A stretch of 51,313 nt of DNA from Actinomycetes bacterium (GTDB lineage: Bacteria; Actinomycetota; Acidimicrobiia; Acidimicrobiales; Palsa-688), in contig JAJZJY010000001.1 of assembly GCA_021809885.1 (NCBI GenBank), positions 1 to 51,313 on the forward strand, written 5' to 3'. Numbering within the stretch: the first letter of the stretch is position 1; the number at the start of each line of letters is the position of its first letter. Shown here piece after piece: positions 1 to 51,313 of the stretch. Both the position numbers and the translations under genes were made by a program. The notes under the pieces are model-generated. The model saw only the letters and a list, made by a program, of their open reading frames with translations. It did not search any database and was not told where the DNA came from.

Positions 1-61
1 TCGCCGGCCGGGCGCCGCCCCGGTCCGTGCTCAACCCGCACGCCGCCTGCCGCCGGCCGCC

Positions 62-595
62 TCACCCGCCCTCCTCGCCAGCCGCCCGAGGAGTGCCTGC
101 GCCGGCGGTTCGGAGGAACTCGGCCACGAGGTCGTGGTCGCCGGGGCTCGCCGGGTCGGAGCGCCGCTGGCGGCCCCACCATGCAAACGCCGCCGCCAGG
201 CCACCGCCGGCGGCAAGGGCCACCAGGACCGGCACGAGCCACAGGAAGAGCCCGATGCCCGTCGCCCTCGGCTTCTCGAGGATGCCCGGTCCGTACACGG
301 ACTCGATGCCGGCGAGGATCGCTGCCGGCTTCTCCCCGGCCGCCAGCTCACGGTGGATGTCGTCGCGCAACGTCACCGCCGCCGGAGCCGACGAGTCGGC
401 CACGGTCTCGCCCACGCAGACGGGGCAGCGGACCTCGGAGGCGAGCGCCCGGGTCCTCTGCGCCAGGCTCGGGCGGGCCGTTGCGGGCTGGGCGCCGACA
501 GCCAGGGCGACGGCCGCCGCGACGACCAGGACCACCCACACCGCCCAGCGCCGGAGTCGGGACGCCGGCGGGCGGCTGGAGCAAGCGCTCCTCAC
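62..595 (-). CDS. ccmH: Cytochrome c-type biogenesis protein CcmH (System I)
   Basis: 177 aa. N-terminal TM, then a VRCPVC (CXXC) motif typical of CcmH/NrfF, then a second TM. The GTG start forms a GTGA overlap with the ccmG stop (592-595). Confidence 0.8.
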   Translation of the reverse strand: MRSACSSRPPASRLRRWAVWVVLVVAAAVALAVGAQPATARPSLAQRTRALASEVRCPVCVGETVADSSAPAAVTLRDDIHRELAAGEKPAAILAGIESVYGPGILEKPRATGIGLFLWLVPVLVALAAGGGLAAAFAWWGRQRRSDPASPGDHDLVAEFLRTAGAGTPRAAGEEGG

Positions 596-1157
596 GAGAC
601 CCCCGACGCGCCTGCAGTCCGGATGAAGGAGTCGAGGCCCGACGGGGAAACGCCCGATGGGTAGTAGCCGACGATGATGCCGTCCGGGTCGACGAGGAAC
701 ACGGTGGGGATGCCCGTGACACCGTAGGAGACCACCGCCTGCGGATCCTGCACCGCCGGCCAGTGGGCGCCGTGGGCCGACATGTAGCGTGCCAGCGCCG
801 GGCCGTCACTGGGGGACTCCGCGACGGTGATCAGCGCGGCGTGGTAGCGGGCGGCGCTGCGGGCGAAGGCCTGCAGCTTGGGCAGCTCCTGCTGGCACGG
901 CACGCACCAGCTGGCGGCGAAGTCCACCAGGACCCACCGGCCGGCGTAGTTGCGCAGCGACACCGGGCGGCCACCGCCGCCGAGGTTGCTGCCGGCGACG
1001 GCCGGCGCCGGCCGGCCGAGGAGCTGGGTCGTGTCCGGGGGTGGCCCGACGAAGGCGAAAGCGGTGACGAGAGCCGCCAGCACGCAGCCGGTGCCGGCGG
1101 CCACCCACAGCACCAGCCGGCGGCGTGCCGGGACGGCGGTGACGGTCGTAGGGGCGG

Positions 1158-1161
<4 letters not shown>
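592..1161 (-). CDS. ccmG: Thiol:disulfide oxidoreductase CcmG/DsbE (TlpA/ResA-like)
   Basis: C-terminal 189 aa of ORF 592..2883. One TM plus a thioredoxin fold with a WCVPC motif. GTG at 1161 gives a GTGA overlap with the ccmF stop at 1158. The start is inferred from that overlap. Confidence 0.8.
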
Positions 1162-3149
<1,988 letters not shown>

Positions 3150-3158
3150 GGCTTCCCC

Positions 3159-3722
3159 CTACCGCTTCGAGTGGCGAGGCAGCTGGGACCCGAGCCGACC
3201 CGGATGGGCGGCGGTGTAGCTCGCGCTGTGCTTGACCATGATCTGCTCGCTGGCGAACACCGCGCCCTGCCAGTGCCCGTCGAGCACGACCGGGATGCCC
3301 GGGCGGAACAGCTGCGGGGGCGACCCGGAGCTCACGACGGCCACGGTGACGCCAGCGGCGTAGATGTCGAAGCGGATGGTCGGCGGGGTCTGGCGGACGT
3401 CGTGCTCGACGGTTCCCTCGATGCGGAACGGCCTGGCACCGAGCTGCGCCCGACGGGCGACGGCCTGCTTGGTGGTGAGGAAGTACTGGGTGGCGTTCGT
3501 GAGGCCCTGGAAGGCGAGGAAGCCGACGGCGCCGAGGACGACGCAGGCGGCGACGGCCTGCCTGCGGCGGCTACCGAGCCAGTCGCGCTGGCGGGGGCGG
3601 GGGATGGCAGCCGCCTGGAGGAGAGCCCGGGCGGCGGCGACGTCCGGCGAGCCTGGTGTGAGCGCGTCGCCGGATTCGGGATCGTCGTCCCACCGGCGCG
3701 CCGGCGGCGCCGGCGCCGTCAT
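3159..3722 (-). CDS. ccmE: Heme chaperone CcmE
   Basis: TM anchor plus an OB-like domain ending in KHSASY (HxxxY heme-binding motif). ATG 3722 makes an ATGA overlap with the ccmD stop. There is a ~55 aa Pro/Ala-rich N-terminal extension before the TM. Confidence 0.85.
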   Translation of the reverse strand: MTAPAPPARRWDDDPESGDALTPGSPDVAAARALLQAAAIPRPRQRDWLGSRRRQAVAACVVLGAVGFLAFQGLTNATQYFLTTKQAVARRAQLGARPFRIEGTVEHDVRQTPPTIRFDIYAAGVTVAVVSSGSPPQLFRPGIPVVLDGHWQGAVFASEQIMVKHSASYTAAHPGRLGSQLPRHSKR

Positions 3723-3904
3723 CCCGGCTCCTGGGTCGCCGGCGGATCCGGTGGTGCCGGCGGCTCCTCCGGCGCCGGCGTCGGCAGGTAACGAGCGAGG
3801 ACACGGGCACGCCGGCGGAGGTACAGCACGTAGCCGCCCAGCAGGGCGACGGTGGCGCCGTAGCCGCCCGCCACGTAGTCCCACCCGCCTGTGGCGGCGC
3901 TCAC
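3719..3904 (-). CDS. ccmD: Heme exporter protein D (CcmD-like small membrane protein)
   Basis: 61 aa. Single TM (WDYVAGGYGATVALLGGYVLYL) followed by RRRAR. Lies between ccmC and ccmE, with GTGA overlap to the ccmC stop and ATGA overlap to the ccmE start. Called by size, position and topology only. Confidence 0.55.
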   Translation of the reverse strand: MSAATGGWDYVAGGYGATVALLGGYVLYLRRRARVLARYLPTPAPEEPPAPPDPPATQEPG

Positions 3905-4752
3905 CGGCCCTCCCCCGGGGGGATCGCGCTGCGCATCGTGGGTGCCGCAGGCCCGCCGGCCAGTCCCGGGCCGGGCAGGGGACGCCCGGGGCCGGTAGCC
4001 GGCGCCTGGGCCACCCCCTCGGCGCGGCGCTCGGCGACGGCCCAGACGTAGCCCTCCTCCTCGATGCGGTCCTCGAGGGCTTCGATGCCGAGCCGGTGCA
4101 GCAGCATCCAGGTGAACAGCAGTCCGAACACGGCGAACGACAGCAGCATCGTCGTCAGCTGCCAGCCGTGGATCAGCGGCGACTTCCCGATGCGGAAGAG
4201 GGTGTCTTTCTGGTGCAGGGTGACCCACCAGTTCGTCGCCTCGTGGTCGACTGGGACCACGAGGAAGCAGCAGAGGGCCGCCACAGCGCAGCGCTTCGCG
4301 CGGCCGACGGGGTCGCCGCCGGTCCGCCGGAGGGCGAGGTAGCCGAGGAACACGGCGAGCAGCAGGGCGGTGAGCGTGAGGCGGGCGTCCCACGTCCACC
4401 AGACGCCCCAGGAGTACCGGCCCCAGATCGAGCCGGAGACGATGGTCGTGACGCAGAACGCCACCCCCACCTCGGCCGACGCGCCGGCGAAGCGGTCCCA
4501 GCGCAGGCTGCGGGTGCGGGGCCAGAGGTAGGCGAGGCTGCCCAGGGCGCACAGGCCGAAGCCGACGTAGGCCATGGTGGCGCTGGCCGGGTGGACGTAG
4601 ATGAGGCGGACGGTCTCGCCCTGCACCGTGTCGGGCGGCGACACGACCAGGCCGAGCACGAGCAAGACCCCGAGGCCGACGAGGGTGAGACCGCCGACGA
4701 CAAGGGTCGCATGGTTGGACGTCGGCCGTGCCGACAGTGACTTGTAGTTCAT
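3901..4752 (-). CDS. ccmC: Heme exporter protein CcmC
   Basis: Multi-TM protein with the Trp-rich WGVWWTWDARL motif. ATG 4752 (MNYKSL...) forms an ATGA overlap with the ccmB stop. The longer ORF 3901..5016 is an N-terminal over-extension. Confidence 0.9.
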   Translation of the reverse strand: MNYKSLSARPTSNHATLVVGGLTLVGLGVLLVLGLVVSPPDTVQGETVRLIYVHPASATMAYVGFGLCALGSLAYLWPRTRSLRWDRFAGASAEVGVAFCVTTIVSGSIWGRYSWGVWWTWDARLTLTALLLAVFLGYLALRRTGGDPVGRAKRCAVAALCCFLVVPVDHEATNWWVTLHQKDTLFRIGKSPLIHGWQLTTMLLSFAVFGLLFTWMLLHRLGIEALEDRIEEEGYVWAVAERRAEGVAQAPATGPGRPLPGPGLAGGPAAPTMRSAIPPGEGR

Positions 4753-5471
4753 GCTTCCTCCAGGAGAGTGCCGAAACCGAGTACCCCGAGAGCCACGTAG
4801 ATCGCAGCGAACGCGGCGAGCAGCGTCAGCCATCGCCACCCGCCACCGCTGGACAGGCCGACGGCCGCCAGCCAGGCCTGCGTCGCGCCCAGGAGCACGG
4901 GAGCCACGACAGGGAGCAGCAACAGCGGCAGCAGGGTCTCGCGGACTCGCAGCCCCGCCGCCATGACGCCGTACACCGTGCCGGCCGCCGCCAGCCCGAC
5001 GGTGGCGAGCACGCACGTCGCGCCGAGCAGCAGAGGGTGGCCGAGTCGCGCCCCGAAGAGGACCACGATCCCGCCGGCCAGGACGGCCTCTAGCACGGCC
5101 AGCTGGGCGGCGACAGCCAGCGCCTTGCCGAGGAAGATGCCAGCGGCGTCGAGCCCCGACATCCGCAGGCCGTCCCGGGCACCGTCTGCCGCTTCCAGCC
5201 CGAAGCTGCGCTGGATTGCGAGCAGGGCGCAGAGGAGGACCGCCACCCAGAACAGGCCCGGTGCGGCATGGGTGAGGATGTACGGGTCCTGGTCGAAGGC
5301 GAAGCCGAAGAGCAGGAGCACGATCAGGGCGTAGGGGGCGACCTGGTTGGTGGTCACCCGCGAGCGCAGCTCGACGCGGAGGTCCTTGCCGGCGACGAGC
5401 ACGGCGTCACGCCACACGCCCGGCCTCCACAGCAGGTATGGGTGACGCCCCCCGCCCTGGCCCCACGCCAC
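4749..5471 (-). CDS. ccmB: Heme exporter permease CcmB
   Basis: Hydrophobic ~6-TM protein directly after the ABC ATPase. The start is ambiguous: GTG 5471 or in-frame GTG 5417. Both overlap the ccmA 3' end. Confidence 0.85.
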   Translation of the reverse strand: MAWGQGGGRHPYLLWRPGVWRDAVLVAGKDLRVELRSRVTTNQVAPYALIVLLLFGFAFDQDPYILTHAAPGLFWVAVLLCALLAIQRSFGLEAADGARDGLRMSGLDAAGIFLGKALAVAAQLAVLEAVLAGGIVVLFGARLGHPLLLGATCVLATVGLAAAGTVYGVMAAGLRVRETLLPLLLLPVVAPVLLGATQAWLAAVGLSSGGGWRWLTLLAAFAAIYVALGVLGFGTLLEEA

Positions 5472-6123
5472 CGATCGGGCCGGCGGGCGCTACAGCCACT
5501 CCCCCGGCGACCTCCACGATCCGGCCGGCGATGGCGTGGGCGCGGTGGCGCTCGTGGGAAGCGAGCACGACGGTCCGGCCCCGGGCGGTGGCGTCGAGCA
5601 CGAGGGCGTCCATGAGGTCACGATGCTCGGCGTCGAGGCCGGCGTGGGGCTCGTCGAGCAGCCACAGCTCCGGGTCGCGTGCGACGAGCACTGCGAGAGC
5701 GACGCGTCGTCGCTGCCCGGCCGACAGAGCAGCGAGAGGAGTCGAGGGCAGGCGCCCGAGCAGACCCAGACGCTCGAGGGCCGGCGCCACCCGGCGCCGA
5801 TCGCCTCCTGCAGCCCGCACTGCGAACGTCAGGTTGTCGGCCACGGAGAGGTCGTCGTAGAGGGCGGACGCGTGACCGAGGAGGCCGACGCGCCGTCGCA
5901 CCGGCCGGGGGTCGGCGGTGAGGTCCACCCCGAGGACGACGGCCTCCCCGGCCGCCACCCGCAGCAGGCCGGCACAGGCCCGGAGGATGCTGGTCTTGCC
6001 GGCGCCGTTCGCACCCTGCAACAGGACGATCTCCGACGGCCAGACGTCGAGGTCGACGCCGGCCAGCACGGGGAACCGACCTGCCAGGGCCACGGCCGAT
6101 CGGAGGCGGATCACCGGGTCCAT
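5407..6123 (-). CDS. ccmA: Heme exporter ATP-binding protein CcmA
   Basis: ABC ATPase with Walker A GANGAGKTS, signature LSAGQRRR and Walker B LWLLDEP. ATG 6123 (MDPVIRL) is preferred over the ORF-track start at 6201. Confidence 0.85.
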   Translation of the reverse strand: MDPVIRLRSAVALAGRFPVLAGVDLDVWPSEIVLLQGANGAGKTSILRACAGLLRVAAGEAVVLGVDLTADPRPVRRRVGLLGHASALYDDLSVADNLTFAVRAAGGDRRRVAPALERLGLLGRLPSTPLAALSAGQRRRVALAVLVARDPELWLLDEPHAGLDAEHRDLMDALVLDATARGRTVVLASHERHRAHAIAGRIVEVAGGVAVAPAGPIGGVGPGRGASPIPAVEAGRVA

Positions 6124-6356
6124 GGCTACGTGACAACGGTAGCCAGAGAGGCACGTCCAGTACCAAGCGGACCGCATCACGGCGGTGACCTCATCGAACA
6201 TCAGCGATTCCCAGGTACGACCAACGTATGACCGCTACAACCCTCCTTCCGCAGGCTGCATCAGTAAAGCTCGACCTGAGGCTGACACATCAGGCCAGCG
6301 AGCCTACGTCAATCGACTTGCTTGACAAAGTTCTAACCGGTCGTCGAGACTTGGCC

Positions 6357-7916
6357 ATGGGCTTGCGCGTCCGCTTGGTCGAGCCCCGCCCGGCCGGCCA
6401 CAACGTCTACGACCTGGCTCATCTGCCGCGCCTGGGGCTGCCGCTCATGGCCAGGATGCTTGCAGACGGCGGCCACGACGCTCGGGTCTTCTGCGAGGTG
6501 CTCTCGCCGGTAGACCTGGGCGAGTGCCTCGGCGCCGACTTGGTGGGCATTTCTTCCACCACCGCCACCGCGCCTGCCGCCTACTGCCTCGCCGACCTGC
6601 TCGGCGCGGCGGGGGTGGCAGTGGTGCTGGGCGGCCCCCACGTCAGCTTCCGGGTCGACGAGGCGCTCGCACATGCCCCCTACGTGGTGAGGGGCGAGGG
6701 AGAGCAGACCATGCTCGCCCTGGCAGGCGCGCTCGACACCGGCCGTGGCCCAGAGGAGATCCGGGGCCTGTCGTTTTGCTCGGAGCGGGGTGCGCCCTGC
6801 CACAACCCTCCCCGCCGGCGCTGCTCCCAGGCCGAGTTCGAAGCTCTGCCCTGCCCCGACTTGAGCCTGATCGAAGGTCATCACCTCATGGGGACCAAGC
6901 CCATCATGACCCAGTGGGGATGCCCCTTCGACTGCGAGTTCTGCTCGGTGACCGCCACCTTCTCCCGAGCGGTGCGCCACCGCAGGCCCGACCAGGTCCT
7001 AGCGGAGTTGGCCTTCCTCGACACGAAGCGGGTCTTCTTCTACGACGACAACTTCGTGGTGAACAAGGCGCGCACCACCCGGCTGCTCCAAGGGATGCTC
7101 GATACCGGCTTGACGCCCACCTGGTTCGCCCAGCTGCGCGCCGACGCCGCTCTGACCTCGCGAGCACGCCCCGAGGTCGACCACGACTTCTTGGCCCTCA
7201 TGCGCCGCTCGGGTGCTGCGATGGTCATGGTCGGGGTCGAGGCGACCACCGACGAGGCTCTCGCGGCTATGGGCAAGCGCCAGAGCGTCTCGACAGTCGA
7301 GACGGCGGTACGTGGGTTCCACGACCACGACATAGCGGTGCACGGCATGTTCGTGGCCGGGCTCGACACCGACTCCCCCGGTAGCGCCCGTGCCACCGCC
7401 GACTTCGCCCGTCGCTTGGGCATCGACACCTTCCAGCTGATGATGGAGACCCCGCTTCCGGGCACCAGGCTCTTCGAGCGGGTGAGCGCCGCAGGGCGCA
7501 TACTGAGCGAGGACTGGTCCCTCTTCGACGGCCACCACGCGGTGATGGCCCCGGCGCGAATGAGCGCTCTCGAGCTCCAACTGGAGGTGCTCCAGGCAAT
7601 GAAGCAGTTCTATTCCTGGTCGAGCATCGTCTCCTCGGGCCTGGCAGGCGCGCTCGGTCGCCTTCCCCACCTCCCCGGCGCGCCTCGACCTGCCGCCTCC
7701 CGTCACCTGCCCGCCCTCGCCCGGGCTGCCTGGGCTCGCCACTGGGAGGACATCGTCCCCCTCCTCTCCACCGCCCTGCCCCGCGGGGCGCGCGCTCGGG
7801 TGGGCTCGGCCCTGTGGCTGCCGGCCCTACGCCTCTACGCCCGCCGCCAGCTGGCCGCCTGGTGTCGCCAAGACCGCTCCCGGGCACACCTGGACTGGCT
7901 CGCCTCCCTGGCTTGA
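6357..7916 (+). CDS. B12-binding-domain radical SAM protein (class B rSAM), substrate unknown
   Basis: N-terminal Rossmann-like B12-binding region (LVGISSTTATAP...VVLGGPH), then a CPFDCEFCS (CxxxCxxC) radical SAM cluster motif. ATG 6357 (MGLRVRLVEP) is preferred; ATG 6228 is also possible. Confidence 0.8.
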   Translation: MGLRVRLVEPRPAGHNVYDLAHLPRLGLPLMARMLADGGHDARVFCEVLSPVDLGECLGADLVGISSTTATAPAAYCLADLLGAAGVAVVLGGPHVSFRVDEALAHAPYVVRGEGEQTMLALAGALDTGRGPEEIRGLSFCSERGAPCHNPPRRRCSQAEFEALPCPDLSLIEGHHLMGTKPIMTQWGCPFDCEFCSVTATFSRAVRHRRPDQVLAELAFLDTKRVFFYDDNFVVNKARTTRLLQGMLDTGLTPTWFAQLRADAALTSRARPEVDHDFLALMRRSGAAMVMVGVEATTDEALAAMGKRQSVSTVETAVRGFHDHDIAVHGMFVAGLDTDSPGSARATADFARRLGIDTFQLMMETPLPGTRLFERVSAAGRILSEDWSLFDGHHAVMAPARMSALELQLEVLQAMKQFYSWSSIVSSGLAGALGRLPHLPGAPRPAASRHLPALARAAWARHWEDIVPLLSTALPRGARARVGSALWLPALRLYARRQLAAWCRQDRSRAHLDWLASLA

Positions 7917-8040
7917 TCCCCTCGCAGGACTTTCCCGCGCATGCGCCTACCTCGCCGCTCTGCCCCATCACAGGAACAGGATGACAACACCTCAGGAAGC
8001 ACGACTTGGCCGTCGTCGCCGGCTGAGGCGGTGGGTGCGA

Positions 8041-11000
8041 TCACCCGGCCCGCTGCGCCCTCCAGGCCGAGCGCGTTCCCGGCCTGGTCCTGCCGGTCGC
8101 CTCGAGGAGGGCTTGGGGGGCTCCGGGCCCGGCGAGCCCGGCCTTTGTGATCGCCTCTGGGCCGGCTATGACCACTAGGTCATCGGGGAGCCACTCGCGA
8201 TCTGCCATGAGCCCGGCGTCGAGATCGTCGCCGGTGAGCGGCGAGACCACGAGCGGCTGGCCGGGGCCGAGGCGATGGGCCCAGGTGCCATCGAAGCGTC
8301 GTGGCCACGCCCTCGTGACCACCGGGACCCCGGCGCTGTTGGCGACGCCGACAAGGCGGCGACCCTCGGCGTCGGCTGCGTCTCCCCGGCCGAAGGGGGC
8401 TGCGACGACGACACCTTGGTGCTCGCGCTCGTCGAGGACCTTGCCGCTCCAGCGCGCTGTCAGCACCGAACGGTTCCTCGTCGTCTCACGGAAGCGCTCG
8501 GTGCCAGACACCGACTCTTGGTGGACCAGGACGCTCGCCGGCTCGTAGCGCACCGACCAGCCGGCCTGCCCGAGCTTCAGGCACAGGTCGACGTCCTCGT
8601 TCCCATTCCAGTAGCTCTCGTCGAAGCCGCCGACCGCCTCGAACGCGCTGCGGCGCACCGCCACGACTGCGGCCGTCACCGCTCGCAGCTCCGACGGCCG
8701 GTTGGCGGCTGGATGGTCGGCGGGCTGGCGGTAGAGAAGATGGAACCCGTCGAGCCATCCTTCACCGTCTGCGTCGTAAAGAAGACCGACACCCGCGTGT
8801 TGGATGGTTCCGTCCGGGAAGAGGAGTTTCGATCCGACCATCGCCACGCGTGGGTCAGCGATGGCGCCGAGGAGCGGCTGTAGCCAGCCCTGTTTCGCCA
8901 CCACGTCGTTGTTGCAGAACACAACGACGTCGGAGGTTGCCACACTCGCCCCCTGGTTGCAGGCGACCGCGAAACCGCGGTTGGTGTCGTTGCGCACCAC
9001 GGTCACGCCCGCGGATGGGTTGTCGGTGACGTTGCTGGTCGCGTCGGTCGATCCGTTGTCGACCAGCACGACCTCGTAGGTTCCATCCGCGAGAGTCGCC
9101 TGGATGCTCTGTAGGCACCGCAGCGTCCAGGGCGCCCGGTTCCAGCAGGGGATGACGATGGTGGCGGCTCTACGCCGGTTGCGCACCGCAGAAACGACAG
9201 TAGCGGCCGCAGGGGGCTTGCGGATGGAGGCTGCGTGGCCCGGGGCGAGGCTCTCGACGATCTGGGCGGCGCCGGCGATGTCGGCGTCCGCGAGGCGCGA
9301 GAGGATCGCGCTCAGCAGCGTTCCTGCCGCCTCGTCGGCGAAGGCCCCTACCGCCGCTGCCGCGGCCATCACCCGATCCAGCGTCGGGCGTTCGTCGTCG
9401 GAGGCGATGACGAGCAGCGGGCAGGGTCCGAGACCGCGCTGGCGAAGCCTTCCCGCCCACACGATCGCGTTGGCCGGGTTCGCTCGAGCCGACACCAGCC
9501 CGACCGCCGCGAGCACCTCGGTGTCGTCGGGAGAGCTGCCCCACATGCCTTCGAGGACCGCCAGGCTGTCGTCGGCGTCGATCTGGAGGAGCTGCGCCAG
9601 GTAGGCTCTCGTCTGTCCGGCTGGTATGGCCCGGCCGATCTCGACGAGAGCCACGCCTCCGACCTTGCAGTCGTGCACGACGGCACCGAGGTGCTCGTGC
9701 GAGACTCCTTCGTCGCGGATCGTGTCGATGACGACCTTCGCCGACTGCGCTGCGTCGCCGAGGAAGCGGTGGCAGGAGGCCACCATGTGCGCGATCTCCG
9801 AGCGTTGATGCAAGAAGCGGTCCTCGTCCAAGCCGGGCAGCTCCAGGCGGGAGAAGAGTGCCAGCGCCTCCGCGTAGAGCCTGGCGGCATAGGCCAGCTG
9901 GGCGGTGAGGATGTCTGCGAGCAGGGGGTTCGCTGACCGCCGTCGGAGCTTGGCGATCAGCTCGGCCGACTTGTCGAGGTCGCTCGCTGACATCGCGGCG
10001 AGGGCCCCCACATGAAGCCCCATCCGCGCCGTCGTCGGCTCCGGGCTGTCGGCGGCCGCCTCGAGATGACCTATGGCCTCTCTGGCACTTCCGGTGGCGA
10101 GCAGCGAGCGCCCGACATCCAGTTCGGCTCGCCCCAACGCCACCGGCCCATCGGCCTCGCTGAGGGCTGTTCGGGTCAGCGAGAGGTTGCGCTCGAGCTT
10201 GCCCTTCCCGGCGACGATCTTGTCCTCGTAGCCGTGGTGGAGGATCGTCGCCCCGTTGAGAAGTGGCGCCACGACTCCGGCGCCGTCGGGGCGGACGACC
10301 TGCTCGTGGACCCTGCCCTCCCAGCGAAGATCGCTGCGAAACAGCCGGACCGCCGGGTGGTTGGTTCTCGACTCGACGCCGTGTCCCATGACGTTGCTGA
10401 CTGTGACCAGCACCGCGTCGGCCGGGGGGTCGTCACTCAGGTACCTCCTGATGGCGGCCGAGTCTCCGGTCCACTCCTCGTCTGCGTCGATCCAGAGGAT
10501 CCATCGTCCACGGCAGTGCTCCGCCACGGAGTTGCGCGCCTTAGCGAAATGCTCGTCCCAGCCTATGTCGAGCACCTTCGCTCCGAATCCCGCAGCGACC
10601 TCGGCGGTGCGGTCGGTCGACCCGGTGTCTCCAACGACGATCTCGTCGACGAGGTGCTCGATCGACGCCAGGGCGGTTCCTAGGGTCTGCTCCTCGTCGC
10701 GTACGATGAGGCAGGCCGAGATGAGCGGAGCGCCCGATTCGGAGCGCGGGCCGAGACCGAGGAAGCGGCGACGGTTCGCGGTTTCCACCGCGCGCCAATC
10801 AAGGTTGTTGGCGTCGAAGCTGACGTGGCCCTCGTGATGCACGTAGGAGCCGTCCGCGATCACCAGGCAGCCGCCGGCGTCTCGCAGGCGTCGGCAGAGA
10901 TCGTCGTCTTCGTAGCCGCCGATCTCGTAGCCCTCGTCGAAGCCTCCGATCGCGTCGAAGGCGTGGCGGCGAACAGCGAGACAGAAGCCGACCAGGCGCT

Positions 11001-11475
11001 CCGCCGGCCTCGACGCTTTGGAGTTGGCCTCTCGCCAGGCGCGCTCGAAGGCGCGCAGCTCCGACTTCTTGGTATAGGCCGCAGTTGGGACGAGCTGTGG
11101 CCCGGAGACGAAGTTCGAGCGGGGCCCGGCTGCTACGACGGCGGGATCGGAGAAGGGCGCGAGCAGCTCGGTGAGCCACCTTCCGACCGGGACGGTGTCG
11201 CTGTTCAGAAAGACGATGATCTCGCCTGCGGATGCCGCTGCTCCCTGGTTGCAGCCAGCGGCAAAGCCGGCGTTGTCGGCGTTGGTGACGACGTCGACCC
11301 ACGGGAACGTCTTCAAGCCACCGGAGGTGCGGTCGGTCGAGCCGTTGTCCACGACGATGGCCTTGTCGTGCGGGCCCATCGTCGGGCGAAGCGCTTCGAG
11401 GCAGGCTCGGGTGTGCTCCCACGCGTTCCACGCCGGGATGACGATCGACGCGGACAGGCGTTGCGCTTGGGCCAA
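8041..11475 (-). CDS. Giant multidomain glycosyltransferase: GT2 - GT2 - helical/TPR-like - GT2 - C-terminal domain
   Basis: Three separate GT2 signatures: IVIPAWN...VVDNGSTDRT...FLNSDT, CLIVRDEE...VGDTGSTDRT...WIDADEE, and VIPCWN...LVDNGSTDAT...FCNNDV...NEDVDLC. TTG 11475 is preceded by AAAGAGG and lies 4 nt after the csrA stop. The ORF-track start at 11616 would overlap all of csrA. Confidence 0.8.
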   Translation of the reverse strand: MAQAQRLSASIVIPAWNAWEHTRACLEALRPTMGPHDKAIVVDNGSTDRTSGGLKTFPWVDVVTNADNAGFAAGCNQGAAASAGEIIVFLNSDTVPVGRWLTELLAPFSDPAVVAAGPRSNFVSGPQLVPTAAYTKKSELRAFERAWREANSKASRPAERLVGFCLAVRRHAFDAIGGFDEGYEIGGYEDDDLCRRLRDAGGCLVIADGSYVHHEGHVSFDANNLDWRAVETANRRRFLGLGPRSESGAPLISACLIVRDEEQTLGTALASIEHLVDEIVVGDTGSTDRTAEVAAGFGAKVLDIGWDEHFAKARNSVAEHCRGRWILWIDADEEWTGDSAAIRRYLSDDPPADAVLVTVSNVMGHGVESRTNHPAVRLFRSDLRWEGRVHEQVVRPDGAGVVAPLLNGATILHHGYEDKIVAGKGKLERNLSLTRTALSEADGPVALGRAELDVGRSLLATGSAREAIGHLEAAADSPEPTTARMGLHVGALAAMSASDLDKSAELIAKLRRRSANPLLADILTAQLAYAARLYAEALALFSRLELPGLDEDRFLHQRSEIAHMVASCHRFLGDAAQSAKVVIDTIRDEGVSHEHLGAVVHDCKVGGVALVEIGRAIPAGQTRAYLAQLLQIDADDSLAVLEGMWGSSPDDTEVLAAVGLVSARANPANAIVWAGRLRQRGLGPCPLLVIASDDERPTLDRVMAAAAAVGAFADEAAGTLLSAILSRLADADIAGAAQIVESLAPGHAASIRKPPAAATVVSAVRNRRRAATIVIPCWNRAPWTLRCLQSIQATLADGTYEVVLVDNGSTDATSNVTDNPSAGVTVVRNDTNRGFAVACNQGASVATSDVVVFCNNDVVAKQGWLQPLLGAIADPRVAMVGSKLLFPDGTIQHAGVGLLYDADGEGWLDGFHLLYRQPADHPAANRPSELRAVTAAVVAVRRSAFEAVGGFDESYWNGNEDVDLCLKLGQAGWSVRYEPASVLVHQESVSGTERFRETTRNRSVLTARWSGKVLDEREHQGVVVAAPFGRGDAADAEGRRLVGVANSAGVPVVTRAWPRRFDGTWAHRLGPGQPLVVSPLTGDDLDAGLMADREWLPDDLVVIAGPEAITKAGLAGPGAPQALLEATGRTRPGTRSAWRAQRAG

Positions 11476-11479
11476 CCGT

Positions 11480-11719
11480 TTACCTCTTTGCTCTTTGCGC
11501 CGCAAGGGACGCTGGGGCCAGCGTGGATGGGGCTTCGTTCTCGGCGGCCGCCCTGTTCGCCTCGGCGAGAGCCAGGTAGATCTCCTGTCGATGAACGGGG
11601 ACCGATCTCGGAGCATCCACTCCGACTCGCACCTGCGTTCCGTCTATCTCGAGGATCTTGACGACGATGTTCTCGCCGACCGTGATGCACTGCCCGACCC
11701 GCCGTGTCAGGATGAGCAT
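11480..11719 (-). CDS. csrA: Carbon storage regulator CsrA (flagellar, FliW-partnered type)
   Basis: 79 aa. MLILTRRVGQCITVGENIVVKILEIDGTQVRVGVDAPRSVPVHRQEIY is the canonical CsrA fold sequence. SD AGAGG is upstream. Overlaps the fliW 3' end by 13 nt. Confidence 0.9.
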   Translation of the reverse strand: MLILTRRVGQCITVGENIVVKILEIDGTQVRVGVDAPRSVPVHRQEIYLALAEANRAAAENEAPSTLAPASLAAQRAKR

Positions 11720-12093
11720 CGTGCCGCCTCTAGGGACAGAGGGGCGGCGACAGGTGCCGAGAGGTCGCGTACGACGACCTGGGCGGCGAGACCGTTGTCG
11801 CGGTTGACCACCACGGGGCCGAGGAGGTTGGCGGTTACCGACGTGGCTGAGACCGTGAGGATCAGCCACACCACCACGGCGGAGGAATCACCGACCCCGA
11901 GGGTCTCGAGGGTGTCGTCGTCGATGACCATCGGGGCGATATCGGGGAAGAACGAGGCTGGTTCGGTGAGCATGACGAAGCTCGCGTCGGTCGCACTGAG
12001 GCGAACCAGGGGCGCCGGCCCCATGTGCTCGACATGAAACGAGCGTCGTCCGGGAAAGCCGGGAAGTCCGACGGGGAACTCGATCGCGTGCAC
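11707..12093 (-). CDS. fliW: Flagellar assembly factor FliW
   Basis: 128 aa. FPVGLPGFPGRRSF and ANLLGPVVVN motifs typical of FliW, directly upstream of csrA. GTG 12093 is the first possible start because an in-frame stop lies just upstream. Confidence 0.85.
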   Translation of the reverse strand: MHAIEFPVGLPGFPGRRSFHVEHMGPAPLVRLSATDASFVMLTEPASFFPDIAPMVIDDDTLETLGVGDSSAVVVWLILTVSATSVTANLLGPVVVNRDNGLAAQVVVRDLSAPVAAPLSLEAARCSS

Positions 12094-12096
12094 CTC

Positions 12097-12330
12097 TTAC
12101 CTATCGGCAGACCGACGGGAGTCGTCGGTACGATCGGGAGATGAATCGTCTTGGGAGGTGTAGGAGCGCCACAGACGAGCGAGGACCGAGGTCCCGCCAG
12201 AGACGATGACCAAGGCGACCAGGTAGCGGGTCAGGAGCCCGTATACCGAGAGGTTGCCGGAGGAGAAGACGACCAGGGCCGGCACGCAGATCACCACAGC
12301 AAGGGCTGCTAGCGTCGATGGGCGGGGCAT
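12097..12330 (-). CDS. Small two-TM membrane protein, unknown function
   Basis: 77 aa. Two hydrophobic helices and an acidic/Ser-rich tail. ATG start 9 nt after the flhA stop. Its last codons contain the GCCGATAG box of fliW. Confidence 0.5.
   Translation of the reverse strand: MPRPSTLAALAVVICVPALVVFSSGNLSVYGLLTRYLVALVIVSGGTSVLARLWRSYTSQDDSSPDRTDDSRRSADR
12101..12108 (-). promoter_or_regulatory. GCCGATAG box 7 nt upstream of the fliW GTG
   Basis: GCCGATAG-GTAAGAG-GTG(12093). Embedded in the last codons of the 77-aa ORF. Confidence 0.45.
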
Positions 12331-12339
12331 GACGTGTGC

Positions 12340-14382
12340 TCAGCCCCCGATAGGGACGGCGACCTCGAGGGTTCCTACGTGGTCGATGGTCCCTGAACGC
12401 GGGAGCTCAGCGATCGAGATGATGTTGAGCGTCGGGACTCTTATCGCCAGGAGCCGACGAAGCGCCGGGCGCAGCCGCCCGGAGCAGACCAGCACTACCC
12501 GCCGCCCGGTGTTCTCGACGTCCCTTGTCATGGATTCGGCAGTCTCGATCAGGCGCCGCAGGGTGTCGGGGTCGCCTCCGAGCACGCTCCCGTCCTCGCC
12601 TCGAACTATCGCCTCGCACAGCACCGCCTCGCTGGGTGGTGACAAGGTGATCGCGGCGAGCCGCCCGTCGCGCTGCCAAAGCGAGCAGATCGCCGGGCCG
12701 AGAGCGGTCCTGGCGGCCTCGAGAAGCCCTTCTGGGTCTTTGGACACCCGGGCCCGGTTGGCGAGAGCCTCGAGTACCCGCACGAAGTCCCGGATCGGGA
12801 CGCGCTCGGCCAGCAGGCCTCGACAGGCTCCGAGGACCTCCCCGGTGCTCACCTGGACCGCAGCCAGCTCTTCGAGGACCGCTGGGCTGTCCTGGCGAGC
12901 GACGTCCATCAGCTGGCGGACCTGTTGGAGCGAGAGCAGATCGGGGGCATGCGAGCGGATCACCTCGCCGAGATGGGTCACCAGCAGGGAGGTCCGATCC
13001 AGCACGGTGGCGCCCGCCATGACCGCCCTGGCCCGCGAGGCCGGCGCCACGATCACAGCCTCGAGTCCGAAGACGGGGTCCGTCGTCCTCTCGCCCTCGA
13101 TCTGGTCCAGACCATCTCCGATGGCGAGCATCGCCCCGAGCGGTGCCCCTCCTTCGGCGACCCCGACACCGTGCACCGAGATCTTGTAGCGGCCGGTCTC
13201 AAGCATCACGTCGTCCTTGATTGCGACGAGGGGGACGACAAAGCCGAGCTCTGTGGCGACGAAGCGGCGAAGATTGCGAACCTTGATCGGAAGCTCGCCA
13301 CCTTGCGCCGGGTCGAGGAGTGGAACGTAGTCTCTAGCGACGCTCAGCTCCAACGCCTCGACTCTCAGCTCGGCCGCCATCGCCGCGGGAGTCAGCTCCA
13401 CGGGGCCCGCGTCGGGGGTCTCCGACGCCACCACCGGGGCGTGGTCGTTGCCCAGGCGCCGACCGGCGATCACCGCAGCCAGCCCGATCGTCACGAAGGG
13501 GATCGTGGGCATGCCGGGGAAGATCCCGAGGAGCACCAGTACGCCGCCGGCGACCGTTACCGCTCGCGAGTGGCCTCTCACCTGGGTTACGAGGTCGTGG
13601 CCGAAGTCGTTGTCGCGGTCGCCCGCCCTGGTGACGACGATCCCGGTGGAGACCGACATCAAGAGCGCCGGGATCTGCGACGCGAGGCCGTCTCCGACAG
13701 ACAGCAGGCTGTAGGTCTTCACCGCCTGGCCGAGCGGGAGGTGACGTTCGACGACGCCTACGATCAGACCGCCGATCAGGTTGACCGCGACGATCACCAC
13801 GGCAGCGATGGCGTCGCCTTTCACGAAGCGGCTCGCCCCGTCCATCGCCCCGTAGAAGTCAGCCTCGGACATGATCTCGTTGCGCCGGCGACGGGCCTCG
13901 GCGGTGTCTATCAGCCCTGCGTTCAAGTCGGCGTCGATCGCCATCTGCTTGCCGGGCATGGCGTCGAGGGTGAAGCGGGCGGCGACCTCGGCGACCCTGC
14001 CGGCTCCGTTGGTGACGACGACGAACTGGATGATGATGATGATGAAGAACACGACGAGGCCGACGACGAGCGAGCCGCCGACCACGAAGTTCCCGAAGGA
14101 GGCGATTACAACCCCGGCGTAGCCGTGCAACAGCACCAGGCGGGTGACGCTGACGTTGAGCGCCAGGCGGAACAAGGTTGCGACGAGCAGCAAGGTGGGG
14201 AACGCCGAGAACTCGAGGGGTCTCTTGACCTGCAAGGCGATCGCCACGACGACCAGCGCGGCGGCCATGTTCGCGACTATCAGAAAGCTGATGAGAGTCG
14301 TCGGCAGCGGGATGATGAACAGGGCGATCGTGACGATCACTCCGAGCGGTACTCCGATCAGCCCGAGGCGATCCTTGTGCAT
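12340..14382 (-). CDS. flhA: Flagellar export apparatus protein FlhA
   Basis: 680 aa. N-terminal 8-TM domain with FPTLLLVATLFRLALNVSVTRLVL and the FHIPEP-type loop GAMDGASRFVKGDAIA, plus a large cytoplasmic domain. SD GGAGG is upstream of the ATG. Confidence 0.95.
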   Translation of the reverse strand: MHKDRLGLIGVPLGVIVTIALFIIPLPTTLISFLIVANMAAALVVVAIALQVKRPLEFSAFPTLLLVATLFRLALNVSVTRLVLLHGYAGVVIASFGNFVVGGSLVVGLVVFFIIIIIQFVVVTNGAGRVAEVAARFTLDAMPGKQMAIDADLNAGLIDTAEARRRRNEIMSEADFYGAMDGASRFVKGDAIAAVVIVAVNLIGGLIVGVVERHLPLGQAVKTYSLLSVGDGLASQIPALLMSVSTGIVVTRAGDRDNDFGHDLVTQVRGHSRAVTVAGGVLVLLGIFPGMPTIPFVTIGLAAVIAGRRLGNDHAPVVASETPDAGPVELTPAAMAAELRVEALELSVARDYVPLLDPAQGGELPIKVRNLRRFVATELGFVVPLVAIKDDVMLETGRYKISVHGVGVAEGGAPLGAMLAIGDGLDQIEGERTTDPVFGLEAVIVAPASRARAVMAGATVLDRTSLLVTHLGEVIRSHAPDLLSLQQVRQLMDVARQDSPAVLEELAAVQVSTGEVLGACRGLLAERVPIRDFVRVLEALANRARVSKDPEGLLEAARTALGPAICSLWQRDGRLAAITLSPPSEAVLCEAIVRGEDGSVLGGDPDTLRRLIETAESMTRDVENTGRRVVLVCSGRLRPALRRLLAIRVPTLNIISIAELPRSGTIDHVGTLEVAVPIGG

Positions 14383-14405
14383 GAGCAGTCGATCCTCCTG
14401 CCCAT

Positions 14406-14413
14406 CTATCGGC
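14406..14413 (-). promoter_or_regulatory. GCCGATAG box upstream of flhA (23-nt leader with GGAGG SD)
   Basis: GCCGATAG-ATGGGCAGGAGGATCGACTGCTC-ATG(14382). Confidence 0.45.
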
Positions 14414-14449
14414 AGGGCGTGGCGTCCGGCGCGCCCCGGCGGTCTCGGC

Positions 14450-14719
14450 TCAGGCCCAGTCGTGCATGATCGAGGCGCGCGGGAGGGCGGCTATGCGCTC
14501 GCGCACCTCCAGCGCCCGGCGGTTGATCGTCGCTTCGAGCTCTCGGCTGCGGGCCCACGCCGACGCAGCCTGCTCGGCCATGTCAGCGGGCAGCTCCCCC
14601 AGAGCGGGCGGCGGCTGCGGAGGCGGGCCGGGTGCGAAGGCTGACGCCGAGTCGAAGTAGTCCGACAGGGCCGCGAGATAGCTCACCCAGGCGGCTCTGT
14701 CAGAGACGGTGCCTCTCAC
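14450..14719 (-). CDS. Hypothetical 89-aa protein translationally coupled to flgL
   Basis: GTG 14719 forms a GTGA overlap with the flgL stop (14716). Pro-rich centre and a predicted helical C-terminus (ELEATINRRALEVRERIAAL). I recognise no family. Confidence 0.45.
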   Translation of the reverse strand: MRGTVSDRAAWVSYLAALSDYFDSASAFAPGPPPQPPPALGELPADMAEQAASAWARSRELEATINRRALEVRERIAALPRASIMHDWA

Positions 14720-15612
14720 GGCAGGTACTGGAGGATGCTCGAGGTGACCGAGGAGACCTGGGATGTCGCCCACAGGGCCGCTTGGAGGCTGGACTGGCGT
14801 AGCTGCAAGGCGGTGGCAACCTTCGCCAGGTTGGTGGACGAAAGGCTCGACACCTGATCCCCGAGCGTCTGGGAGGCGAGGCCGGCCGCGGTGCCCGCCG
14901 CGCTCATCTGGTCGTACTGAGCCCCGAGCGTCGCAGCCGAGCTCTCTGCTGTGGCGTAGGAGGCGTTGATCGCGGCGAGATCGGAGTTGAGCACAGCGGA
15001 GGTGTTGCCGGCGCTCAAGTCGGCAACGGTCTGGGAGAGAACTCCGAACAGCCCGGTGGCCCCCGACCCGAACACCGCGGTACCGGGGACCCCGACTGGA
15101 AGCTGGGTTCCTGACGCGACGGTGCGGGTCGCGACCACCCCGTTGCCGGCGTAGTTGCCGGCCGCGTCATAGGCCTGCCTGGCGCCGGAGGTCCCCCCGA
15201 AGATGGCGTAGCCCTCGTAGGTGGTGTTCGCCTCGGTGAGCAGGCTCGTCGCGATCGACTTCACCTTGGTGGCGAGAGCTGCCATGCCAACCGGCGAGGT
15301 CTGGGCGGTCGACACCGACAGCACCGCTTGTTGGACCTGGCTGATCTGGTCGATGACGCTGTTCATCGTCGAGGTGAACAGCCCGAGACGGCTGACCCCG
15401 TCGGCAGCGGAGGTCACATACCCGTTCGTCACCGCTTGGGCGGCCTGGGCGCTGAGGGTCTGGACCGCTCCCGCCGGGTTGTCCGACGGGGCGAGGATCG
15501 ACGTCCCGGTCGCCAGCTCCTGGCTGAGATGCTGGATGCTCGCCTGCGTCGAATCGACGGTGGAGAGGAGCTCGGAGGCGAACGATGTGGTGGTGGCAGG
15601 TAGGACGCTCAC
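14716..15612 (-). CDS. flgL: Hook-filament junction protein FlgL (HAP3)
   Basis: 298 aa, flagellin-like. N-terminal SELLSTVDSTQASIQHLSQELATG and a C-terminal helical region (LQLRQSSLQAALWATSQV). GTG 15612 gives a GTGA overlap with the flgK stop. Confidence 0.85.
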   Translation of the reverse strand: MSVLPATTTSFASELLSTVDSTQASIQHLSQELATGTSILAPSDNPAGAVQTLSAQAAQAVTNGYVTSAADGVSRLGLFTSTMNSVIDQISQVQQAVLSVSTAQTSPVGMAALATKVKSIATSLLTEANTTYEGYAIFGGTSGARQAYDAAGNYAGNGVVATRTVASGTQLPVGVPGTAVFGSGATGLFGVLSQTVADLSAGNTSAVLNSDLAAINASYATAESSAATLGAQYDQMSAAGTAAGLASQTLGDQVSSLSSTNLAKVATALQLRQSSLQAALWATSQVSSVTSSILQYLP

Positions 15613-16979
15613 GGGATGGCCGCCAGGAGCGAGGAGAACATCGTCGCGGCGGTCCCGATCACCTTTCCGGCTGCCTCGTACATCTGCTGGTAGCCGACCA
15701 TCTTGGTGAGCTGGGTGTTGGTGTCCACACCCTCGGTGGCGCTCGCCTGGGAGGCCGCCTGGGATGCCGCCTGGGATGTCTGGGTTTGGGCGGCCGTGGC
15801 GGCGGCCACAGCGGACCCGACCTGCCCGACCAGGGCCCGGTAGAGGCTGTCGGGGCCACCTGCGAGCCCGGAGAGCGAAGCGAGGGTCTGGGCGTTGCTC
15901 CCGTCGAGAGGCCCGGCGGCAACCGACGATCCTGCCGCTATCGTCGCAGGCGCGGCGGCCATCGCCGGGGCCACCTCGATGGTCGAGGCTGTCACCGGCC
16001 CGGTCCCCGACGAGGTGAACATCGGGGTGCCAACCGCCGACGTGGCGGTTGCCGATCCGAGCGGGTTCCACGAGACGCCTTGCGCGAGCTGCCCGTTGAC
16101 TGCGGAGGCAAAGTCGCCTGCGACGGTGCTCAAGGACGTCGACCACGACGGCAGGTCGCTCGACAGCGCAACCATCATCCCTGCCGCCTGCCCGGAGGTG
16201 AGGGGCAAGGGTGCCCCGGTTCCCGAGACGCCGATCGAGGTGGCCGGTCCGGTGCCCGTGACACTCAGTATCGAAGCCGTCGTCGCCTGCACGAGGAGAA
16301 ACCCGCCGACTCTGACGTTCACCGCCCCGGTAGCCGACGTCGTGGTGGTCGCACCTATCTCGCTCGCGAGGCTCGCCGCGAGCGAGCTTTGCTGCTCGAC
16401 GAGTCCGTTCTGGCCTGCCTCTGCGCCCGATCCAGCCACCACCGCCTTGTTCAACGCGGCCATCTGCGAGAGCTGCGCGTTGACCTGGCCGACCAGCTGC
16501 CCGAGGCCGGCCTGGGTCCCTTGGGTGACAGAGACGAGACCCGACGCGAGAGAGTGGAAGGTGTCTACTACCTGGTTCGCGGCTCCGAGGAGGGTGGAAC
16601 GAGCGGCAAGGCTGCCCGGGTTGTTGGCCACAGCCGTCCAGTCCGACCAGAACGCGGAGAGCTGGGATTGCAGTCCTGAGCTGGTCGGCTCGTTGAACAG
16701 CGACTGAGCGGCGGACAGGGCCTGTGCTTCGGAGCTGGCGGCACCGGCCTGGGCCGACGTCGCCTGGGACAGCGTGTTGAGCACCTGGTTGGTCTCGACG
16801 GTGACCGCCGAGACGGCGACACCGGATCCGACCGCGTTGTTGCCGCCGGGCAACGCAGCGAGCTGGGCGGACTGTCGGACATATCCTGCCGTTTGGGCGT
16901 TGGCGAGGTTCTCCGCCACGGTGTCCATGCCGACCTGGGCAGCCTCCACTCCCGACAGGGCGGTTCCGATGACGCTCAC
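15609..16979 (-). CDS. flgK: Hook-filament junction protein FlgK (HAP1)
   Basis: 456 aa. N-terminus is IGTALSGVEAAQVGMDTVAENLANAQTAGY (rod/hook N-terminal motif). C-terminus is TQLTKMVGYQQMYEAAGKVI. GTG 16979 gives a GTGA overlap with the upstream gene. Confidence 0.85.
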   Translation of the reverse strand: MSVIGTALSGVEAAQVGMDTVAENLANAQTAGYVRQSAQLAALPGGNNAVGSGVAVSAVTVETNQVLNTLSQATSAQAGAASSEAQALSAAQSLFNEPTSSGLQSQLSAFWSDWTAVANNPGSLAARSTLLGAANQVVDTFHSLASGLVSVTQGTQAGLGQLVGQVNAQLSQMAALNKAVVAGSGAEAGQNGLVEQQSSLAASLASEIGATTTTSATGAVNVRVGGFLLVQATTASILSVTGTGPATSIGVSGTGAPLPLTSGQAAGMMVALSSDLPSWSTSLSTVAGDFASAVNGQLAQGVSWNPLGSATATSAVGTPMFTSSGTGPVTASTIEVAPAMAAAPATIAAGSSVAAGPLDGSNAQTLASLSGLAGGPDSLYRALVGQVGSAVAAATAAQTQTSQAASQAASQASATEGVDTNTQLTKMVGYQQMYEAAGKVIGTAATMFSSLLAAIP

Positions 16980-17401
16980 ACCAAGAGCCCCCCGTCGGGG
17001 TCGGATCGGACCAAGCGGAGACATCCGTCGGCTCCGTACTCTCGGTGTCCGTCCAGAGCGCCGAGAGCGTCCTGGGCGGCCAGAAGTCTCGTTGCGATCA
17101 GGGTGGAGGCCTCCGACGCTCTGCGCGACGAGAGGGTCAGCATCTCCTTGAACTCGATCCAAGCCCCGGCCACTGAGGGGTCGGTCGTGGTCCCAGCGGA
17201 GCTGAGCTCCTCCAAGCCGTCGTTGTCGAAGGTCCTGGCCGCGTCGACGACGGCTGCGGTCAGCTCCTCTTGGGCGAGGTCGATGAGGCGCCGCGGACGG
17301 TCTGCGCTCACCAGCAGCTCGAGCTCCTCGACTCGCAGCAGGATGCGCTCAGCGGCGTGCACTCCACGGCTGAGCACTTCGGTGACATCTGTTCGACCCA
17401 T
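16976..17401 (-). CDS. FlgN-like export chaperone (putative)
   Basis: 141 aa, helical and acidic, immediately upstream of and coupled to flgK. Called by position and composition only. ATG 17401 was chosen because it lies 7 nt after a GCCGATAG box. Confidence 0.5.
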   Translation of the reverse strand: MGRTDVTEVLSRGVHAAERILLRVEELELLVSADRPRRLIDLAQEELTAAVVDAARTFDNDGLEELSSAGTTTDPSVAGAWIEFKEMLTLSSRRASEASTLIATRLLAAQDALGALDGHREYGADGCLRLVRSDPDGGLLV

Positions 17402-17408
17402 GCCACAG

Positions 17409-17416
17409 CTATCGGC
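17409..17416 (-). promoter_or_regulatory. GCCGATAG box 7 nt upstream of the flgN-like ATG
   Basis: GCCGATAG-CTGTGGC-ATG(17401). Confidence 0.5.
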
Positions 17417-17453
17417 ACCCAGCAGCGCCGTTCCGCGGCTCGGCACGACATTT

Positions 17454-17483
17454 CTCACCCAGGTATGGCACCGATGCCGATAG
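17454..17483 (+). promoter_or_regulatory. Sigma-28-type promoter, CTCA-N18-GCCGATAG, 7 nt upstream of the GT2-GT4-MT GTG
   Basis: CTCA (17454-17457), 18 nt, GCCGATAG (17476-17483), TTGGTAG, GTG (17491). Confidence 0.55.
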
Positions 17484-17490
17484 TTGGTAG

Positions 17491-20034
17491 GTGGATCTCG
17501 CTTGCTTCGACGTGACCTTGGTGTTGGTGACCCGGGACCGTGCGGACCTCACGCTCGCCTTCGTGCAGGCGCTCGCCAAGGTATCACCTCCTTCGGACTT
17601 CGAGGTCGTGATCGTCGACAACGGATCGTCCGACGCCACCTCTGCCCTGCTCGCCATCCTCGGAGGCGACGTGAAGACGATACGCAACGACCGCGAGGCC
17701 GGCTTCGCTGCCGCCTGCAACCAAGGTGCGGCTGTGGCAGCAGGTCGACATCTCGTCTTCGCCGAGGCTCGCTGCGAGCCCCTCGCCGGGTGGATGCGAG
17801 CCATGGTAGGTCTGCTCGACGCTCACGCCCAGATCGGCGCCGTCGCCCCGAGGCTGATCGCGCCCGACACCACGATGCACTCGGGCGGTCTCGCGCTGGC
17901 CTCGCGAGGCGAGACCCTTGAAGCGGTCCCCCGCCTGAGAGGGATCCCAGCCAGCGACTCCCGTTCGGCCACGCCGAGAGAGGTCGACGCTGCCTCCTCG
18001 ACGTGCATGGCGGTTCGCCGAGAGGCCTTCGAGTCGCTCGGAGGCTTCGACGAGGGCTACCTTCACGGCGGCGGAGACGTCGAGTTGTGCCTGGCGATCG
18101 CCGACGCCGGGTGGAAGATCGTCTACGAGCCGGCCGCAATGCTGATGGTCAAAGGGACTTCCCTTCCGGGGTGCGGCGACCTCGTGCTCTGCGCTGCCGA
18201 CCGCGACCGGCTGAACCGGCGCTGGGGGACGCGGGTGGCGCCATCTGTGGACCTGGGAGGCGACGGGGCTCCACGAGAGGTGCGACGACACCTGAGGGAG
18301 GCGCGCTCCGGGCATCGTGGCGCGAACGTGGCGGGCTTCTTCGACGCCGAGCTCGGTATCGGCCAGTCTGCCCGTCTGGTGGTGGACGCTCTCGAGGCGT
18401 CGTCGGTCGATGTCGTCTCGTCCTCGTACTACCGACATCTGAACCGGGCCGCTCAGCGCTTCGAGCGCCGCGGCGACGCGAGCTCCCCGTGGGATCTCAA
18501 CATCATCTGCGTGAACGGAGACATGCTCGGACTGTTCGCTCTCGAGGCTGGGGAAAGGTTCTTTCGGGATCGCTACAGCGTGGCGATGTGGCACTGGGAA
18601 CTCGAGGAGCTCCCGGAGAGCCATGTCAGAGCGATCGACCTCGTCGACGAGATATGGGTCGGATCGGAGTTCACCAGAGCGGCGGTGAGCGCCTGCACCG
18701 ACAAGACGGTGAGAACCGTGCCGCTACCGGTCGCCCGGCGACGAGGTGGGTCGGTCGAGGCCCACAGCCGCGAGGAGATGGGAATCCCGGAGGGTTTCGT
18801 CTTCGGCTTCATGTACGACGCCAACTCGATCGCGGCGCGTAAGAACCCCGACGGTCTGATCTCCGCCTTCTGTGACGCCTTCGAAGACGGCGAGGGGCCG
18901 GCACTCGTCGTCAAGACGATCAACGCAGGGGCGAGGCCAGACGTTGCCGCAGCGCTTGCACGCCAGGCGTCTCGGCGCAGCGACATCACCGTGGTGGACC
19001 GCTACCTCGACCGCTCCCAGGTGGGGGCCTGGACCGGCTTGGTCGACTGCTACGTCTCGTTGCACCGCTCCGAGGGGTTCGGCCTCACCATCGCCGAGGC
19101 GATGTCGTGGGGAACGGCGGTGATAGCGACCGCGTACTCGGGCAACCTCGACTACATGACCGACGACAACTCCTACCTGGTGCCTTGGGTGCCGGCCGAG
19201 GTGCCAGCCGATGCCGCCCCCTACCCACGGGGCGCCAGATGGGCCGAGCCGGACATGGCATGCGCCTCCGCCATGCTGCGCAGCGTGTGGGAGGACCCCG
19301 ACGGCGCCAGGGCACGCGGGGCGAGGGGAAAGGCCGACATCGCACGAACCCATGGGATCGAGGCGGCGAAAGCGGTCGTCGAAGAGCGCCTGGAGGCCAT
19401 CGAGGCCACGATGGCCGCCAGGCGCAAGAGGGCGCACAGCGCCAAGCCCTCCCCTTGTCCGACCCTGGTGCCACACCCCGACTTCGGCACCGGGGTGCGC
19501 TTCGGGACCGCCGACTCGGCGCTGCCAGCCGACGCTTCGGCCCCGCTGCGACTCAATCTCGGAGCTGGCGACGAGCCCCGACGCGGCTTTGTGTCGATCG
19601 ACATGCGTCGCGACGTAGCCGACGTGGTGGCTGCGCTCGAACGCCTCCCCTTCCCCGGCGCGACCGTCGCCGAGATCCTCGCCTCCGACGTGCTGGAGCA
19701 CTTCCCTGCCTCGCGCACAGCGGAGCTGCTCGCCGAGTGGAACCGGGTGGCCGTCATGGGGGCCAAGATCACCGTCAGGGTCCCCAATCTGCTCGCCCTG
19801 GCACAGCTGCTAGTGGCCCACCCCCACACACGGGTCAACGTCATTCGCAACATCTACGGCGGTCACCGCTGGGGGCCGGATGGGGCCTGGGACACGCATC
19901 ACACTGGATGGACGCCCGACATGCTCGCAGCCGAGCTCGTCGCAGCAGGCTTCGTCGTGCTCAGCGACGACGGTGACACCAACAACACCGTCGTCGCCAT
20001 GAAGGTCGCGGAGCCGAGCCGACAACGCGCCTAG
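17491..20034 (+). CDS. Tri-domain enzyme: GT2 glycosyltransferase - GT4 (group 1) glycosyltransferase - SAM-dependent methyltransferase
   Basis: 847 aa. GT2: VIVDNGSSDAT...GGDVELC. GT4: EGFGLTIAEAMSWGTAVIATAYSGNLDYM. Methyltransferase: LNLGAGDEPRRGFVSIDM...ASDVLEHF. The GTG start is 7 nt after GCCGATAG. Its stop shares the tetranucleotide CTAG with the convergent flhB stop. Confidence 0.85.
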   Translation: MDLACFDVTLVLVTRDRADLTLAFVQALAKVSPPSDFEVVIVDNGSSDATSALLAILGGDVKTIRNDREAGFAAACNQGAAVAAGRHLVFAEARCEPLAGWMRAMVGLLDAHAQIGAVAPRLIAPDTTMHSGGLALASRGETLEAVPRLRGIPASDSRSATPREVDAASSTCMAVRREAFESLGGFDEGYLHGGGDVELCLAIADAGWKIVYEPAAMLMVKGTSLPGCGDLVLCAADRDRLNRRWGTRVAPSVDLGGDGAPREVRRHLREARSGHRGANVAGFFDAELGIGQSARLVVDALEASSVDVVSSSYYRHLNRAAQRFERRGDASSPWDLNIICVNGDMLGLFALEAGERFFRDRYSVAMWHWELEELPESHVRAIDLVDEIWVGSEFTRAAVSACTDKTVRTVPLPVARRRGGSVEAHSREEMGIPEGFVFGFMYDANSIAARKNPDGLISAFCDAFEDGEGPALVVKTINAGARPDVAAALARQASRRSDITVVDRYLDRSQVGAWTGLVDCYVSLHRSEGFGLTIAEAMSWGTAVIATAYSGNLDYMTDDNSYLVPWVPAEVPADAAPYPRGARWAEPDMACASAMLRSVWEDPDGARARGARGKADIARTHGIEAAKAVVEERLEAIEATMAARRKRAHSAKPSPCPTLVPHPDFGTGVRFGTADSALPADASAPLRLNLGAGDEPRRGFVSIDMRRDVADVVAALERLPFPGATVAEILASDVLEHFPASRTAELLAEWNRVAVMGAKITVRVPNLLALAQLLVAHPHTRVNVIRNIYGGHRWGPDGAWDTHHTGWTPDMLAAELVAAGFVVLSDDGDTNNTVVAMKVAEPSRQRA

Positions 20035-21119
20035 GAGGTGCTCCGAGCCTTCATCGTGTAGACGTGCGCCATCAGCGCTGCGACAGCGGCGTAGAGCTCG
20101 ACCGGTATGACCTCTCCCACCACGCAGTCTTCGTAGACGGCCCTCGCGAGCGCCACGTCCTCGACGACGGGGATGCCCAGATCCGCGGCCTTCAGCTTCA
20201 ACTGGAGTGCCACCGAGTCGACACCTCGGGCCACGACCCTCGGTGCGGCGTCGGTGCCCGAGGTGTAGGAGAGGCCGACGGCGACATGGGTTGGGTTCAC
20301 GACCACCAAGTCGGCACCTTCGACAGACCCGGTGAGCCTCGAACGGTAGATCTTCATCTGCGCCTTGCGCCGGGCCTTCCTGGCTTCGGGAGCCCCCTCC
20401 TCTTGGCGGTTCTCCTCCTTGACGTCTTGGGGCGACATCTTGATCGCCTTCTCGTTCTGCCTCCGCTTCCACCACCAGTCCGCCACACCGAGGGCCGTGC
20501 CGGCCACCGCCACGTAGCGGGTGAGGGCCAGGAGCCTCCCGCCGCTGTAGGAGAGCAAGGCGCCGAGCGGGACCAGTTGGCCCAGGCTCACCAGCCTCGC
20601 CATCCCCCGGACGACGAAGTAGGCGACGACCGCGACCATCGCGAGCTTGACGACCTGCTTGGGGAGCTCCATCGCCCCCGACGCGGAGAACTGCCGCTTG
20701 AAGCCCTTCATCGGCGAGATGTGCTCTGTCGACGGCTTCAGCTTTCTCCACGCGAGGGTCGGTCTCGACTGGGCCGTCTCCAAGACCAGGACCAGCCCCA
20801 AGGTGACGAGAGCCGCCATCCCGGCCATGAGGACCGCTCCGTCGAGGCCTTGGCCGAGCAGCCGCAGCGCGTTCCGCCGGGTCGGATCGGAGAAGACCGA
20901 CATGCCGGCGTCAACGAGGCCCACCTCACGGCTCGCGATGGCACCGTAGCCGGTGGGGATGAGGTAGGTCATGGCGAGCAGAGAACCCCACCCTGACAGG
21001 TCGGGGCTCCTCGAGACCTGACCGTTGCGGCGTGACTCCTTGCGACGCTTCGCGGACGGAGGAAGGGTCCGGCTCGACTTGTCGGAGCTGGAGCCTCCGC
21101 CGCTCGATCCACCGGCCAC
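20031..21119 (-). CDS. flhB: Flagellar export apparatus protein FlhB
   Basis: 362 aa. N-terminal DKSSRTLPPSAKRRKESRRNGQVSRS, 4 TM, and the NPTH autocleavage site (VVVNPTHVAV). GTG 21119 overlaps the fliR TAG by 1 nt. ORF 20031..21806 is an over-extension through fliR. Confidence 0.92.
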   Translation of the reverse strand: MAGGSSGGGSSSDKSSRTLPPSAKRRKESRRNGQVSRSPDLSGWGSLLAMTYLIPTGYGAIASREVGLVDAGMSVFSDPTRRNALRLLGQGLDGAVLMAGMAALVTLGLVLVLETAQSRPTLAWRKLKPSTEHISPMKGFKRQFSASGAMELPKQVVKLAMVAVVAYFVVRGMARLVSLGQLVPLGALLSYSGGRLLALTRYVAVAGTALGVADWWWKRRQNEKAIKMSPQDVKEENRQEEGAPEARKARRKAQMKIYRSRLTGSVEGADLVVVNPTHVAVGLSYTSGTDAAPRVVARGVDSVALQLKLKAADLGIPVVEDVALARAVYEDCVVGEVIPVELYAAVAALMAHVYTMKARSTS

Positions 21120-21874
21120 TAGAGGAGCTGGCCTTCCAGGCTCAGGGCGTCTTGGACAAGGCGGTTGACAGCCTCGGGGAGCAAGCTGGTGCCCACGGCG
21201 AGCACGAGGATCAGGGCGAAGGACTGGACGGAGAAGGCGAACAGGAAGATATTCACGTTCGGGGCGGCCTTGGCCACCAGGCCGAGAGCCGCCTGGATCG
21301 TGAACTCTACGACGAGGAGCGGCCCCGCGATCTCGAAGGTTGCGGTGAAGAACGTCGATGTCGCTGAGATGGCGCCATGGGCAAGCGGCACCAGGGAGGA
21401 GAAGGTCGGGCCGATCACGTCGAAGGTGGTGATGAAGCCTCGGAGCAGCAAGAGGTCCCCGCGTGTGACCACCAGCAACGCGACGGTGATGAGCCCGTAG
21501 AACTTGCCGAGCGAAGTCGACGACGGGAACCCGATCGGTGTGAGCGACTGGGGGAGAACGAGACCCCCGAAGAGATCCAAGGTGTCCCCTGCTGATGTCG
21601 CCGCCTGGATCAGGATCGATATCAACAACCCGAAGGCCGCCCCGATCACCACCTGGGCCCCGAGATCGGCGATGAGCATCGGCCAGGAGGGGACCGATGT
21701 CACCGCGATGCGCGGCGAGATGGCGAGACCGACACCCAAGGCGGCGCCGAGTCGGACCGACTTGGGCACATATGCACCCGAGAAGGCGGGTACCACCTGC
21801 ATCCACGCGTAGGTGCGCGTGCCGGCGAGTGCCGTGGCGACCAGCACATCGGGGTTGATCGCCAAGGAGGGCAT
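21119..21874 (-). CDS. fliR: Flagellar export apparatus protein FliR
   Basis: 251 aa polytopic membrane protein between fliQ and flhB, with FliR-like sequence. Confidence 0.9.
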   Translation of the reverse strand: MPSLAINPDVLVATALAGTRTYAWMQVVPAFSGAYVPKSVRLGAALGVGLAISPRIAVTSVPSWPMLIADLGAQVVIGAAFGLLISILIQAATSAGDTLDLFGGLVLPQSLTPIGFPSSTSLGKFYGLITVALLVVTRGDLLLLRGFITTFDVIGPTFSSLVPLAHGAISATSTFFTATFEIAGPLLVVEFTIQAALGLVAKAAPNVNIFLFAFSVQSFALILVLAVGTSLLPEAVNRLVQDALSLEGQLL

Positions 21875-21884
21875 CGGGCGCCCT

Positions 21885-22160
21885 CTATCCGCCCGCCAGC
21901 ATGCGAGGAAGCGACGTGTACAAGGAGTCGGTGAAGCCGACGATCTGGCTGAGCATCCACTGGCCGGTGAGCGCGATCACCAAGGCGACGGCGAGCAGCT
22001 TGGGGACGAAGGTCAGCGTGTAGTCGTTGATCTGGGTCAACGACTGGAAGATGCTCACCACCAGGCCGACGACCAGCGCGGCGGCGAGGATCGGCCCGGC
22101 CGTCTCCGCCACCAGGAGCATAGCGTTGGTGACCAAGGTGGTGACTTCGGCCTGGGTCAC
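21885..22160 (-). CDS. fliQ: Flagellar export apparatus protein FliQ
   Basis: 91 aa, two TM. GPILAAALVVGLVVSIFQSLTQINDYTLTFVPKLLAV is canonical FliQ. Confidence 0.9.
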   Translation of the reverse strand: MTQAEVTTLVTNAMLLVAETAGPILAAALVVGLVVSIFQSLTQINDYTLTFVPKLLAVALVIALTGQWMLSQIVGFTDSLYTSLPRMLAGG

Positions 22161-22164
22161 CTCC

Positions 22165-22848
22165 TCAACCGGCTTTCAAGAGCGCCGCGCCGACCAGTGC
22201 CCAGCCGTCCACCAGGACGAACAGCAAGATCTTGAACGGAAGCGAGATGAGAGTCGGGGGGAGCATCACGATGCCCGTGGACATGAGGATCGACGAGACG
22301 ATCAGGTCGATCACCACGAAAGGGATGTAGACTACGAAACCCATTAGCATCGCCGTTTCGATCGACGAGATCGTGTAGGCGGGGATGAGGTCGACCATCG
22401 GGGCCTTCGCGATCGGGGTCTTGGCGTGCCCTGTCGCGTTGAGGAACATCTGGATGTCGGAGCCATGGGTGTGGTGCAGCATCCAGATACGAAATGGGCC
22501 CTCCGCAGCACTCAGGGCGGGGCCGAAGGCGAGCCTGCCGTTCAACCAGGGCCGGATGCCGACCTGCACCGACTTGGCCATTGTCGGCTCGATCAGCGCA
22601 GCTGCGATGAACAGCGCCAGCCCGGCTAGGACCTGTGGAGGAGGTATGCCGTTGAGCCCGATGGCCTGGCCGACGATCTTCAAGGTGACCAGAACCTGGG
22701 TGAAGGGGGTCAGGAGCAACAAGGCGGCCGGGGCGGCCGCCAACACGGCGAGGCCGACGATGATGATGATGCTCGAGGTGGGCTTCGCCGAGCCCCCGAG
22801 GTTGACCGTCACGCTCGGGGTGGTCGCCGCCAGGATTGCGAGGCTCAT
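22165..22848 (-). CDS. fliP: Flagellar export apparatus protein FliP
   Basis: 227 aa. C-terminal GFVVYIPFVVIDLIVSSILMSTGIVMLPPTLISLPFKILLFVLVDGW is canonical FliP. ATG 22848 gives an ATGA overlap with the fliO stop. Confidence 0.92.
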   Translation of the reverse strand: MSLAILAATTPSVTVNLGGSAKPTSSIIIIVGLAVLAAAPAALLLLTPFTQVLVTLKIVGQAIGLNGIPPPQVLAGLALFIAAALIEPTMAKSVQVGIRPWLNGRLAFGPALSAAEGPFRIWMLHHTHGSDIQMFLNATGHAKTPIAKAPMVDLIPAYTISSIETAMLMGFVVYIPFVVIDLIVSSILMSTGIVMLPPTLISLPFKILLFVLVDGWALVGAALLKAG

Positions 22849-23222
22849 GGCCGCTGGCTCCTGGATGTCGCCCAACGCCCGGTGGCCTTCGTGAGCATAC
22901 CGGCGAAGGTGGGTACCACGGGGGTGTCGGAGAGCCCGGCGAGCATCTCCGGGGCCGGCTCGTCCCTGGTGAGGGGCAGTTCGCAGAGCATCTCTATCCC
23001 TTTGGCCGAGCAGCCGAGCAGCAGGTCCTTGTCGTCCAGCGAGACCCGCACGATTGAGGCTCCTCTCGATAGCTGACGGCGGGCGACCACGTCGAGTCCC
23101 CCCACGCGTCGCAACGTGCCGACTCGCGCCGAGCCGTAGCGGTGAGTGAGCTGCGATGCGCACCACAGCAGTCCGAGGACCACCCCGGATCCGACGATAA
23201 AGCGAAGCAGCAGGCTGGCCAT
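22845..23222 (-). CDS. fliO: Flagellar protein FliO/FliZ
   Basis: 125 aa, single N-terminal TM, located between fliN and fliP. ATG 23222 overlaps the fliN TGA by 1 nt. Confidence 0.6.
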   Translation of the reverse strand: MASLLLRFIVGSGVVLGLLWCASQLTHRYGSARVGTLRRVGGLDVVARRQLSRGASIVRVSLDDKDLLLGCSAKGIEMLCELPLTRDEPAPEMLAGLSDTPVVPTFAGMLTKATGRWATSRSQRP

Positions 23223-23512
23223 CAGCCGGTGCCGGCCATCAGCTCGGTGATCCGGATCGCGTACTCTCCGCTGTCTGCGGCCTCGACGATCTGGCCTCTG
23301 GCGAAGAGCTTTCCGTTCACGTACAGGTCTGCGGGGGAGCCGGCCGGGCGATCCAAGGTGACCACCTCGCCGAGGGTGATGCGCAACACGTCGCGGATCG
23401 GAAGCGAGGTTCTCCCGATCTCGACGGCGAGATCCAAGGCGACCTCGGCAAGAACCGAGACGGGGCGTTCCCCCCTGGTAGTGGTGGCGGGCTCTGCTGA
23501 ATCGGGCATCAT
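23222..23512 (-). CDS. fliN: Flagellar motor switch protein FliN
   Basis: 96 aa SpoA-type domain: LDLAVEIGRTSLPIRDVLRITLGEVVTLDRPAGSPADLYVNGKLFARGQIV. ATGA overlap with the fliM stop. Confidence 0.85.
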   Translation of the reverse strand: MMPDSAEPATTTRGERPVSVLAEVALDLAVEIGRTSLPIRDVLRITLGEVVTLDRPAGSPADLYVNGKLFARGQIVEAADSGEYAIRITELMAGTG

Positions 23513-24402
23513 TCCTCCGGGTCCAGATAGGCGACGACCTGGCAGGCGGCACGCTTGCCGGTGGCCACCAGGTCTGCGTTGAACAGCGGCCGGTCCTGGG
23601 CGTAGACCAGCAGCGGCGACCCAACCTGGTGGCCGAGGGATATGACCTGGTCGACGCAGAGCGACTCGGCGACAGACAGTGGGATCGCGGTCATGGCGAA
23701 GCGCAGCGACACCGTCACCGGCAGAGCCTTGACGGCCTTCTCCATGGCGGGACTTACCGCCGCCTCGTGGCGCGCTCCGCCGCCACCCGAACGCTCGACA
23801 AGCGGGCGGAGGGCGGATGTCGGGATGCACACGTCGAGACCCCAGGAGGTCTGCGCCACCTGAGCAAGGCGTACGGAGAAGCGCAGGATCACACACTGCT
23901 CGCCGCGGTCTCTCGCATGTGAGGCGGCTATGACGATCTGGGTCACCGGAGACGCCTCGACGTGTCCGAGCACCGCAGATGTCGAAGCGGCTACCTCCTG
24001 GGCGATCACCTCCAAGAGCGGGGCGATGATCTGGCGCTCCATGTCGGAGAGGGCACGGAGGGGGAGCGGGCCGACCCCACTGCCGGCCAGCTGCAAGTCG
24101 ATGGCGGTCATTGCCAGGTCGATCGGCAGATGGATGACGGCCGTCCCGCTCCCCGCTCCGCGCAGCTCGAAGCTCCCGAGCAACGACGGTCCAGCGAGGT
24201 CGGCCTCGAAGTCGCCCCAGTCGAGTTGGTCGAGTGACTCGAGGTGGACCTGGGTCCGGTTCCTCAGCAGAGCCCCTATGCGCCCCCCGCCGGAGCGGGC
24301 GAAGCTCTCGGCCATGCCCCTGATCGCCAAGACGCCGGCCCGGTCTATCTCCTCGGGATGGCGGAAGTCCCACGGGGTGACGGCGGCTTCGGTGTCGGGC
24401 AC
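23509..24402 (-). CDS. fliM: Flagellar motor switch protein FliM
   Basis: 297 aa with a FliM middle domain and a C-terminal SpoA-like segment, located upstream of fliN. GTG 24402 is 8 nt after a GCCGATAG box. Confidence 0.85.
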   Translation of the reverse strand: MPDTEAAVTPWDFRHPEEIDRAGVLAIRGMAESFARSGGGRIGALLRNRTQVHLESLDQLDWGDFEADLAGPSLLGSFELRGAGSGTAVIHLPIDLAMTAIDLQLAGSGVGPLPLRALSDMERQIIAPLLEVIAQEVAASTSAVLGHVEASPVTQIVIAASHARDRGEQCVILRFSVRLAQVAQTSWGLDVCIPTSALRPLVERSGGGGARHEAAVSPAMEKAVKALPVTVSLRFAMTAIPLSVAESLCVDQVISLGHQVGSPLLVYAQDRPLFNADLVATGKRAACQVVAYLDPEE

Positions 24403-24410
24403 TACCCTAT

Positions 24411-24418
24411 CTATCGGC
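24411..24418 (-). promoter_or_regulatory. GCCGATAG box 8 nt upstream of the fliM GTG (internal promoter candidate)
   Basis: GCCGATAG-ATAGGGTA-GTG(24402), in the 55-nt fliL-fliM gap. Confidence 0.45.
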
Positions 24419-24457
24419 GTGCCGTGTCGTCCGCAGGAGCCTTCGCCTGCCAGTGCA

Positions 24458-24871
24458 TCACTGCATCACGAAGTTGGTGAGATAGATGCCGAGCACCGCG
24501 GGGCCGACCGGCCCGGGCCCGACGACCGCTCGCAGATCCCCGAGCAGGGATGCTTCCGCAGCCCTCTTGCCTGACGCCGAGAGAAGCTGGCTGTAGTGGA
24601 ACTGCGACAACGCGAGGATCTCAGCGTTCTCCATCCTCGCCATCGAATTGGCAGGCAGCGATGTGGTGCTGACACCCTTCTCGAACTGCACAGCAACGGT
24701 CACTTGCAGCAGATGACCGTTGGGGAGGTTCACCGTCGTGGCCGGCAAGGTGAGCAGGGCACCAGGTGCGGCCACCGTGATCCGACCCTTGTGCAGCACC
24801 AGCCCGTAGCCGGCTGCGATCACCACGACTAGCGCCGCCAGGGTCGCCAGCAGCTTCTTCTTCGACTTCAC
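24458..24871 (-). CDS. fliL: Flagellar basal body-associated protein FliL
   Basis: 137 aa. KKK plus a single TM, then a FliL-like periplasmic/extracytoplasmic domain ending in YLTNFVMQ. GTGA overlap with the motB stop. Confidence 0.75.
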   Translation of the reverse strand: MKSKKKLLATLAALVVVIAAGYGLVLHKGRITVAAPGALLTLPATTVNLPNGHLLQVTVAVQFEKGVSTTSLPANSMARMENAEILALSQFHYSQLLSASGKRAAEASLLGDLRAVVGPGPVGPAVLGIYLTNFVMQ

Positions 24872-25668
24872 GAGGGTGCCCCTTCGGCGTCAATGACGAT
24901 GTCCACCCGTCGATTCTCGGATCGCCCGAGCGCGGTCGCGTTGGTAGCAACGGCGTCGGTGGAGCCGTACCCTACGGCCCGGAGCCTCGCCGCCGAGACC
25001 TTGTCGACATGGTCGAGGCGCAAGACGACCACAGTGGCACGCGCCGCTGAGAGCATGAAGTTCGAGAAGTACGGCCCGCCCACAACGGGAACGTTGTCGG
25101 TGTAGCCACGCACGACCACGTCGTTGGCACCAGGTGCGAGCAGCGACCCGACGGTGTTGACCACCTCGACGCCGACGGGTGCCAGCGCGTCGGAGTTGGT
25201 CGCAAAGAACACCTTGTCAGCAACGAGGCCGACGGTGAGGGTGGAGGGGGCGAGCACCAGCGACGCATACGGTAGAAGCCCGCGCTGTGCCAGAGCGGAG
25301 TGGATCTCCGTGTCGAGCTTCGCGAGCTGGGCACTGTCGGGCTTGGCGGCAGTAGCCGTCGCCGAGACGGTCGAGTCTGGTGTCGCCGGCGGCGAGCTTG
25401 CCGACTGAGGAGGGGGGGTGATGCCGCGGCGGCTGACCAGGCTCGTCTGGTTCAGCAGCCCGGTGCTCGCCTTCGACAGCGCTGAAGCCTTCGGGGTGAA
25501 GGCTTGGCGGACCCCGGTGCGGAACTCGGCAAACTTGACCTGGTTGAGGTTGGAGAGGGCAAACAATACGACGAACAAGGCGAGCAGCAGCGTAATCATG
25601 TCCGAGTAGGTGAGAAGCCACCGCTCCTCTCCTTCGTCCCCGGTAGCCCGTGCACGACGGCGTGTCAC
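24868..25668 (-). CDS. motB: Flagellar stator protein MotB
   Basis: 266 aa. WLLTYSDMITLLLALFVVLF (conserved Asp TM) plus a C-terminal OmpA-like peptidoglycan-binding domain (GYTDN...NRRVDIVI). GTG 25668 gives a GTGA overlap with the motA stop. Confidence 0.88.
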   Translation of the reverse strand: MTRRRARATGDEGEERWLLTYSDMITLLLALFVVLFALSNLNQVKFAEFRTGVRQAFTPKASALSKASTGLLNQTSLVSRRGITPPPQSASSPPATPDSTVSATATAAKPDSAQLAKLDTEIHSALAQRGLLPYASLVLAPSTLTVGLVADKVFFATNSDALAPVGVEVVNTVGSLLAPGANDVVVRGYTDNVPVVGGPYFSNFMLSAARATVVVLRLDHVDKVSAARLRAVGYGSTDAVATNATALGRSENRRVDIVIDAEGAPS

Positions 25669-26423
25669 GCCGCTGCGTCCGTAGCTGGCAAGAATGATGA
25701 CAGGAGGACTTCGACGGTACGGGGAGGCTCGCCTGCCTGTATGGCGAGCAGGCCGGCGATGATCGCCTCGCGCCCCTCGGCCTCGGCGGCAGAGAGACGA
25801 TCCAGCTTTGCCGACATCGGCAGCCAGAACAGGTTGGCGGAGAGCACACCCCACAAGGTGGACGTGAAGGCCGCGCCGATGGCTGGGCCGAGGGTCGACG
25901 GCGACGACAGGTTGGTCATCACATGCACCAGGCCGATCACCGTTCCGATGATGCCAAGAGTGGGGGCGAACCCACCGGCCTGCTTCAGTGCCTTTACCCC
26001 CCGAGAGTGGCGAGCGTGCATGGCGTCCAGGTCGGCCTCCAACACGCCTCGGATCGTCTCTGAGTCCTTGCCGTCGACGACGAGGCTGATCCCGCGGCGA
26101 AAGAACGGGTCAGTCTCGCCGGCGGCGTCTTCCTCGAGCTTGAGGAGCCCGTGGCGGCGGGAGTCGTCCGCCATCTTCACCAGGCGCTGTATCTTCGCCG
26201 TCGGGTCTTCGGGAACCCCCGTAATGGCCTTTTTCACGACCTTGGGTAGGAGCTTTCCGTCTGAGAAGGTTCCGATGGCGAACGCGAGGGTAACCGTGCC
26301 TCCGACCACGAGGATGAGAGCCGAGGGGTTCAGCAAGACCGTCGGCGAGTCGTGATCCAAGATCAGTGCGACCAACACACATCCGACGGCGGCACCAATG
26401 CCGACAAGGGTGTTCCTCTGCAT
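25665..26423 (-). CDS. motA: Flagellar stator protein MotA
   Basis: 252 aa. 4-TM MotA/TolQ/ExbB channel (GGFAPTLGIIGTVIGLV...AFTSTLWGVLSANLFWLP). Confidence 0.9.
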   Translation of the reverse strand: MQRNTLVGIGAAVGCVLVALILDHDSPTVLLNPSALILVVGGTVTLAFAIGTFSDGKLLPKVVKKAITGVPEDPTAKIQRLVKMADDSRRHGLLKLEEDAAGETDPFFRRGISLVVDGKDSETIRGVLEADLDAMHARHSRGVKALKQAGGFAPTLGIIGTVIGLVHVMTNLSSPSTLGPAIGAAFTSTLWGVLSANLFWLPMSAKLDRLSAAEAEGREAIIAGLLAIQAGEPPRTVEVLLSSFLPATDAAA

Positions 26424-26427
26424 TTGG

Positions 26428-26658
26428 CTACTCGACTACTCGCAGAGGAGGAGAAGTGGTAGCCATGACCTTGGCCAAGGCGACTACCGCTGCCTTGGAT
26501 GCCGTCACGGCGTCGACGACTGCCCCGACGCTCTCGGTCACGGTGTAGCAGTGGCCGTCGACGGTGGTGATGGTAGTATCGGGGCGTTGCTCGATTCGCT
26601 CGACGCAGTCCTCGTTGAGCACGAACTGCTCCCCGTGCAGGCGAGTCAGGTAGATCAC
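26428..26658 (-). CDS. flbD: Flagellar protein FlbD
   Basis: 76 aa. MIYLTRLHGEQFVLNEDCVERIEQRPDTTITTVDGHCYTVTES matches the FlbD family pattern. Sits between flgE and motA, as in Firmicutes and spirochetes. Confidence 0.8.
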   Translation of the reverse strand: MIYLTRLHGEQFVLNEDCVERIEQRPDTTITTVDGHCYTVTESVGAVVDAVTASKAAVVALAKVMATTSPPLRVVE

Positions 26659-26677
26659 CGAGAAGCGCTCCTTTCCT

Positions 26678-26685
26678 GTATCGGA
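26678..26685 (-). promoter_or_regulatory. Weaker box TCCGATAC upstream of flbD (19-nt leader with AAAGGAG SD)
   Basis: TCCGATAC-AGGAAAGGAGCGCTTCTCG-GTG(26658). Two mismatches to the GCCGATAG box. Confidence 0.25.
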
Positions 26686-26731
26686 CCTTCAGGCCACAGC
26701 GCCGTCCCGCGCCCACGGTGAGCGACCCAGG

Positions 26732-28006
26732 TCACGGCATGTTGACGAGAGCCTGAAGCACCGCCGCCGTGGTCGAGATCACCTTCGTATTTGCCTGGTA
26801 GTTGGTCTGGGCGGTTACCAGATCGGTCAGTTCCCTCGCCAGTGACACGTTCGAGCCCTCCACTGTCCCGCCGACCAGTGAGCCGCGTGCCCCGGTGCCG
26901 GGAACCCCTACCTGGGCGGTCCCCGAGTTGGCCGACACCGCGTAGTAGTTGTTGCCCAGGTTCGACAATCCCTGGTCGTTGGCGAAGCTCGCCAGGGAGA
27001 TCTGGCCGAGGACTTCGGTGGATCCGTTGGTGAAGCTGCCGGTGATCGTCCCAGTGGAGCCGATCGAATACGAGGTGAGCTGACCTGCGGAGAAGCCGTT
27101 CTGGCTCGTCGCTCCCGCCGAGGAGGCGCCGGCTACCTGGGTCAATGCCGTGGACGATCCCGGCGCCGGCATGACGATCGAGAGCGTCGCCCCCGTCGCC
27201 CACTGGTAGCCGACGGGGAGGTTGTTGACAGCGATGGCGGTCTGGGCGGTGACCGCGGTACCGTTGATCGTCGCGATCTGACCGTTGGCGCCGAATGTGA
27301 CCTTCTGGGCGGTGTTCCACAAGTTGGTAGCTGCGCCGCCACCAGGATTGGGGACCGTCCCAGTGAGCGACCACGATCCTGCGCCGTTGGGGGTGAAGGT
27401 CAAGGTGATCGGCACCGTGTTGCCCTGGGAGTCGTAAGCGGTGGCGGTGATGTCCTGGGGGGTGGTTGCCGACGACGAGAGGTTGCCCCCGAGGACCACC
27501 TGGGATGTTGCGACGGGAGGAGCCTGGACCCCCTTGGGAATCTTGACCGCGGTGGTCGGCCCGTTGGGGTTCACGACTCCGTTGACCGCTGGCCATCCCT
27601 GCACGAGACCACCGGATGGGGTGACCAGGTTCCCGCTGGCGTCCAGGGAGAAGTCCCCGGCTCTGGTGTACACCGTGGTGCCACCGGCGTTGACAACGAA
27701 GAACCCCTGGCCCTGGATCGCTGCGTTGCTCGACACTCCGGTCTGCACGAGCGCTCCTTCGGCGAAGTTGCTCACGGTGGCGGCGACCTGCACCCCGGAG
27801 CCGACCGAGGTCGGGTTCACGCCGCCACGAGCCGGAGGAACGGGCGCGGTGGCGCCGGCGACCTGCTGGTTGAGCAGGTCGGAGAAGAGCACGCTCTGCT
27901 GCTTGAACCCGTCGGTCGAGGAGTTCGCGATGTTGTTGCCGATCGTGTCGAGGTAGGTTTGGCTGGCGTTGATCCCGCTGACGGCGGCTGACAGGCTGCG
28001 TTCCAC
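26732..28006 (-). CDS. flgE: Flagellar hook protein FlgE
   Basis: 424 aa. N-terminal SLSAAVSGINASQTYLDTIGNNIANSSTDGFK and C-terminal SNVSLARELTDLVTAQTNYQANTKVIST. SD GAAAGGAA is upstream of the GTG. Confidence 0.9.
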   Translation of the reverse strand: MERSLSAAVSGINASQTYLDTIGNNIANSSTDGFKQQSVLFSDLLNQQVAGATAPVPPARGGVNPTSVGSGVQVAATVSNFAEGALVQTGVSSNAAIQGQGFFVVNAGGTTVYTRAGDFSLDASGNLVTPSGGLVQGWPAVNGVVNPNGPTTAVKIPKGVQAPPVATSQVVLGGNLSSSATTPQDITATAYDSQGNTVPITLTFTPNGAGSWSLTGTVPNPGGGAATNLWNTAQKVTFGANGQIATINGTAVTAQTAIAVNNLPVGYQWATGATLSIVMPAPGSSTALTQVAGASSAGATSQNGFSAGQLTSYSIGSTGTITGSFTNGSTEVLGQISLASFANDQGLSNLGNNYYAVSANSGTAQVGVPGTGARGSLVGGTVEGSNVSLARELTDLVTAQTNYQANTKVISTTAAVLQALVNMP

Positions 28007-28070
28007 TGGTTGTTCCTTTCGTCGTGCCGGCGATCACGCTCGGCGGGTGGGTGGATGGCTGGTCGGTCGG

Positions 28071-28502
28071 TCAGGTCGCGGAGGAGACCGAGGAGAGCGG
28101 GACGAGGCTGTTGGCGATGTGGAGGACTGGACCAGAGGTCCCGAGGGTGACGGAGGTGACCTTGCCGGTGACCGAGTTGCCCGTCGTGTCGATTCCGGTC
28201 ACCGTCTTGCCCATGGCGGACAGCCCGGCCGAGAACTGCTGGGTGTCCAGGAGTGTCGCGGTCTCCTCTGAGAGCTTCGCTGTCTGCTCCAAGGTCGAGA
28301 GCTCGGCCGTCTGGGCCATGAACTGGCTGGAGGAGACCGGGTTGAGGGGGCTCTGGTTCTCTACCTGGGCGATGAGCAACTGGAGGAAGTCGCTGGCGGT
28401 GAGGCTTCCGAGCCCCCCGGCGCCCGTGGCGGCGCTCGGGGATTGCGCGTTCGTCGAGCCGGTGGTGGTGTTCGTCGGGTTGACAGATGCTACGGCGGTC
28501 AT
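28071..28502 (-). CDS. flgD: Hook assembly/capping protein FlgD
   Basis: 143 aa. FLQLLIAQVENQSPLNPVSSSQFMAQTAELSTLEQ is the FlgD N-terminal signature. ATG 28502 with SD GAGGAG. Confidence 0.85.
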   Translation of the reverse strand: MTAVASVNPTNTTTGSTNAQSPSAATGAGGLGSLTASDFLQLLIAQVENQSPLNPVSSSQFMAQTAELSTLEQTAKLSEETATLLDTQQFSAGLSAMGKTVTGIDTTGNSVTGKVTSVTLGTSGPVLHIANSLVPLSSVSSAT

Positions 28503-28516
28503 CGGATGGTCTCCTC

Positions 28517-29782
28517 TCAGACCCTCAGGTACATGCCTGGGGCCCATGGGCGGTCGGGGACGGCAGGCGGGGTGGACGGGGCGCCGGGGGGCGATGAGCG
28601 GACTGGGACGGGCGAAGACCGGCCCTGCGCTGCGGGTCCCTGCCCGCTGCGTCCCATGTCCGAGCCCCCCGAGCTCGACACGGTGACACTGCCCCCGACG
28701 GCGGTGCCTATCGCTGACTGCGATGCCTTCAAGGCGCTTGCGCCGTCCAGGGTCGCCGCCAGGAGATGGACCGAAACAGCACCCCCTCGCAAGGTGACGA
28801 GGGCCTCCACCTGACCTAGCTCAGGTGGTGTCAGCGTTACGTTCATCGACCAGGTCCCGTCCTGGTTGCGCCCTGCTGTCGCCAAGGCAGCCGACAAGTG
28901 GTCGGCGAGAGCGTGGGCGGGCGAGGAGGCTAAGGGCGATGCCGCCTGGGCGGTCCCTGGCACGGCAAGGACTGAGCCACTCGAGGGGGGCGGCGACCCC
29001 AACGCCGAGAGCGTGACGGACGACGACCCCGGACGAGCATCTTCCTGTTGGGAGGTGGGAGCCACGGCCGAGTGGCGGCTGACGGCATCCGCCATCTTGA
29101 TCTCGGGTGCCACGGCAAGATGATCGGGCGTTACCGCCGCACCGGCCGTGGCACCGGATGTCGACCCGGCACCGGCAGGCGCTTCGGCATCTGAGCGTGC
29201 TGCGACCGCCGGCTTCGCCGATGCCGACAACGGCTCCGTGAAGCGTGCCGACGCGGTGGTGCCCGTGGGGCGACCAGACGGCGCGGCTCGCCCCCCGGTG
29301 GCTGCTGCGGTGACGACGGCCGTCGGTCCCCCGCCCGCAACCGGTGGCTGGGTGGTACCGGGAGATTCGGTCACACCTGGAGACTCGGCGTTGGTCGCGG
29401 GTGTGGCGTTGGTCGCGGGTGTGGCGTTGGTCGCGGGTGTGGCGTTGGTCGCGGGTGTGGCGTTGGTCGCGGGTGTGGCGTTGGCGTGACCGGGGTTGGC
29501 CGTGCCGATCGCCACGACCTTGCCTGGAGGAGGAAGGGGCGCTCCATCACCTGGGAGCGGTCGCGGAGGACAGGCGCCGCGACCGACCTTGGGGGAGTGA
29601 TTCGCCGCCGTCGACGGCGAGGGCCCCGTGGCCGTCTCGGGAGAAAGGCCGCCATGTGACGCGGCGGGTGCAGCGGCGAGGGCCCCGAGGATGGCAGCGA
29701 AGCGTCCCGGACGGTGCCGGGCGGCAGGGGACCTCGGGGATGCATGGGGTGAAGCGGCTGGGCCCGCGGGAGCCACTGCCAT
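28517..29782 (-). CDS. fliK: Hook-length control protein FliK
   Basis: 421 aa. Low-complexity Pro/Ala/Thr-rich ruler region and a C-terminal Flg_hook-like domain (LTPPELGQVEALVTLRGGAVSVHLLA). Lies upstream of flgD. Its ATG overlaps the TAA of the upstream gene by 1 nt. Confidence 0.7.
   Translation of the reverse strand: MAVAPAGPAASPHASPRSPAARHRPGRFAAILGALAAAPAASHGGLSPETATGPSPSTAANHSPKVGRGACPPRPLPGDGAPLPPPGKVVAIGTANPGHANATPATNATPATNATPATNATPATNATPATNAESPGVTESPGTTQPPVAGGGPTAVVTAAATGGRAAPSGRPTGTTASARFTEPLSASAKPAVAARSDAEAPAGAGSTSGATAGAAVTPDHLAVAPEIKMADAVSRHSAVAPTSQQEDARPGSSSVTLSALGSPPPSSGSVLAVPGTAQAASPLASSPAHALADHLSAALATAGRNQDGTWSMNVTLTPPELGQVEALVTLRGGAVSVHLLAATLDGASALKASQSAIGTAVGGSVTVSSSGGSDMGRSGQGPAAQGRSSPVPVRSSPPGAPSTPPAVPDRPWAPGMYLRV
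29388..29484 (-). repeat. Five perfect 18-bp tandem repeats (plus 7-nt partial) inside fliK, encoding (ATPATN)x5
   Basis: Plus-strand unit gcgttggtcgcgggtgtg at 29388-29405, 29406-29423, 29424-29441, 29442-29459 and 29460-29477, then gcgttgg. In frame; translated as NATPATNATPATNATPATNATPATNATPATNA. Confidence 0.95.
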
Positions 29783-30897
29783 TATGCGCCTCCCATCAAC
29801 GAGAGCACCTTGCTGACATACGCCTGGGTCTGGGGATAGGGAGGGATGCCCCCGTATCGGGTGACGGCTCCCGGGCCGGCGTTGTAAGCGGCGAGAGCGA
29901 GGGGAAGGCTTCCAAAGTCAGCCAGGTAGCCGGAGAGGATCTTGGCGGCAGCCGGGATCGCCTGGGCGGGGTCGAGGGGGTTCACTCCTGCCGCTGCCGC
30001 CGTGGAAGGCATCAGCTGCATGAGCCCCTCTGCCCCTGCCGGGCTCACCGCCTGTGAGCTCATCCCGCTCTCAACGGTGGCGACAGCCTGGAGCAGACCC
30101 GGGGGAAGGCCGTAGGTAGCAGTCGCCTGGGCGAAGATCCCTGACAACGACCCTCCTGCGCCGGGCGGAGACGTGAAAGCCGCGGTCACCGGCTCGGGGG
30201 GGACGATCTGGCGGATAGTGGTCGGCACCCCGGCGGCAGAGACCGAGTCGACCCTGACGTCCGCGCCGGTGTAAGGGGCGTCGATCATCTTCCCGCCTCC
30301 GATGTAGATGCCCACATGCCCGTTGGCACCGTCGGCTGGGGAGTTGAAGATCAGCAGGTCGCCTGGGGTCGCCTGGGAGAGGCTCGCGACGGGGATACCG
30401 ACATTGGCCTGCTCCTGACTGGTCCGAGGTAGTGAGATCCCGAGCTGTCCGTACACATACTGGACGAGTCCGGAGCAATCGAATCCGGTGGAGGGACTCG
30501 CACCTCCCCATACATATGGGACTCCCAGGTAGCGCTGCGCGGTGGAGACCACCTCCGCCCCGGAAGGTCCGGCCGGGACAGGCGCGGTGGCGAGCACGGC
30601 CGGGAGGGGCGATACGAGCCCACTCAGGGAGCCGATCGCAGCGTTGCCGCTCGGATAGACCGCAGAGGGCACCGATCCGGCCCCCGCGCTCGGAGCGGGG
30701 GACCCGAGTAGAAGCCCGGCGAGGGAGCCGCTGGAGGCGAGCGACGCTGCCGACGCTGTTGACGTCGGGCTGGAGACCGAAGTGGCCGTGACGCCGCCGG
30801 AAGCGGCGAAGAGCATCGCCTGGAAGCCCCCGTCGATGGCGGAGCGGATGCTCGCCACCTGGGCGAGGGTCTGGGTCATACCGACAGGCTCAACCAC
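29782..30897 (-). CDS. Bifunctional peptidoglycan hydrolase: NlpC/P60 endopeptidase + SLT lytic transglycosylase
   Basis: NlpC/P60: YLGVPYVWGGASPSTGFDCSGLVQYVY...GHVGIYIGGGKMIDAP. SLT: ATVESGMS...AEGLMQLMPSTA...AYNAGPGAV. Start is either GTG 30897 (8-nt overlap with fliJ) or ATG 30879. Confidence 0.85.
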   Translation of the reverse strand: MVEPVGMTQTLAQVASIRSAIDGGFQAMLFAASGGVTATSVSSPTSTASAASLASSGSLAGLLLGSPAPSAGAGSVPSAVYPSGNAAIGSLSGLVSPLPAVLATAPVPAGPSGAEVVSTAQRYLGVPYVWGGASPSTGFDCSGLVQYVYGQLGISLPRTSQEQANVGIPVASLSQATPGDLLIFNSPADGANGHVGIYIGGGKMIDAPYTGADVRVDSVSAAGVPTTIRQIVPPEPVTAAFTSPPGAGGSLSGIFAQATATYGLPPGLLQAVATVESGMSSQAVSPAGAEGLMQLMPSTAAAAGVNPLDPAQAIPAAAKILSGYLADFGSLPLALAAYNAGPGAVTRYGGIPPYPQTQAYVSKVLSLMGGA

Positions 30898-31312
30898 GGC
30901 GGCGCCCCCGTCGCCAAGCCACGATCGCTATCTCGTCGAGGTTCCCCTGTTCGCGCCTGGAGGCTCGGGCACGGAGACGGGCGTCTGCGCGATCGGCGAG
31001 GCGCGCCACCGAGCGGAGTGAGACCGCAGCGTCCCACCACACGATACGGGCCGTCGCCTCTTGGCTCCGAGCGAGCTCGACCCTGGACATACCGGCACCG
31101 ACCGACGCCCATCCGAGGCGTTCGGTCGCGATCCCACGTCGCAGTGACTCGGAGTCGAGCTCGCCGAGGGCCAGAGGGGCCGGGGGCGACGGCATCGTCG
31201 CCACGGCGTCCCCGACGGCGTCGACCGAGGTTGCCAGGCGGTAGCGGGAGCTCGTCTCCTCGGCGCGACGCAACGACTCCAGGCGTCGGAGACGTGTCTT
31301 CGAGCGCCTCAT
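30890..31312 (-). CDS. fliJ: Flagellar export chaperone/stalk protein FliJ (putative)
   Basis: 140 aa Arg-rich coiled-coil directly after fliI. The C-terminal RREQGNLDEIA resembles the FliJ tail. ATGA overlap with the fliI stop. Confidence 0.55.
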   Translation of the reverse strand: MRRSKTRLRRLESLRRAEETSSRYRLATSVDAVGDAVATMPSPPAPLALGELDSESLRRGIATERLGWASVGAGMSRVELARSQEATARIVWWDAAVSLRSVARLADRADARLRARASRREQGNLDEIAIVAWRRGRRRG

Positions 31313-32655
31313 ACCGCACCGCCGACGAGGTGGGGGATCGGGTCGGCTGCGGCAGTCTGTCCACTGACCGCTTCGCTCAGGCGGTCCCATGCCTGGTTGA
31401 CATCGACGATCTCGTCGCTGCGCTGTGCGAGAGCGGCTCGCAGCGGACCTCTGGCAGCGATCGCCTCGTCGATGTCGGAGGACGTGCCTGCCCGGTAGGC
31501 GCCCACCTCGATCAGGTCTTTCGCCTCGCCGTAGACCGCCAGGAGGCGCCGCGCGCGGGTCGCGACCCGGCGCTGGGGCTCGGTGACGAGACGGTCGGCC
31601 AGTCGGGACACCGACGCGAGCACATCGATGGCAGGGAACTCACCCATCTGGGCGATATGGCGCGACAGCACCACATGCCCGTCGAGGACCGAGCGTGCCG
31701 CGTCAGCGATCGGCTCGTCCATGTCGTCTCCTTCGACGAGAACCGTGTAGAGCCCGGTGATGCTCCCCTGTTCCGACCCGCCCGCGCGCTCGAGGAGCGC
31801 GGCGAGCAAGGAGAACACTGACGGCGGGTACCCACGGGTGGCGGGCGGCTCGCCGGCAGCCAGGCCGACCTCCCTCTGTGCCATGGCGAAACGGGTGAGG
31901 CTGTCGGTAAGAAGCATCACGTCACGGCCCTGGTCCCTGAAGCCCTCGGCTATCCGGGTCGCAACGAAGGCGGCCTGCACGCGGACCATCGCCGGCTGGT
32001 CGGACGTGGCCACTACTACAACAGAGCTGGAGAGCCCGGCCCCAAGGCGCTCCCTTACGAACTCCTCGGCCTCCCTGCCTCGTTCCCCGACCAGCGCGAT
32101 GACCGAGCATTCGGCCGCCGTCCCTCGCGCGAGCATGCCCAGCAGGGTCGACTTGCCCACGCCTGACCCGGCGAAGATGCCGAGACGTTGGCCGCGCCCG
32201 CAGGCGAGCAGGGTATCGAGGGTCTTGACCCCGAAAACGAGCTGCTCGGAGACGGGGCGGCGCGTGAGAGGTGCCGGTGCGGTGGCCGCGAGGGGGATCC
32301 TCGGGGTCCCCGCTGGCAGCGGTAGACCGTCGATGGGGCGTCCGAGCCCGTCGAGCACTCGTCCGAACAGCCCGTCGCCTACGGGCACGGTGAGGCCGCC
32401 CGGCGATACGGTGGCCCGCTGCCCGTAGCGGATCCCCTCGGGACGGCCGAGCGGAAGGCAGACGAGGGTCTCAGCTTCGATGGCTACCACCTCCGATGGG
32501 AGCTCCCGGCCGTCGACGTCGACGGTGACCAGGTCTCCTATCGCGGCGACGACACCTTCCACCTCGATGCGCAGGCCGACAGAGCTCTTCACCCGCCCGG
32601 AGCGTTCCGGGACCGCCGCTGACCGAGCCGCTCGGAGGAGGTCGGCTGGGATCAT
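31309..32655 (-). CDS. fliI: Flagellum-specific ATPase FliI
   Basis: 448 aa. Walker A GSGVGKST, Walker B VMLLTDS, F1/T3SS ATPase family. ATG 32655 gives an ATGA overlap with the fliH stop. Confidence 0.95.
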   Translation of the reverse strand: MIPADLLRAARSAAVPERSGRVKSSVGLRIEVEGVVAAIGDLVTVDVDGRELPSEVVAIEAETLVCLPLGRPEGIRYGQRATVSPGGLTVPVGDGLFGRVLDGLGRPIDGLPLPAGTPRIPLAATAPAPLTRRPVSEQLVFGVKTLDTLLACGRGQRLGIFAGSGVGKSTLLGMLARGTAAECSVIALVGERGREAEEFVRERLGAGLSSSVVVVATSDQPAMVRVQAAFVATRIAEGFRDQGRDVMLLTDSLTRFAMAQREVGLAAGEPPATRGYPPSVFSLLAALLERAGGSEQGSITGLYTVLVEGDDMDEPIADAARSVLDGHVVLSRHIAQMGEFPAIDVLASVSRLADRLVTEPQRRVATRARRLLAVYGEAKDLIEVGAYRAGTSSDIDEAIAARGPLRAALAQRSDEIVDVNQAWDRLSEAVSGQTAAADPIPHLVGGAV

Positions 32656-33218
32656 GGTGTCGCCTCCACCAAAGCCCGGCGCAGGCGCGAGATGGCGGGA
32701 CCGCGCTGGGCGTCGATCCGGGTGGCTCCGACCTCCACGACACACCCGCCACGCTCTATCGACGGGTCCGCTACCAGCTTCGCCTCGACAGGAAGGCCGT
32801 CGACGGTTTCATAGTCGTCGGGGTGGAGGCGAAGGGTCGCCACGTCCCCCTCTGGGGCCAAGGCGAGAGCGGAGCGCACCAGTTCCGGGGAGACCGTGTC
32901 GGGGACGTGGCCGGCGAGCGCTGAGACCAGCTCGAAGGCGAGTGCCACGACGTCTCCTGTCTCGATGGAGGTCGCACGCTCCCTTGCCCGGGAGAGCTCG
33001 GAGATGGCCACGACGAGTGCGGCGGTCGCACGCTCCAGGCTCTCCCGGGCTTGAACCAGCTCGGCTGCTGGGCCGGCCAACGTCTCCTCGGCACCCGCGG
33101 CGACCCCGGCACGGTAGGCGTCTGACTCCGCCGAAACCGCCGATGCGGGCGCCGGAGGGGCGAGAGCGCTCACGGAGCCAGGAGCCACGACGCGCACCGC
33201 CGGGTTAGGTGAGAACAT
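32652..33218 (-). CDS. fliH: Flagellar assembly protein FliH
   Basis: 188 aa. FliH-like C-terminus (RGGCVVEVGATRIDAQ), located between fliG and fliI. Confidence 0.75.
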   Translation of the reverse strand: MFSPNPAVRVVAPGSVSALAPPAPASAVSAESDAYRAGVAAGAEETLAGPAAELVQARESLERATAALVVAISELSRARERATSIETGDVVALAFELVSALAGHVPDTVSPELVRSALALAPEGDVATLRLHPDDYETVDGLPVEAKLVADPSIERGGCVVEVGATRIDAQRGPAISRLRRALVEATP

Positions 33219-34206
33219 CGTCGCCTGCCCTGATAACGACGATCTCCCCTGCCGCCTCCATCTCTCTCACGCTGCGTGCTATGTCCATCTGGGCGCCTTC
33301 CACCTCGATCGTTCTGACGGTCCCGAGGTAACCGATCTCGTCGACGAGATCCTTCGCTCCTCCCTCCGAGAGGTTCCGGATGAACACTTGCTGGGTCTCT
33401 TCCGGAGAGCCCTTCAAGGCGAGGGCGAGAGTCTTCGGCTGGATGGAGCGAACGACCTTCTGCAACGTGCGGTCGTCGAGACCGAGCACATCGTCGAACG
33501 TGAACAGGCGCCTGCGGATCTCCTCGGCAAGATCAGCATCGAGCTTCTCGATCTCACCAAGGACCTGGCGTTCGACGGCCCGGTCCGAACGGTTCAATAT
33601 CGCAGCCAGGGCGGCGGCCCCGCCGCCGAGTCCCGTCTCGGGGAACACTGTCACGTCGAGGAGCTGGCCGCTCATCGAAGCGGTGATCGCAGCAAGGGAG
33701 TCCGGCGGGACCTTTCCAATCGTGCCGACTCGCAACGCCACGTCGGCTCGCCTCGTGTCGTCCATGGCTCCGAGCACCGAGGCGGCCATGTCGGCGGGGA
33801 GATGGGCGACGACCACCGCCGCGCTCTGGGGGTGCTCCTCGGCGAGGAACGCGGCGATCTGAGCAGGGTCGAGCCCGGAGAGGAAGGCCAGGGGGCGTGA
33901 TCCACGGTTGCCGAGGAGCGCCTCCATCTCCTCCTCCGCGCGCGCCGCCCCCATCCGCTCGCGAAGGATGCGCCTCGCGACCTCGACGCCGCCCTGGTTC
34001 ACCGTGGATACCACCTGCACGCGTTCCATGAACTCGCCCATCACCTCGCTCACCGAGGTGGGCTCCAGCTCGGACATCTCGGCGATGACCCGAGAGATCC
34101 GGGAGACTTCCGATTCGCTCAGCTCCTTGAGGACAGCCGACGCCACCGGAGGCGGCATTTGCATGACGACGATGGCGGCTTTCTCCGACCCGCTCAGCTC
34201 GCTCAT
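33205..34206 (-). CDS. fliG: Flagellar motor switch protein FliG
   Basis: 333 aa. LSGSEKAAIVVMQM N-terminus and a C-terminal torque helix region (RNLSEGGAKDLVDEI). Canonical FliG. Confidence 0.92.
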   Translation of the reverse strand: MSELSGSEKAAIVVMQMPPPVASAVLKELSESEVSRISRVIAEMSELEPTSVSEVMGEFMERVQVVSTVNQGGVEVARRILRERMGAARAEEEMEALLGNRGSRPLAFLSGLDPAQIAAFLAEEHPQSAAVVVAHLPADMAASVLGAMDDTRRADVALRVGTIGKVPPDSLAAITASMSGQLLDVTVFPETGLGGGAAALAAILNRSDRAVERQVLGEIEKLDADLAEEIRRRLFTFDDVLGLDDRTLQKVVRSIQPKTLALALKGSPEETQQVFIRNLSEGGAKDLVDEIGYLGTVRTIEVEGAQMDIARSVREMEAAGEIVVIRAGDDVLT

Positions 34207-35783
34207 CGCGCCGCCTTCGATCTCGGCTCGGCAAGCCAGCCGGACAGCACCCTCGACGCCACGTCAGGACGGGATGCCATCTCCTCGACTGGATCGGGGG
34301 CGAGCGCCGACACCGGCAAGGTCGCCGGTGCCGGCGCCCCGAGCATCCCGGCAGGGTCACGGGTCGGCAGGGCGTTGCCTGCGGCCGGGGTCGCCACCTT
34401 GCCTCTCGACTTGCGCCACAGGATCAGCAGCGCAACGACGATGGCGATGCCTACGACCCCGTCTTTGATCATCGCCACGAGGCTCGCCTTGGCCTTCGCA
34501 GCAGCAGCTGCCGCCGCGGTCGCAACAGCGGACTTGGACGCGGCGTTCGAGAAGGGAACCGAGACCACCGACAGCGTGTCTCCCCGTGCTGGAACGATCC
34601 CCGCCGCGGCAGAGACCGCTCGGCGTAGCGAGGCAAGCGTCACGCCCTTGGGGAGGCTGTCGACCACCGCTGACACCGACAGCAAGCTCACCTGGCCTGG
34701 CGGCTGGACGGTGGTGGTGTTCACCTCGCCGGTCTCGTAGCTGGTGGAGGTCGAAGTCTTGGTGTACGTGGACTTCCCACCGACGGCGGTGACGGTGTTG
34801 GTGCCGAGCACTCCGCCGGGAACAGCCCCGGCGCCTGCGAAGGTCTCCTTGGTCTTGGTGACCGAGGTTGGTGCCTGGAGCGGCTTGGCGGTCTTTGGGA
34901 CCACAGCAATCGCGTGGGCAACGGTGCTGGTGCTTGCAGACGACAGGGTGGCCGAGACACGCACCTCGGCGTTCCCTTGACCTACAACCTGGTCGAGCAT
35001 CGAGGTGATCGACGCCTCGGCTGCCACGTCGTAAGCCTGGGCCTGGCTCAAGGTGGCCGCAGCCCCGGTCTGTGCGCCCGGGCCGGACAGCAAGGTCCCG
35101 CTTCCGTCGACCACGGTGACGCCGGCAGACGTGAGGTTCGGCACCGCCGACGCCACGAGATGGCTGATCGCAGCAACCTGCCCGGAGCTGAGCGACGCCC
35201 CGGGGGACAGGTCGACCATCACCGAGGCCGAGGGGTTCTGTGCGTTGCCGAGAGCGAACGCAGACTGCGATGGCATCACGATCGCCACCCTCGAGCCGCT
35301 GACCCCCTGTATCGAGTCGATGGTCGTCGCGAGCTCGTCTTGGATGGCCCGCTGGTAGTCGGCCTGCTGGGTGAGCTGCGAGGTGGTGATTCCCGTGGTC
35401 GAAAGGAGCGACAGCCCCGCTCCGGTCCCCGACTGGGGGAGCCCGGCCGCTGCCATCGCAAGGCGCTGCGCGTTGACGTCGGCAGCTGGCACCTCGACCG
35501 TGGAGCCGCCGTCGACCAGCTGGTATGGCACTCCCGACGAGTGCAGCCTCGCGGTGATGGATGCCGCGTCCCTCGCCTGCAGCCCGGTGAAGAGTGGCTG
35601 GTAGCTCGGCGACGAGGAGAAGCCGACGAAGACGATCACCCCGACGAGCAGAGCGACGCCGGCGACTGCTGTGACGGTCTTCTGCCCGGTCGTGAAACCC
35701 GACCAGAAGCGCCGCCAGCCGTCCTGGGCTCTCGTGGCGGCCCGCGTCGCTCCTTGACGCGGGTCGTAGCTGACGATCGCCAC
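34203..35783 (-). CDS. fliF: Flagellar MS-ring protein FliF
   Basis: 526 aa. TM plus YQPLFTGLQARDAASITARLHSSGVPYQL and a C-terminal TM plus FliG-binding tail. GTG 35783 is 2 nt after the fliE stop. ORF 34203..36515 is an over-extension. Confidence 0.9.
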   Translation of the reverse strand: MAIVSYDPRQGATRAATRAQDGWRRFWSGFTTGQKTVTAVAGVALLVGVIVFVGFSSSPSYQPLFTGLQARDAASITARLHSSGVPYQLVDGGSTVEVPAADVNAQRLAMAAAGLPQSGTGAGLSLLSTTGITTSQLTQQADYQRAIQDELATTIDSIQGVSGSRVAIVMPSQSAFALGNAQNPSASVMVDLSPGASLSSGQVAAISHLVASAVPNLTSAGVTVVDGSGTLLSGPGAQTGAAATLSQAQAYDVAAEASITSMLDQVVGQGNAEVRVSATLSSASTSTVAHAIAVVPKTAKPLQAPTSVTKTKETFAGAGAVPGGVLGTNTVTAVGGKSTYTKTSTSTSYETGEVNTTTVQPPGQVSLLSVSAVVDSLPKGVTLASLRRAVSAAAGIVPARGDTLSVVSVPFSNAASKSAVATAAAAAAAKAKASLVAMIKDGVVGIAIVVALLILWRKSRGKVATPAAGNALPTRDPAGMLGAPAPATLPVSALAPDPVEEMASRPDVASRVLSGWLAEPRSKAAR

Positions 35784-35785
35784 CT

Positions 35786-36094
35786 CTATATCGCCATTAC
35801 CTGGTTGAACGAGGTGACGGCAGCGTTCGCGATGGCGACTGTCAGCTGGGTGCCCAGCTCGGCTGTGGTGGACGCGATCATCGCCGCCGAGAGGCTGGTG
35901 GTCCCCACCGCGACCCCCAGAGCCGACTTCTGGGCTGCGACCTGAGAGGACTGGAGGGACGTGACCGCATCGCCCAAGGCTGTCGCGAAGCCACCAGGCG
36001 ACGCCGCTGACGCCTGCCCTTGGCCAGCGGACACCCCTTTCAGGGCGGAGGGGCCGGGCTGGGTGGGGGGAGTGGGGGGGATCGGGGGGATCAC
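35786..36094 (-). CDS. fliE: Flagellar hook-basal body protein FliE
   Basis: 102 aa with a FliE-like C-terminus (ELGTQLTVAIANAAVTSFNQVMAI), after flgC. Confidence 0.8.
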   Translation of the reverse strand: MIPPIPPTPPTQPGPSALKGVSAGQGQASAASPGGFATALGDAVTSLQSSQVAAQKSALGVAVGTTSLSAAMIASTTAELGTQLTVAIANAAVTSFNQVMAI

Positions 36095-36100
36095 GGTCCG

Positions 36101-36490
36101 TTAGCTCCCAATGGTCAAGACGGACTGATATGCGGCAGTTGCGTCTTTGATGACGGCAGCGTTCGCCTGGTATTCCGACTGGGCGGTGGTCAAGGCCACC
36201 ATCTCGGTAGCCATGCTCACTGCGGGTCTCGCCACATATCCCGCCGCGTCGGCCAGCGGGTTGGTCGGGTCGTATGCAAGAATACCTTTGGCAGATCCGA
36301 GCGCGATGGCGACAGCCCCCACCCCGCCTGTTGCGGAAGGCTGGGCCGCTACGTACTGGGCTTGGTACACCGGCTTGCCCGGCGTGGTCACGTCCGAGGC
36401 GTTCGCCACGTTGCCGCCGATCGTATCGAGCCAGAGCTGGTCGACGTTCATCCCCGAGGTGGCGATCGACAGGGTCGGGAAAAGGCTCAC
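36101..36490 (-). CDS. flgC: Flagellar proximal rod protein FlgC
   Basis: 129 aa. SIATSGMNVDQLWLDTIGGNVANA N-terminus and C-terminal EMVALTTAQSEYQANAAVIK. GTGA overlap with the flgB stop. Confidence 0.9.
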   Translation of the reverse strand: MSLFPTLSIATSGMNVDQLWLDTIGGNVANASDVTTPGKPVYQAQYVAAQPSATGGVGAVAIALGSAKGILAYDPTNPLADAAGYVARPAVSMATEMVALTTAQSEYQANAAVIKDATAAYQSVLTIGS

Positions 36491-36831
36491 TGAAAGCCAC
36501 CCCCCATGGAGCCACGCAGGATACGGAACTGGATGTTCAACGCGTTCACGACCGCTTGGGCCTGGAGGTCGTTGGACGACAGCTTCGACAGCTCCTGGGT
36601 GAGATCCACGTTGTTGCCGTTGGGCCCCGCCGGTGCGGCCGACAGTCCCGCTGCCGGCGTGACTGTCGAAGGAGCCGACGACCCGAGAGCAGCGCGCAGC
36701 GAGCTCTCGAAAGAGTAGGTCCTCGATACATATCCTGGCGTCTGGTCGTTGGCGATGTTGCCGGCGAGCACCTGGCGCTGCGCGCTGAGCGCGCTGAGCG
36801 CATAGCCGAGCACGTCGATGGTCGAGCTCAT
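36487..36831 (-). CDS. flgB: Flagellar proximal rod protein FlgB
   Basis: 114 aa. LSAQRQVLAGNIANDQTPGY N-terminal rod motif. There is no Shine-Dalgarno in the 15 nt upstream. The ATG forms an ATGA overlap with the small-ORF stop. Confidence 0.88.
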   Translation of the reverse strand: MSSTIDVLGYALSALSAQRQVLAGNIANDQTPGYVSRTYSFESSLRAALGSSAPSTVTPAAGLSAAPAGPNGNNVDLTQELSKLSSNDLQAQAVVNALNIQFRILRGSMGGGFQ

Positions 36832-36920
36832 CGGAGACGCGGACCAACGGAGACCCGGCAGTTGAGGACCGGGGGGAGGAGGGCCGCCATGTTCTCGTGA
36901 CGGTGGCGGGCGTCATGCAT
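36828..36920 (-). CDS. Leader small ORF (30 codons) coupled to flgB; part of a conserved leader element (copy A)
   Basis: Strong RBS: AGAAGGAGA, then 8 nt, then ATG at 36920. Encodes MHDARHRHENMAALLPPVLNCRVSVGPRLR. The TGA overlaps the flgB ATG (ATGA). Paralogous to 39678-39836. Confidence 0.4.
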   Translation of the reverse strand: MHDARHRHENMAALLPPVLNCRVSVGPRLR

Positions 36921-36997
36921 CGTGGTGGTCTCCTTCTGTTGTGTGGACCAGCCCCCATCCGAAGCTCGCTGGACCAGCTGATGTCTGACCAGATCCT

Positions 36998-37027
36998 CTA
37001 TCGGCAACCCAACCACCTCATGCTGAG
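36998..37027 (-). promoter_or_regulatory. Sigma-28-type promoter, CTCA-N18-GCCGATAG, for the flgB leader/operon
   Basis: Minus strand reads CTCA (37027-37024), N18, GCCGATAG (37005-36998). The -35 region overlaps the stop codon of the upstream sigma-like gene. Confidence 0.55.
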
Positions 37028-37776
37028 ATCGCCTGCGCGGGATGGTCATGGAGGTAGGAGTCGAGGACCTGCGGCAGGGTTGGCCCCAGACGGCGATGGA
37101 AGTTGGCCGGCCGGCGTACACGTTCGCCGGCTGCGACCTTTATGAGGTACTCCTTCACCTCCGGGTCGGGATGGGCCGAGATCACCCCCTCCACCTCCGT
37201 CCTCATCAGCCCCGCTATGACCTGCTCCGATGCATCACATGCTCCAGATGGCGAGGCGGTCGTCATGTGGTTCTCGGCCGAGGTGCCGTAGCTCACGATT
37301 GCACGCAGTACAGGGCTTCCACCCTGTACTACCTCGTCGAGAAGCGCGTCTCGCTGCGAGACATCGGGCTCAGCTCCGTTGCGCTGCGCGGCCTCCTCCC
37401 ACGCCGACTCATAGGCCTTCCGCAGCGTTCGGGGCCCGCGACCAAGGGGATCCACGGCTCGGCAGGCATCGATCAAGGCGTGATGGAGCTGACCGTCGAG
37501 ATAGGCGACTTGCTGAGCCGGAGGGGCATCGAGGTCAAGGCGGTCCAAGGCGACTGCCACCCGCTCGCCCAACCCCGAGACCAGGTCATCGTGAACCGAC
37601 ACCGGCAACCCAGCCGCGCGCTCCGAAGCTAGCATCTTCGCATGAGCGAAGAGAACCTTGACAAGAGCCGACCGTTTCGAAGTGTAGCTGGCTCCGGAAC
37701 CTGAGGCGGCCTCAACGGCGTCGGCGAGGACGCGCTTCGTGGATGCCGATCGCCGCCTGGGCACGAAACCTCTCAT
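37018..37776 (-). CDS. Divergent sigma-70-family-like protein (FliA/WhiG-like region 2; atypical region 4)
   Basis: 252 aa. LVKVLFAHAKMLAS...DDLVSGLGERVAVALDRLD...VAYLDGQLHHALIDACRAVDPLGRGPRTLRK follows the region 2.1-2.4 spacing pattern of the fliA product in this window. The C-terminal HTH is only weakly recognisable. Confidence 0.4.
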   Translation of the reverse strand: MRGFVPRRRSASTKRVLADAVEAASGSGASYTSKRSALVKVLFAHAKMLASERAAGLPVSVHDDLVSGLGERVAVALDRLDLDAPPAQQVAYLDGQLHHALIDACRAVDPLGRGPRTLRKAYESAWEEAAQRNGAEPDVSQRDALLDEVVQGGSPVLRAIVSYGTSAENHMTTASPSGACDASEQVIAGLMRTEVEGVISAHPDPEVKEYLIKVAAGERVRRPANFHRRLGPTLPQVLDSYLHDHPAQAISA

Positions 37777-37953
37777 GACGCCGCCGCCCGATTCGTCTCG
37801 CCGAGCACGATTGACATTGCGCGTTGACGGCGAAGCGGAACGCGTTCGACCGGCGGTGAGGCTCCTGGGGCATCATCTCCAGGGGCCGGCGCACAGCGGA
37901 GGTCAAAGGCGCCGGCGAGCAAAGGCCCGACCTCGCAGTGGGGGCGCGTTGGA

Positions 37954-39684
37954 TCAGAGGACATCGCCACTCCTATCGCCAGTGCCGGTGGCCAGCCGAC
38001 AGCCAAGGTATGATCCGAGCTCCGGTCCAGAGATGGGCCTGCAAAACAAGTACCCTTGCGCGTGAGGACAGCCGACGCGACGCAACGCAACGGCTTCGGA
38101 CTCGGCCTCGACGCCTTCGGCGATAACGTCCAAGCCGAGAGCGAGGCCGAGTGTGACCACCGTTGTCACGATGGCGGCATTGGTGGCGTCGAGGCCGACT
38201 CCGGTCACGAAAGAGCGATCGATCTTCAATGCGTTCACCGGTAGTCGCTTGAGATAGGCCAGGGACGAATAGCCGGTCCCGAAGTCGTCGAGCGCAACTC
38301 TCACGCCCAGCTCCCGGAGCGACCAGAGACGGCGGACGGCCGCGTCGGGGTCGGAGAGGAGCGCGCTTTCGGTGACCTCCAAGGTGAGCCGATGGGCTTG
38401 GAGACCCGAGGCGCTCAAGGCTCTCCCCACCAACGTCGGTAGGTGGGGATCCTCGAGCTGGAGGGCCGAAACGTTGATAGCGACAGAGAGCGGGCCTGCC
38501 ACTCCAACAGGCCAGCTCGTCGCTACATGGCAAGCCTCTCGGAGCACCCATCCCCCAAGCGCGACTATGACACCTGAGCTCTCAGCAGCTCCGATGAAAG
38601 CATCTGGGGCGGCAAGCGAGCCGGTCGGTTGAGCCCATCGGACCAGGGCTTCGGCTCCGACCGGCCGACCGGTGACAAGGTCGACAACTGGTTGATAGTG
38701 CACCACAAACTCGTTGTCGCTCAACGCTTGGAGCAGTGCTGCCGGTAGCACCACTCGGCTGAGCGCGTCGGTCCGCTCCGAGGCGCTGAAGAACCGGAGA
38801 CGGTTGCCGCCGCTGCTGGAGGCGACTCCCATAGCCAGTTCAGCGTCCTCGATGAGAAGGGCGGGCAAGACGCTCGGAGAGGTGGCGAACGCTATGCCGA
38901 TGCTCACGGTCAGGACCACCCGGTCGCCGTCGACGAGGAACGGCTCGGCGAAGCAGGCCGTAACCCGCTCCGCCAGAGCGCTGGCCGCCAGCCTTCCCGC
39001 TCGGGTCTCACACGCTACTGCCAGGCAGTCGTAGTCGACCACGCCAAGGTCGTCGCCAGCCCGTAGGTCGCTTTGCACACGCCGAGTCGCTGCGACGAAC
39101 ATCTGCGCGGCGAACCCACGCCCGCAGGCCCGGGCCACCGCGCGGTACTGGTCCAGTTTGACCACCAAGACCACCACCTGGGACCGGGAGTCGGGTGGAA
39201 GCCTGCCGACGGCCTCGGCAATACGCGCTGTGAACTCTCTACGCTGCGGGAGCTCTTCGAGGAGCCTTCGGCGGGCGTAGTGCTCTGCCTCGTAGGCGTT
39301 CTCCCTATCGAGCTCGCTGATCGTGGCCACCACCCATCCCGACGACGGGTCCTCGAGCCCGTTGCGGAAAGTGACCTCCGTCGGGCACCACCGGCCGTCG
39401 TTGTGGCGGGTTCGCAGGACCAGAGCCACCCTCGCCCCCGGCGCTGCCAAGCACCTCCTCCACGCCTCGCGCCACCGATCCAAGTCGTTGGGATGCACAA
39501 GATCTCTGGTGCGCATCTCGAGACGTTGCTCCGGCGAGTAGCCGAGGATGCGGGAGTACGAAGGGCTGACTTCCACCGCCTCGCCGAAGCGGTCGAGAAG
39601 CACTAGGCCGTCATCCGCGTCCCGAAGGAGGGCTTGCTGCCGCGTCTCTTGCTCGGAGCGGGTCGACGCCGTGTCGATCACCAT
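37954..39684 (-). CDS. PAS - degenerate GGDEF - EAL protein (predicted c-di-GMP phosphodiesterase)
   Basis: 576 aa. PAS (LVLLDRFGEAVEVSPSYSRILGY). The GGDEF position reads GVVDYDCLAV (degenerate). EAL motifs are intact: EALVRW, AINVS, LEVTES, DDFGTGYSSL, KIDRSF, AEGVE, QGY. Confidence 0.9.
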   Translation of the reverse strand: MVIDTASTRSEQETRQQALLRDADDGLVLLDRFGEAVEVSPSYSRILGYSPEQRLEMRTRDLVHPNDLDRWREAWRRCLAAPGARVALVLRTRHNDGRWCPTEVTFRNGLEDPSSGWVVATISELDRENAYEAEHYARRRLLEELPQRREFTARIAEAVGRLPPDSRSQVVVLVVKLDQYRAVARACGRGFAAQMFVAATRRVQSDLRAGDDLGVVDYDCLAVACETRAGRLAASALAERVTACFAEPFLVDGDRVVLTVSIGIAFATSPSVLPALLIEDAELAMGVASSSGGNRLRFFSASERTDALSRVVLPAALLQALSDNEFVVHYQPVVDLVTGRPVGAEALVRWAQPTGSLAAPDAFIGAAESSGVIVALGGWVLREACHVATSWPVGVAGPLSVAINVSALQLEDPHLPTLVGRALSASGLQAHRLTLEVTESALLSDPDAAVRRLWSLRELGVRVALDDFGTGYSSLAYLKRLPVNALKIDRSFVTGVGLDATNAAIVTTVVTLGLALGLDVIAEGVEAESEAVALRRVGCPHAQGYLFCRPISGPELGSYLGCRLATGTGDRSGDVL

Positions 39685-39836
39685 GTTCTCCGGGGAGGGA
39701 CGGAGGCCCGGCCGTCGAGGGCCTGGAGGAGCAGGAGGAGCGCTGCCATGTTCTCGTGACCGCAGTCGGCATCATGCGCCGTGGTGCTCTCCTTCTGCTC
39801 GTGCGGTCCAAGCGCACCAACACCCCCCCTCACCAT
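39678..39836 (-). CDS. Leaderless small ORF (52 codons) overlapping the EAL gene start; conserved leader element (copy B)
   Basis: ATG 39836 lies 7 nt after CCCGATAG. Encodes MVRGGVGALGPHEQKESTTAHDADCGHENMAALLLLLQALDGRASVPPRRTW. The TGA (39678-39680) lies just past the EAL-gene ATG (39684). About 80% nt identity to copy A by hand alignment. Confidence 0.35.
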   Translation of the reverse strand: MVRGGVGALGPHEQKESTTAHDADCGHENMAALLLLLQALDGRASVPPRRTW

Positions 39837-39843
39837 GCTCGTG

Positions 39844-39871
39844 CTATCGGGCCCCGTCCGGCTGAGGTTTA
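39844..39871 (-). promoter_or_regulatory. Sigma-28-type promoter, TAAA-N16-CCCGATAG
   Basis: Minus strand reads TAAA (39871-39868), 16 nt, CCCGATAG (39851-39844). Close to the classical TAAA-N15-GCCGATAA. Confidence 0.5.
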
Positions 39872-39959
39872 GCGTCCACTGGCGGGCACCGGTGGCCGGC
39901 AAAGCACGAAATCCCAGGTGCTGGTTTTGGTGGGCACTTCACGCATTGTGCGCTTTGTC

Positions 39960-39981
39960 CTGGTTTAGTTCTGGTTTAGTT
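39960..39981 (+). repeat. Perfect 11-bp tandem direct repeat CTGGTTTAGTT x2 (degenerate third copy CTGGTTTTGGT at 39921-39931)
   Basis: Read directly in the AT-richer divergent intergenic region between the EAL-leader promoter and fliA. It lies 43-64 bp upstream of the fliA GCCGATAG box. Confidence 0.9.
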
Positions 39982-40023
39982 CGCTCCAGACGGACGACGA
40001 GAGCACAGCAGGCGCCTCGGCCG

Positions 40024-40031
40024 GCCGATAG
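40024..40031 (+). promoter_or_regulatory. GCCGATAG box 7 nt upstream of the fliA ATG (putative autoregulated leaderless promoter)
   Basis: GCCGATAG-ACGGGTT-ATG(40039). No recognisable TAAA or CTCA at -35. Confidence 0.45.
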
Positions 40032-40038
40032 ACGGGTT

Positions 40039-40722
40039 ATGAGAACGGCTCCCCACACCGACGAGGAGGGGGCTTGGAGTGCTTATGGATCCGAACGCAG
40101 CCTCGAGAACCGCAACCGGCTCGTCGAGTTCCACGCCTCGGTGGCGAGACGTGCTGCACTACGCTGCCTCCCCTACGCGCGAAGCGTCGGGGCGGCGATG
40201 ACGGACATCGAGGACCTGGAGGGGATCGCCTTCGAGGGCCTCATCGAAGCTATCGAACGCTTCGATCCGACGCGGGGGGTGGACTTCGCCCACTATGCCA
40301 ACCTGCGCGTCGACGGACATGTCAGAGACGCTTTGCGCGCGGATGACTACTTGTCGCGGCGTTCCCGCCAGCAGGTGAAGGCCTGGATGGGAGAAGATTT
40401 CGAGGCGATGAGCGATGAGAAGAAGAGGACGGCAGCGCGCCTCGCCAGTCAGCGCCCCATCCACCTCGCCGACCTGCCAGCGGGCGACGAAGTCGAGGGG
40501 CTCACGGAAGTCGCCGGGATAGAAGACGAGATCCTCTCCCCCTCCGTCGTCACCGACGCTCTGGAGTCGCTGAACCCGGCAGAGCGGACGGTGATCGAGT
40601 TTCGCTATCTGCTCGGGATGTCGCTGTCGGCCATTGGGGTGGTCCTGTCGGTCACCGAGAGCCGAGCTTGCCAGATCCACCTGGCGGCGCTGAGCCGGCT
40701 GCGCGCAATCGGAAGGCCCTGA
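40039..40722 (+). CDS. fliA: Flagellar sigma factor FliA/WhiG (sigma-28 family)
   Basis: 227 aa. Region 2: NRLVEFHASVARR...DLEGIAFEGLIEAIERFDPTRGVDFAHYANLRVDGHVRDALR. Region 4 HTH: LNPAERTVIEFRYLLGMSLSAIGVVLSVTESRACQIHLAALSRLR. Confidence 0.85.
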   Translation: MRTAPHTDEEGAWSAYGSERSLENRNRLVEFHASVARRAALRCLPYARSVGAAMTDIEDLEGIAFEGLIEAIERFDPTRGVDFAHYANLRVDGHVRDALRADDYLSRRSRQQVKAWMGEDFEAMSDEKKRTAARLASQRPIHLADLPAGDEVEGLTEVAGIEDEILSPSVVTDALESLNPAERTVIEFRYLLGMSLSAIGVVLSVTESRACQIHLAALSRLRAIGRP

Positions 40723-40752
40723 GGCTTTGAGTGGGTCTGGCGAGGTTCTCCT

Positions 40753-41133
40753 TCAGGCCGTTGCAGGCACCGGCGAGTCCATTGCCGCCACCCGGAATGC
40801 CTCGTTGAGCTGCCCGAGGATGCCGGCGACGATGTCGAGGGTGTCGAGGTTGCCCGTCATGTTCACCTCGATCAGGCCCTCCCAGCAGAAGCGGTACAAC
40901 GCATCGAGGCGGGCCGCTCCGTCCCAGGAGTGGTCCAATGTTGTGGAGAAGGTCACGAGTATTCCCTGAGCCGAGATGAGGCACTCGTTCGCGGTTTCGT
41001 GCTGGCCGGCCCTCTTCGCCTCCGCTGCGGTCTCGAGGTCGAGCATGAGACGGTCGTAGAGCATGAGGAGCCGCTCGGCTGGCGTGGCGGTGGACACTTG
41101 CTCGATCATGATCCGACGCCGGTCGTAGCTCAC
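40753..41133 (-). CDS. fliS: Flagellin-specific chaperone FliS
   Basis: 126 aa four-helix-type protein (LLMLYDRLMLDL...AARLDALYRFCWEGLIEVN...LNEAFR). GTGA overlap with the fliD stop. Confidence 0.85.
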   Translation of the reverse strand: MSYDRRRIMIEQVSTATPAERLLMLYDRLMLDLETAAEAKRAGQHETANECLISAQGILVTFSTTLDHSWDGAARLDALYRFCWEGLIEVNMTGNLDTLDIVAGILGQLNEAFRVAAMDSPVPATA

Positions 41134-43664
41134 GCCAAAGTGCTCCCGCTCGGTGACGATGACAATGAGGCTGAAGCGCCTGCGAACTGGGTCGAGAGGA
41201 GCGAGCTCGTCTGTTGCAGCCCGGCGAGAGTTGCATCCAACTGGCTGTAGGTCTGTTCGAGCAGGAGCTTCTCCTCACTGGCGATCTGCTGGTACGACGC
41301 GATCTGCGGGTTCAGTTGGCTCGCCTGGGCCTGGTCGGAGCTGATCTGGGACGTGATCTGCCCGCCGGGGGACGTCAGCGACGATGCCAAGGTGGCGATG
41401 TGCGCGGCTACACCGGGGTTGTAGGTGAAGGCGCCGATCGACGTAGCCGACGTGATGCCAGCGGACGTGACCTGCAACGACAACCCGGCCAGGGTCGGGT
41501 TGGAGACGGGAACCGAGAGGATCTGGCCGGTGCCCGTCGCTGCGACGCCGCCTATGGTACCCGAAACGTCGGTGCCGGCGAAGTTCCCTGACACGCCGAG
41601 CTCGCCGGCAGACGATGTGGACACGGCGAAGCTCTGGGCGCTGCCATACCCAGAGGAGGCGATCTGGAGATGCGACGAACCGCCGGATGCGACCACTTGG
41701 GCCGAGAGGTTGGACCCCGAGCTCGCAAAGGCGGCATCCAGACCCTGGGTGATCCCCGACAGGCTCTCCCCGGCCGTCACCGAGTAGGTGGATGTCACCC
41801 CGGCGGAGGTCACCGTCAAGGTATCTGCCGATGGGACCGTCGAGGACCCGGACGTGTAACCGACCGTTCCGGTGTCGACCGCCTGCGTCGCCGAATGGTC
41901 GACGACCACCTGATAGGTCCCAGGCGCTGTCGCGTTCCCGGCATAGACGAGGCTCGCCTGCCCGGAGTACGTCGACGCCGAAGGGGCGAAGCTCCCACCT
42001 TGGGCGAACAAGGAGCCGATCGCGCTTGGGTTTGCGGAGAACGCGCTCTCGAAGGTCGTCTTGTCGAAGGTGAGCTGCCCGTTGCTCTCGGTGATCCCGG
42101 CGGCCGCCGCGTTGCCGAGCCCGGAGATTCCGGCCACGGTGGAGAACTCGTTGAGCACCTGCTGGGTGACCTGCTCGGCGAGCCCGGAGCCGAGCAGTGG
42201 GCCTCCGGTCTTGGTCGACGAGTCGTACTGACTCTGCGATGAGATGTCAGCGAGAACCTTGTTGGCCGCATCGACCAGTGCGCTCAGCTTCGACGCCATC
42301 GCCGAGGCATCCGGGGCGACTTGGAGAGTCACGGGCGTCGAGGAGACTGATACCAGGTTGGCGGTCAACCCAGGCAGCAGACCGACGATCTGGTCGGTCG
42401 CCGAGGAGACCGTCGGTCCCTGTACTCCTCCGAGGGAGATCGTAGAGTCCTGCGCCCGCTGGGAAACCTGGAGGCTCCCGAGACCAGATGAGGAGAAGCT
42501 TCCCGGTGCTACACCGACGTTGGCGTCATTGCCGGTGGCTGTCGCCGACAGGTCGAGAAGGTAGCCGCCAGCACCGTTGGACAGATCCGACGCCGACACC
42601 CCGGCGCCCGCCGAGTTGACGGCGGAGACCACATCTGCGAGCGACCCGTTGCCGGTGCTCACATTCTCGGCGCTCAGCGTGCCGACCGCTAGATGGGCGT
42701 TGGGGCCGACTACCGCGTCCAGCGTGCCTCCGGTCCCCGACGTGAGCGCGAGGGTCGCTCCGGCTGTCAGGTCGCTCAGCGTCGTGGAGGTCCCGTCGAC
42801 GTTGATCACGGCGTCGGTCCCCGAAGCCGCAGACGGCATCGCGGACAGGCCAAGAGCGCTCAACGCCGTCCCGCCCGTCACTTGGAGGGTCGCTGAGCTT
42901 CCCTGATTCGTCGAGGAGAGCTGGAGGTCACCGCTGGACGCGATGCTGGCGGAGAGGGGTGCTCCAGCTGCTGTAGCTGCCGCTGCCACCGCCTGGGCCA
43001 GCTGGGTCGAGGTGTAGGTGCCGGAGGCCAGGGTCAAGCTGTAGGCGGTACCGTCCACACTCACCGCCAGGGAGTCATTCGACGAGGAGATCGTCGTTGA
43101 CGCGCTCGGCGCTGCCGAACCGGCATCTGTGGCCGCGGCCGAGGCCTGGGTCACCGAGATGCTGTGAGATCCGAGGGCGAGGCTCGACCCTGACATCGAC
43201 GACAGTCCGAGTGCCAGCGTCCCAGACGAAACCAGCAGCGACGATGCGGAGGTCACCACATCAGACGCAGATGCGACCGATCCCGACGACACCAGCGACT
43301 CACCCTGAGCGATCTGGTCGACGACGAAAGATACTGATCCGGTCGCGGCCGAGCTCGTCGTGATGCCCGTCGCAGCCGAGGGGTTGGAGGAGGTTACAGT
43401 CGTCGCACCCCAATCCGCTGGCGTAGATAGGGCCGTGGCGTCCGACCCGAGTGATTGCAGGTCCGTAGAGATCCCCTGCCACAGGGCCGCCACTGCGTTG
43501 AACTGGGCCTGCTGGCCTTGCAGCTGGGTTATCGGCTGGTTGTAGCTCTGCATCAACGCGTTGATGATCGAGGTGATGTTCAAGCCAGTGCCGATACCGG
43601 GAACGGCGAGAAGACCCTGGCCGGCGCTTGTACCCACCGAAGTAGCTGAGCTGCTCACCGACAT
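41130..43664 (-). CDS. fliD: Flagellar filament cap protein FliD (HAP2), unusually long
   Basis: 844 aa. N-terminal GLNITSIINALMQSYNQPITQLQGQQAQFNAVAALW and C-terminal coiled coil (IASYQQIASEEKLLLEQTYSQLDATLAGLQ). Very Ser/Thr/Ala/Gly-rich centre. Confidence 0.88.
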   Translation of the reverse strand: MSVSSSATSVGTSAGQGLLAVPGIGTGLNITSIINALMQSYNQPITQLQGQQAQFNAVAALWQGISTDLQSLGSDATALSTPADWGATTVTSSNPSAATGITTSSAATGSVSFVVDQIAQGESLVSSGSVASASDVVTSASSLLVSSGTLALGLSSMSGSSLALGSHSISVTQASAAATDAGSAAPSASTTISSSNDSLAVSVDGTAYSLTLASGTYTSTQLAQAVAAAATAAGAPLSASIASSGDLQLSSTNQGSSATLQVTGGTALSALGLSAMPSAASGTDAVINVDGTSTTLSDLTAGATLALTSGTGGTLDAVVGPNAHLAVGTLSAENVSTGNGSLADVVSAVNSAGAGVSASDLSNGAGGYLLDLSATATGNDANVGVAPGSFSSSGLGSLQVSQRAQDSTISLGGVQGPTVSSATDQIVGLLPGLTANLVSVSSTPVTLQVAPDASAMASKLSALVDAANKVLADISSQSQYDSSTKTGGPLLGSGLAEQVTQQVLNEFSTVAGISGLGNAAAAGITESNGQLTFDKTTFESAFSANPSAIGSLFAQGGSFAPSASTYSGQASLVYAGNATAPGTYQVVVDHSATQAVDTGTVGYTSGSSTVPSADTLTVTSAGVTSTYSVTAGESLSGITQGLDAAFASSGSNLSAQVVASGGSSHLQIASSGYGSAQSFAVSTSSAGELGVSGNFAGTDVSGTIGGVAATGTGQILSVPVSNPTLAGLSLQVTSAGITSATSIGAFTYNPGVAAHIATLASSLTSPGGQITSQISSDQAQASQLNPQIASYQQIASEEKLLLEQTYSQLDATLAGLQQTSSLLSTQFAGASASLSSSPSGSTLA

Positions 43665-43690
43665 CGCGTGACCACATCCTTGCAGAGAGG

Positions 43691-43725
43691 CGAAGCCACC
43701 GCGGCGGGCGCCGCGGTGGGCTTCG
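43691..43725 (-). terminator. GC-rich hairpin after the flagellin gene (putative terminator/attenuator)
   Basis: A 14-15 bp stem with one bulge (CGAAGCC(C)ACCGCGG / CCGCGGTGGCTTCG) and a 6-nt loop, 20 nt after the flagellin TAA. The downstream tract is pyrimidine-rich but is not a classical U-run. Confidence 0.5.
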
Positions 43726-43744
43726 GACGAGTGGACTTGTGGTG

Positions 43745-44575
43745 TTAGAGGCCGAGCGCCTTCAACACGATGTTCGGTGCCTGCTGCGCTGTCGCCAGCA
43801 TGGAGGCACCGGTCTGCTCGAGGATCTGCTGGGTCGCCAGCTGTGTAGATGCCTGGGCGAAGTTGGTGTCCACGATCCGGGACTGGGCCGACTGGAGGTT
43901 CTGTTGCCCGACCGTGAGGTTGGCCACGATGTCTTGCAGCTTGTTCTGCTGTGCCCCGAGGTAGGCTTGCATGCTGTCGACGGTGTTGATCGCAGCCGAC
44001 AGCGAGGTGATAGCTGTGGTCGCGTTCGCCTGGGTGTCCACCGAGGTGGTGTTGAGCCCGAGGCCGGTGTCAGTTGCCGCGGTGGAGATGGTCACTGCCA
44101 GCTGGCTGTAGGAGCTGACGCCCGTGCCGACCTGGAAGGTCCCGGTGTACGTGCCCGAGAGGAGCACCTGGGACCCGAACTTGGTCGTGTTGGCGATCTG
44201 GGTCAGGTCCGACTGGAGAGCGCTGTACTCCTGCTGGTTCGCTGCGGCGGCAGCCGGGTCGGTCGAGCCCGAGTTGGCCGAGGAGTATGCGAGCTGCTGC
44301 ATCTGCTGGACGATACTGACCGCCTGATTGAGCGCGCCCTGAGCTGTCTGGAGCATCGAAACACCGTTCTGGGCGTTGGTGATGTCCACTCCGTAGCCGG
44401 CCGCCTGGTCTCCCAGCAGGCCTGCGGAGACGTACCCGGCGGGGTTGCTCGCAGCGGTCTGGATCGCCAAACCGGACGACATCTCACCGATAGTCGTGTT
44501 GAGGGCACTGTTGGTGGCGTTGAGGGTGTCATACGCCTGGGTCGCCGAAGCGTTGAAGTTGACTGTGATTGACAC
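43745..44575 (-). CDS. fliC: Flagellin
   Basis: 276 aa. Conserved D0/D1 termini (ITVNFNASATQAYDTLNATNSAL...; ...NFAQASTQLATQQILEQTGASMLATAQQAPNIVLKALGL). GTG 44575 with SD AAAGG 7 nt upstream. Short Thr/Ser-rich central region. Confidence 0.92.
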   Translation of the reverse strand: MSITVNFNASATQAYDTLNATNSALNTTIGEMSSGLAIQTAASNPAGYVSAGLLGDQAAGYGVDITNAQNGVSMLQTAQGALNQAVSIVQQMQQLAYSSANSGSTDPAAAAANQQEYSALQSDLTQIANTTKFGSQVLLSGTYTGTFQVGTGVSSYSQLAVTISTAATDTGLGLNTTSVDTQANATTAITSLSAAINTVDSMQAYLGAQQNKLQDIVANLTVGQQNLQSAQSRIVDTNFAQASTQLATQQILEQTGASMLATAQQAPNIVLKALGL

Positions 44576-44580
44576 GTTGG

Positions 44581-44595
44581 CACCTTTCGTCCGTG
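44581..44595 (-). promoter_or_regulatory. Putative CsrA binding region in the flagellin 5' leader
   Basis: Minus-strand RNA reads AUCACGGACGAAAGGUG. It has one ACGGA motif and a second GG motif overlapping the SD, preceded by a small hairpin CCCCAUGACGGGG (44606-44618). Analogy to the two-site hag leader of B. subtilis. Confidence 0.35.
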
Positions 44596-44628
44596 ATCGA
44601 TAACGCCCCGTCATGGGGTTCGGAGTGT

Positions 44629-44658
44629 GGATCGGCACAGACGCTCCGCGGACTTGAG
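44629..44658 (-). promoter_or_regulatory. Sigma-28-type promoter, CTCA-N18-GCCGATCC, for flagellin
   Basis: Minus strand reads CTCA (44658-44655), N18, GCCGATCC (44636-44629). Same spacing as the flgB and GT2-GT4-MT promoters. The predicted leader is ~46 nt. Confidence 0.55.
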
Positions 44659-44801
44659 GCGAACGGAGACATGTCCGACACTGGCCCTTGGCCGCCTCCG
44701 CCAAGTGGCGTCCCAGACTTCTCATCACGCCTCGTCCCCGCGGCAGCCGGTGCCAGTAGGCGCCGTGCGCTCGTCTTTGTACTTGGGACCCGGTCAGCTC
44801 C

Positions 44802-45443
44802 TCAGCCGGCCACCGTGTCCTCCCCGGCGGGGGCTGACCCCGGCGCCGCCGGCTGCAGGAACCGGTTGAGGGCGTTGAGCACGGCCCGGGCGGCCGCCTC
44901 CGCCGGCGTGGCGCCCCGGGCGAGGCCACGCCGGTGTTCCCCGGTGCGGGTGTCCTCGAGCAGGACCAGGGTGCCCGAGCCCAGATCAGGGGGCAGCTCG
45001 TGGGCAGCGGTCACCCCAAAAGGGGTGGGCAGGCCGAGGGTCTCGAGGCCGGCGACGACCGCTCGACCGGCGGCGATCGCGTCGCCGGCGTCGGCCTCGA
45101 CCGCTGTCCGCCGGTGCCCCAACGCCAGGTGCAGCTCGACGGTGCCCACCGCCGCCACGGGCACGGCGACCCGGAGGCGCACCCGCTGGCCCCGGCGGTC
45201 GTCGCTGCGCTCGCCCAGGACCTCCACGACGAGGTTGCCGTCGAGCAGCGCGGCCGCGATGCGCTCGACTGCGGTCCGCAGCGCCGCGGTGTCCGAGCCC
45301 TCCCTCGCAGCGATCTCGATGGCCAGCGCGCCGTCGCGCTCGCCGAAGCCGACGAAGGTGATGCCCGCGAGCTGGCGGAGCTCCAGCTCGAGCTGGTCGA
45401 TGGCCACCGGGTCGACGAGCGCCGGGTGGCCAGGAAGGGTCAC
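44802..45443 (-). CDS. Hypothetical 213-aa protein translationally coupled to the diguanylate cyclase
   Basis: GTG 45443 gives a GTGA overlap with the DGC stop (45440). Two beta-beta-alpha-like halves. The C-terminal RGLARGATPAEAAARAVLNALNRF resembles the last helix of dsRBD-like folds. I cannot assign a family. Confidence 0.5.
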   Translation of the reverse strand: MTLPGHPALVDPVAIDQLELELRQLAGITFVGFGERDGALAIEIAAREGSDTAALRTAVERIAAALLDGNLVVEVLGERSDDRRGQRVRLRVAVPVAAVGTVELHLALGHRRTAVEADAGDAIAAGRAVVAGLETLGLPTPFGVTAAHELPPDLGSGTLVLLEDTRTGEHRRGLARGATPAEAAARAVLNALNRFLQPAAPGSAPAGEDTVAG

Positions 45444-46537
45444 CCGGCGGCCTTGTCGGCGTAGAGCCGCTCGTCGGCGAGGTGCTGCAGTCGAACGGCA
45501 TCCTCGGCGTCCGCCGGGAAGCAAGCGACCCCGGCCGAGAAGTGGACGCCACGGCCCGGTAGCGCCTCGGCGAGCCTCGGGCGCAGCCGCTCCACCAAGG
45601 GATCGAGCACGGCCGGGGAATCGGCGTTGAGGATGATGAGGGCGAACTCGTCGCCGCCGATGCGGGCGGCGACGTCGCCGCGCCGCAGCACGGCGCGGAC
45701 CTCGACGCCGATGGCGCGCAGGGCGGTGTCGCCGGCCGCGTGGCCCAGCTCGTCGTTTACCAACTTGAAGTCGTCCAGGTCGATGAGCACGAGGGCGAAC
45801 GGCCACCCGTACCGGCGGCTGCGCGCCACGGCCTCGGCGAGCTGCTGCTCGTAGCTGCGGCGGTTGAGCAGCCCGGTCAGCGGGTCGTGGCCGGCGTCGT
45901 GGCCGAGCACATCCATCTTCAGGGCCGCGCTCGCCATGCTTGTGACGAAGGCTGCCACCGCCCGGTCGACGGCGCCGGGCGGCGACGTGTACAAGCCGGG
46001 CGGGGCGCCGAGCAACGACCGGGCCGCCTGCTCCTCACCACCCGCACCGAGCGGGCGGCGGCCGAGGCGGAACACCTGGCGACCGATCGCCGTCTCCTCC
46101 GTCACCAAGACGGCGTCGTCAACCCCGAAGCGGGCCGCCACGATGTCCAGCACCTCGTACACGAAGCCGACCCCCGTCGGGGCCCGCAGCAGGAGGCCGG
46201 CGAACTCGAGCAACGGCGGGGCTCCCGCGCCGTCCAACCCCTCGCACAGCTGCGCGGCGAAGCTCACGGCGCCGTCCCCGTCGTCGCCGGCTGCCGGCGG
46301 CAATCCCACGGCCACCGGATGGTGTCCCGGGGACAGCCTGGCTCGAGCCCTGCGTACATCGCGGTCGTGAACCTCCGACGATGGTAGAGACGAGGCGCCT
46401 CCGTCGCTCCCCAGCGGCGACACTAGTGGGTGGGCACCCGGGTCGACCCCGGCGCCGGCTCCCAACCGAGGTTCGCTTCCGCTATTGCGCCCAAAGCCGC
46501 TCAGAGCGCGGGGAGGGGCACTCACCGCGTGGGCCAC
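45440..46537 (-). CDS. Diguanylate cyclase (GGDEF) with an N-terminal sensory region
   Basis: DPLTGLLNRRSY...LIDLDDFKLVNDELGHAAGD...RRGDVAARIGGDEFALI. The GGDEF active site is intact and an RxxD I-site (RRGD) lies five residues upstream. The start (GTG 46537) is uncertain. Confidence 0.85.
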   Translation of the reverse strand: MAHAVSAPPRALSGFGRNSGSEPRLGAGAGVDPGAHPLVSPLGSDGGASSLPSSEVHDRDVRRARARLSPGHHPVAVGLPPAAGDDGDGAVSFAAQLCEGLDGAGAPPLLEFAGLLLRAPTGVGFVYEVLDIVAARFGVDDAVLVTEETAIGRQVFRLGRRPLGAGGEEQAARSLLGAPPGLYTSPPGAVDRAVAAFVTSMASAALKMDVLGHDAGHDPLTGLLNRRSYEQQLAEAVARSRRYGWPFALVLIDLDDFKLVNDELGHAAGDTALRAIGVEVRAVLRRGDVAARIGGDEFALIILNADSPAVLDPLVERLRPRLAEALPGRGVHFSAGVACFPADAEDAVRLQHLADERLYADKAAG

Positions 46538-46614
46538 GCGCCAGGCGGCCCGGCGCTAGCGTCGGTCGCCGCGCCCGAGAGGACACCGCTGTCGATCCCC
46601 CAAACCAGCCCCCG

Positions 46615-47292
46615 ATGACGACCGAGACCCGAGCACGGCGGTTGCCGGCGGCACGCCGCCGTCGCCAGCTGCTCTCGGTCGCCCTCGAGTGCTTCGCTGC
46701 TGCCGGCTTCCACGCCACGTCGATGGAGGACATAGCCGATCAGGCCGGCGTGACCAAGCCCGTCCTCTACCAGCACTTCGGGTCCAAGTCCCAACTCTAC
46801 CGGGAGCTCATCGAGACGGTGGGCGCCGAGCTGCTCGAGACGGTCACCACGCGGGCCACCGCCGAGGCTGAGCCGTACCGCCGCGTCCTCGAAGGCTTCC
46901 GGGCGTACTTCCGGTTCGTCGAGACGCAACCAGCCGCGTTCGAACTGCTGTTCTCGAGCGGCGCCCGACAGCAGGAGGAGTTCGCCGGCGCGGTCCGCGC
47001 CGTGGAGTCACGCATCGCGGCGACGATCGCCAGCCTGATCGAAGTCGGTATCGAGGCGTCGCACCGAGAGCTGCTGGCCTTCGGGATCGTCGGGTTGGCC
47101 GAGACGACCAGCCGGCTGTGGGTCGAACGCCGCCGCCGGAACGGACCGGTCGCCGGTCCCGCCGGCGCCGGGCACGCCCGGGAGGGTGACCTCATGGCCC
47201 AACGCCTCGCCGACCTGGTCTGGGCCGGACTGCGTGCCCTCCCGCCCGCCGAGGCAGGGGCGTCGCCGCCGCGCCGTCCGCATACCTCCTGA
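46615..47292 (+). CDS. TetR-family transcriptional regulator
   Basis: 225 aa. N-terminal HTH RRRQLLSVALECFAAAGFHATSMEDIADQAGVTKPVLYQHFGSK. ATG 46615 is preferred over the ORF-track start. Confidence 0.85.
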   Translation: MTTETRARRLPAARRRRQLLSVALECFAAAGFHATSMEDIADQAGVTKPVLYQHFGSKSQLYRELIETVGAELLETVTTRATAEAEPYRRVLEGFRAYFRFVETQPAAFELLFSSGARQQEEFAGAVRAVESRIAATIASLIEVGIEASHRELLAFGIVGLAETTSRLWVERRRRNGPVAGPAGAGHAREGDLMAQRLADLVWAGLRALPPAEAGASPPRRPHTS

Positions 47293-47324
47293 CCCGCCGG
47301 CCGGCCCGAAGCTACGTTTGCACG

Positions 47325-48089
47325 GTGGCCACCCTCGACGCCATCGACTTGAGCCTGCGCCTGAGCCGCCGGGAGGAGGCAGCGAGGCTCGAAGCCGCCC
47401 AGCGCCGGCTGCAGCACCTCCGGCTGTCGACCGCCGGCCTGCTCGGCGACGAGAGCCCCGGGCCACCGATCTGTGTGGTGATGGAGGGCTGGGACGCGTC
47501 CGGGAAGGGCGGAGCCATCCGCCGGCTCGTCGCCAACCTCGACATCCGCCACTACCGGATCGCCTTCTTCGCCAAGCCCACCCAGGTCGAGAAGGCCCAC
47601 CAGTACCTGTGGCGGTTCTGGCCCGCGCTGCCAGGCTGGGGGGAGATGACCATCTTCGACCGCTCCTGGTACGGCCGGGTGCTCGTCGAGCGTGTGGAGG
47701 GCTTCGCCACCGACGAGGAGTGGGGCCGGGCGTACGGGGAGATCGTCACCTTCGAGCGCCAGTTGGCCGCCGACGGCATGATCCTCGTCAAGTTCTGGCT
47801 GGAGATATCCCACGACGAGCAGTTCGCCCGGTTCCAGAGCCGCCAGGCCGATCCCCTGCGGGCGTGGAAGCTCGGCGAGGAGGACTGGCGCAACCGAGAG
47901 AAGCGCCCGCAGTACGAGGCAGCGCTGCGGGACATGTTCGCTCGGACCGACCACGCCCTCGGGCCGTGGGACATCATCCCGGCCGAGGACAAGCGGTACG
48001 CCCGCGTGGCGGTGGCCGAGACGGTCGTGAACCGTGTCGAGCAGGGCATGCGCCGGCTCGGGTTCGAGCCCCCGTCGCCCCTCGGCTGA
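47325..48089 (+). CDS. Polyphosphate kinase 2 family protein (PPK2)
   Basis: 254 aa. EGWDASGKGG (Walker A), FDRSWYGRVLVERV, and lid-region motifs typical of single-domain PPK2. Confidence 0.9.
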   Translation: MATLDAIDLSLRLSRREEAARLEAAQRRLQHLRLSTAGLLGDESPGPPICVVMEGWDASGKGGAIRRLVANLDIRHYRIAFFAKPTQVEKAHQYLWRFWPALPGWGEMTIFDRSWYGRVLVERVEGFATDEEWGRAYGEIVTFERQLAADGMILVKFWLEISHDEQFARFQSRQADPLRAWKLGEEDWRNREKRPQYEAALRDMFARTDHALGPWDIIPAEDKRYARVAVAETVVNRVEQGMRRLGFEPPSPLG

Positions 48090-48430
48090 TGCGGCGCAGG
48101 TAGCTGAGTAGCCTGTCGGCTACGCCCTCCGTGAGGCGCGCCGGCGATGCTGCGCTAGGCGCTGTGCGGAACCTCGGTGGACGCCCCGCTCATCAATCCG
48201 GCCCCTGGCGTCCACGCCGAGTTGCGCTCCCCGACCGGCAAGGTCCTCGCCCGGATCAGCGTCGCTTTCTCCTCCACCCGGACCGCTGCCCGCTGCCCCG
48301 ACCCAAACCCTCCAGCCCACTCTGGAGGACGGCGACTTCACGAACCGGTCGCCGGGCTGCGTTGCCCCGACCACCCGGCCGGACGCATGCTGGTGGCACC
48401 CGACGTCCGAGGAGCGATCTGGTGCCAGGC

Positions 48431-50266
48431 ATGGGAGGCATGGGCGCGGGCGCCGCCTCCGGCGACCCCCTGATCGTCGCCGCATTCGACGGCGCGCTGC
48501 GCGTCGAGGCCCTGGTCGTTGCGGTCGTGGTCGGCGCCTGCCTCCTCGCCTGGCAGCCGCTGGCCCGCCTGGGTCGACGCCGCCTCGGCGCCTGCCTCCC
48601 CCCGGCCGCGGCGCCCCCCGAACCGGCGGGACGGCGGTTGCTCCGCCTCGGCTTCGGATTGCTCTGGGTGCTCGACGGTGTCCTCCAGGTCAACCAGGGC
48701 ATGGTGATGGGCCTGCCGACCGGCGTGGTGGCCCCGGCGGCCGCCGGCTCCCCCCGCTGGGTGCACGCCGTCGTCGGCGTCGGACTCGGTGTGTGGACCC
48801 GCCATCCGATAGCGGCGGCCACCTCGGTCGTATGGATCCAGATGGGGGTCGGGTTGCTCCTGGTGTTCGCACCCCGCTGGGAGCTCTCCAGGCTCGCCGG
48901 CCTCCTCAGCTCCGCTTGGGGGATGCTGGTCTGGGTCTTCGGGGAGGCCTTCGGAGGGATCTTCGCCGGAGGCCAGACGTGGCTCTTCGGGACGCCCGGA
49001 GCCGTTCTCATCTACGCCGTCGCGGGTGCCGTGCTCGCCCTGCCAGAGCGGGCCTGGGGAGGCCCACGCCTCGGCCGGGTGCTGACCTCCGCAACAGGAG
49101 CCGCCTTTGCCGGCTTCGCCGCCCTGCAGGCCTGGCCGGGACGCGGGTTCTGGCAGGGCGGACGGACCGGCAGGATTCCATCGATGGCCTCGTCCATGGC
49201 CGCCACCCGGCAACCCCCGGCGCTGGCCTCGGCCGTCGCCGCCTTCGGCCGGCTCGCCGCCTCGCACGGGCTGGTCGTAAACCTTGTCGTCGTCGCGGCG
49301 CTGGCGTTCGTCGGCGTCGCGCTGCTGTCGGGAAGGCCCCGCCTCGCAGCGGTCGGGGTTGCCGTCGCCGCCGCCTTCTGCCTCGCGACGTGGGTCCTGG
49401 CGCAGGACATGGGCTGGTTTGGCGATGTGGCCACCGACCCAAACTCCATGCTTCCGTGGGCGCTGCTCGTGGGAGGCGGCTTCCTGGCGCGGCGGGTCCC
49501 GCTGCGCGGGGAGGCACCGGAGGCTCCCGGGGTGTGCGCCGCGCTACCGCCGGCGCCCGCTGCTGCTCCCGCCACGGCCTCGGCGCGCCGACCCGCCACG
49601 CGCCTGCTGACCCGGCTCGTGACGATGCCGACGGCGGCGGTGACCGCCACCCTCGGGGCGTTCGGGATGCTGCTGGTCGGCGCCGTGCCGGCGACGGCGG
49701 CAGTGGTGCAGCCGGGGACGTCGGCACTGCTGACCGAAGCGATCAACGGCACGCCCCACCGGGAGCCCGGCGCACCTGCACCGGGGTTCGGCCTCGTCGA
49801 CCAGTACGGCCAGCACGTCTCGCTCGAAAGCCTCCGGGGCCGCGTCGTCGCCCTCACCTTCCTCGACCCGGTCCGCACGTCCGCCAGCCATCTCGTCGCC
49901 CGCCAGTTCCGCCTGGCCGACCTCGCCGTCGGCCGACCTTCGGGTACGGCGTTCGTAGCGATCGTGGCCGACCCGGAGTACCGGTCCAGGGCCGTGGTGG
50001 CGGCCTTCGACCACGCCGAGGACCTGACCAGCCTGCCCAACTGGTACTACCTCACCGGTTCGCTCCCCGCCCTCACCCGTGTGTGGAGGTCCTATGGCAT
50101 CGCTCCCCGGACCCGGCGGCCACGGGCGGGGGCCGCACCCGTCGGGGAGGCGTTCGTCATCGACGCGCACGGACGCCTGCGCTGGACATTGGGCCCGGGA
50201 CCCGGGGACCAGGCACCCTCGCTCGGCACCCAGGTCGCCGAGCAGGTCCGGTCCCTCCTGCGCTGA
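48431..50266 (+). CDS. Polytopic membrane protein with a C-terminal SCO1/SenC-like thioredoxin-fold domain lacking the CxxxC motif
   Basis: ~611 aa from ATG 48431. About 10 hydrophobic segments. The C-terminus (GFGLVDQYGQHVSLESLRGRVVALTFLDPVRTSASHLV...VAIVADPE...WYYLTG) follows the SCO spacing, but RTSAS replaces CxxxC. Confidence 0.6.
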   Translation: MGGMGAGAASGDPLIVAAFDGALRVEALVVAVVVGACLLAWQPLARLGRRRLGACLPPAAAPPEPAGRRLLRLGFGLLWVLDGVLQVNQGMVMGLPTGVVAPAAAGSPRWVHAVVGVGLGVWTRHPIAAATSVVWIQMGVGLLLVFAPRWELSRLAGLLSSAWGMLVWVFGEAFGGIFAGGQTWLFGTPGAVLIYAVAGAVLALPERAWGGPRLGRVLTSATGAAFAGFAALQAWPGRGFWQGGRTGRIPSMASSMAATRQPPALASAVAAFGRLAASHGLVVNLVVVAALAFVGVALLSGRPRLAAVGVAVAAAFCLATWVLAQDMGWFGDVATDPNSMLPWALLVGGGFLARRVPLRGEAPEAPGVCAALPPAPAAAPATASARRPATRLLTRLVTMPTAAVTATLGAFGMLLVGAVPATAAVVQPGTSALLTEAINGTPHREPGAPAPGFGLVDQYGQHVSLESLRGRVVALTFLDPVRTSASHLVARQFRLADLAVGRPSGTAFVAIVADPEYRSRAVVAAFDHAEDLTSLPNWYYLTGSLPALTRVWRSYGIAPRTRRPRAGAAPVGEAFVIDAHGRLRWTLGPGPGDQAPSLGTQVAEQVRSLLR

Positions 50267-50770
50267 CGCGGCGTCGTCGGCACGCCGGCGGCACGTTCGC
50301 CGTCACCGCCATGGATGCCCAGGCGAGCGGTGCAACTGCACCGGATCCCGCCTCTCGCTGCACCTGGATAGGCCCCGGCGGGGAGCCCTCGTGACCACCC
50401 CTGGGGAGATCCCAATGGCCCCAATGGCGCCGCCGGCCGCTGCTCAGGGACCCATACCGCGCGCACCGCAGCCTACTGCGCACACCCGGAGCCGGATGCC
50501 GCTCCCTGTGCGCGCAGTTTCCCTGATGGCGCGCGGTTCTTGCCCCTCGCCGATCACGATCAACCGAGCAGCCGCTGCGAGGGCTGGAGGCGCACGCCGC
50601 TGGGGACGGCGGTCAGCGTGCCTGCTCGGGCGAGCACCAACGCTGGCCTCGCTTCGGTGGAGGTATTGGGTTAGCGATCCTGGGGGCTGGGTCCGCCACC
50701 CCGGCATGACAGGCCGTGTAGTTTCGGTGGTGGTCGCTGGGGGGTTCGGGCCGGCCGGCCTGCTGCCGCC

Positions 50771-51313
50771 ATGACGACTTCCCCGACCGTTTCTCGTGGC
50801 CCTCGGGCCGGGCGCCGATCCCAGCGTGAAGAGCTGAAGTTGGTGCGCGCCGAGTGCGTGTCTCTTCGGGAGCAGCTGAAGAAGGTGTCAGCTGAGCGTG
50901 ACCGCCTGCGGACCGACTGCGAACGGCTCCGGGCCGAGCTCGGGGTGGCACGCCGGGCAGAGAAGCGTCAGGCCCTCCCCGTTCTCGAAGGGCACCAAGA
51001 AGCCCGACCCGGCCCGTCCGGGACGCAAGGCGGGCGAGGCATACGGCAAGAAGGGGCGGCGCTCTCCGCCTGCGCCCGAAGATGTCGAGGAGACGATCGA
51101 AGTCGGCCTGCCCGACGCTTGCCCAGATTGCGGCGGGGGGGTGGTCTTCGACAAGACCTTGCCCCAGTACCAAGACGAGCTGATCGTCAAGGTGCTGCGC
51201 CGGCGCTTCGACGTGGACCTCGGTCATTGCCACTGGCGGCACCAGCCAAGTGTCCGTCAGCGGCAACCAGGTCAGCGTCACCGTGCAGCTGGTCCAGCGC
51301 ATGCAGCTGCTCA
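50771..51313 (+). mobile_element. IS66-family transposase gene, 5' part, apparent +1 frameshift at a C-run; runs off the window
   Basis: From ATG 50771: coiled-coil N-terminus (ELKLVRAECVSLREQLKKVSAERDRLRTDCERLRAEL...RRAEKRQA). The characteristic PFSKGTKKPDPARPGRKAGEAYG...LPDACPDCGG...QYQDE continues in another frame from ~50979, after the ctcccc run at 50975-50980. Family assigned from memory of IS66 TnpC N-termini. Confidence 0.45.

Follow-up and report, generated by a model that had tools for sequence, protein, structure and literature searches.

In the window, i.e. the whole 51,313-nt stretch of DNA that was analysed, the flagellar gene cluster of an uncultured, Acidimicrobiales-like actinobacterium carries copies of a short box ahead of most of its operons, and it is probable (roughly three chances in four) that these boxes are promoters of the cluster's own sigma-28-family factor, which would thus run a single-tier regulon with a leaderless and a leadered class of mRNAs. 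The layout itself is real and conserved, and it adds one more case to a design known from Actinoplanes and further actinobacteria.

Seven exact copies of the octamer GCCGATAG are present, with the coordinates and strands listed in the first-pass annotation, and 7/7 are non-coding, co-oriented with the next gene and aimed at a flagellar gene; that all copies lie ahead of a flagellar gene and share its orientation had also been claimed. Three near-copies were likewise found where they had been placed (39844-39851, 44629-44636 and 26678-26685, all on the minus strand). Shuffled versions of the window contain 0.98 copies on average and 3 at most, and none of 100 reaches 7; the enrichment is therefore genuine, while the earlier figure of about 2 chance copies was slightly high. 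Non-coding sequence makes up 8% of the window by a gene map that leaves out the unconfirmed orf66, and a rough estimate assuming independence gives ~1.6e-10 for all seven boxes being both non-coding and co-oriented. The count is that of the window, ~65 kb of the genome being known in all. It is only the small sample of one window that speaks for a chance or compositional clustering of the octamer in GC-rich DNA; given the shuffles, the placement estimate and the fact that orthologous sites keep their boxes in many lineages, we reject this explanation as having practically no probability.

The identities of fliW, flhA, fliM, flgB, flagellin, flbD, the sigma-70-family gene, the GT2-GT4-methyltransferase gene (below, the glycosyltransferase) and the PAS-GGDEF-EAL protein were confirmed by Pfam. 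The flgN-like ORF has no family match and is labelled by its position before flgK-flgL. Within the window no separate box precedes fliD-fliS, motA and several further genes, which counts against the promoter explanation.

It is conspicuous that six of the boxes stand at nearly the same distance from a start codon, and the spacings are those that had been claimed. On the minus strand, TGCCGATAG at 12101-12108 lies 7 nt before the fliW GTG (12093; fliW-csrA-glycosyltransferase unit), TGCCGATAG at 17409-17416 lies 7 nt before the ATG (17401) of the flgN-like gene (flgN-flgK-flgL-orf89 unit), CCCGATAG at 39844-39851 lies 7 nt before the ATG (39836) of a small ORF, and GCCGATAG at 24411-24418, between fliL and fliM, lies 8 nt before the fliM GTG (24402), as a putative internal promoter with leaderless geometry. 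On the plus strand, TGCCGATAG at 17476-17483 precedes the glycosyltransferase GTG (17491) by 7 nt, and GCCGATAG at 40024-40031 precedes the fliA ATG (40039) by 7 nt; the latter would be autoregulatory and has leaderless geometry too. The fliM GTG, which precedes the conserved PWDFR motif, is the first start codon of its reading frame, and the glycosyltransferase GTG follows immediately after an in-frame stop; the ORFs that begin at the spaced start codons are in frame and of full length. The CCCGATAG box is also at the start of a leader of ~150 nt ahead of the PAS-GGDEF-EAL gene (39684). Should orf66 (12097-12297) be a true gene, its final codons are overlapped by the fliW box.

In the open complex of Pseudomonas aeruginosa fliC, GCCGATAA occupies positions -15 to -8 (PMC12784957), so with a gap of 7 nt the initial base of the start codon coincides with +1. 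The spacing is kept in relatives with 45-74% protein identity, where the gap is 7-9 nt at the orthologous boxes of fliM, flgN, the glycosyltransferase, fliW, fliA and flgD. Ahead of flgN it measures 7 nt in L008 and L009, 8 nt in L094 and L179 (GCCGATAT in the latter) and 9 nt in L092; the glycosyltransferase box is kept in L007 (7 nt) and L009 (8 nt), the fliW box in L090 (8 nt to a GTG), the fliA box in L175 (8 nt to an ATG) and L177 (9 nt to a GTG), and the fliM arrangement recurs in L007, L008, L092, L094 and L179. Despite this spacing, the gap sequences and the protein N-termini diverge among the relatives. In FliM the stretch ahead of PWDFR varies from 6 to 44 residues in length, yet the start codon is always 7-8 nt from the box, and a box followed after 7 or 8 nt by GTG precedes fliM in Paeniglutamicibacter, Arthrobacter, Georgenia, Microbacterium, Kineococcus and Acidimicrobiales, Micrococcales genomes being included. 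Of the 50 boxes in 52 actinobacterial flagellar loci, 27 are followed after 7-8 nt by the start of a long ORF, as compared to 3.2% for decoy octamers. The published geometry and the spacing kept in diverged relatives lend strong support to a leaderless reading, and transcription would then begin on the start codon itself and translation would be leaderless.

The promoters may also be genuine sigma-28 promoters at which initiation falls a few bases up- or downstream, the proteins being translated mainly from longer read-through transcripts by coupling or by means of an AGGAG that overlaps the box. This is in accordance with the range of 7 to 9 nt in the spacing, and with the position of fliM, flgN and fliW downstream of co-directional genes, from which read-through is possible. 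Moreover, in several relatives GCCGATAGGAG lies 5-7 nt before the start codon, with AGGAG overlapping the box end (flgN in L008, L092 and L094; flgD in L092), and ribosomes on read-through transcripts could use this AGGAG as a Shine-Dalgarno sequence. Nevertheless, the modal gap of 7 nt fits the -15 to -8 geometry exactly, the spacing peak is limited to 7-8 nt, and a Shine-Dalgarno sequence is missing at the window's own sites and in many relatives. The divergently transcribed glycosyltransferase and fliA are out of reach of read-through, and an mRNA with a 1-nt leader (atsA of Actinoplanes missouriensis) was called leaderless by the authors who described it. We regard this explanation as unlikely, though the most serious competitor of start-codon initiation.

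The leaderless reading does not extend to all units. It had been claimed for the six cases of fixed spacing, and it holds as a reading for these, namely fliW, flgN, the glycosyltransferase, fliM, fliA and the small ORF; flhA, flgB and fliC are not leaderless, being always leadered both in the window and in the relatives. The flhA box (TGCCGATAG, 14406-14413, minus strand) is separated from the ATG (14382) by 23 nt that contain GGAGG, and is kept in L008, L009 and L094 with leaders of 20-44 nt. The box of the flgB operon, i.e. flgB to fliL (TGCCGATAG, 36998-37005, minus strand, with CTCA at 37024-37027), has a 166-nt leader before the flgB ATG (36831), and is kept in L178 (TGCCGATAG, ~55-nt leader) and L179 (GCCGATAC). 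The flagellin promoter (44629-44658, minus strand) consists of a -35-like CTCAAGT and the imperfect box TGCCGATCC, whose near-copy of the octamer is GCCGATCC (44629-44636, minus strand), with a 53-nt interval (~46-nt leader) before the fliC GTG (44575). These leaders are presumably kept because post-transcriptional control acts on them, e.g. CsrA-FliW on flagellin. A weak box, TCCGATAC (26678-26685, minus strand), lies 19 nt before the flbD GTG (26658) with a Shine-Dalgarno sequence in between; L178 and L008 have TGCCGATCT at the equivalent place, and the box is absent from L092, L094 and L179.

A logo of 25 sites consists of a T at -16 with the octamer behind it; no column of the -35 region is conserved. 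The box is best explained as an extended -10 element with the consensus TGCCGATAG, predicted to span -16 to -8. The assignment to the sigma-28 type, made already in the first-pass annotation, is borne out by the single base that separates the octamer from the consensus and by the cluster sigma, which matches FliA/WhiG best. In E. coli, FliA binds this very GCCGATAG variant, at flxA and yrfF. As regards the -35 region, CTCA-N18 is indeed present at the glycosyltransferase (CTCA at 17454-17457), flgB and fliC, and TAAA 16 nt upstream of the CCCGATAG site (39868-39871), but neither is a general -35 element: the perfect boxes have no conserved -35, and CTCA-N18 is kept among relatives only at fliC. 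There, the imperfect boxes have a conserved TCAAGT 15 nt upstream, the TCA of which is that of CTCA-N18; L177 (TTCAAGT / TGCCGATTA) and L090 (CTCAAGT / TGCCGATTG) have equal spacing and leader length, so that the combination of an imperfect -10 with TCAAGT is found in three lineages. In other words, a perfect -10 may need no conserved -35, and the imperfect flagellin box may be compensated by TCAAGT. Where TCA or TAAA elements are present they lie 1-2 bp farther from the box than in E. coli; this wider spacing and the missing -35 at most sites count against the sigma-28 promoter explanation.

The same applies to some features of the sigma factor. The gene (40039-40722, plus strand) encodes a divergent FliA/WhiG-like protein of the sigma-28 family, 227 aa long, with Pfam Sigma70_r2 and r4 domains. 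Its best NCBIfam match is FliA_WhiG with 103.7 bits, below the cut-off of 189.6, among PDB structures it matches WhiG 6pfj and FliA 9wsf/6pmi best, and it has no recognisable region 3. By residues counted by hand on the alignment, the protein keeps the counterparts of Y76, R80, D87 and D93 of P. aeruginosa, and has lost those of the DNA-contacting R82, H100 and R101. The low score, the missing region 3 and the lost contacts also weigh against the explanation. A second sigma-like protein, mentioned in the first-pass annotation, was looked for and not found, and FlgM was not detectable.

The sub-cut-off sigma and the lack of a conserved -35 at most sites would suit a nonamer that is no promoter at all, i.e. 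a sequence to which some other regulator binds, or a signal that acts at the RNA level within longer transcripts. We consider this very improbable: the motif is one base off the sigma-28 -10 consensus in a variant that FliA binds, and it lacks the dyad or repeat symmetry typical of regulator sites. Moreover, the sites without exception point the same way as the genes behind them, the distance from box to start codon equals that from promoter to +1, and in Micrococcales a CT(A/T)AC element precedes the fliM box by 15-16 nt, i.e. at -35 distance. The cluster sigma remains the probable reader of the boxes.

With the boxes taken as promoters, the sigma factor would drive its own gene together with the flagellar units flgB to fliL, fliM to flhB, flhA, flgN-flgK-flgL, fliW-csrA and the glycosyltransferase, as well as the c-di-GMP phosphodiesterase (near-perfect box), flagellin and flbD (weaker boxes), in a single-tier, self-reinforcing sigma-28 regulon. 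At fliM, flgN, the glycosyltransferase, fliW, fliA and the small ORF ahead of the phosphodiesterase, a box 7-8 nt from ATG or GTG would make RNA polymerase start on the start codon, and the resulting leaderless mRNAs would be translated without a Shine-Dalgarno sequence; flhA, flgB and fliC would form the leadered class, with Shine-Dalgarno sequences in their leaders. The flat hierarchy proposed earlier fits, as one type of box precedes early (flgB, flhA, fliM), late and regulatory units, for which a single-tier design is the simplest reading; judged from sequence, a hierarchy is probably absent.

This design has been published. According to a summary (PMC13083903) of the work on A. missouriensis by Jang et al. 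(2016, J Bacteriol) and Hashiguchi et al. (2020), all its flagellar transcription units have FliA-family promoters and there is no hook-basal-body checkpoint hierarchy. The cluster described here is similar in its FliA-type boxes across flagellar units, its probable lack of a checkpoint hierarchy and its Gram-positive-type content with a lytic enzyme, fliK and flbD. It is Acidimicrobiales-like, whereas A. missouriensis belongs to Micromonosporales, and in place of several FliA paralogues it has a single divergent sigma. The A. missouriensis promoter consensus is reportedly CTCA(N15-17)GCCGA; most sites here have no -35, and CTCA-N18 is one base past this range, which also counts against the promoter explanation.

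WhiG1-type sites are predicted in large numbers in each actinobacterial flagellar cluster (Denis et al. 2026, PMC13595943), c-di-GMP enzymes being the most widespread predicted WhiG targets. That scan required a -35 of the form xT(C/A)Ax and covered cultured genera; the role of the sigma was read as mainly late-stage, and leaderless geometry is not mentioned (PMC13595943). Like the WhiG1 clusters, the present one has its sigma gene inside the flagellar cluster, several GCCGA-type sites, predicted autoregulation, c-di-GMP enzyme targets and no detectable FlgM. Unlike in the late-stage role, the early units flgB, flhA and fliM are also boxed.

The boxes have the -10 core, the T before GCCGATA, the G variant at -8 (E. 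coli flxA and yrfF) and the -15 to -8 placement relative to +1 in common with canonical sigma-28 promoters. The canonical promoter (TAAA-N15-GCCGATAA in E. coli, Salmonella, Pseudomonas and Bacillus) requires its -35 and serves only late (class 3) genes, with leadered mRNAs and under FlgM control; here, in contrast, early, late and regulatory genes are boxed, and most of the boxes lack a -35 and most stand at leaderless distance. In the literature searched we found no paper that ties sigma-28 flagellar promoters to leaderless mRNAs. Such a link is unsurprising in this phylum: leaderless mRNAs are common in Actinomycetota (mycobacteria, Streptomyces, Actinoplanes), and the transcripts predicted here resemble them in that ATG or GTG stands at the 5' end, or no more than 1 nt from it, and a Shine-Dalgarno sequence is lacking. 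The described cases mostly belong to housekeeping-sigma promoters (TANNNT), whereas the design seen here would be tied to an alternative sigma and appears to be kept at specific flagellar genes across classes.

The octamer GCCGATAG differs from the sigma-28 -10 consensus GCCGATAA by a single base, and the G variant is found among the FliA-bound sites of E. coli (flxA, yrfF), which bears out its assignment as a sigma-28-type -10 element. The first-pass annotation had counted seven exact copies in the window; the count, the coordinates and the strands are all correct, and the three near-copies are present as it described them. Shuffled versions of the window contained 0.98 copies on average and 3 at most, and none of the 100 shuffles reached seven. 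According to our own gene map, which was built from codon statistics and Pfam/NCBIfam scans, all seven boxes lie in the non-coding 8% of the window, each aimed at the adjacent gene. The map leaves out an unconfirmed ORF at 12097-12297; if this ORF is real, its last codons are overlapped by the fliW box. A T stands directly before five of the seven boxes. The TAG within the box was also considered as a possible end of the preceding reading frame, which is not so for fliL or for the 89-aa and 252-aa ORFs of the cluster. A hidden housekeeping -10 (TANNNT) within the box was rejected by inspection, i.e. -12 is G and not T, and -7 is variable. An E. coli-type sigma-70 scan of 36800-45000 gave no match in the intergenic regions.

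The flagellar cluster is of the Gram-positive type; on the minus strand it begins with fliC (44575) and ends with csrA (11480). Two of its genes are divergently oriented, namely the sigma-70-family gene (40039-40722, here called fliA) and a GT2-GT4-methyltransferase gene (17491-20034, here called the glycosyltransferase). The sigma gene is sited between the fliC-fliD-fliS genes on one side and a c-di-GMP phosphodiesterase gene and the flgB operon on the other. As had been proposed, boxes were seen before early (flgB, flhA, fliM), late (flgN-flgK-flgL, fliC) and regulatory units (fliA, fliW-csrA). The fliD-fliS genes have no box of their own. In the flanks are genes for cytochrome c maturation and c-di-GMP, among others; the system I operon for cytochrome c maturation in one of them (62-5471; ccmB, ccmC, ccmE, ccmF, a thiol-disulfide protein and ccmH) is without sigma-28 boxes.

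The spacing between box and start codon is also as the first-pass annotation gave it: 7 nt at fliW, the flgN-like gene, the glycosyltransferase, fliA and a small ORF ahead of the phosphodiesterase, and 8 nt at fliM. The open complex of the P. aeruginosa fliC promoter has the element at (-15)GCCGATAA(-8) (PMC12784957), so a 7-nt gap puts +1 on the first base of the ATG or GTG. From this geometry and the gap of 7-8 nt we infer that the 5' ends would lie at the start codon. Every box-proximal start, in the window and in its relatives, opens a full-length in-frame protein. The GTG of fliM at 24402 is the first start codon of its frame, upstream of the PWDFR motif, and the GTG of the glycosyltransferase at 17491 comes directly after an in-frame stop. 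No Shine-Dalgarno sequence precedes the starts at the six leaderless-distance sites of the window, in agreement with the earlier claim. A possible alternative is that translation is near-leaderless or proceeds via read-through, and the AGGAG that overlaps the box in some relatives speaks in its favour. Leaders are found in the window at flhA (23 nt, containing GGAGG), flgB (166 nt) and fliC (53 nt). Since many transcripts of Actinomycetota are leaderless, the conserved spacing will appear neat, not surprising, to the specialist.

Relatives were reached via homologues of FlhB, FliA and FliF at 45-74% identity (loci L007-L009, L090-L094 and L175-L179 of other genomes). The boxes recur at the same genes, and the sequence of the gap is not conserved. 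Its length is 7 nt at fliM in L007, L008, L092 and L179 and 8 nt in L094; at flgN it is 7 nt in L008 and L009, 8 nt in L094 and L179 and 9 nt in L092. The glycosyltransferase gap measures 7 nt in L007 and 8 nt in L009, the fliW gap 8 nt in L090, and the fliA gap 8 nt in L175 and 9 nt in L177. It is conspicuous that FliM has 6-44 residues ahead of the conserved PWDFR, yet the gap between box and start is constant at 7-8 nt. The leaders of flgB and fliC are always kept, and so is that of flhA, which is 20-44 nt long and has a Shine-Dalgarno sequence. Two relatives only have an extra GCCGATAG box at flgD with an 8-nt gap (L092 2953-2960, L094 2671-2678); flgD of the window has no box and a normal Shine-Dalgarno sequence instead, which indicates that internal promoters are gained and lost between lineages. 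Support for the weak flbD box comes from the two closest relatives, which carry TGCCGATCT; none comes from relatives farther away.

The window is a contig from a metagenome (JGI 3300033990). The nearest named proteins come from Acidimicrobiales/Acidimicrobiia MAGs (FliF 60%, FlhB 49% identity), and the identity of FlhB to GTDB species representatives is 33-38% only, which points to an uncultured actinobacterium that is Acidimicrobiales-like. A GTDB scan with the FlhB protein alone as query found no relative. The metagenome scan with FlhA, in which the universal motif DAMPGKQM drew in all phyla, gave nothing usable for footprinting, its best match being only about 50% identical. Elements of the IS605/TnpB type were noted in or beside the flagellar/sigma loci of two relatives (L009 2411-3622, L175 495-2677).

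The spacing was then compared over 52 actinobacterial flagellar loci. Of 50 GCCGATA[AG] boxes, 27 have an ATG or GTG exactly 7-8 nt downstream, a start being counted only if it opens an ORF of at least 70 codons; among composition-matched decoy sites (n=1822) such a start is found at 3.2%. A chance origin of the boxes is excluded by this difference, by the shuffles and by the fact that all boxes are non-coding and co-oriented with their genes. The orientation of the conserved motif, its identity to the sigma-28 -10 and the spacing to the start codon make a role other than that of a promoter unlikely. Outside the clade of the window, the box followed after 7-8 nt by GTG stands ahead of fliM in Paeniglutamicibacter, Arthrobacter, Georgenia and Lacisediminihabitans, and further cases are Microbacterium, Arenivirga, Kineococcus and an Acidimicrobiales MAG; the identity of FliM was confirmed by Pfam in four of these. 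The csrA gene is preceded by GCCGATAC, 9 nt and ATG in Arenivirga flava (L106 14412-14431) and in a Microbacteriaceae genome (L109 14091-14110), the gene being identified by Pfam in the former and by an identical N-terminal sequence in the latter. By this arrangement, the transcript of the CsrA regulator may be a near-leaderless one from a sigma-28 promoter. We note that over the stretch compared at the flgE site, the flagellar locus L155 (~2451, recorded as Sphaerisporangium cinnabarinum) does not differ from L142 (~2499, Cellulosimicrobium funkei), i.e. the Sphaerisporangium cinnabarinum assembly may be contaminated.

A more far-reaching reading is that sigma-28 promoters hard-wired to leaderless start codons are an ancient actinobacterial flagellar feature, undescribed in the literature searched; we give this slightly less than even odds, with a probability of roughly 0.45. 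The internal fliL-fliM promoter, which is kept from Acidimicrobiia to Micrococcales and Kineosporiales, shows the pattern most clearly. The literature search, which did not cover the Actinoplanes 5' RACE paper (Jang et al. 2016), found no paper linking leaderless mRNAs with sigma-28 flagellar promoters. The promoter-to-start-codon distance itself is conserved across the phylum, which provides a rule for annotating starts and operon boundaries in actinobacterial flagellar clusters, namely 7-8 nt after GCCGATA(G). If the reading is true, the output of flagellar proteins would be set in part by the capacity of the cell for leaderless translation.

A logo of 25 aligned sites has T at -16 in 19 of them, followed by the octamer, in which CCGAT is invariant. 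A fixed-position search for a -35 in the same sites found no conserved column upstream of -16. TCA or TAA at a spacing of 17-18 nt, i.e. 1-2 bp more than the spacer of E. coli promoters, is present at only 6 of 30 sites and is conserved across lineages at fliC only. The CTCA followed by 18 nt that the first-pass annotation had described is accordingly real but general at fliC only. The flagellin promoters combine the -35-like CTCAAGT with the -10 box TGCCGATCC in the window, TTCAAGT with TGCCGATTA in L177, and CTCAAGT with TGCCGATTG in L090; in all three lineages TCA is followed by 18 nt to the box, and TCAAGT lies 15 nt from it. This is promoter compensation of the ordinary kind: where the extended -10 is perfect, no -35 is needed, and where it is weakened, one is kept. 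Provided that the promoters are hard-wired as proposed, an extended -10 (TGCCGATAG) with no -35 would essentially suffice for the divergent sigma of this Acidimicrobiales-like lineage, and a -35 with the longer spacer would survive only at promoters with a weakened -10, e.g. at flagellin.

The best NCBIfam match of the window sigma is FliA_WhiG (103.7 bits against a cut-off of 189.6), its best PDB matches are WhiG and FliA, and a Pfam scan gave no match to Sigma70_r3, i.e. to region 3. By a hand count of residues on the PDB-match alignment, it keeps counterparts of Y76, R80, D87 and D93 of P. aeruginosa, residues that read -11 to -13, and lacks those of R82, H100 and R101. Its homologues of 45-56% identity are all short proteins with regions 2 and 4 and come from metagenomes. 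The 'second sigma-like protein' of the first-pass annotation did not hold up, as the candidate ORFs of 252 and 213 aa are without similarity to the window sigma. No window ORF matched the FlgM family in Pfam or NCBIfam, FlgM being short and hard to detect. Since FlgM is not detectable, three family-less ORFs of the cluster, all on the minus strand (12097-12297, 66 aa; 14450-14719, 89 aa; 37018-37776, 252 aa), are candidates for a regulator or anti-sigma of a sigma of this type. They have counterparts at the same position in relatives (76 aa in L090, 85 aa in L008 and L094, 251 aa in L178), and gave no family match and no informative PDB sequence match.

Taken together, one sigma-28-family factor would activate its own gene and drive the early, late and regulatory flagellar units as well as the c-di-GMP phosphodiesterase; six units of the window would yield leaderless mRNAs, and units needing post-transcriptional control would keep their leaders. 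That the units depend on the window sigma is something we infer, as are the precise position of +1 and the absence of a hierarchy. For A. missouriensis, PMC13083903 summarizes that FliA-type promoters stand at 11 of 11 flagellar transcription units and that the loss of FliQ leaves flagellar transcription unchanged, which implies that there is no hierarchy in that species. Denis et al. 2026 (PMC13595943) described sigmas of the WhiG1 clade embedded in actinobacterial flagellar clusters, with several GCCGA sites per cluster, autoregulation, c-di-GMP enzymes as targets and no FlgM. The window fits this picture, having its sigma gene inside the cluster and boxes before early and late units, and the design of the regulon is therefore already known in kind, although the class of the window is not covered by either study. 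The finding does not overturn current understanding; with it, the single-sigma, non-hierarchical design of Actinoplanes would be found in an uncultured lineage of Acidimicrobiales-like bacteria as well.

The flagellar genes fall into two classes on this basis, those with predicted leaderless mRNAs and those with leaders (flhA, flgB, fliC), and the leaders are likely targets of post-transcriptional control, e.g. by CsrA-FliW. The flagellin leader is about 46-48 nt long in three lineages (window 44576-44628, minus strand; L177; L090), most other units being at the leaderless distance. The fliC leader of the window has GGA motifs near its Shine-Dalgarno sequence (cacGGAcgaaaGGtg), and the cluster includes fliW-csrA. 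Flagellin translation is under CsrA control in Bacillus subtilis, and by analogy the same is likely for the window. A GC-rich inverted repeat (CCACCGCGGCG / CGCCGCGGTGG) at ~43690-43720 on the minus strand, directly 3' of fliC and before fliD, resembles a terminator or attenuator, with which flagellin would be monocistronic.

The leaders of flgB (36831-37005, minus strand) and of the phosphodiesterase (39684-39851, minus strand) are paralogues over the whole stretch between the box and the main start codon, with 79% column identity and a common 25-mer, CACGAGAACATGGCNGCNCTCCTCC. Each has GAAGGAG and a small ORF in the same frame whose end overlaps the main ATG, one of 30 aa at flgB (ATG 36920, minus strand) and one of 52 aa at the phosphodiesterase (ATG 39836, minus strand, at the leaderless distance); the two share the peptide ..HDA...HENMAALL... 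A riboswitch was rejected (no Rfam match, folding energy not unusual), and so was a coding element (differences per codon position 7/9/6, no coding signature). The closest relative, L178, is without the element. The basal-body operon and c-di-GMP turnover may be linked through these leaders, by an upstream ORF common to both or by leader control. Between the divergent boxes of the phosphodiesterase and fliA lies a perfect tandem direct repeat, CTGGTTTAGTT x2 (39960-39981, plus strand), 43-64 nt upstream of the fliA box and with a looser third copy at 39921. Its 11-bp period suggests a site for an activator of the response-regulator type, which could start the self-activating sigma circuit.

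Follow-up and report, generated by a model that had tools for sequence, protein, structure and literature searches.

A leader open reading frame as the putative ribosome entry for flgB in an uncultured actinobacterium

Introduction

How do ribosomes reach the first gene of a flagellar basal-body operon when that gene has no Shine-Dalgarno (SD) sequence of its own? The question is raised by flgB (36487-36831), located in a 51,313-nucleotide stretch of actinobacterial DNA (contig JAJZJY010000001.1), which was analysed as a whole and is called here the window; the features of the flgB and EAL transcripts, as well as fliW and csrA, lie on the minus strand. An earlier note on this DNA had pointed to a short ORF in the flgB leader and to a related leader upstream of an EAL-domain gene; the two leaders are named here copy A (flgB) and copy B (EAL). 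The lineage, which carries predicted leaderless FliA/WhiG mRNAs, is little studied and apparently uncultured; among named sources, its proteins match most closely those of MAGs that bear the labels Acidimicrobiia and Nocardioides.

The flgB start and its leader

The protein sequence confirms ATG 36831 as the start of flgB, since the TIGR01396 alignment begins at residue 2 and the N-terminus, M-x-x-T-[IV]-[ND], is common to relatives. The absence of an SD at this start, reported previously, was borne out by the duplex energy with the anti-SD, -2.2 kcal/mol, which is the second-weakest among 22 starts of the locus; the only weaker one is that of fliF (-1.9), which is closely coupled, and, once leaderless and closely coupled starts are set aside, flgB has the weakest SD. 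The other SD-less starts of the locus are either leaderless (fliA) or closely coupled (fliF, a 213-aa gene and an NlpC/SLT gene).

The leader ORF is also present as described: the motif AGAAGGAGA (36929-36937), an SD of -9.3 kcal/mol, is separated by an 8-nt spacer from ATG 36920, which opens a frame of 30 codons plus TGA (uORF-A, 36828-36920) encoding MHDARHRHENMAALLPPVLNCRVSVGPRLR. The TGA of uORF-A (36830-36828) overlaps the ATG of flgB as ATGA, in agreement with the arrangement first proposed, and 4-nt stop/start overlaps occur at six junctions within the same locus. The region around the flgB start has a predicted probability of being unpaired of 0.26, vs 0.83 at the uORF-A ATG, and only 7 of 300 shuffles (~2%) produced a uORF whose SD was as good. 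The sequence of uORF-A is invariant in all of the ten same-species contigs, which come from independent assemblies, and the ORF was predicted by public gene callers in six of them.

The leader is preceded by a predicted FliA/WhiG-type -10 box, GCCGATAG (36998-37005), assigned to the flgB promoter. Six flgB loci of relatives (51-75% aa identity) were used for comparison; the same box is found before flgB in five of them, with the variant GCCGATAC in the sixth (L033). In all six the flgB leader has its own SD, with energies of -6.9 to -9.5 kcal/mol, 58-94 nt past the -10 box, and none of the six has a uORF upstream of flgB. The SD of uORF-A lies 77 nt downstream of the box, near the position of the SD in relatives, and about 89 extra nt separate it from flgB in the window. 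As the relatives all have a strong SD and no uORF, the window species would seem to have displaced or lost the SD of flgB, and coupling to the uORF appears, from this comparison, to be the best-supported ribosome entry for the gene. The leader ORF had been called the only plausible entry; the SDs of relatives make it the most plausible one, but "only" is too strong, since Actinobacteria start many genes without an SD (PMC4633059) and flgB might consequently not need the uORF.

The EAL-gene leader and its relation to copy A

The second leader precedes a PAS-GGDEF-EAL gene (37954-39684; EAL 1.7e-67, GGDEF 8e-12, PAS), coding for a putative c-di-GMP phosphodiesterase. That the flgB leader recurs here, with similarity continuing to the main start codon, holds on both counts: 84 of 104 nt are identical between copy A (36950-36847) and copy B (39810-39700), the local alignment scores 91-92, where shuffles reach 29 at most, and the two copies stay colinear as far as the main ATG. 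Because of this colinearity, the two frames that end on a start codon are not independent evidence. The alignment contains a nearly exact block, CAGAAGGAGA(C/G)CACCACG, differing at one position, and an exact one, GTCACGAGAACATGGC; the in-frame indels between the copies sit in a CTC/CTG triplet repeat. A search of the 51-kb window by nhmmer with the A/B profile retrieved these two copies only.

In copy B the frame is longer (uORF-B, 39678-39836; 52 codons plus TGA), and its TGA (39680-39678) overlaps the GTG 39681 of the EAL gene as GTGA, 3 nt after ATG 39684. An SD-initiated ORF common to both copies finds no support in copy B: its AGAAGGAGA (39788-39796), an SD-like motif that is a candidate CsrA site or a relic, has no ATG, GTG or TTG at 4-12 nt and is followed by the codons ACG GCG, of which the GCG aligns with ATG 36920 of copy A. 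The SD-plus-ATG arrangement is thus not common to both copies; the ATG after the SD is present only in copy A, whose main gene has no SD, and the EAL start has a GGAG SD of its own. The motif of copy B is predicted to pair with CUCCUC at 39734-39742, with a probability of ~0.8.

The frame of copy B is opened instead by a predicted leaderless start, ATG 39836, which was absent from the earlier note and lies exactly 7 nt after the -10 box of a predicted promoter of FliA/WhiG type, TAAA-N16-CCCGATAG (39844-39871), from which the EAL gene would be transcribed. Both leaders begin at predicted promoters of this type, on which the earlier note was silent. The consensus of FliA/WhiG promoters is -35 TAAA / -10 GCCGATAA (PMC8325347), and the spacing in the EAL promoter matches the reported T(A/C)AA-N16-GCCGATAA (bioRxiv 10.64898/2026.01.14.699351). 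Divergent from the EAL gene, fliA (40039-40722, plus strand) codes for a FliA/WhiG-family sigma factor and has its own GCCGATAG box and a predicted leaderless ATG. The box occurs 7 times in the window vs 0.98 expected, and in four of the seven an ATG or GTG lies exactly 7 nt past it, each opening an ORF: fliA (40039), fliW (12093), an ORF at 17401 and a glycosyltransferase gene (17491). Family matches were obtained for fliA, fliW and the glycosyltransferase, and none for the 141-aa ORF at 17401. The spacing of the ATG in copy B is the same as at these four leaderless-type starts; the leaderless start of uORF-B is a prediction, as are the promoters and the sites where transcription begins. Neither sigma-70 promoters nor intrinsic terminators of relevance came up when the leaders were scanned for them, and the RsiG anti-sigma motif E...S..R...Q...D was not found in six frames.

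Origin and distribution of the element

An 11-nt direct repeat flanks uORF-B, with a spacing of 152 nt (shuffle p = 0.003): the upstream copy, GA(G/A)CATGGTGA (39830-39840), holds the leaderless ATG, and the downstream one, GAACATGGTGA (39678-39688), holds the EAL start and the stop of uORF-B. This arrangement is compatible with an EAL start that was leaderless at first and later received an insertion; around copy A, a direct repeat similar to the flgB start did not reach significance (p = 0.16). Beyond the 11-nt repeat, nothing supports an origin of uORF-B by tandem duplication and decay of the sequence coding for the EAL N-terminus (local alignment p = 0.12); identity at offset 152 is 36% (z = 2.2), and this is not the top offset. 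As regards a MITE-like nature, two copies lie in 51 kb and the repeat around uORF-B is a candidate target-site duplication, but the copies have no terminal inverted repeats, only imperfect internal ones, and a G-rich 5′ end faces a C-rich 3′ end.

Copy B is a hot spot of variation: in a comparison of L028 with the window spanning 5.4 kb, six of the 18 substitutions and one 3-nt deletion fall within ~110 nt of it, and five of these six substitutions change L028 to the copy-A state. The window leaders have no significant similarity to the EAL and flgB leaders of relatives (p = 0.16-0.93), and for this reason the source and direction of copying are unreadable from sequence; position by itself would suggest copying from the EAL leader to that of flgB.

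The leader had been called conserved, but searches of Rfam, related loci, a metagenome scan and proteins yielded no homologue beyond one species. The A/B profile, run by nhmmer on 14 GTDB and 10 closer flgB loci, and on 8 EAL-orthologue and 19 pattern-scan loci, found no homologue outside the same species. The metagenome scan with the pattern AAGGAG-N20-36-GTCASGAGAACATGG gave 19 matches, all unrelated coding starts containing "HENM"; as it missed even the window species' own contig, it is uninformative on other copies in this genome. As far as searched, the ~105-nt element thus appears confined to one uncultured actinobacterial species. Orthologous EAL genes (46-60% aa identity) also bear uORFs in long leaders: three of these follow a strong SD (L055-57, L058 and L061; -10.8 and -11.5 kcal/mol in L058 and L061), L054 has a moderate one (-7.0) and L060 none (0.1). 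The leader of L061 repeats the GTGA overlap with an SD-less main start, and the orthologue uORFs are rarely matched by shuffles (0/300 and 4/300).

Translational coupling as the preferred reading

The reading that we favour, at a probability of roughly 55%, is that the leaders contain a translated segment whose uORF ends on the main start, and that flgB would need translation of this uORF. A ~105-nt lineage-specific segment, colinear over about 125-150 nt to the start codon, would have come to lie in two FliA/WhiG-driven transcripts, in both of which it would form the body of a translated uORF ending on the start of the main gene; at flgB, it would split the gene from the leader's only SD. Ribosomes would load at AGAAGGAGA/ATG 36920, translate 30 codons across a partly structured leader and halt at the UGA of AUGA, and they would then reinitiate at the SD-less flgB AUG, or unfold the site for initiation. 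As the SD-less flgB would be reached via the stop of uORF-A, both FlgB synthesis and, probably, access to the basal-body operon as a whole would depend on translation of the uORF. In the EAL transcript the same frame would be opened by the leaderless AUG at the transcription start (39836) and would run for 52 codons to the UGA of AUGGUGA, where the start also has its GGAG.

In such a scheme the peptide is irrelevant, and it is the act of translation that counts. The anatomy of the leaders, their paralogy, their absence in relatives and the lack of constraint on the peptide are directly observed; the dependence of flgB on coupling, like the promoters, the start sites, the leaderless start and the copying direction, is inferred. 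Both uORFs have the features of the upstream partner in a coupled pair, i.e., a co-directional 4-nt overlap (ATGA and GTGA) and independent initiation, by the SD of copy A and by the predicted start of copy B.

The coupling principle is already known, and the present case would be an example of it restricted to one lineage. In E. coli and Haloferax, experiments have demonstrated that coupling across ATGA overlaps is strict (PMC6728339). The flgB and EAL leaders resemble those termination-reinitiation pairs in the overlaps, in an upstream ORF that is initiated independently and, as far as copy A is concerned, in an SD-less downstream start; the same type of junction recurs inside the flgB operon. 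They differ in that the partner, rather than being a gene, is a leader ORF of 30 or 52 codons that lacks a conserved product and owes its origin to a lineage-specific insertion. The leaderless short ORFs found at the 5' ends of polycistronic mRNAs in Actinobacteria (PMC4633059; bioRxiv 10.1101/834739) offer a second likeness, since uORF-B lies at a predicted transcription start, before a main gene and in an actinobacterium, and related short ORFs in two transcripts recall the "ribulon"; here, however, a sensory codon run is lacking, as is a demonstrated duplex that would sequester the RBS, the promoter belongs to the FliA/WhiG type and copy A is SD-initiated.

Alternative explanations

A first alternative is that the shared leader is a CsrA platform, antagonised by FliW, which would exert joint repression of the phosphodiesterase and of the flgB operon through the AAGGA in CAGAAGGAGA and an upstream GGA; the uORF would be incidental, or the point where CsrA blocks translation. 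We consider it unlikely, but it is a live rival because a fliW-csrA pair (fliW, 11707-12093, PF02623, 5e-21; csrA, 11480-11719, PF02599, 5e-22) is present in the window, a context overlooked in the earlier note, and csrA is consequently found in the genome; fliW itself is predicted to be FliA-driven. Furthermore, AGAAGGAGA and its flanks are identical at 17 of 18 positions between the copies, though copy B lacks a start codon after it, and this lack of a usable start means that the motif may serve a role other than ribosome binding, such as CsrA binding; a GGA also lies upstream in both copies (36960-36958 in A, 39809-39807 in B). On the other hand, the motif reads equally well as a plain SD, GGA triplets are frequent at 69% GC, the motif of copy B is, by prediction, base-paired, whereas CsrA sites typically sit in hairpin loops, GGA is missing from the second invariant block, GUCACGAGAACAUGGC, and the known FliW-type target is flagellin, not flgB. 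The hag leader of Bacillus subtilis is bound by CsrA at two GGA sites, of which one covers the SD, and E. coli CsrA regulates mRNAs of GGDEF/EAL proteins. The present locus resembles these systems in having fliW and csrA, an AAGGA over the SD, an upstream GGA, and motility and c-di-GMP genes as putative targets; it differs from the CsrA-FliW system of B. subtilis in that the putative targets are flgB and a phosphodiesterase instead of flagellin. The two readings can coexist: CsrA would then supply the input, which the uORF would transmit.

Unlikely to a similar degree is that part of a leader was copied by ectopic duplication or gene conversion and is tolerated as a neutral relic with no regulatory role, flgB being translated without an SD and independently of the uORF. 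Occurrence in one species only, with no homologue elsewhere among what was searched, would fit such an origin, as would dN/dS values about equal across frames, the variation hot spot in copy B and a fold stability no better than that of shuffles (single-sequence folds, z = +1.44 and -0.81). Yet the intact 17-kb operon needs flgB to be expressed, and its SD is the second-weakest of the locus, those of relatives being all strong; an optimal SD-ATG in a frame ending on ATGA occurs only in the copy that needs it (~2% of shuffles), and uORFs recur in the orthologous EAL leaders.

It is doubtful, more so than the two preceding readings, that the element is a portable "translated-leader cassette", copied between FliA/WhiG transcripts and kept similar by gene conversion. 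If so, the basal-body operon and a c-di-GMP phosphodiesterase would be under one translation-dependent checkpoint, consisting of CsrA at AAGGA and/or of a ribosome- and Rho-sensitive passage through the C-rich uORF; a motility "ribulon" would have arisen from leader duplication, SD-led at flgB and leaderless at EAL.

A sensory attenuator is hardly probable. It would set downstream expression by ribosome progress over the Leu run, Pro-Pro and His codons, or by ribosome occupancy, through an SD-sequestering helix (AGGAG/CUCCU) or through Rho loading on the C-rich, G-poor leader body, so that both units would answer a common translational signal in a "ribulon"-like manner. The AGGAG is predicted to pair with a CU tract in both copies, and RNAalifold of four near-identical sequences, too little for a model, gave one covarying pair, C-G in A and L028 and U-A in B and L025 (covariation term +1.44); this lone pair is explicable by gene conversion or ancestral polymorphism, and the structure z-scores are not significant. 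The uORF body is indeed C-rich (C 48-52%, G 22-23%), with a C/G of ~2.1 at about the 96th percentile of the operon, but no terminator was found in the leaders, and at flgB there is no SD to sequester. Nor do the copies have a common run of codons for a sensed amino acid: copy A reads ..AALLPPVLN.. and copy B ..AALLLLLQAL.., with LLLLL in B only, PP pairs in different positions, and His, Pro and Leu scattered. Classical leader-peptide attenuators include trpL, hisL, leuL and ermCL; the likeness to them is a short leader ORF whose translation would set operon expression, and the difference is that here there is no terminator/antiterminator, no common codon run and no cross-species conservation. 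A closer precedent is given by the mycobacterial leaderless Cys sORFs (bioRxiv 10.1101/834739).

A structured cis-regulatory RNA, for instance a c-di-GMP-sensing riboswitch, is very improbable. Genes of this kind are the usual neighbours of c-di-GMP riboswitches, and two blocks are invariant between the copies. The Cd1 c-di-GMP-I riboswitch, of the Rfam GEMM families, precedes flgB in Clostridioides difficile, and the long leader before flgB and the link to c-di-GMP genes are shared with it; here, however, Rfam searches of four windows (241-3801 nt) gave no match at the gathering score and nothing relevant at E <= 10, even in tight windows, folding is no better than that of shuffles, neither the related loci nor the scan of metagenomes gave a homologue, and the flgB leaders of relatives are short and lack the element. 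An aptamer would show covariation across many taxa, and the element is in one species.

Finally, the uORFs might encode a functional micropeptide family, (M/A)HDA..HENMAALL, a reading that the sequence essentially refutes. Coding-like GC periodicity in the uORF frame (80/45/83 and 75/51/76 by codon position, like real genes) and prediction by public gene callers speak for it, but 13 of ~30 aligned codons are changed, the population variants include H-to-Q, Q-to-P and L-to-P, and there is no homologue among 5.8 billion proteins (profile search) or 1.84 billion (phmmer), the only real matches being the species' own two ORFs, besides two spurious tandem-repeat translations. The excess of synonymous third-position changes that had suggested selection on the peptide was not confirmed, as the differences between A and B are 9/10/8 over codon positions 1/2/3, and the selection itself is not seen: dN/dS is 0.70 in the uORF frame, near the 0.74 and 0.92 of the other two frames, although two copies from one species are too few for a powered test of covariation or purifying selection.

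Significance

The element brings to light no novel class of regulator, whether RNA or peptide, and its reach is one species. The predicted FliA/WhiG promoters with a fixed 7-nt leaderless spacing help to annotate start codons and small ORFs in such genomes. If the coupling is true, entry into a 17-kb flagellar operon would hinge on a 30-codon ORF that is absent from relatives, a clear case in nature of an inserted leader segment whose effect is made good by a stop/start overlap, and the wiring of the flagellar rod and of a c-di-GMP phosphodiesterase beside fliA would have been rebuilt by leader copying.

The flgB Leader and Its Upstream ORF

Judged from their sequences, the leaders of flgB and of a PAS-GGDEF-EAL gene (the EAL gene, a putative c-di-GMP phosphodiesterase) would be best explained, with a probability of roughly 55%, as two paralogous translated leader ORFs. 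The flgB copy (copy A) lies behind a FliA/WhiG-type -10 box, GCCGATAG (37005-36998, minus strand). At 60 nt after this box, a Shine-Dalgarno sequence (SD), AGAAGGAGA (36937-36929, minus), is followed by the spacer CCACCACG and by ATG 36920, which opens a minus-strand upstream ORF (uORF-A) of the ATG and 29 more codons; its TGA (36830-36828) also forms the last three letters of the ATGA with which flgB begins (36831). This well-spaced, overlapping 30-codon ORF had been described in an earlier note and is confirmed, as is the lack of an SD before flgB: the 19 nt 5′ of the gene pair with the anti-SD at -2.2 kcal/mol, the second-weakest value among 22 starts of the locus (the weakest, -1.9, is that of the close-coupled fliF, and leaderless fliA is comparable to flgB), while the uORF-A start, at -9.3 kcal/mol, is among the strongest. 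In shuffled versions of the copy A leader, a uORF with an SD of this grade was rare, at 7 of 300. On the protein alignments, ATG 36831 is the real flgB start, since its alignment to the FlgB model TIGR01396 begins at residue 2 and the relatives have the same N-terminus, M-x-x-T-[IV]-[ND]-[VA]-L.

Directly upstream of flgB, positions 37018-37776 (minus) code for a 252-aa protein that has no family match and is kept at this place in the three closest flgB relatives (L015, L016, L018), with the common C-terminal motif DPEVKEYL.KVA.G.R.RRP.NFHRRLGPTLPQ; it could be a regulator connected with flagellar genes.

The Second Copy and Flagellar Promoters

The proposal that the element recurs before the EAL gene (copy B, minus strand) was upheld: positions 36950-36847 of copy A align with 39810-39700 of copy B at 84 of 104 nt, with a 6-nt gap and a score of 91-92, against a shuffle maximum of 29. 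Weaker colinearity extends to the main ATG, both copies having CTCCGT, 15 nt and ATG, and these are the only two copies in the window. The arrangement of SD and ATG is not shared: copy B has GCG opposite ATG 36920, and no ATG, GTG or TTG lies 4-12 nt downstream of its AGAAGGAGA. The EAL start carries its own GGAG SD. The ATG that follows the SD is found in copy A alone, where the main gene has none, as would be expected from selection for rescue by coupling.

The box GCCGATAG, which fits the flagellar/WhiG -10 consensus GCCGATAA (PMC8325347), occurs seven times in the window (0.98 expected; none of 100 shuffles reached seven), each time upstream of a correctly oriented gene. At four of the seven, an ATG or GTG exactly 7 nt downstream opens an ORF: fliA 40039 (box to start 40024-40041, plus), fliW 12093 (12093-12108, minus), a large glycosyltransferase gene 17491 (17476-17493, plus) and a 141-aa ORF 17401 (17399-17416, minus). 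Protein-family alignments of the first three start within the first 4-10 residues; the 141-aa ORF has no family match. We infer that FliA promoters of this organism often yield leaderless mRNAs, and the geometry suggests that these include an autoregulated fliA. The boxes at 17409-17416 (minus) and 17476-17483 (plus) form a divergent, back-to-back pair. The flagellar cluster also contains two very large multi-domain glycosyltransferase genes (GT2, GT4 and methyltransferase domains; 8041-11616, minus, and 17491-20034, plus), at least one of them behind a FliA-type box, which are candidates for flagellin glycosylation.

Copy B has the predicted promoter TAAA-N16-CCCGATAG, with the spacing reported for such promoters. 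Divergent from the EAL gene lies a sigma-factor gene (40039-40722, plus), which matches the FliA/WhiG families best. After CCCGATAG come CACGAGC and ATG 39836, the same 7-nt geometry as at the four leaderless-type starts; this ATG is in frame with the shared ORF and opens a 52-codon uORF (uORF-B, product MVRGGVGALGPHEQKESTTAHDADCGHENMAALLLLLQALDGRASVPPRRTW). Its TGA (39680-39678) overlaps the EAL GTG 39681, 3 nt beyond ATG 39684, and public gene callers use both starts. An 11-nt direct repeat, GA(G/A)CATGGTGA, flanks uORF-B (39840-39830 and 39688-39678; shuffle p = 0.003), a pattern suggestive of an insertion of about 141 nt into an EAL start that was leaderless at first. For a MITE-like element the signs are mixed, with this flanking repeat at copy B and no terminal inverted repeats.

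Leaders of Relatives

The six closest other flgB genes (75, 65, 65, 58, 57 and 51% aa identity) share the upstream box, with GCCGATAC replacing GCCGATAG in the 51% relative. Their leaders measure only 58-94 nt and all terminate in an SD of their own (-6.9 to -9.5 kcal/mol); none of the six contains a uORF or the window element. The window SD lies 77 nt past the -10 box, approximately where flgB starts in the relatives, and 89 extra nt follow; by this comparison the flgB uORF is a derived, lineage-specific state. In one locus (L029, ~5290-5345) the flgB promoter segment GCGTCAGGCACTTGCCGATAG is duplicated in tandem, so that a pair of FliA-type -10 boxes stands there at a distance of 24 nt.

In EAL orthologues (60, 56, 55, 50 and 46% aa identity) the leader is long and in each case holds a uORF that begins with ATG; four of the five uORFs follow an SD. 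The uORF has 54 codons in L054, stopping 25 nt 5′ of the main start; about 50 in L055-57, after GAGGAGGAAGAGCT; 18 in L058/59 (SD -10.8, a C20 run), stopping 4 nt 5′ of the main start; 25 in L061 (SD -11.5), overlapping by GTGA a main start that lacks an SD; and 47 in L060, with a GTGA overlap and a weak SD. Comparable SD-led uORFs arose in 0 of 300 (L058) and 4 of 300 (L061) shuffled leaders. These leaders have no detectable DNA similarity to those of the window (p = 0.24-0.93), and a 4-nt indel directly after the uORF ATG distinguishes L054 from L056; thus, on sequence comparison, the recurring feature would be a translated uORF, neither a peptide nor an RNA motif. On positional grounds, we infer that the cassette belonged originally to the EAL leader and that the flgB leader received a copy, a direction that sequence cannot prove.

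L054 (1735-1990) and L056 (2020-2310), whose EAL proteins are 68% identical, share the blocks AGCTATGGC at the uORF start, CCGGCCGGCCAYCCTGG..AGCGGCTC..GCTCGAG, and GACGCCGATGAGCCG at the main start, with indels between them of lengths not divisible by three. The two may represent a leader that regulates at the RNA level and has no sequence relation to the window's. In L058 (~90-125) and L059 (1-30), a homopolymer of ~18-20 C (poly-Pro) stands in the uORF, a few nt short of the main start; a change in its length would shift the uORF frame, making it a candidate for slippage or phase variation, unless the run is an artefact of assembly.

Variation within the Species

The species is represented by at least 18 contigs (NCBI MAGs, JGI, ENA and Logan assemblies), of which ten were retrieved (99.6-99.97% identity to the window). 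Copy A is invariant in all ten, and copy B is not. In L025, CAC is replaced by CAG. In L028 (991-1139, against window 39678-39830), copy B is a hot spot of variation, with six changes in ~110 nt out of the 18 substitutions and one 3-nt deletion by which this strain differs from the window over 5.4 kb. Five of the six match copy A, forming a mosaic that suggests gene conversion of B with A or retention of a more ancestral B allele. Elsewhere, a perfect 18-nt tandem repeat, GGCGTTGGTCGCGGGTGT (5.4 copies, 29387-29484), lies within the gene that follows the NlpC/SLT gene and is probably fliK, for hook length; strains differ here by 54 nt (421 aa in the window and L023, 403 aa in L019-L021).

Alternative Explanations

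A CsrA-binding leader is an unlikely alternative for which the signs are mixed, and one compatible with translated uORFs, to which it could serve as input; a fliW-csrA pair with a 13-nt overlap is present downstream of flhA (11480-12093, minus; Pfam 5e-21 and 5e-22). In the flagellin leader (~44576-44625), CACGGACGAAAGG stands directly before the GTG start and is a plausible CsrA site.

A neutral relic is equally unlikely.

The GC content of the leaders by codon position in the uORF frame (80/45/83 in A, 75/51/76 in B) is like that of real genes, and either translation or a coding-sequence origin would fit. The earlier note had pointed to several synonymous third-position differences as a hint of selection on the peptide. 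Neither a third-position excess nor such selection was supported: the differences split 9/10/8 over codon positions 1/2/3, the Nei-Gojobori estimate of dN/dS was 0.70 for the uORF frame and 0.74 and 0.92 for the other two, and at 13 of ~30 aligned codons the two copies encode different amino acids.

A sensory or Rho-dependent attenuator is improbable. The uORF body is C-rich and G-poor (C/G ~2.1, roughly the 96th percentile of the operon), compatible with a putative Rho-loading site, although this proves nothing. The leaders have the defining features of neither a codon-run attenuator nor a riboswitch, and the latter is very improbable: Rfam gave no match for the leaders, and MFE z-scores are +1.44 (A) and -0.81 (B). 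RNAalifold predicts pairing of AGGAG with a downstream CUCCU in both copies, and a single covarying pair at GAY/GCR (C-G in A and L028, U-A in B and L025) coincides with two of the changes previously labelled synonymous. The predicted unpaired probability is 0.83 at the uORF-A ATG (open) and 0.26 at the flgB start region (mostly paired), while the SD-like motif of copy B is predicted to be paired (~0.8).

A functional micropeptide is the least probable, since a peptide profile (5.8 billion proteins) and phmmer (1.84 billion representatives) found no homologue outside the species, returning only its own two ORFs and two spurious repeat translations. Conservation of the leader beyond the species was likewise not borne out, nhmmer finding no homologue of the element in all fetched loci. 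An exact-pattern metagenome scan gave 19 matches, all unrelated; the species' own JGI contig was not among them and is evidently absent from the collection, so the scan is silent on further copies elsewhere in the genome.

Proposed Mechanism and Significance

With two paralogous translated leader ORFs, the SD-led 30-codon uORF would bring ribosomes to the SD-less flgB AUG through the AUGA overlap, by termination-reinitiation or by coupling through unfolding; for such overlaps, experiments have shown coupling in both E. coli and Haloferax (PMC6728339). In the EAL transcript, the 52-codon uORF would be leaderless and end on AUGGUGA, at a start which has its own SD besides. The uORF/main-gene pairs have the structure of coupled overlapping pairs and resemble ordinary operon-internal translational coupling, and the leaders resemble the leaderless short ORFs of mycobacteria (PMC4633059; bioRxiv 10.1101/834739). 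Confined to one species and without a conserved peptide or RNA, the two leaders would represent an instructive evolutionary case.

Follow-up and report, generated by a model that had tools for sequence, protein, structure and literature searches.

A duplicated leader with start-overlapping upstream reading frames at flgB and at a c-di-GMP phosphodiesterase gene in an uncultured Acidimicrobiia species

The window that we have analyzed is the whole 51,313-nt stretch of DNA from an uncultured member of the Acidimicrobiia, and it encodes flagellar genes together with csrA and fliW. On its minus strand lies a phosphodiesterase gene of PAS, degenerate GGDEF and EAL domains (the EAL gene), the translation of which contains the motifs EALVR, DDFGTG and KIDRSF; a GGDEF motif was not found in that translation. 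Most assemblies call the start of this gene at GTG 39681, giving a product of 575 aa. The gene is preceded by a leader containing a short upstream open reading frame (uORF), and part of this leader is found a second time in front of flgB, the first of the flagellar rod genes. We refer to the flgB leader as copy A and to that of the EAL gene as copy B. The features of both are collected in Table 1.

Table 1. Positions in the window of the genes, promoters and leader features discussed in the text.
Feature	Position	Strand	Remarks
-35-like TAAA, FliA/WhiG-type promoter of the EAL gene	39868..39871	(-)	fits T(A/C)AA-N16-GCCGATAA consensus (PMC12871210)
-10 box CCCGATAG, EAL gene promoter	39844..39851	(-)	one mismatch to GCCGATAG
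Divergent fliA/whiG promoter box GCCGATAG, 7 nt, then fliA ATG 40039	40024..40041	(+)	assemblies call same 227-aa product
ATG 7 nt past the box; putative transcription start and leaderless initiation codon	39834..39836	(-)	N7/N8 geometry common to five genes
8-nt direct repeats CACGAGCA (39843-39836, 39803-39796) flanking a 40-nt segment	39796..39843	(-)	repeat alone not statistically significant
uORF B, 52 codons + TGA, product MVRGGVGALGPHEQKESTTAHDADCGHENMAALLLLLQALDGRASVPPRRTW	39678..39836	(-)	stop TGA 39680-39678
Copy B segment homologous to the flgB leader; 64-nt core 39734-39797	39691..39810	(-)	
Shine-Dalgarno-like AGAAGGAGA in copy B	39788..39796	(-)	then ACG (39782-39780), GCG (39779-39777)
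Decamer GAGAACATGG around in-frame internal ATG (39749-39747)	39746..39755	(-)	
Junction GAGAACATGGTGA: GGAG-type Shine-Dalgarno, EAL start ATG 39684 or GTG 39681, uORF stop TGA	39678..39690	(-)	
PAS - degenerate GGDEF - EAL phosphodiesterase gene	37954..39684	(-)	Pfam and NCBIfam
Copy A -10 box GCCGATAG, flgB promoter	36998..37005	(-)	
Copy A segment homologous to copy B	36838..36950	(-)	
uORF A, 30 codons (MHDARHRHENMAALLPPVLNCRVSVGPRLR)	36828..36920	(-)	stop TGA overlaps flgB ATG (ATGA)
flgB	36487..36831	(-)	without Shine-Dalgarno sequence of its own

The original prediction had read TAAA-N16-CCCGATAG upstream of the EAL gene, with ATG 39836 at 7 nt past the box and a 52-codon frame closed by the TGA of ATGGTGA, and all of these elements are present on the minus strand. 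FliA/WhiG (sigma-28) promoters have a -35 element T(A/C)AA or CTCA, a spacer of 16-17 nt and a -10 element GCCGATAA with central CGA (PMC12871210), and TAAA-N16-CCCGATAG conforms to this, its single mismatch being the first base of the -10. Boxes of the form [GC]CCGATA[AG] occur ten times in the window, eight of them facing a gene start, and sigma-28-type boxes precede flgB, flhA, fliM, fliW and fliA. Four related species (L001, L002, L004, L061) keep the box GCCGATAG ahead of flgB. The adjoining gene, for the cognate sigma factor, has its best match to TIGR02479 (FliA_WhiG), under the curated cut-off. Judged by these sequence features, the promoter of the EAL gene is of the FliA/WhiG type.

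FliA-dependent expression of a c-di-GMP enzyme has a precedent in PdeH (YhjH) of E. coli. Others are enzymes in the predicted WhiG regulons of Actinomycetota (PMC12871210) and BifA of P. putida (PMC5300878). The gene studied here is like these in being a phosphodiesterase gene behind a sigma-28-type promoter, near flagellar and sigma factor genes; there is no essential difference at the level of the promoter, and the duplicated leader is the sole addition. It had been proposed that a cis element shared between the leaders provides co-control of flgB and the EAL gene. No such element is needed for that purpose. A sigma-28-type promoter is common to flgB and the EAL gene, and wiring of this kind is already known (PMC12871210; PMC5300878). 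Joint expression of the rod gene and the phosphodiesterase would be explained mainly by this promoter type, to which the shared leader may contribute a setting of translation that the two genes have in common.

The 7 nt between the -10 box and ATG 39836 have the sequence CACGAGC. An ATG or GTG that opens at least 50 codons is found at N7 or N8 past six of the ten boxes, compared with a background of 1.6% per position. One of these six codons is ATG 39836, and each of the other five is the first possible start of an annotated gene: fliA (ATG 40039), fliW (GTG 12093), fliM (GTG 24402), a glycosyltransferase gene (GTG 17491) and a 141-aa ORF (ATG 17401). A Shine-Dalgarno sequence is absent before all five. 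Since five genes lacking this sequence share the same geometry of box and start, it is plausible that ATG 39836 initiates without a leader. In mycobacteria it is established that an operon may open with a leaderless short ORF (PMC4633059; bioRxiv 10.1101/834739), and the present case resembles such ORFs in its occurrence in Actinomycetota, the AUG at the predicted 5' end, the short unannotated ORF in first position and the lack of conservation of the peptide. It differs from them in having a sigma-28-type promoter and in that the ORF ends on the downstream start.

The stop codon of uORF B lies inside the sequence ATGGTGA at the start of the EAL gene. If the latter starts at ATG 39684 the overlap is 7 nt, and if it starts at GTG 39681 it is a classical 4-nt GTGA. 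The EAL gene has its own Shine-Dalgarno sequence, a GGAG 6 nt before GTG 39681. The codon-usage score of uORF B falls between those of coding and non-coding DNA, at the 10th percentile of coding windows and the 89th of non-coding ones. We estimate from base composition that in DNA of 69% G+C a 50-codon frame would be open by chance about one third of the time, and that the chance of a 5' ATG that is in the correct frame and open is about 0.12. We rejected the proposal that uORF B arose by decay of a former N-terminal extension of the EAL protein, as the N-termini of the orthologs are short and variable. We likewise rejected a duplication of the EAL coding start in the 5' part of leader B, where local alignment was no better than with shuffles (P = 0.13).

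In copy A the sequence AGAAGGAGA (36937-36929) lies just 5' of uORF A and is followed by ATG 36920, and uORF A is called as a gene in five independent assemblies. An upstream stop codon overlapping a downstream start is thus present in both copies, as ATGA at flgB and as ATGGTGA at the EAL gene, and the flgB-flgC junction within the operon has the same style of overlap. An independent ribosome-binding site is found for the EAL gene and not for flgB. The flgB genes of relatives have a Shine-Dalgarno sequence 7-9 nt ahead of the start.

The view that the EAL gene leader contains a true second copy of the flgB leader element is borne out by alignment. A block of 64 nt is 83% identical between 36875-36938 and 39734-39797, and gapped homology extends over about 120 nt at 74-78% identity, with E = 4.5e-18 at 74%. 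The duplication is far beyond chance. Perfectly conserved cores of 16 and 18 nt each occur twice, where 0.5 and 0.14 occurrences respectively are expected. A third copy was not found in the window; nhmmer matched the two copies only, the next match having E = 2. The decamer GAGAACATGG is present at all the sites given for it originally, namely the internal Met of both copies and the start of the EAL gene, making three matches compared with 0.05 expected window-wide. The third occurrence is only weakly significant, because 13% of shuffles do equally well when any 10-mer common to leader B and the EAL start region is allowed. Both copies hold the same frame open up to the stop that overlaps the downstream start, and their junction sequences differ. 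As the original prediction stated, copy A has an ATG (here 36920) where copy B has a GCG. The ACG and GCG that follow AGAAGGAGA in copy B stand where relatives and copy A have ATG.

On the sequences that we have searched, the leader element exists in one uncultured Acidimicrobiia species only. It was not found in the flgB leaders of relatives, whose FlgB proteins are 51-75% identical, nor in the leaders of EAL orthologs of 55-60% identity. A profile of copies A and B, compared with all fetched loci using nhmmer, gave no match in the flgB or EAL leaders of relatives, blastn of the window leaders with those of the EAL orthologs gave no significant match, and four public collections yielded no DNA or peptide relative of the element. 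Within the reach of these data, the window has no third copy and no ortholog keeps the element, an outcome that the original prediction had itself named as speaking against it. The EAL orthologs too have long leaders, with upstream ORFs that begin M-A-H/R and are led by a Shine-Dalgarno sequence. These ORFs vary in length and sequence and stop 5-81 nt ahead of the EAL start; coupling by overlap is not conserved. Synteny of the EAL orthologs with fliA or p252 is absent.

One EAL ortholog locus (L065) has the box followed by 7 nt and AGAAGGAG, and copy B matches this once a 40-nt segment is removed. Comparison with the outgroup, over a short match, suggests that the ancestral ATG led by a Shine-Dalgarno sequence has become ACG in both copies, and that a start was regained by different routes. 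The context of the flgB start, CCGATGAGC, is that of the EAL orthologs' start, unlike that of the flgB genes of relatives.

We give the following explanation roughly an even chance of being correct. The region 39678-39871 would comprise the promoter of a sigma-28-dependent phosphodiesterase gene and its 5' leader, the leader being remodelled in this one species and copied over about 120 nt to a place before flgB, with uORFs that deliver ribosomes to both genes. A sigma-28-type RNA polymerase would start about 7 nt past the CCGATAG box. The transcript of copy B would then begin at AUG 39836 and be translated leaderless, as is common in Actinobacteria, and in copy A the uORF, as read from its sequence, would be initiated from the strong Shine-Dalgarno sequence AGAAGGAGA and ATG 36920. 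Ribosomes ending the uORF would re-initiate on the overlapping start, opening the GC-rich leader en route. flgB would probably depend on re-initiation from uORF A because it has no Shine-Dalgarno sequence of its own. At the EAL gene the effect of coupling would be modulatory, because of the GGAG before GTG 39681.

Such a system is a local variant of known translational coupling to upstream ORFs, and no new kind of regulator. It is like coupling through ATGA or GTGA in its overlap of 4 nt (copy A) and of 4 or 7 nt (copy B), and in the lack of a Shine-Dalgarno sequence at flgB. It is unlike the usual overlap coupling in that the upstream partner is an ORF of 30 or 52 codons without recognisable product, present in duplicate ahead of two unrelated genes. 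Should the model be correct, the case would illustrate how ribosome delivery can pass to upstream ORFs, and how the leader of a gene for a c-di-GMP phosphodiesterase, apparently together with its start codon, can become part of a flagellar operon. Its most general point would be that sigma-28 promoters in Acidimicrobiia routinely yield leaderless mRNAs, with a bearing on the annotation of gene starts in uncultured Actinomycetota. The duplicated element, confined to one species, adds little beyond known principles.

Somewhat unlikely, in our judgement, is that the leaders are a neutral relic. The leader would have been copied in a recent segmental event during insertion of the EAL gene between fliA and the p252-flgB unit, the frames and stops would be by-products of GC-rich DNA, and the promoters and ordinary ribosome-binding signals alone would matter. 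This is consistent with the species-specific nature of the element, the EAL gene's own Shine-Dalgarno sequence, the local non-significance of the third decamer and an estimated chance of about 0.1 for an open in-frame ORF of 52 codons. It also accords with the variation observed. Differences between the copies have no codon-position bias, and copy B, in which the ATG led by a Shine-Dalgarno sequence is lost, is a hot spot of strain polymorphism, where 159 nt contain six SNPs and an indel of 3 nt; the corresponding figure is about 1% for the EAL gene, and 0 for the promoter region of 200 nt. This polymorphism suggests weak constraint. A neutral relic, however, would leave flgB, its own Shine-Dalgarno sequence lost, 4 nt inside a 30-codon ORF with an excellent one, where uncoupled translation would be poor. 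Nor does it readily account for both copies ending the same frame exactly on a start codon despite differing junctions, or for the gain of a start codon by a different route in each copy.

We regard it as improbable that the leader is a cis-regulatory RNA, the conserved block acting as a fold or binding site by which CsrA, a small RNA or a ligand such as c-di-GMP controls how both genes are translated, for example by masking of AGAAGGAGA by the downstream CUCCUCC. There is a parallel in the c-di-GMP riboswitches, which precede GGDEF/EAL genes and, in C. difficile, flgB, the leader of which contains the c-di-GMP-I riboswitch Cd1 (PMC6366702, PMC5386303). The present case resembles that of Cd1 in the length of the flgB leader and in its connection with c-di-GMP genes, but unlike Cd1 the leaders here have no Rfam match, no terminator and no supported fold. 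At the gathering score Rfam gave no matches in the window, and at E <= 10 in 36700-40100 it gave an irrelevant snoRNA alone (E = 3.6); neither the c-di-GMP riboswitches GEMM-I and GEMM-II nor any other Rfam covariance model matched. Conservation of the 16- and 18-nt cores and a predicted pairing of the Shine-Dalgarno sequence with CUCCU in copy B (P = 0.75-0.96) speak for a cis-regulatory RNA. Yet the folding energy of the single sequences was no better than that of shuffles for either leader (z = +0.13 and +1.05). RNAalifold applied to A, B and the L026 allele gave one compensatory pair, C-G to U-A at 39771/39744, but its covariation term was positive, that is unfavourable, and one strain SNP disrupts a predicted pair. 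We rejected the helix containing the compensatory pair as evidence of structure, its pair probability being 0.00-0.11 in the single-sequence ensembles. Moreover, the element is missing in all relatives, unlike real riboswitch classes.

In B. subtilis CsrA-FliW controls the leader of hag, the known target being flagellin and not flgB or a phosphodiesterase. The similarity here lies in the presence of fliW and csrA in the window, and of a GGA within AGAAGGAGA, the Shine-Dalgarno sequence of the upstream ORF. Leaders bound by CsrA have at least two GGA motifs, of which one is in the Shine-Dalgarno sequence. A CsrA site here is putative, the conserved 16-nt core has no GGA, and the genes concerned are flgB and a phosphodiesterase gene rather than one for flagellin. 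A leader-peptide attenuator of the trp/his type or of the mycobacterial Cys-uORF type was also sought, and no shared codon run was found; nor was a terminator-like site found in either leader. The leaders differ on both counts from the mycobacterial polycysteine attenuators. A run of five Leu codons is limited to copy B and varies among strains. Less probable still is the reading of the block (AGAAGGAGA...GUCACGAGAACAUGGC...CUCCUCC) as a novel element of translational control, which flgB would have received as a copy of that in the phosphodiesterase leader and which CsrA/FliW, a small RNA or a nucleotide signal would recognise. If that were true, rod assembly and c-di-GMP hydrolysis would be switched together post-transcriptionally, and the independently regained starts would show selection for translating the element.

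The suggestion in the original prediction that the shared peptide matters was not supported by comparison of the copies and strains. The differences between A and B are spread 8/8/8 over the three codon positions. Of the strain SNPs in uORF B three are synonymous and three non-synonymous, and copy A adds a further non-synonymous one; the replacements comprise H>Q within the core as well as Q>P, L>P and V>F. The peptides are 47% identical with no synonymous excess, and have in common the core HENMAALL and L-x-x-R-x-S-V-x-P-R, this conservation being that of two paralogous copies in one species. A peptide profile run on 5.8 billion clusters and phmmer on 1.84 billion representatives returned only the peptides themselves and two repetitive spurious ORFs, and metagenomes scanned with the profile gave no confirmed match. 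A codon-degenerate DNA pattern for HENMAALL found 16 + 30 matches (596 Gb of genomes; JGI metagenomes), all in unrelated coding genes, and these were rejected. Neither the homologs nor the purifying selection of a conserved small protein family were found, and the sequence of the uORF peptide is probably unimportant. That the uORFs encode two paralogous small proteins, of 30 and 52 aa, that serve motility or c-di-GMP signalling in their own right is very unlikely indeed in view of the SNPs, the lack of homologs and the differing upstream ORFs of the EAL orthologs, although in each copy the uORF frame has the highest score among the three sense frames, uORF A is called by gene finders and the core is shared.

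Among the EAL orthologs, the 600-aa protein called at locus L069 looks like a read-through of its leader.

The promoter, the ATG at 39836, the 52-codon frame that it opens and the TGA (39680-39678) within ATGGTGA all lie in the sequence where the original prediction had placed them. On the minus strand TAAA (39871-39868) is followed after N16 by CCCGATAG (39851-39844), with a -10 motif of FliA/WhiG type, and after a further 7 nt by the ATG. Most assemblies of the species start the EAL gene at GTG 39681 (575 aa), 6 nt beyond a GGAG that forms its own Shine-Dalgarno (SD) sequence, and the overlap with the upstream ORF is therefore a classical GTGA. The leader is a second copy (B) of a segment preceding flgB (copy A). 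A repeat finder aligns 64 nt at 83% identity (36875-36938 with 39734-39797), and with gaps the homology extends over ~120 nt at 74% identity (E = 4.5e-18).

Copy A carries a 30-codon ORF that begins at ATG 36920 behind a strong SD, AGAAGGAGA, and ends in a TGA overlapping the flgB ATG (ATGA). This ORF is called as a gene in five independent assemblies, and flgB of the window has no SD of its own. Copy B retains an identical SD but has ACG-GCG at the expected start position, and its frame is open from ATG 39836 through to the EAL start. One reading frame is thus entered by two routes, as had been proposed, from an SD-led ATG in A and from an upstream in-frame ATG in B, where GCG replaces the start. 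The junctions to the downstream genes are unlike in sequence (TCTCCGATGAGC vs GGAGAACATGGTGATC), yet in both copies the frame stops on the start codon. The decamer GAGAACATGG, found at the internal Met of both copies, occurs three times against 0.05 expected; the third occurrence, at the EAL start, carries little weight because 13% of shuffles yield a 10-mer shared by the leader and the EAL start region.

The observation holds; the interpretation placed on it is supported in part. We give an even chance to a reading in which the region serves as leader to a sigma-28-dependent phosphodiesterase gene, was remodelled in this species and was in part copied in front of flgB. Its upstream ORF, which would start without a leader in B and from an SD in A, would bring ribosomes to the downstream start, and the sequence of its peptide would be unimportant. 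Upstream ORFs with translational coupling and leaderless first cistrons are already known; what is new is a species-restricted instance.

Ten boxes of the form [GC]CCGATA[AG] occur in the window, eight of them directed at a gene start. For six, an ATG or GTG opening at least 50 codons begins exactly 7 or 8 nt past the box, against a per-position background of 1.6%. Five of these codons are the earliest at which an annotated gene could start (see table); at these five the box is GCCGATAG and no SD is present. The sixth box is the one preceding ATG 39836. The pattern points strongly, though indirectly, to transcription from sigma-28-type promoters of this organism beginning on the start codon, and the flagellar sigma-28 regulon in the window seems largely leaderless. 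Mycobacteria offer well-documented leaderless mRNAs and leaderless short first-cistron ORFs (PMC4633059; bioRxiv 10.1101/834739). Given this precedent and the geometry at five SD-less genes, leaderless initiation at ATG 39836, as first suggested, is credible. A more general by-product of the analysis is a rule, box-N7-start, for this lineage's flagellar regulon.

Features of the window, with the spacing from sigma-28-type box to start codon
Feature	Coordinates	Strand	Start	Box-start span	Spacing	Product or position
Upstream ORF A	36828-36920	-				30 codons
Upstream ORF B	39678-39836	-				52 codons
flgB	36487-36831	-				
flgC, fliE, fliF, fliG, fliH, fliI		-				
252-aa gene	37018-37776	-				function unknown; upstream of flgB
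63-codon ORF	37773-37964	-				
EAL gene	37954-39684	-				PAS/degenerate-GGDEF/EAL; beyond 252-aa gene
Tandem repeat	39961-39982	-				
fliA		+	ATG 40039	40024-40041	7 nt	227 aa, called by assemblies; best matches FliA/WhiG models; divergent from EAL gene
fliW		-	GTG 12093	12093-12108	7 nt	128 aa
fliW-csrA pair	11480-12093	-				downstream of sigma-28 box
fliM		-	GTG 24402	24402-24418	8 nt	297 aa
Glycosyltransferase		+	GTG 17491	17476-17493	7 nt	847 aa
Unknown ORF		-	ATG 17401	17399-17416	7 nt	141 aa
Flagellin leader	44575-44660	-				
Second GGDEF protein	45440-46537	-				just past flagellin gene

A recent survey of Actinomycetota gives the FliA/WhiG consensus as T(A/C)AA-N16-GCCGATAA and CTCA-N16-17-GCCGAACT (PMC12871210). 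Four related species retain GCCGATAG 5' of flgB, one of them within a textbook TAAAGTTT-N11-GCCGATAG. At the flgB locus of a related species (L061:5296-5345) the promoter segment GTCAGGCACTTGCCGATAG is tandemly duplicated. Between the fliA and EAL promoters, which diverge, the DNA is richer in AT and contains a perfect tandem repeat, two copies of GAACTAAACCA, that could be a regulator site; CTAAACC is also the -35 of the EAL promoter.

Orthologs of the EAL protein (55-60% identical) sit in different genomic contexts, behind long leaders whose upstream ORFs are SD-led and begin M-A-H/R. By blastn these leaders have no significant similarity to the leader DNA of the window. One ortholog locus, L065, has CTCA-N17-GCCGATAG, 7 nt and then AGAAGGAG, which occurs once there and in the window only at A and B. 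In copy B two CACGAGCA repeats (39843-39836 and 39803-39796) flank 40 nt without which it would have the L065 arrangement, and the ATG of copy B at +1 falls on the junction of this segment. ACG-GCG-CAT in copy B aligns with ATG-GCG-CAT and ATG-GCA-CAC at two further ortholog loci (L069 and L067), at better SD spacing, so the ancestral upstream-ORF start appears to have been lost in both copies; GCG seems to have become ATG in A, and a 5' ATG to have been gained in B. The orthologs start within GACGCCGATGAGCC; the EAL gene of the window has TCG at the ancestral ATG position and starts six codons upstream (start region 39664-39684, minus strand). The flgB start context in the window, CCGATGAGC, matches the EAL orthologs, not flgB of relatives. 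These three short local matches suggest, moderately at best, that the leader was native to the EAL gene and then copied onto flgB, probably, with the same reserve, together with ATG-AGC. L065 (1914-1956) and L067 (2231-2272) share a 43-nt block just 5' of the EAL start (86% identity, E = 4e-9), which is absent from the window and could be an element conserved in leaders of this gene family.

The main rival, which we hold to be possible but unlikely, is that the arrangement is a neutral by-product of duplication. A third copy or preserved ortholog was sought: the window holds only A and B, and the relatives' loci hold none. The block is absent from relatives' flgB leaders (FlgB 51-75% identical), which are 50-100 nt long with their own SD, and an nhmmer profile of A and B matched no relative's locus. 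A codon-degenerate core pattern, run on species-representative genomes (596 Gb) and on JGI metagenomes, found only unrelated coding genes in both. A and B differ eight times at each of the three codon positions, with six differing codons synonymous and 12 non-synonymous. Of the three sense frames, that of the upstream ORF scores best for codon usage, yet its score is intermediate between the distributions for coding and non-coding sequence. Among ten strain-level contigs (99.6-100% identical), upstream ORF A has one SNP (V>F), and upstream ORF B has six (three synonymous, three non-synonymous) and an in-frame 3-nt deletion. Copy B has ~4 times the SNP density of the EAL gene, and no SNP falls in the 200 nt of the divergent promoters. 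One strain allele (L026:1003-1150, window 39700-39830) carries five SNPs and the deletion in ~90 nt. Three of its changes return the copy-A state, which suggests that the two leaders have undergone gene conversion or that this allele is the older.

A structured or protein-bound RNA element is improbable. Given A and B together with the L026 allele, RNAalifold predicted one compensatory pair (39771/39744, C-G to U-A), in a helix of probability ≤0.11 in each sequence alone and with an unfavourable covariation term. The SD is predicted to pair with a downstream CUCCU run, although such partners are plentiful at this base composition. Folding energies of the leaders are at or above those of shuffles, no terminator was found in them, and an Rfam scan gave no match. 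A functional micropeptide, one form of the suggestion that the shared peptide or its translation matters, is very improbable: codon positions, codon differences, codon score and strain SNPs give no sign of peptide selection, a peptide-pattern scan of metagenomes no confirmed match, a peptide profile against 5.8 billion clusters only the window's own two ORFs, and phmmer against 1.84 billion representatives only self and two repetitive artefacts.

The flagellar cluster fills the window (G+C 69%), which also encodes fliS, fliD, flagellin, fliW-csrA, flhA and fliM. The host is an uncultured Acidimicrobiia-type actinobacterium, and the FlgB relatives are named as Acidimicrobiia or Acidimicrobiaceae. 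Among predicted WhiG targets in Actinomycetota, c-di-GMP enzymes are the most widespread (PMC12871210), and BifA of P. putida is partly FliA-dependent (PMC5300878); a phosphodiesterase under a flagellar sigma factor is thus a design already described. The suggested co-control of flagellar assembly and c-di-GMP degradation is therefore possible without the shared leader from which it had been argued. The 63-codon ORF bridges the EAL and 252-aa genes with overlap at both ends; it is called in five assemblies and has no family match. The flagellin leader contains a GCCGATCC box, a CCCC...GGGG hairpin and, adjoining the SD, a CACGGAC motif that looks like a CsrA-type site. The second GGDEF-domain protein is likely a diguanylate cyclase, so that with the EAL protein the cluster has both a c-di-GMP synthase and a hydrolase.
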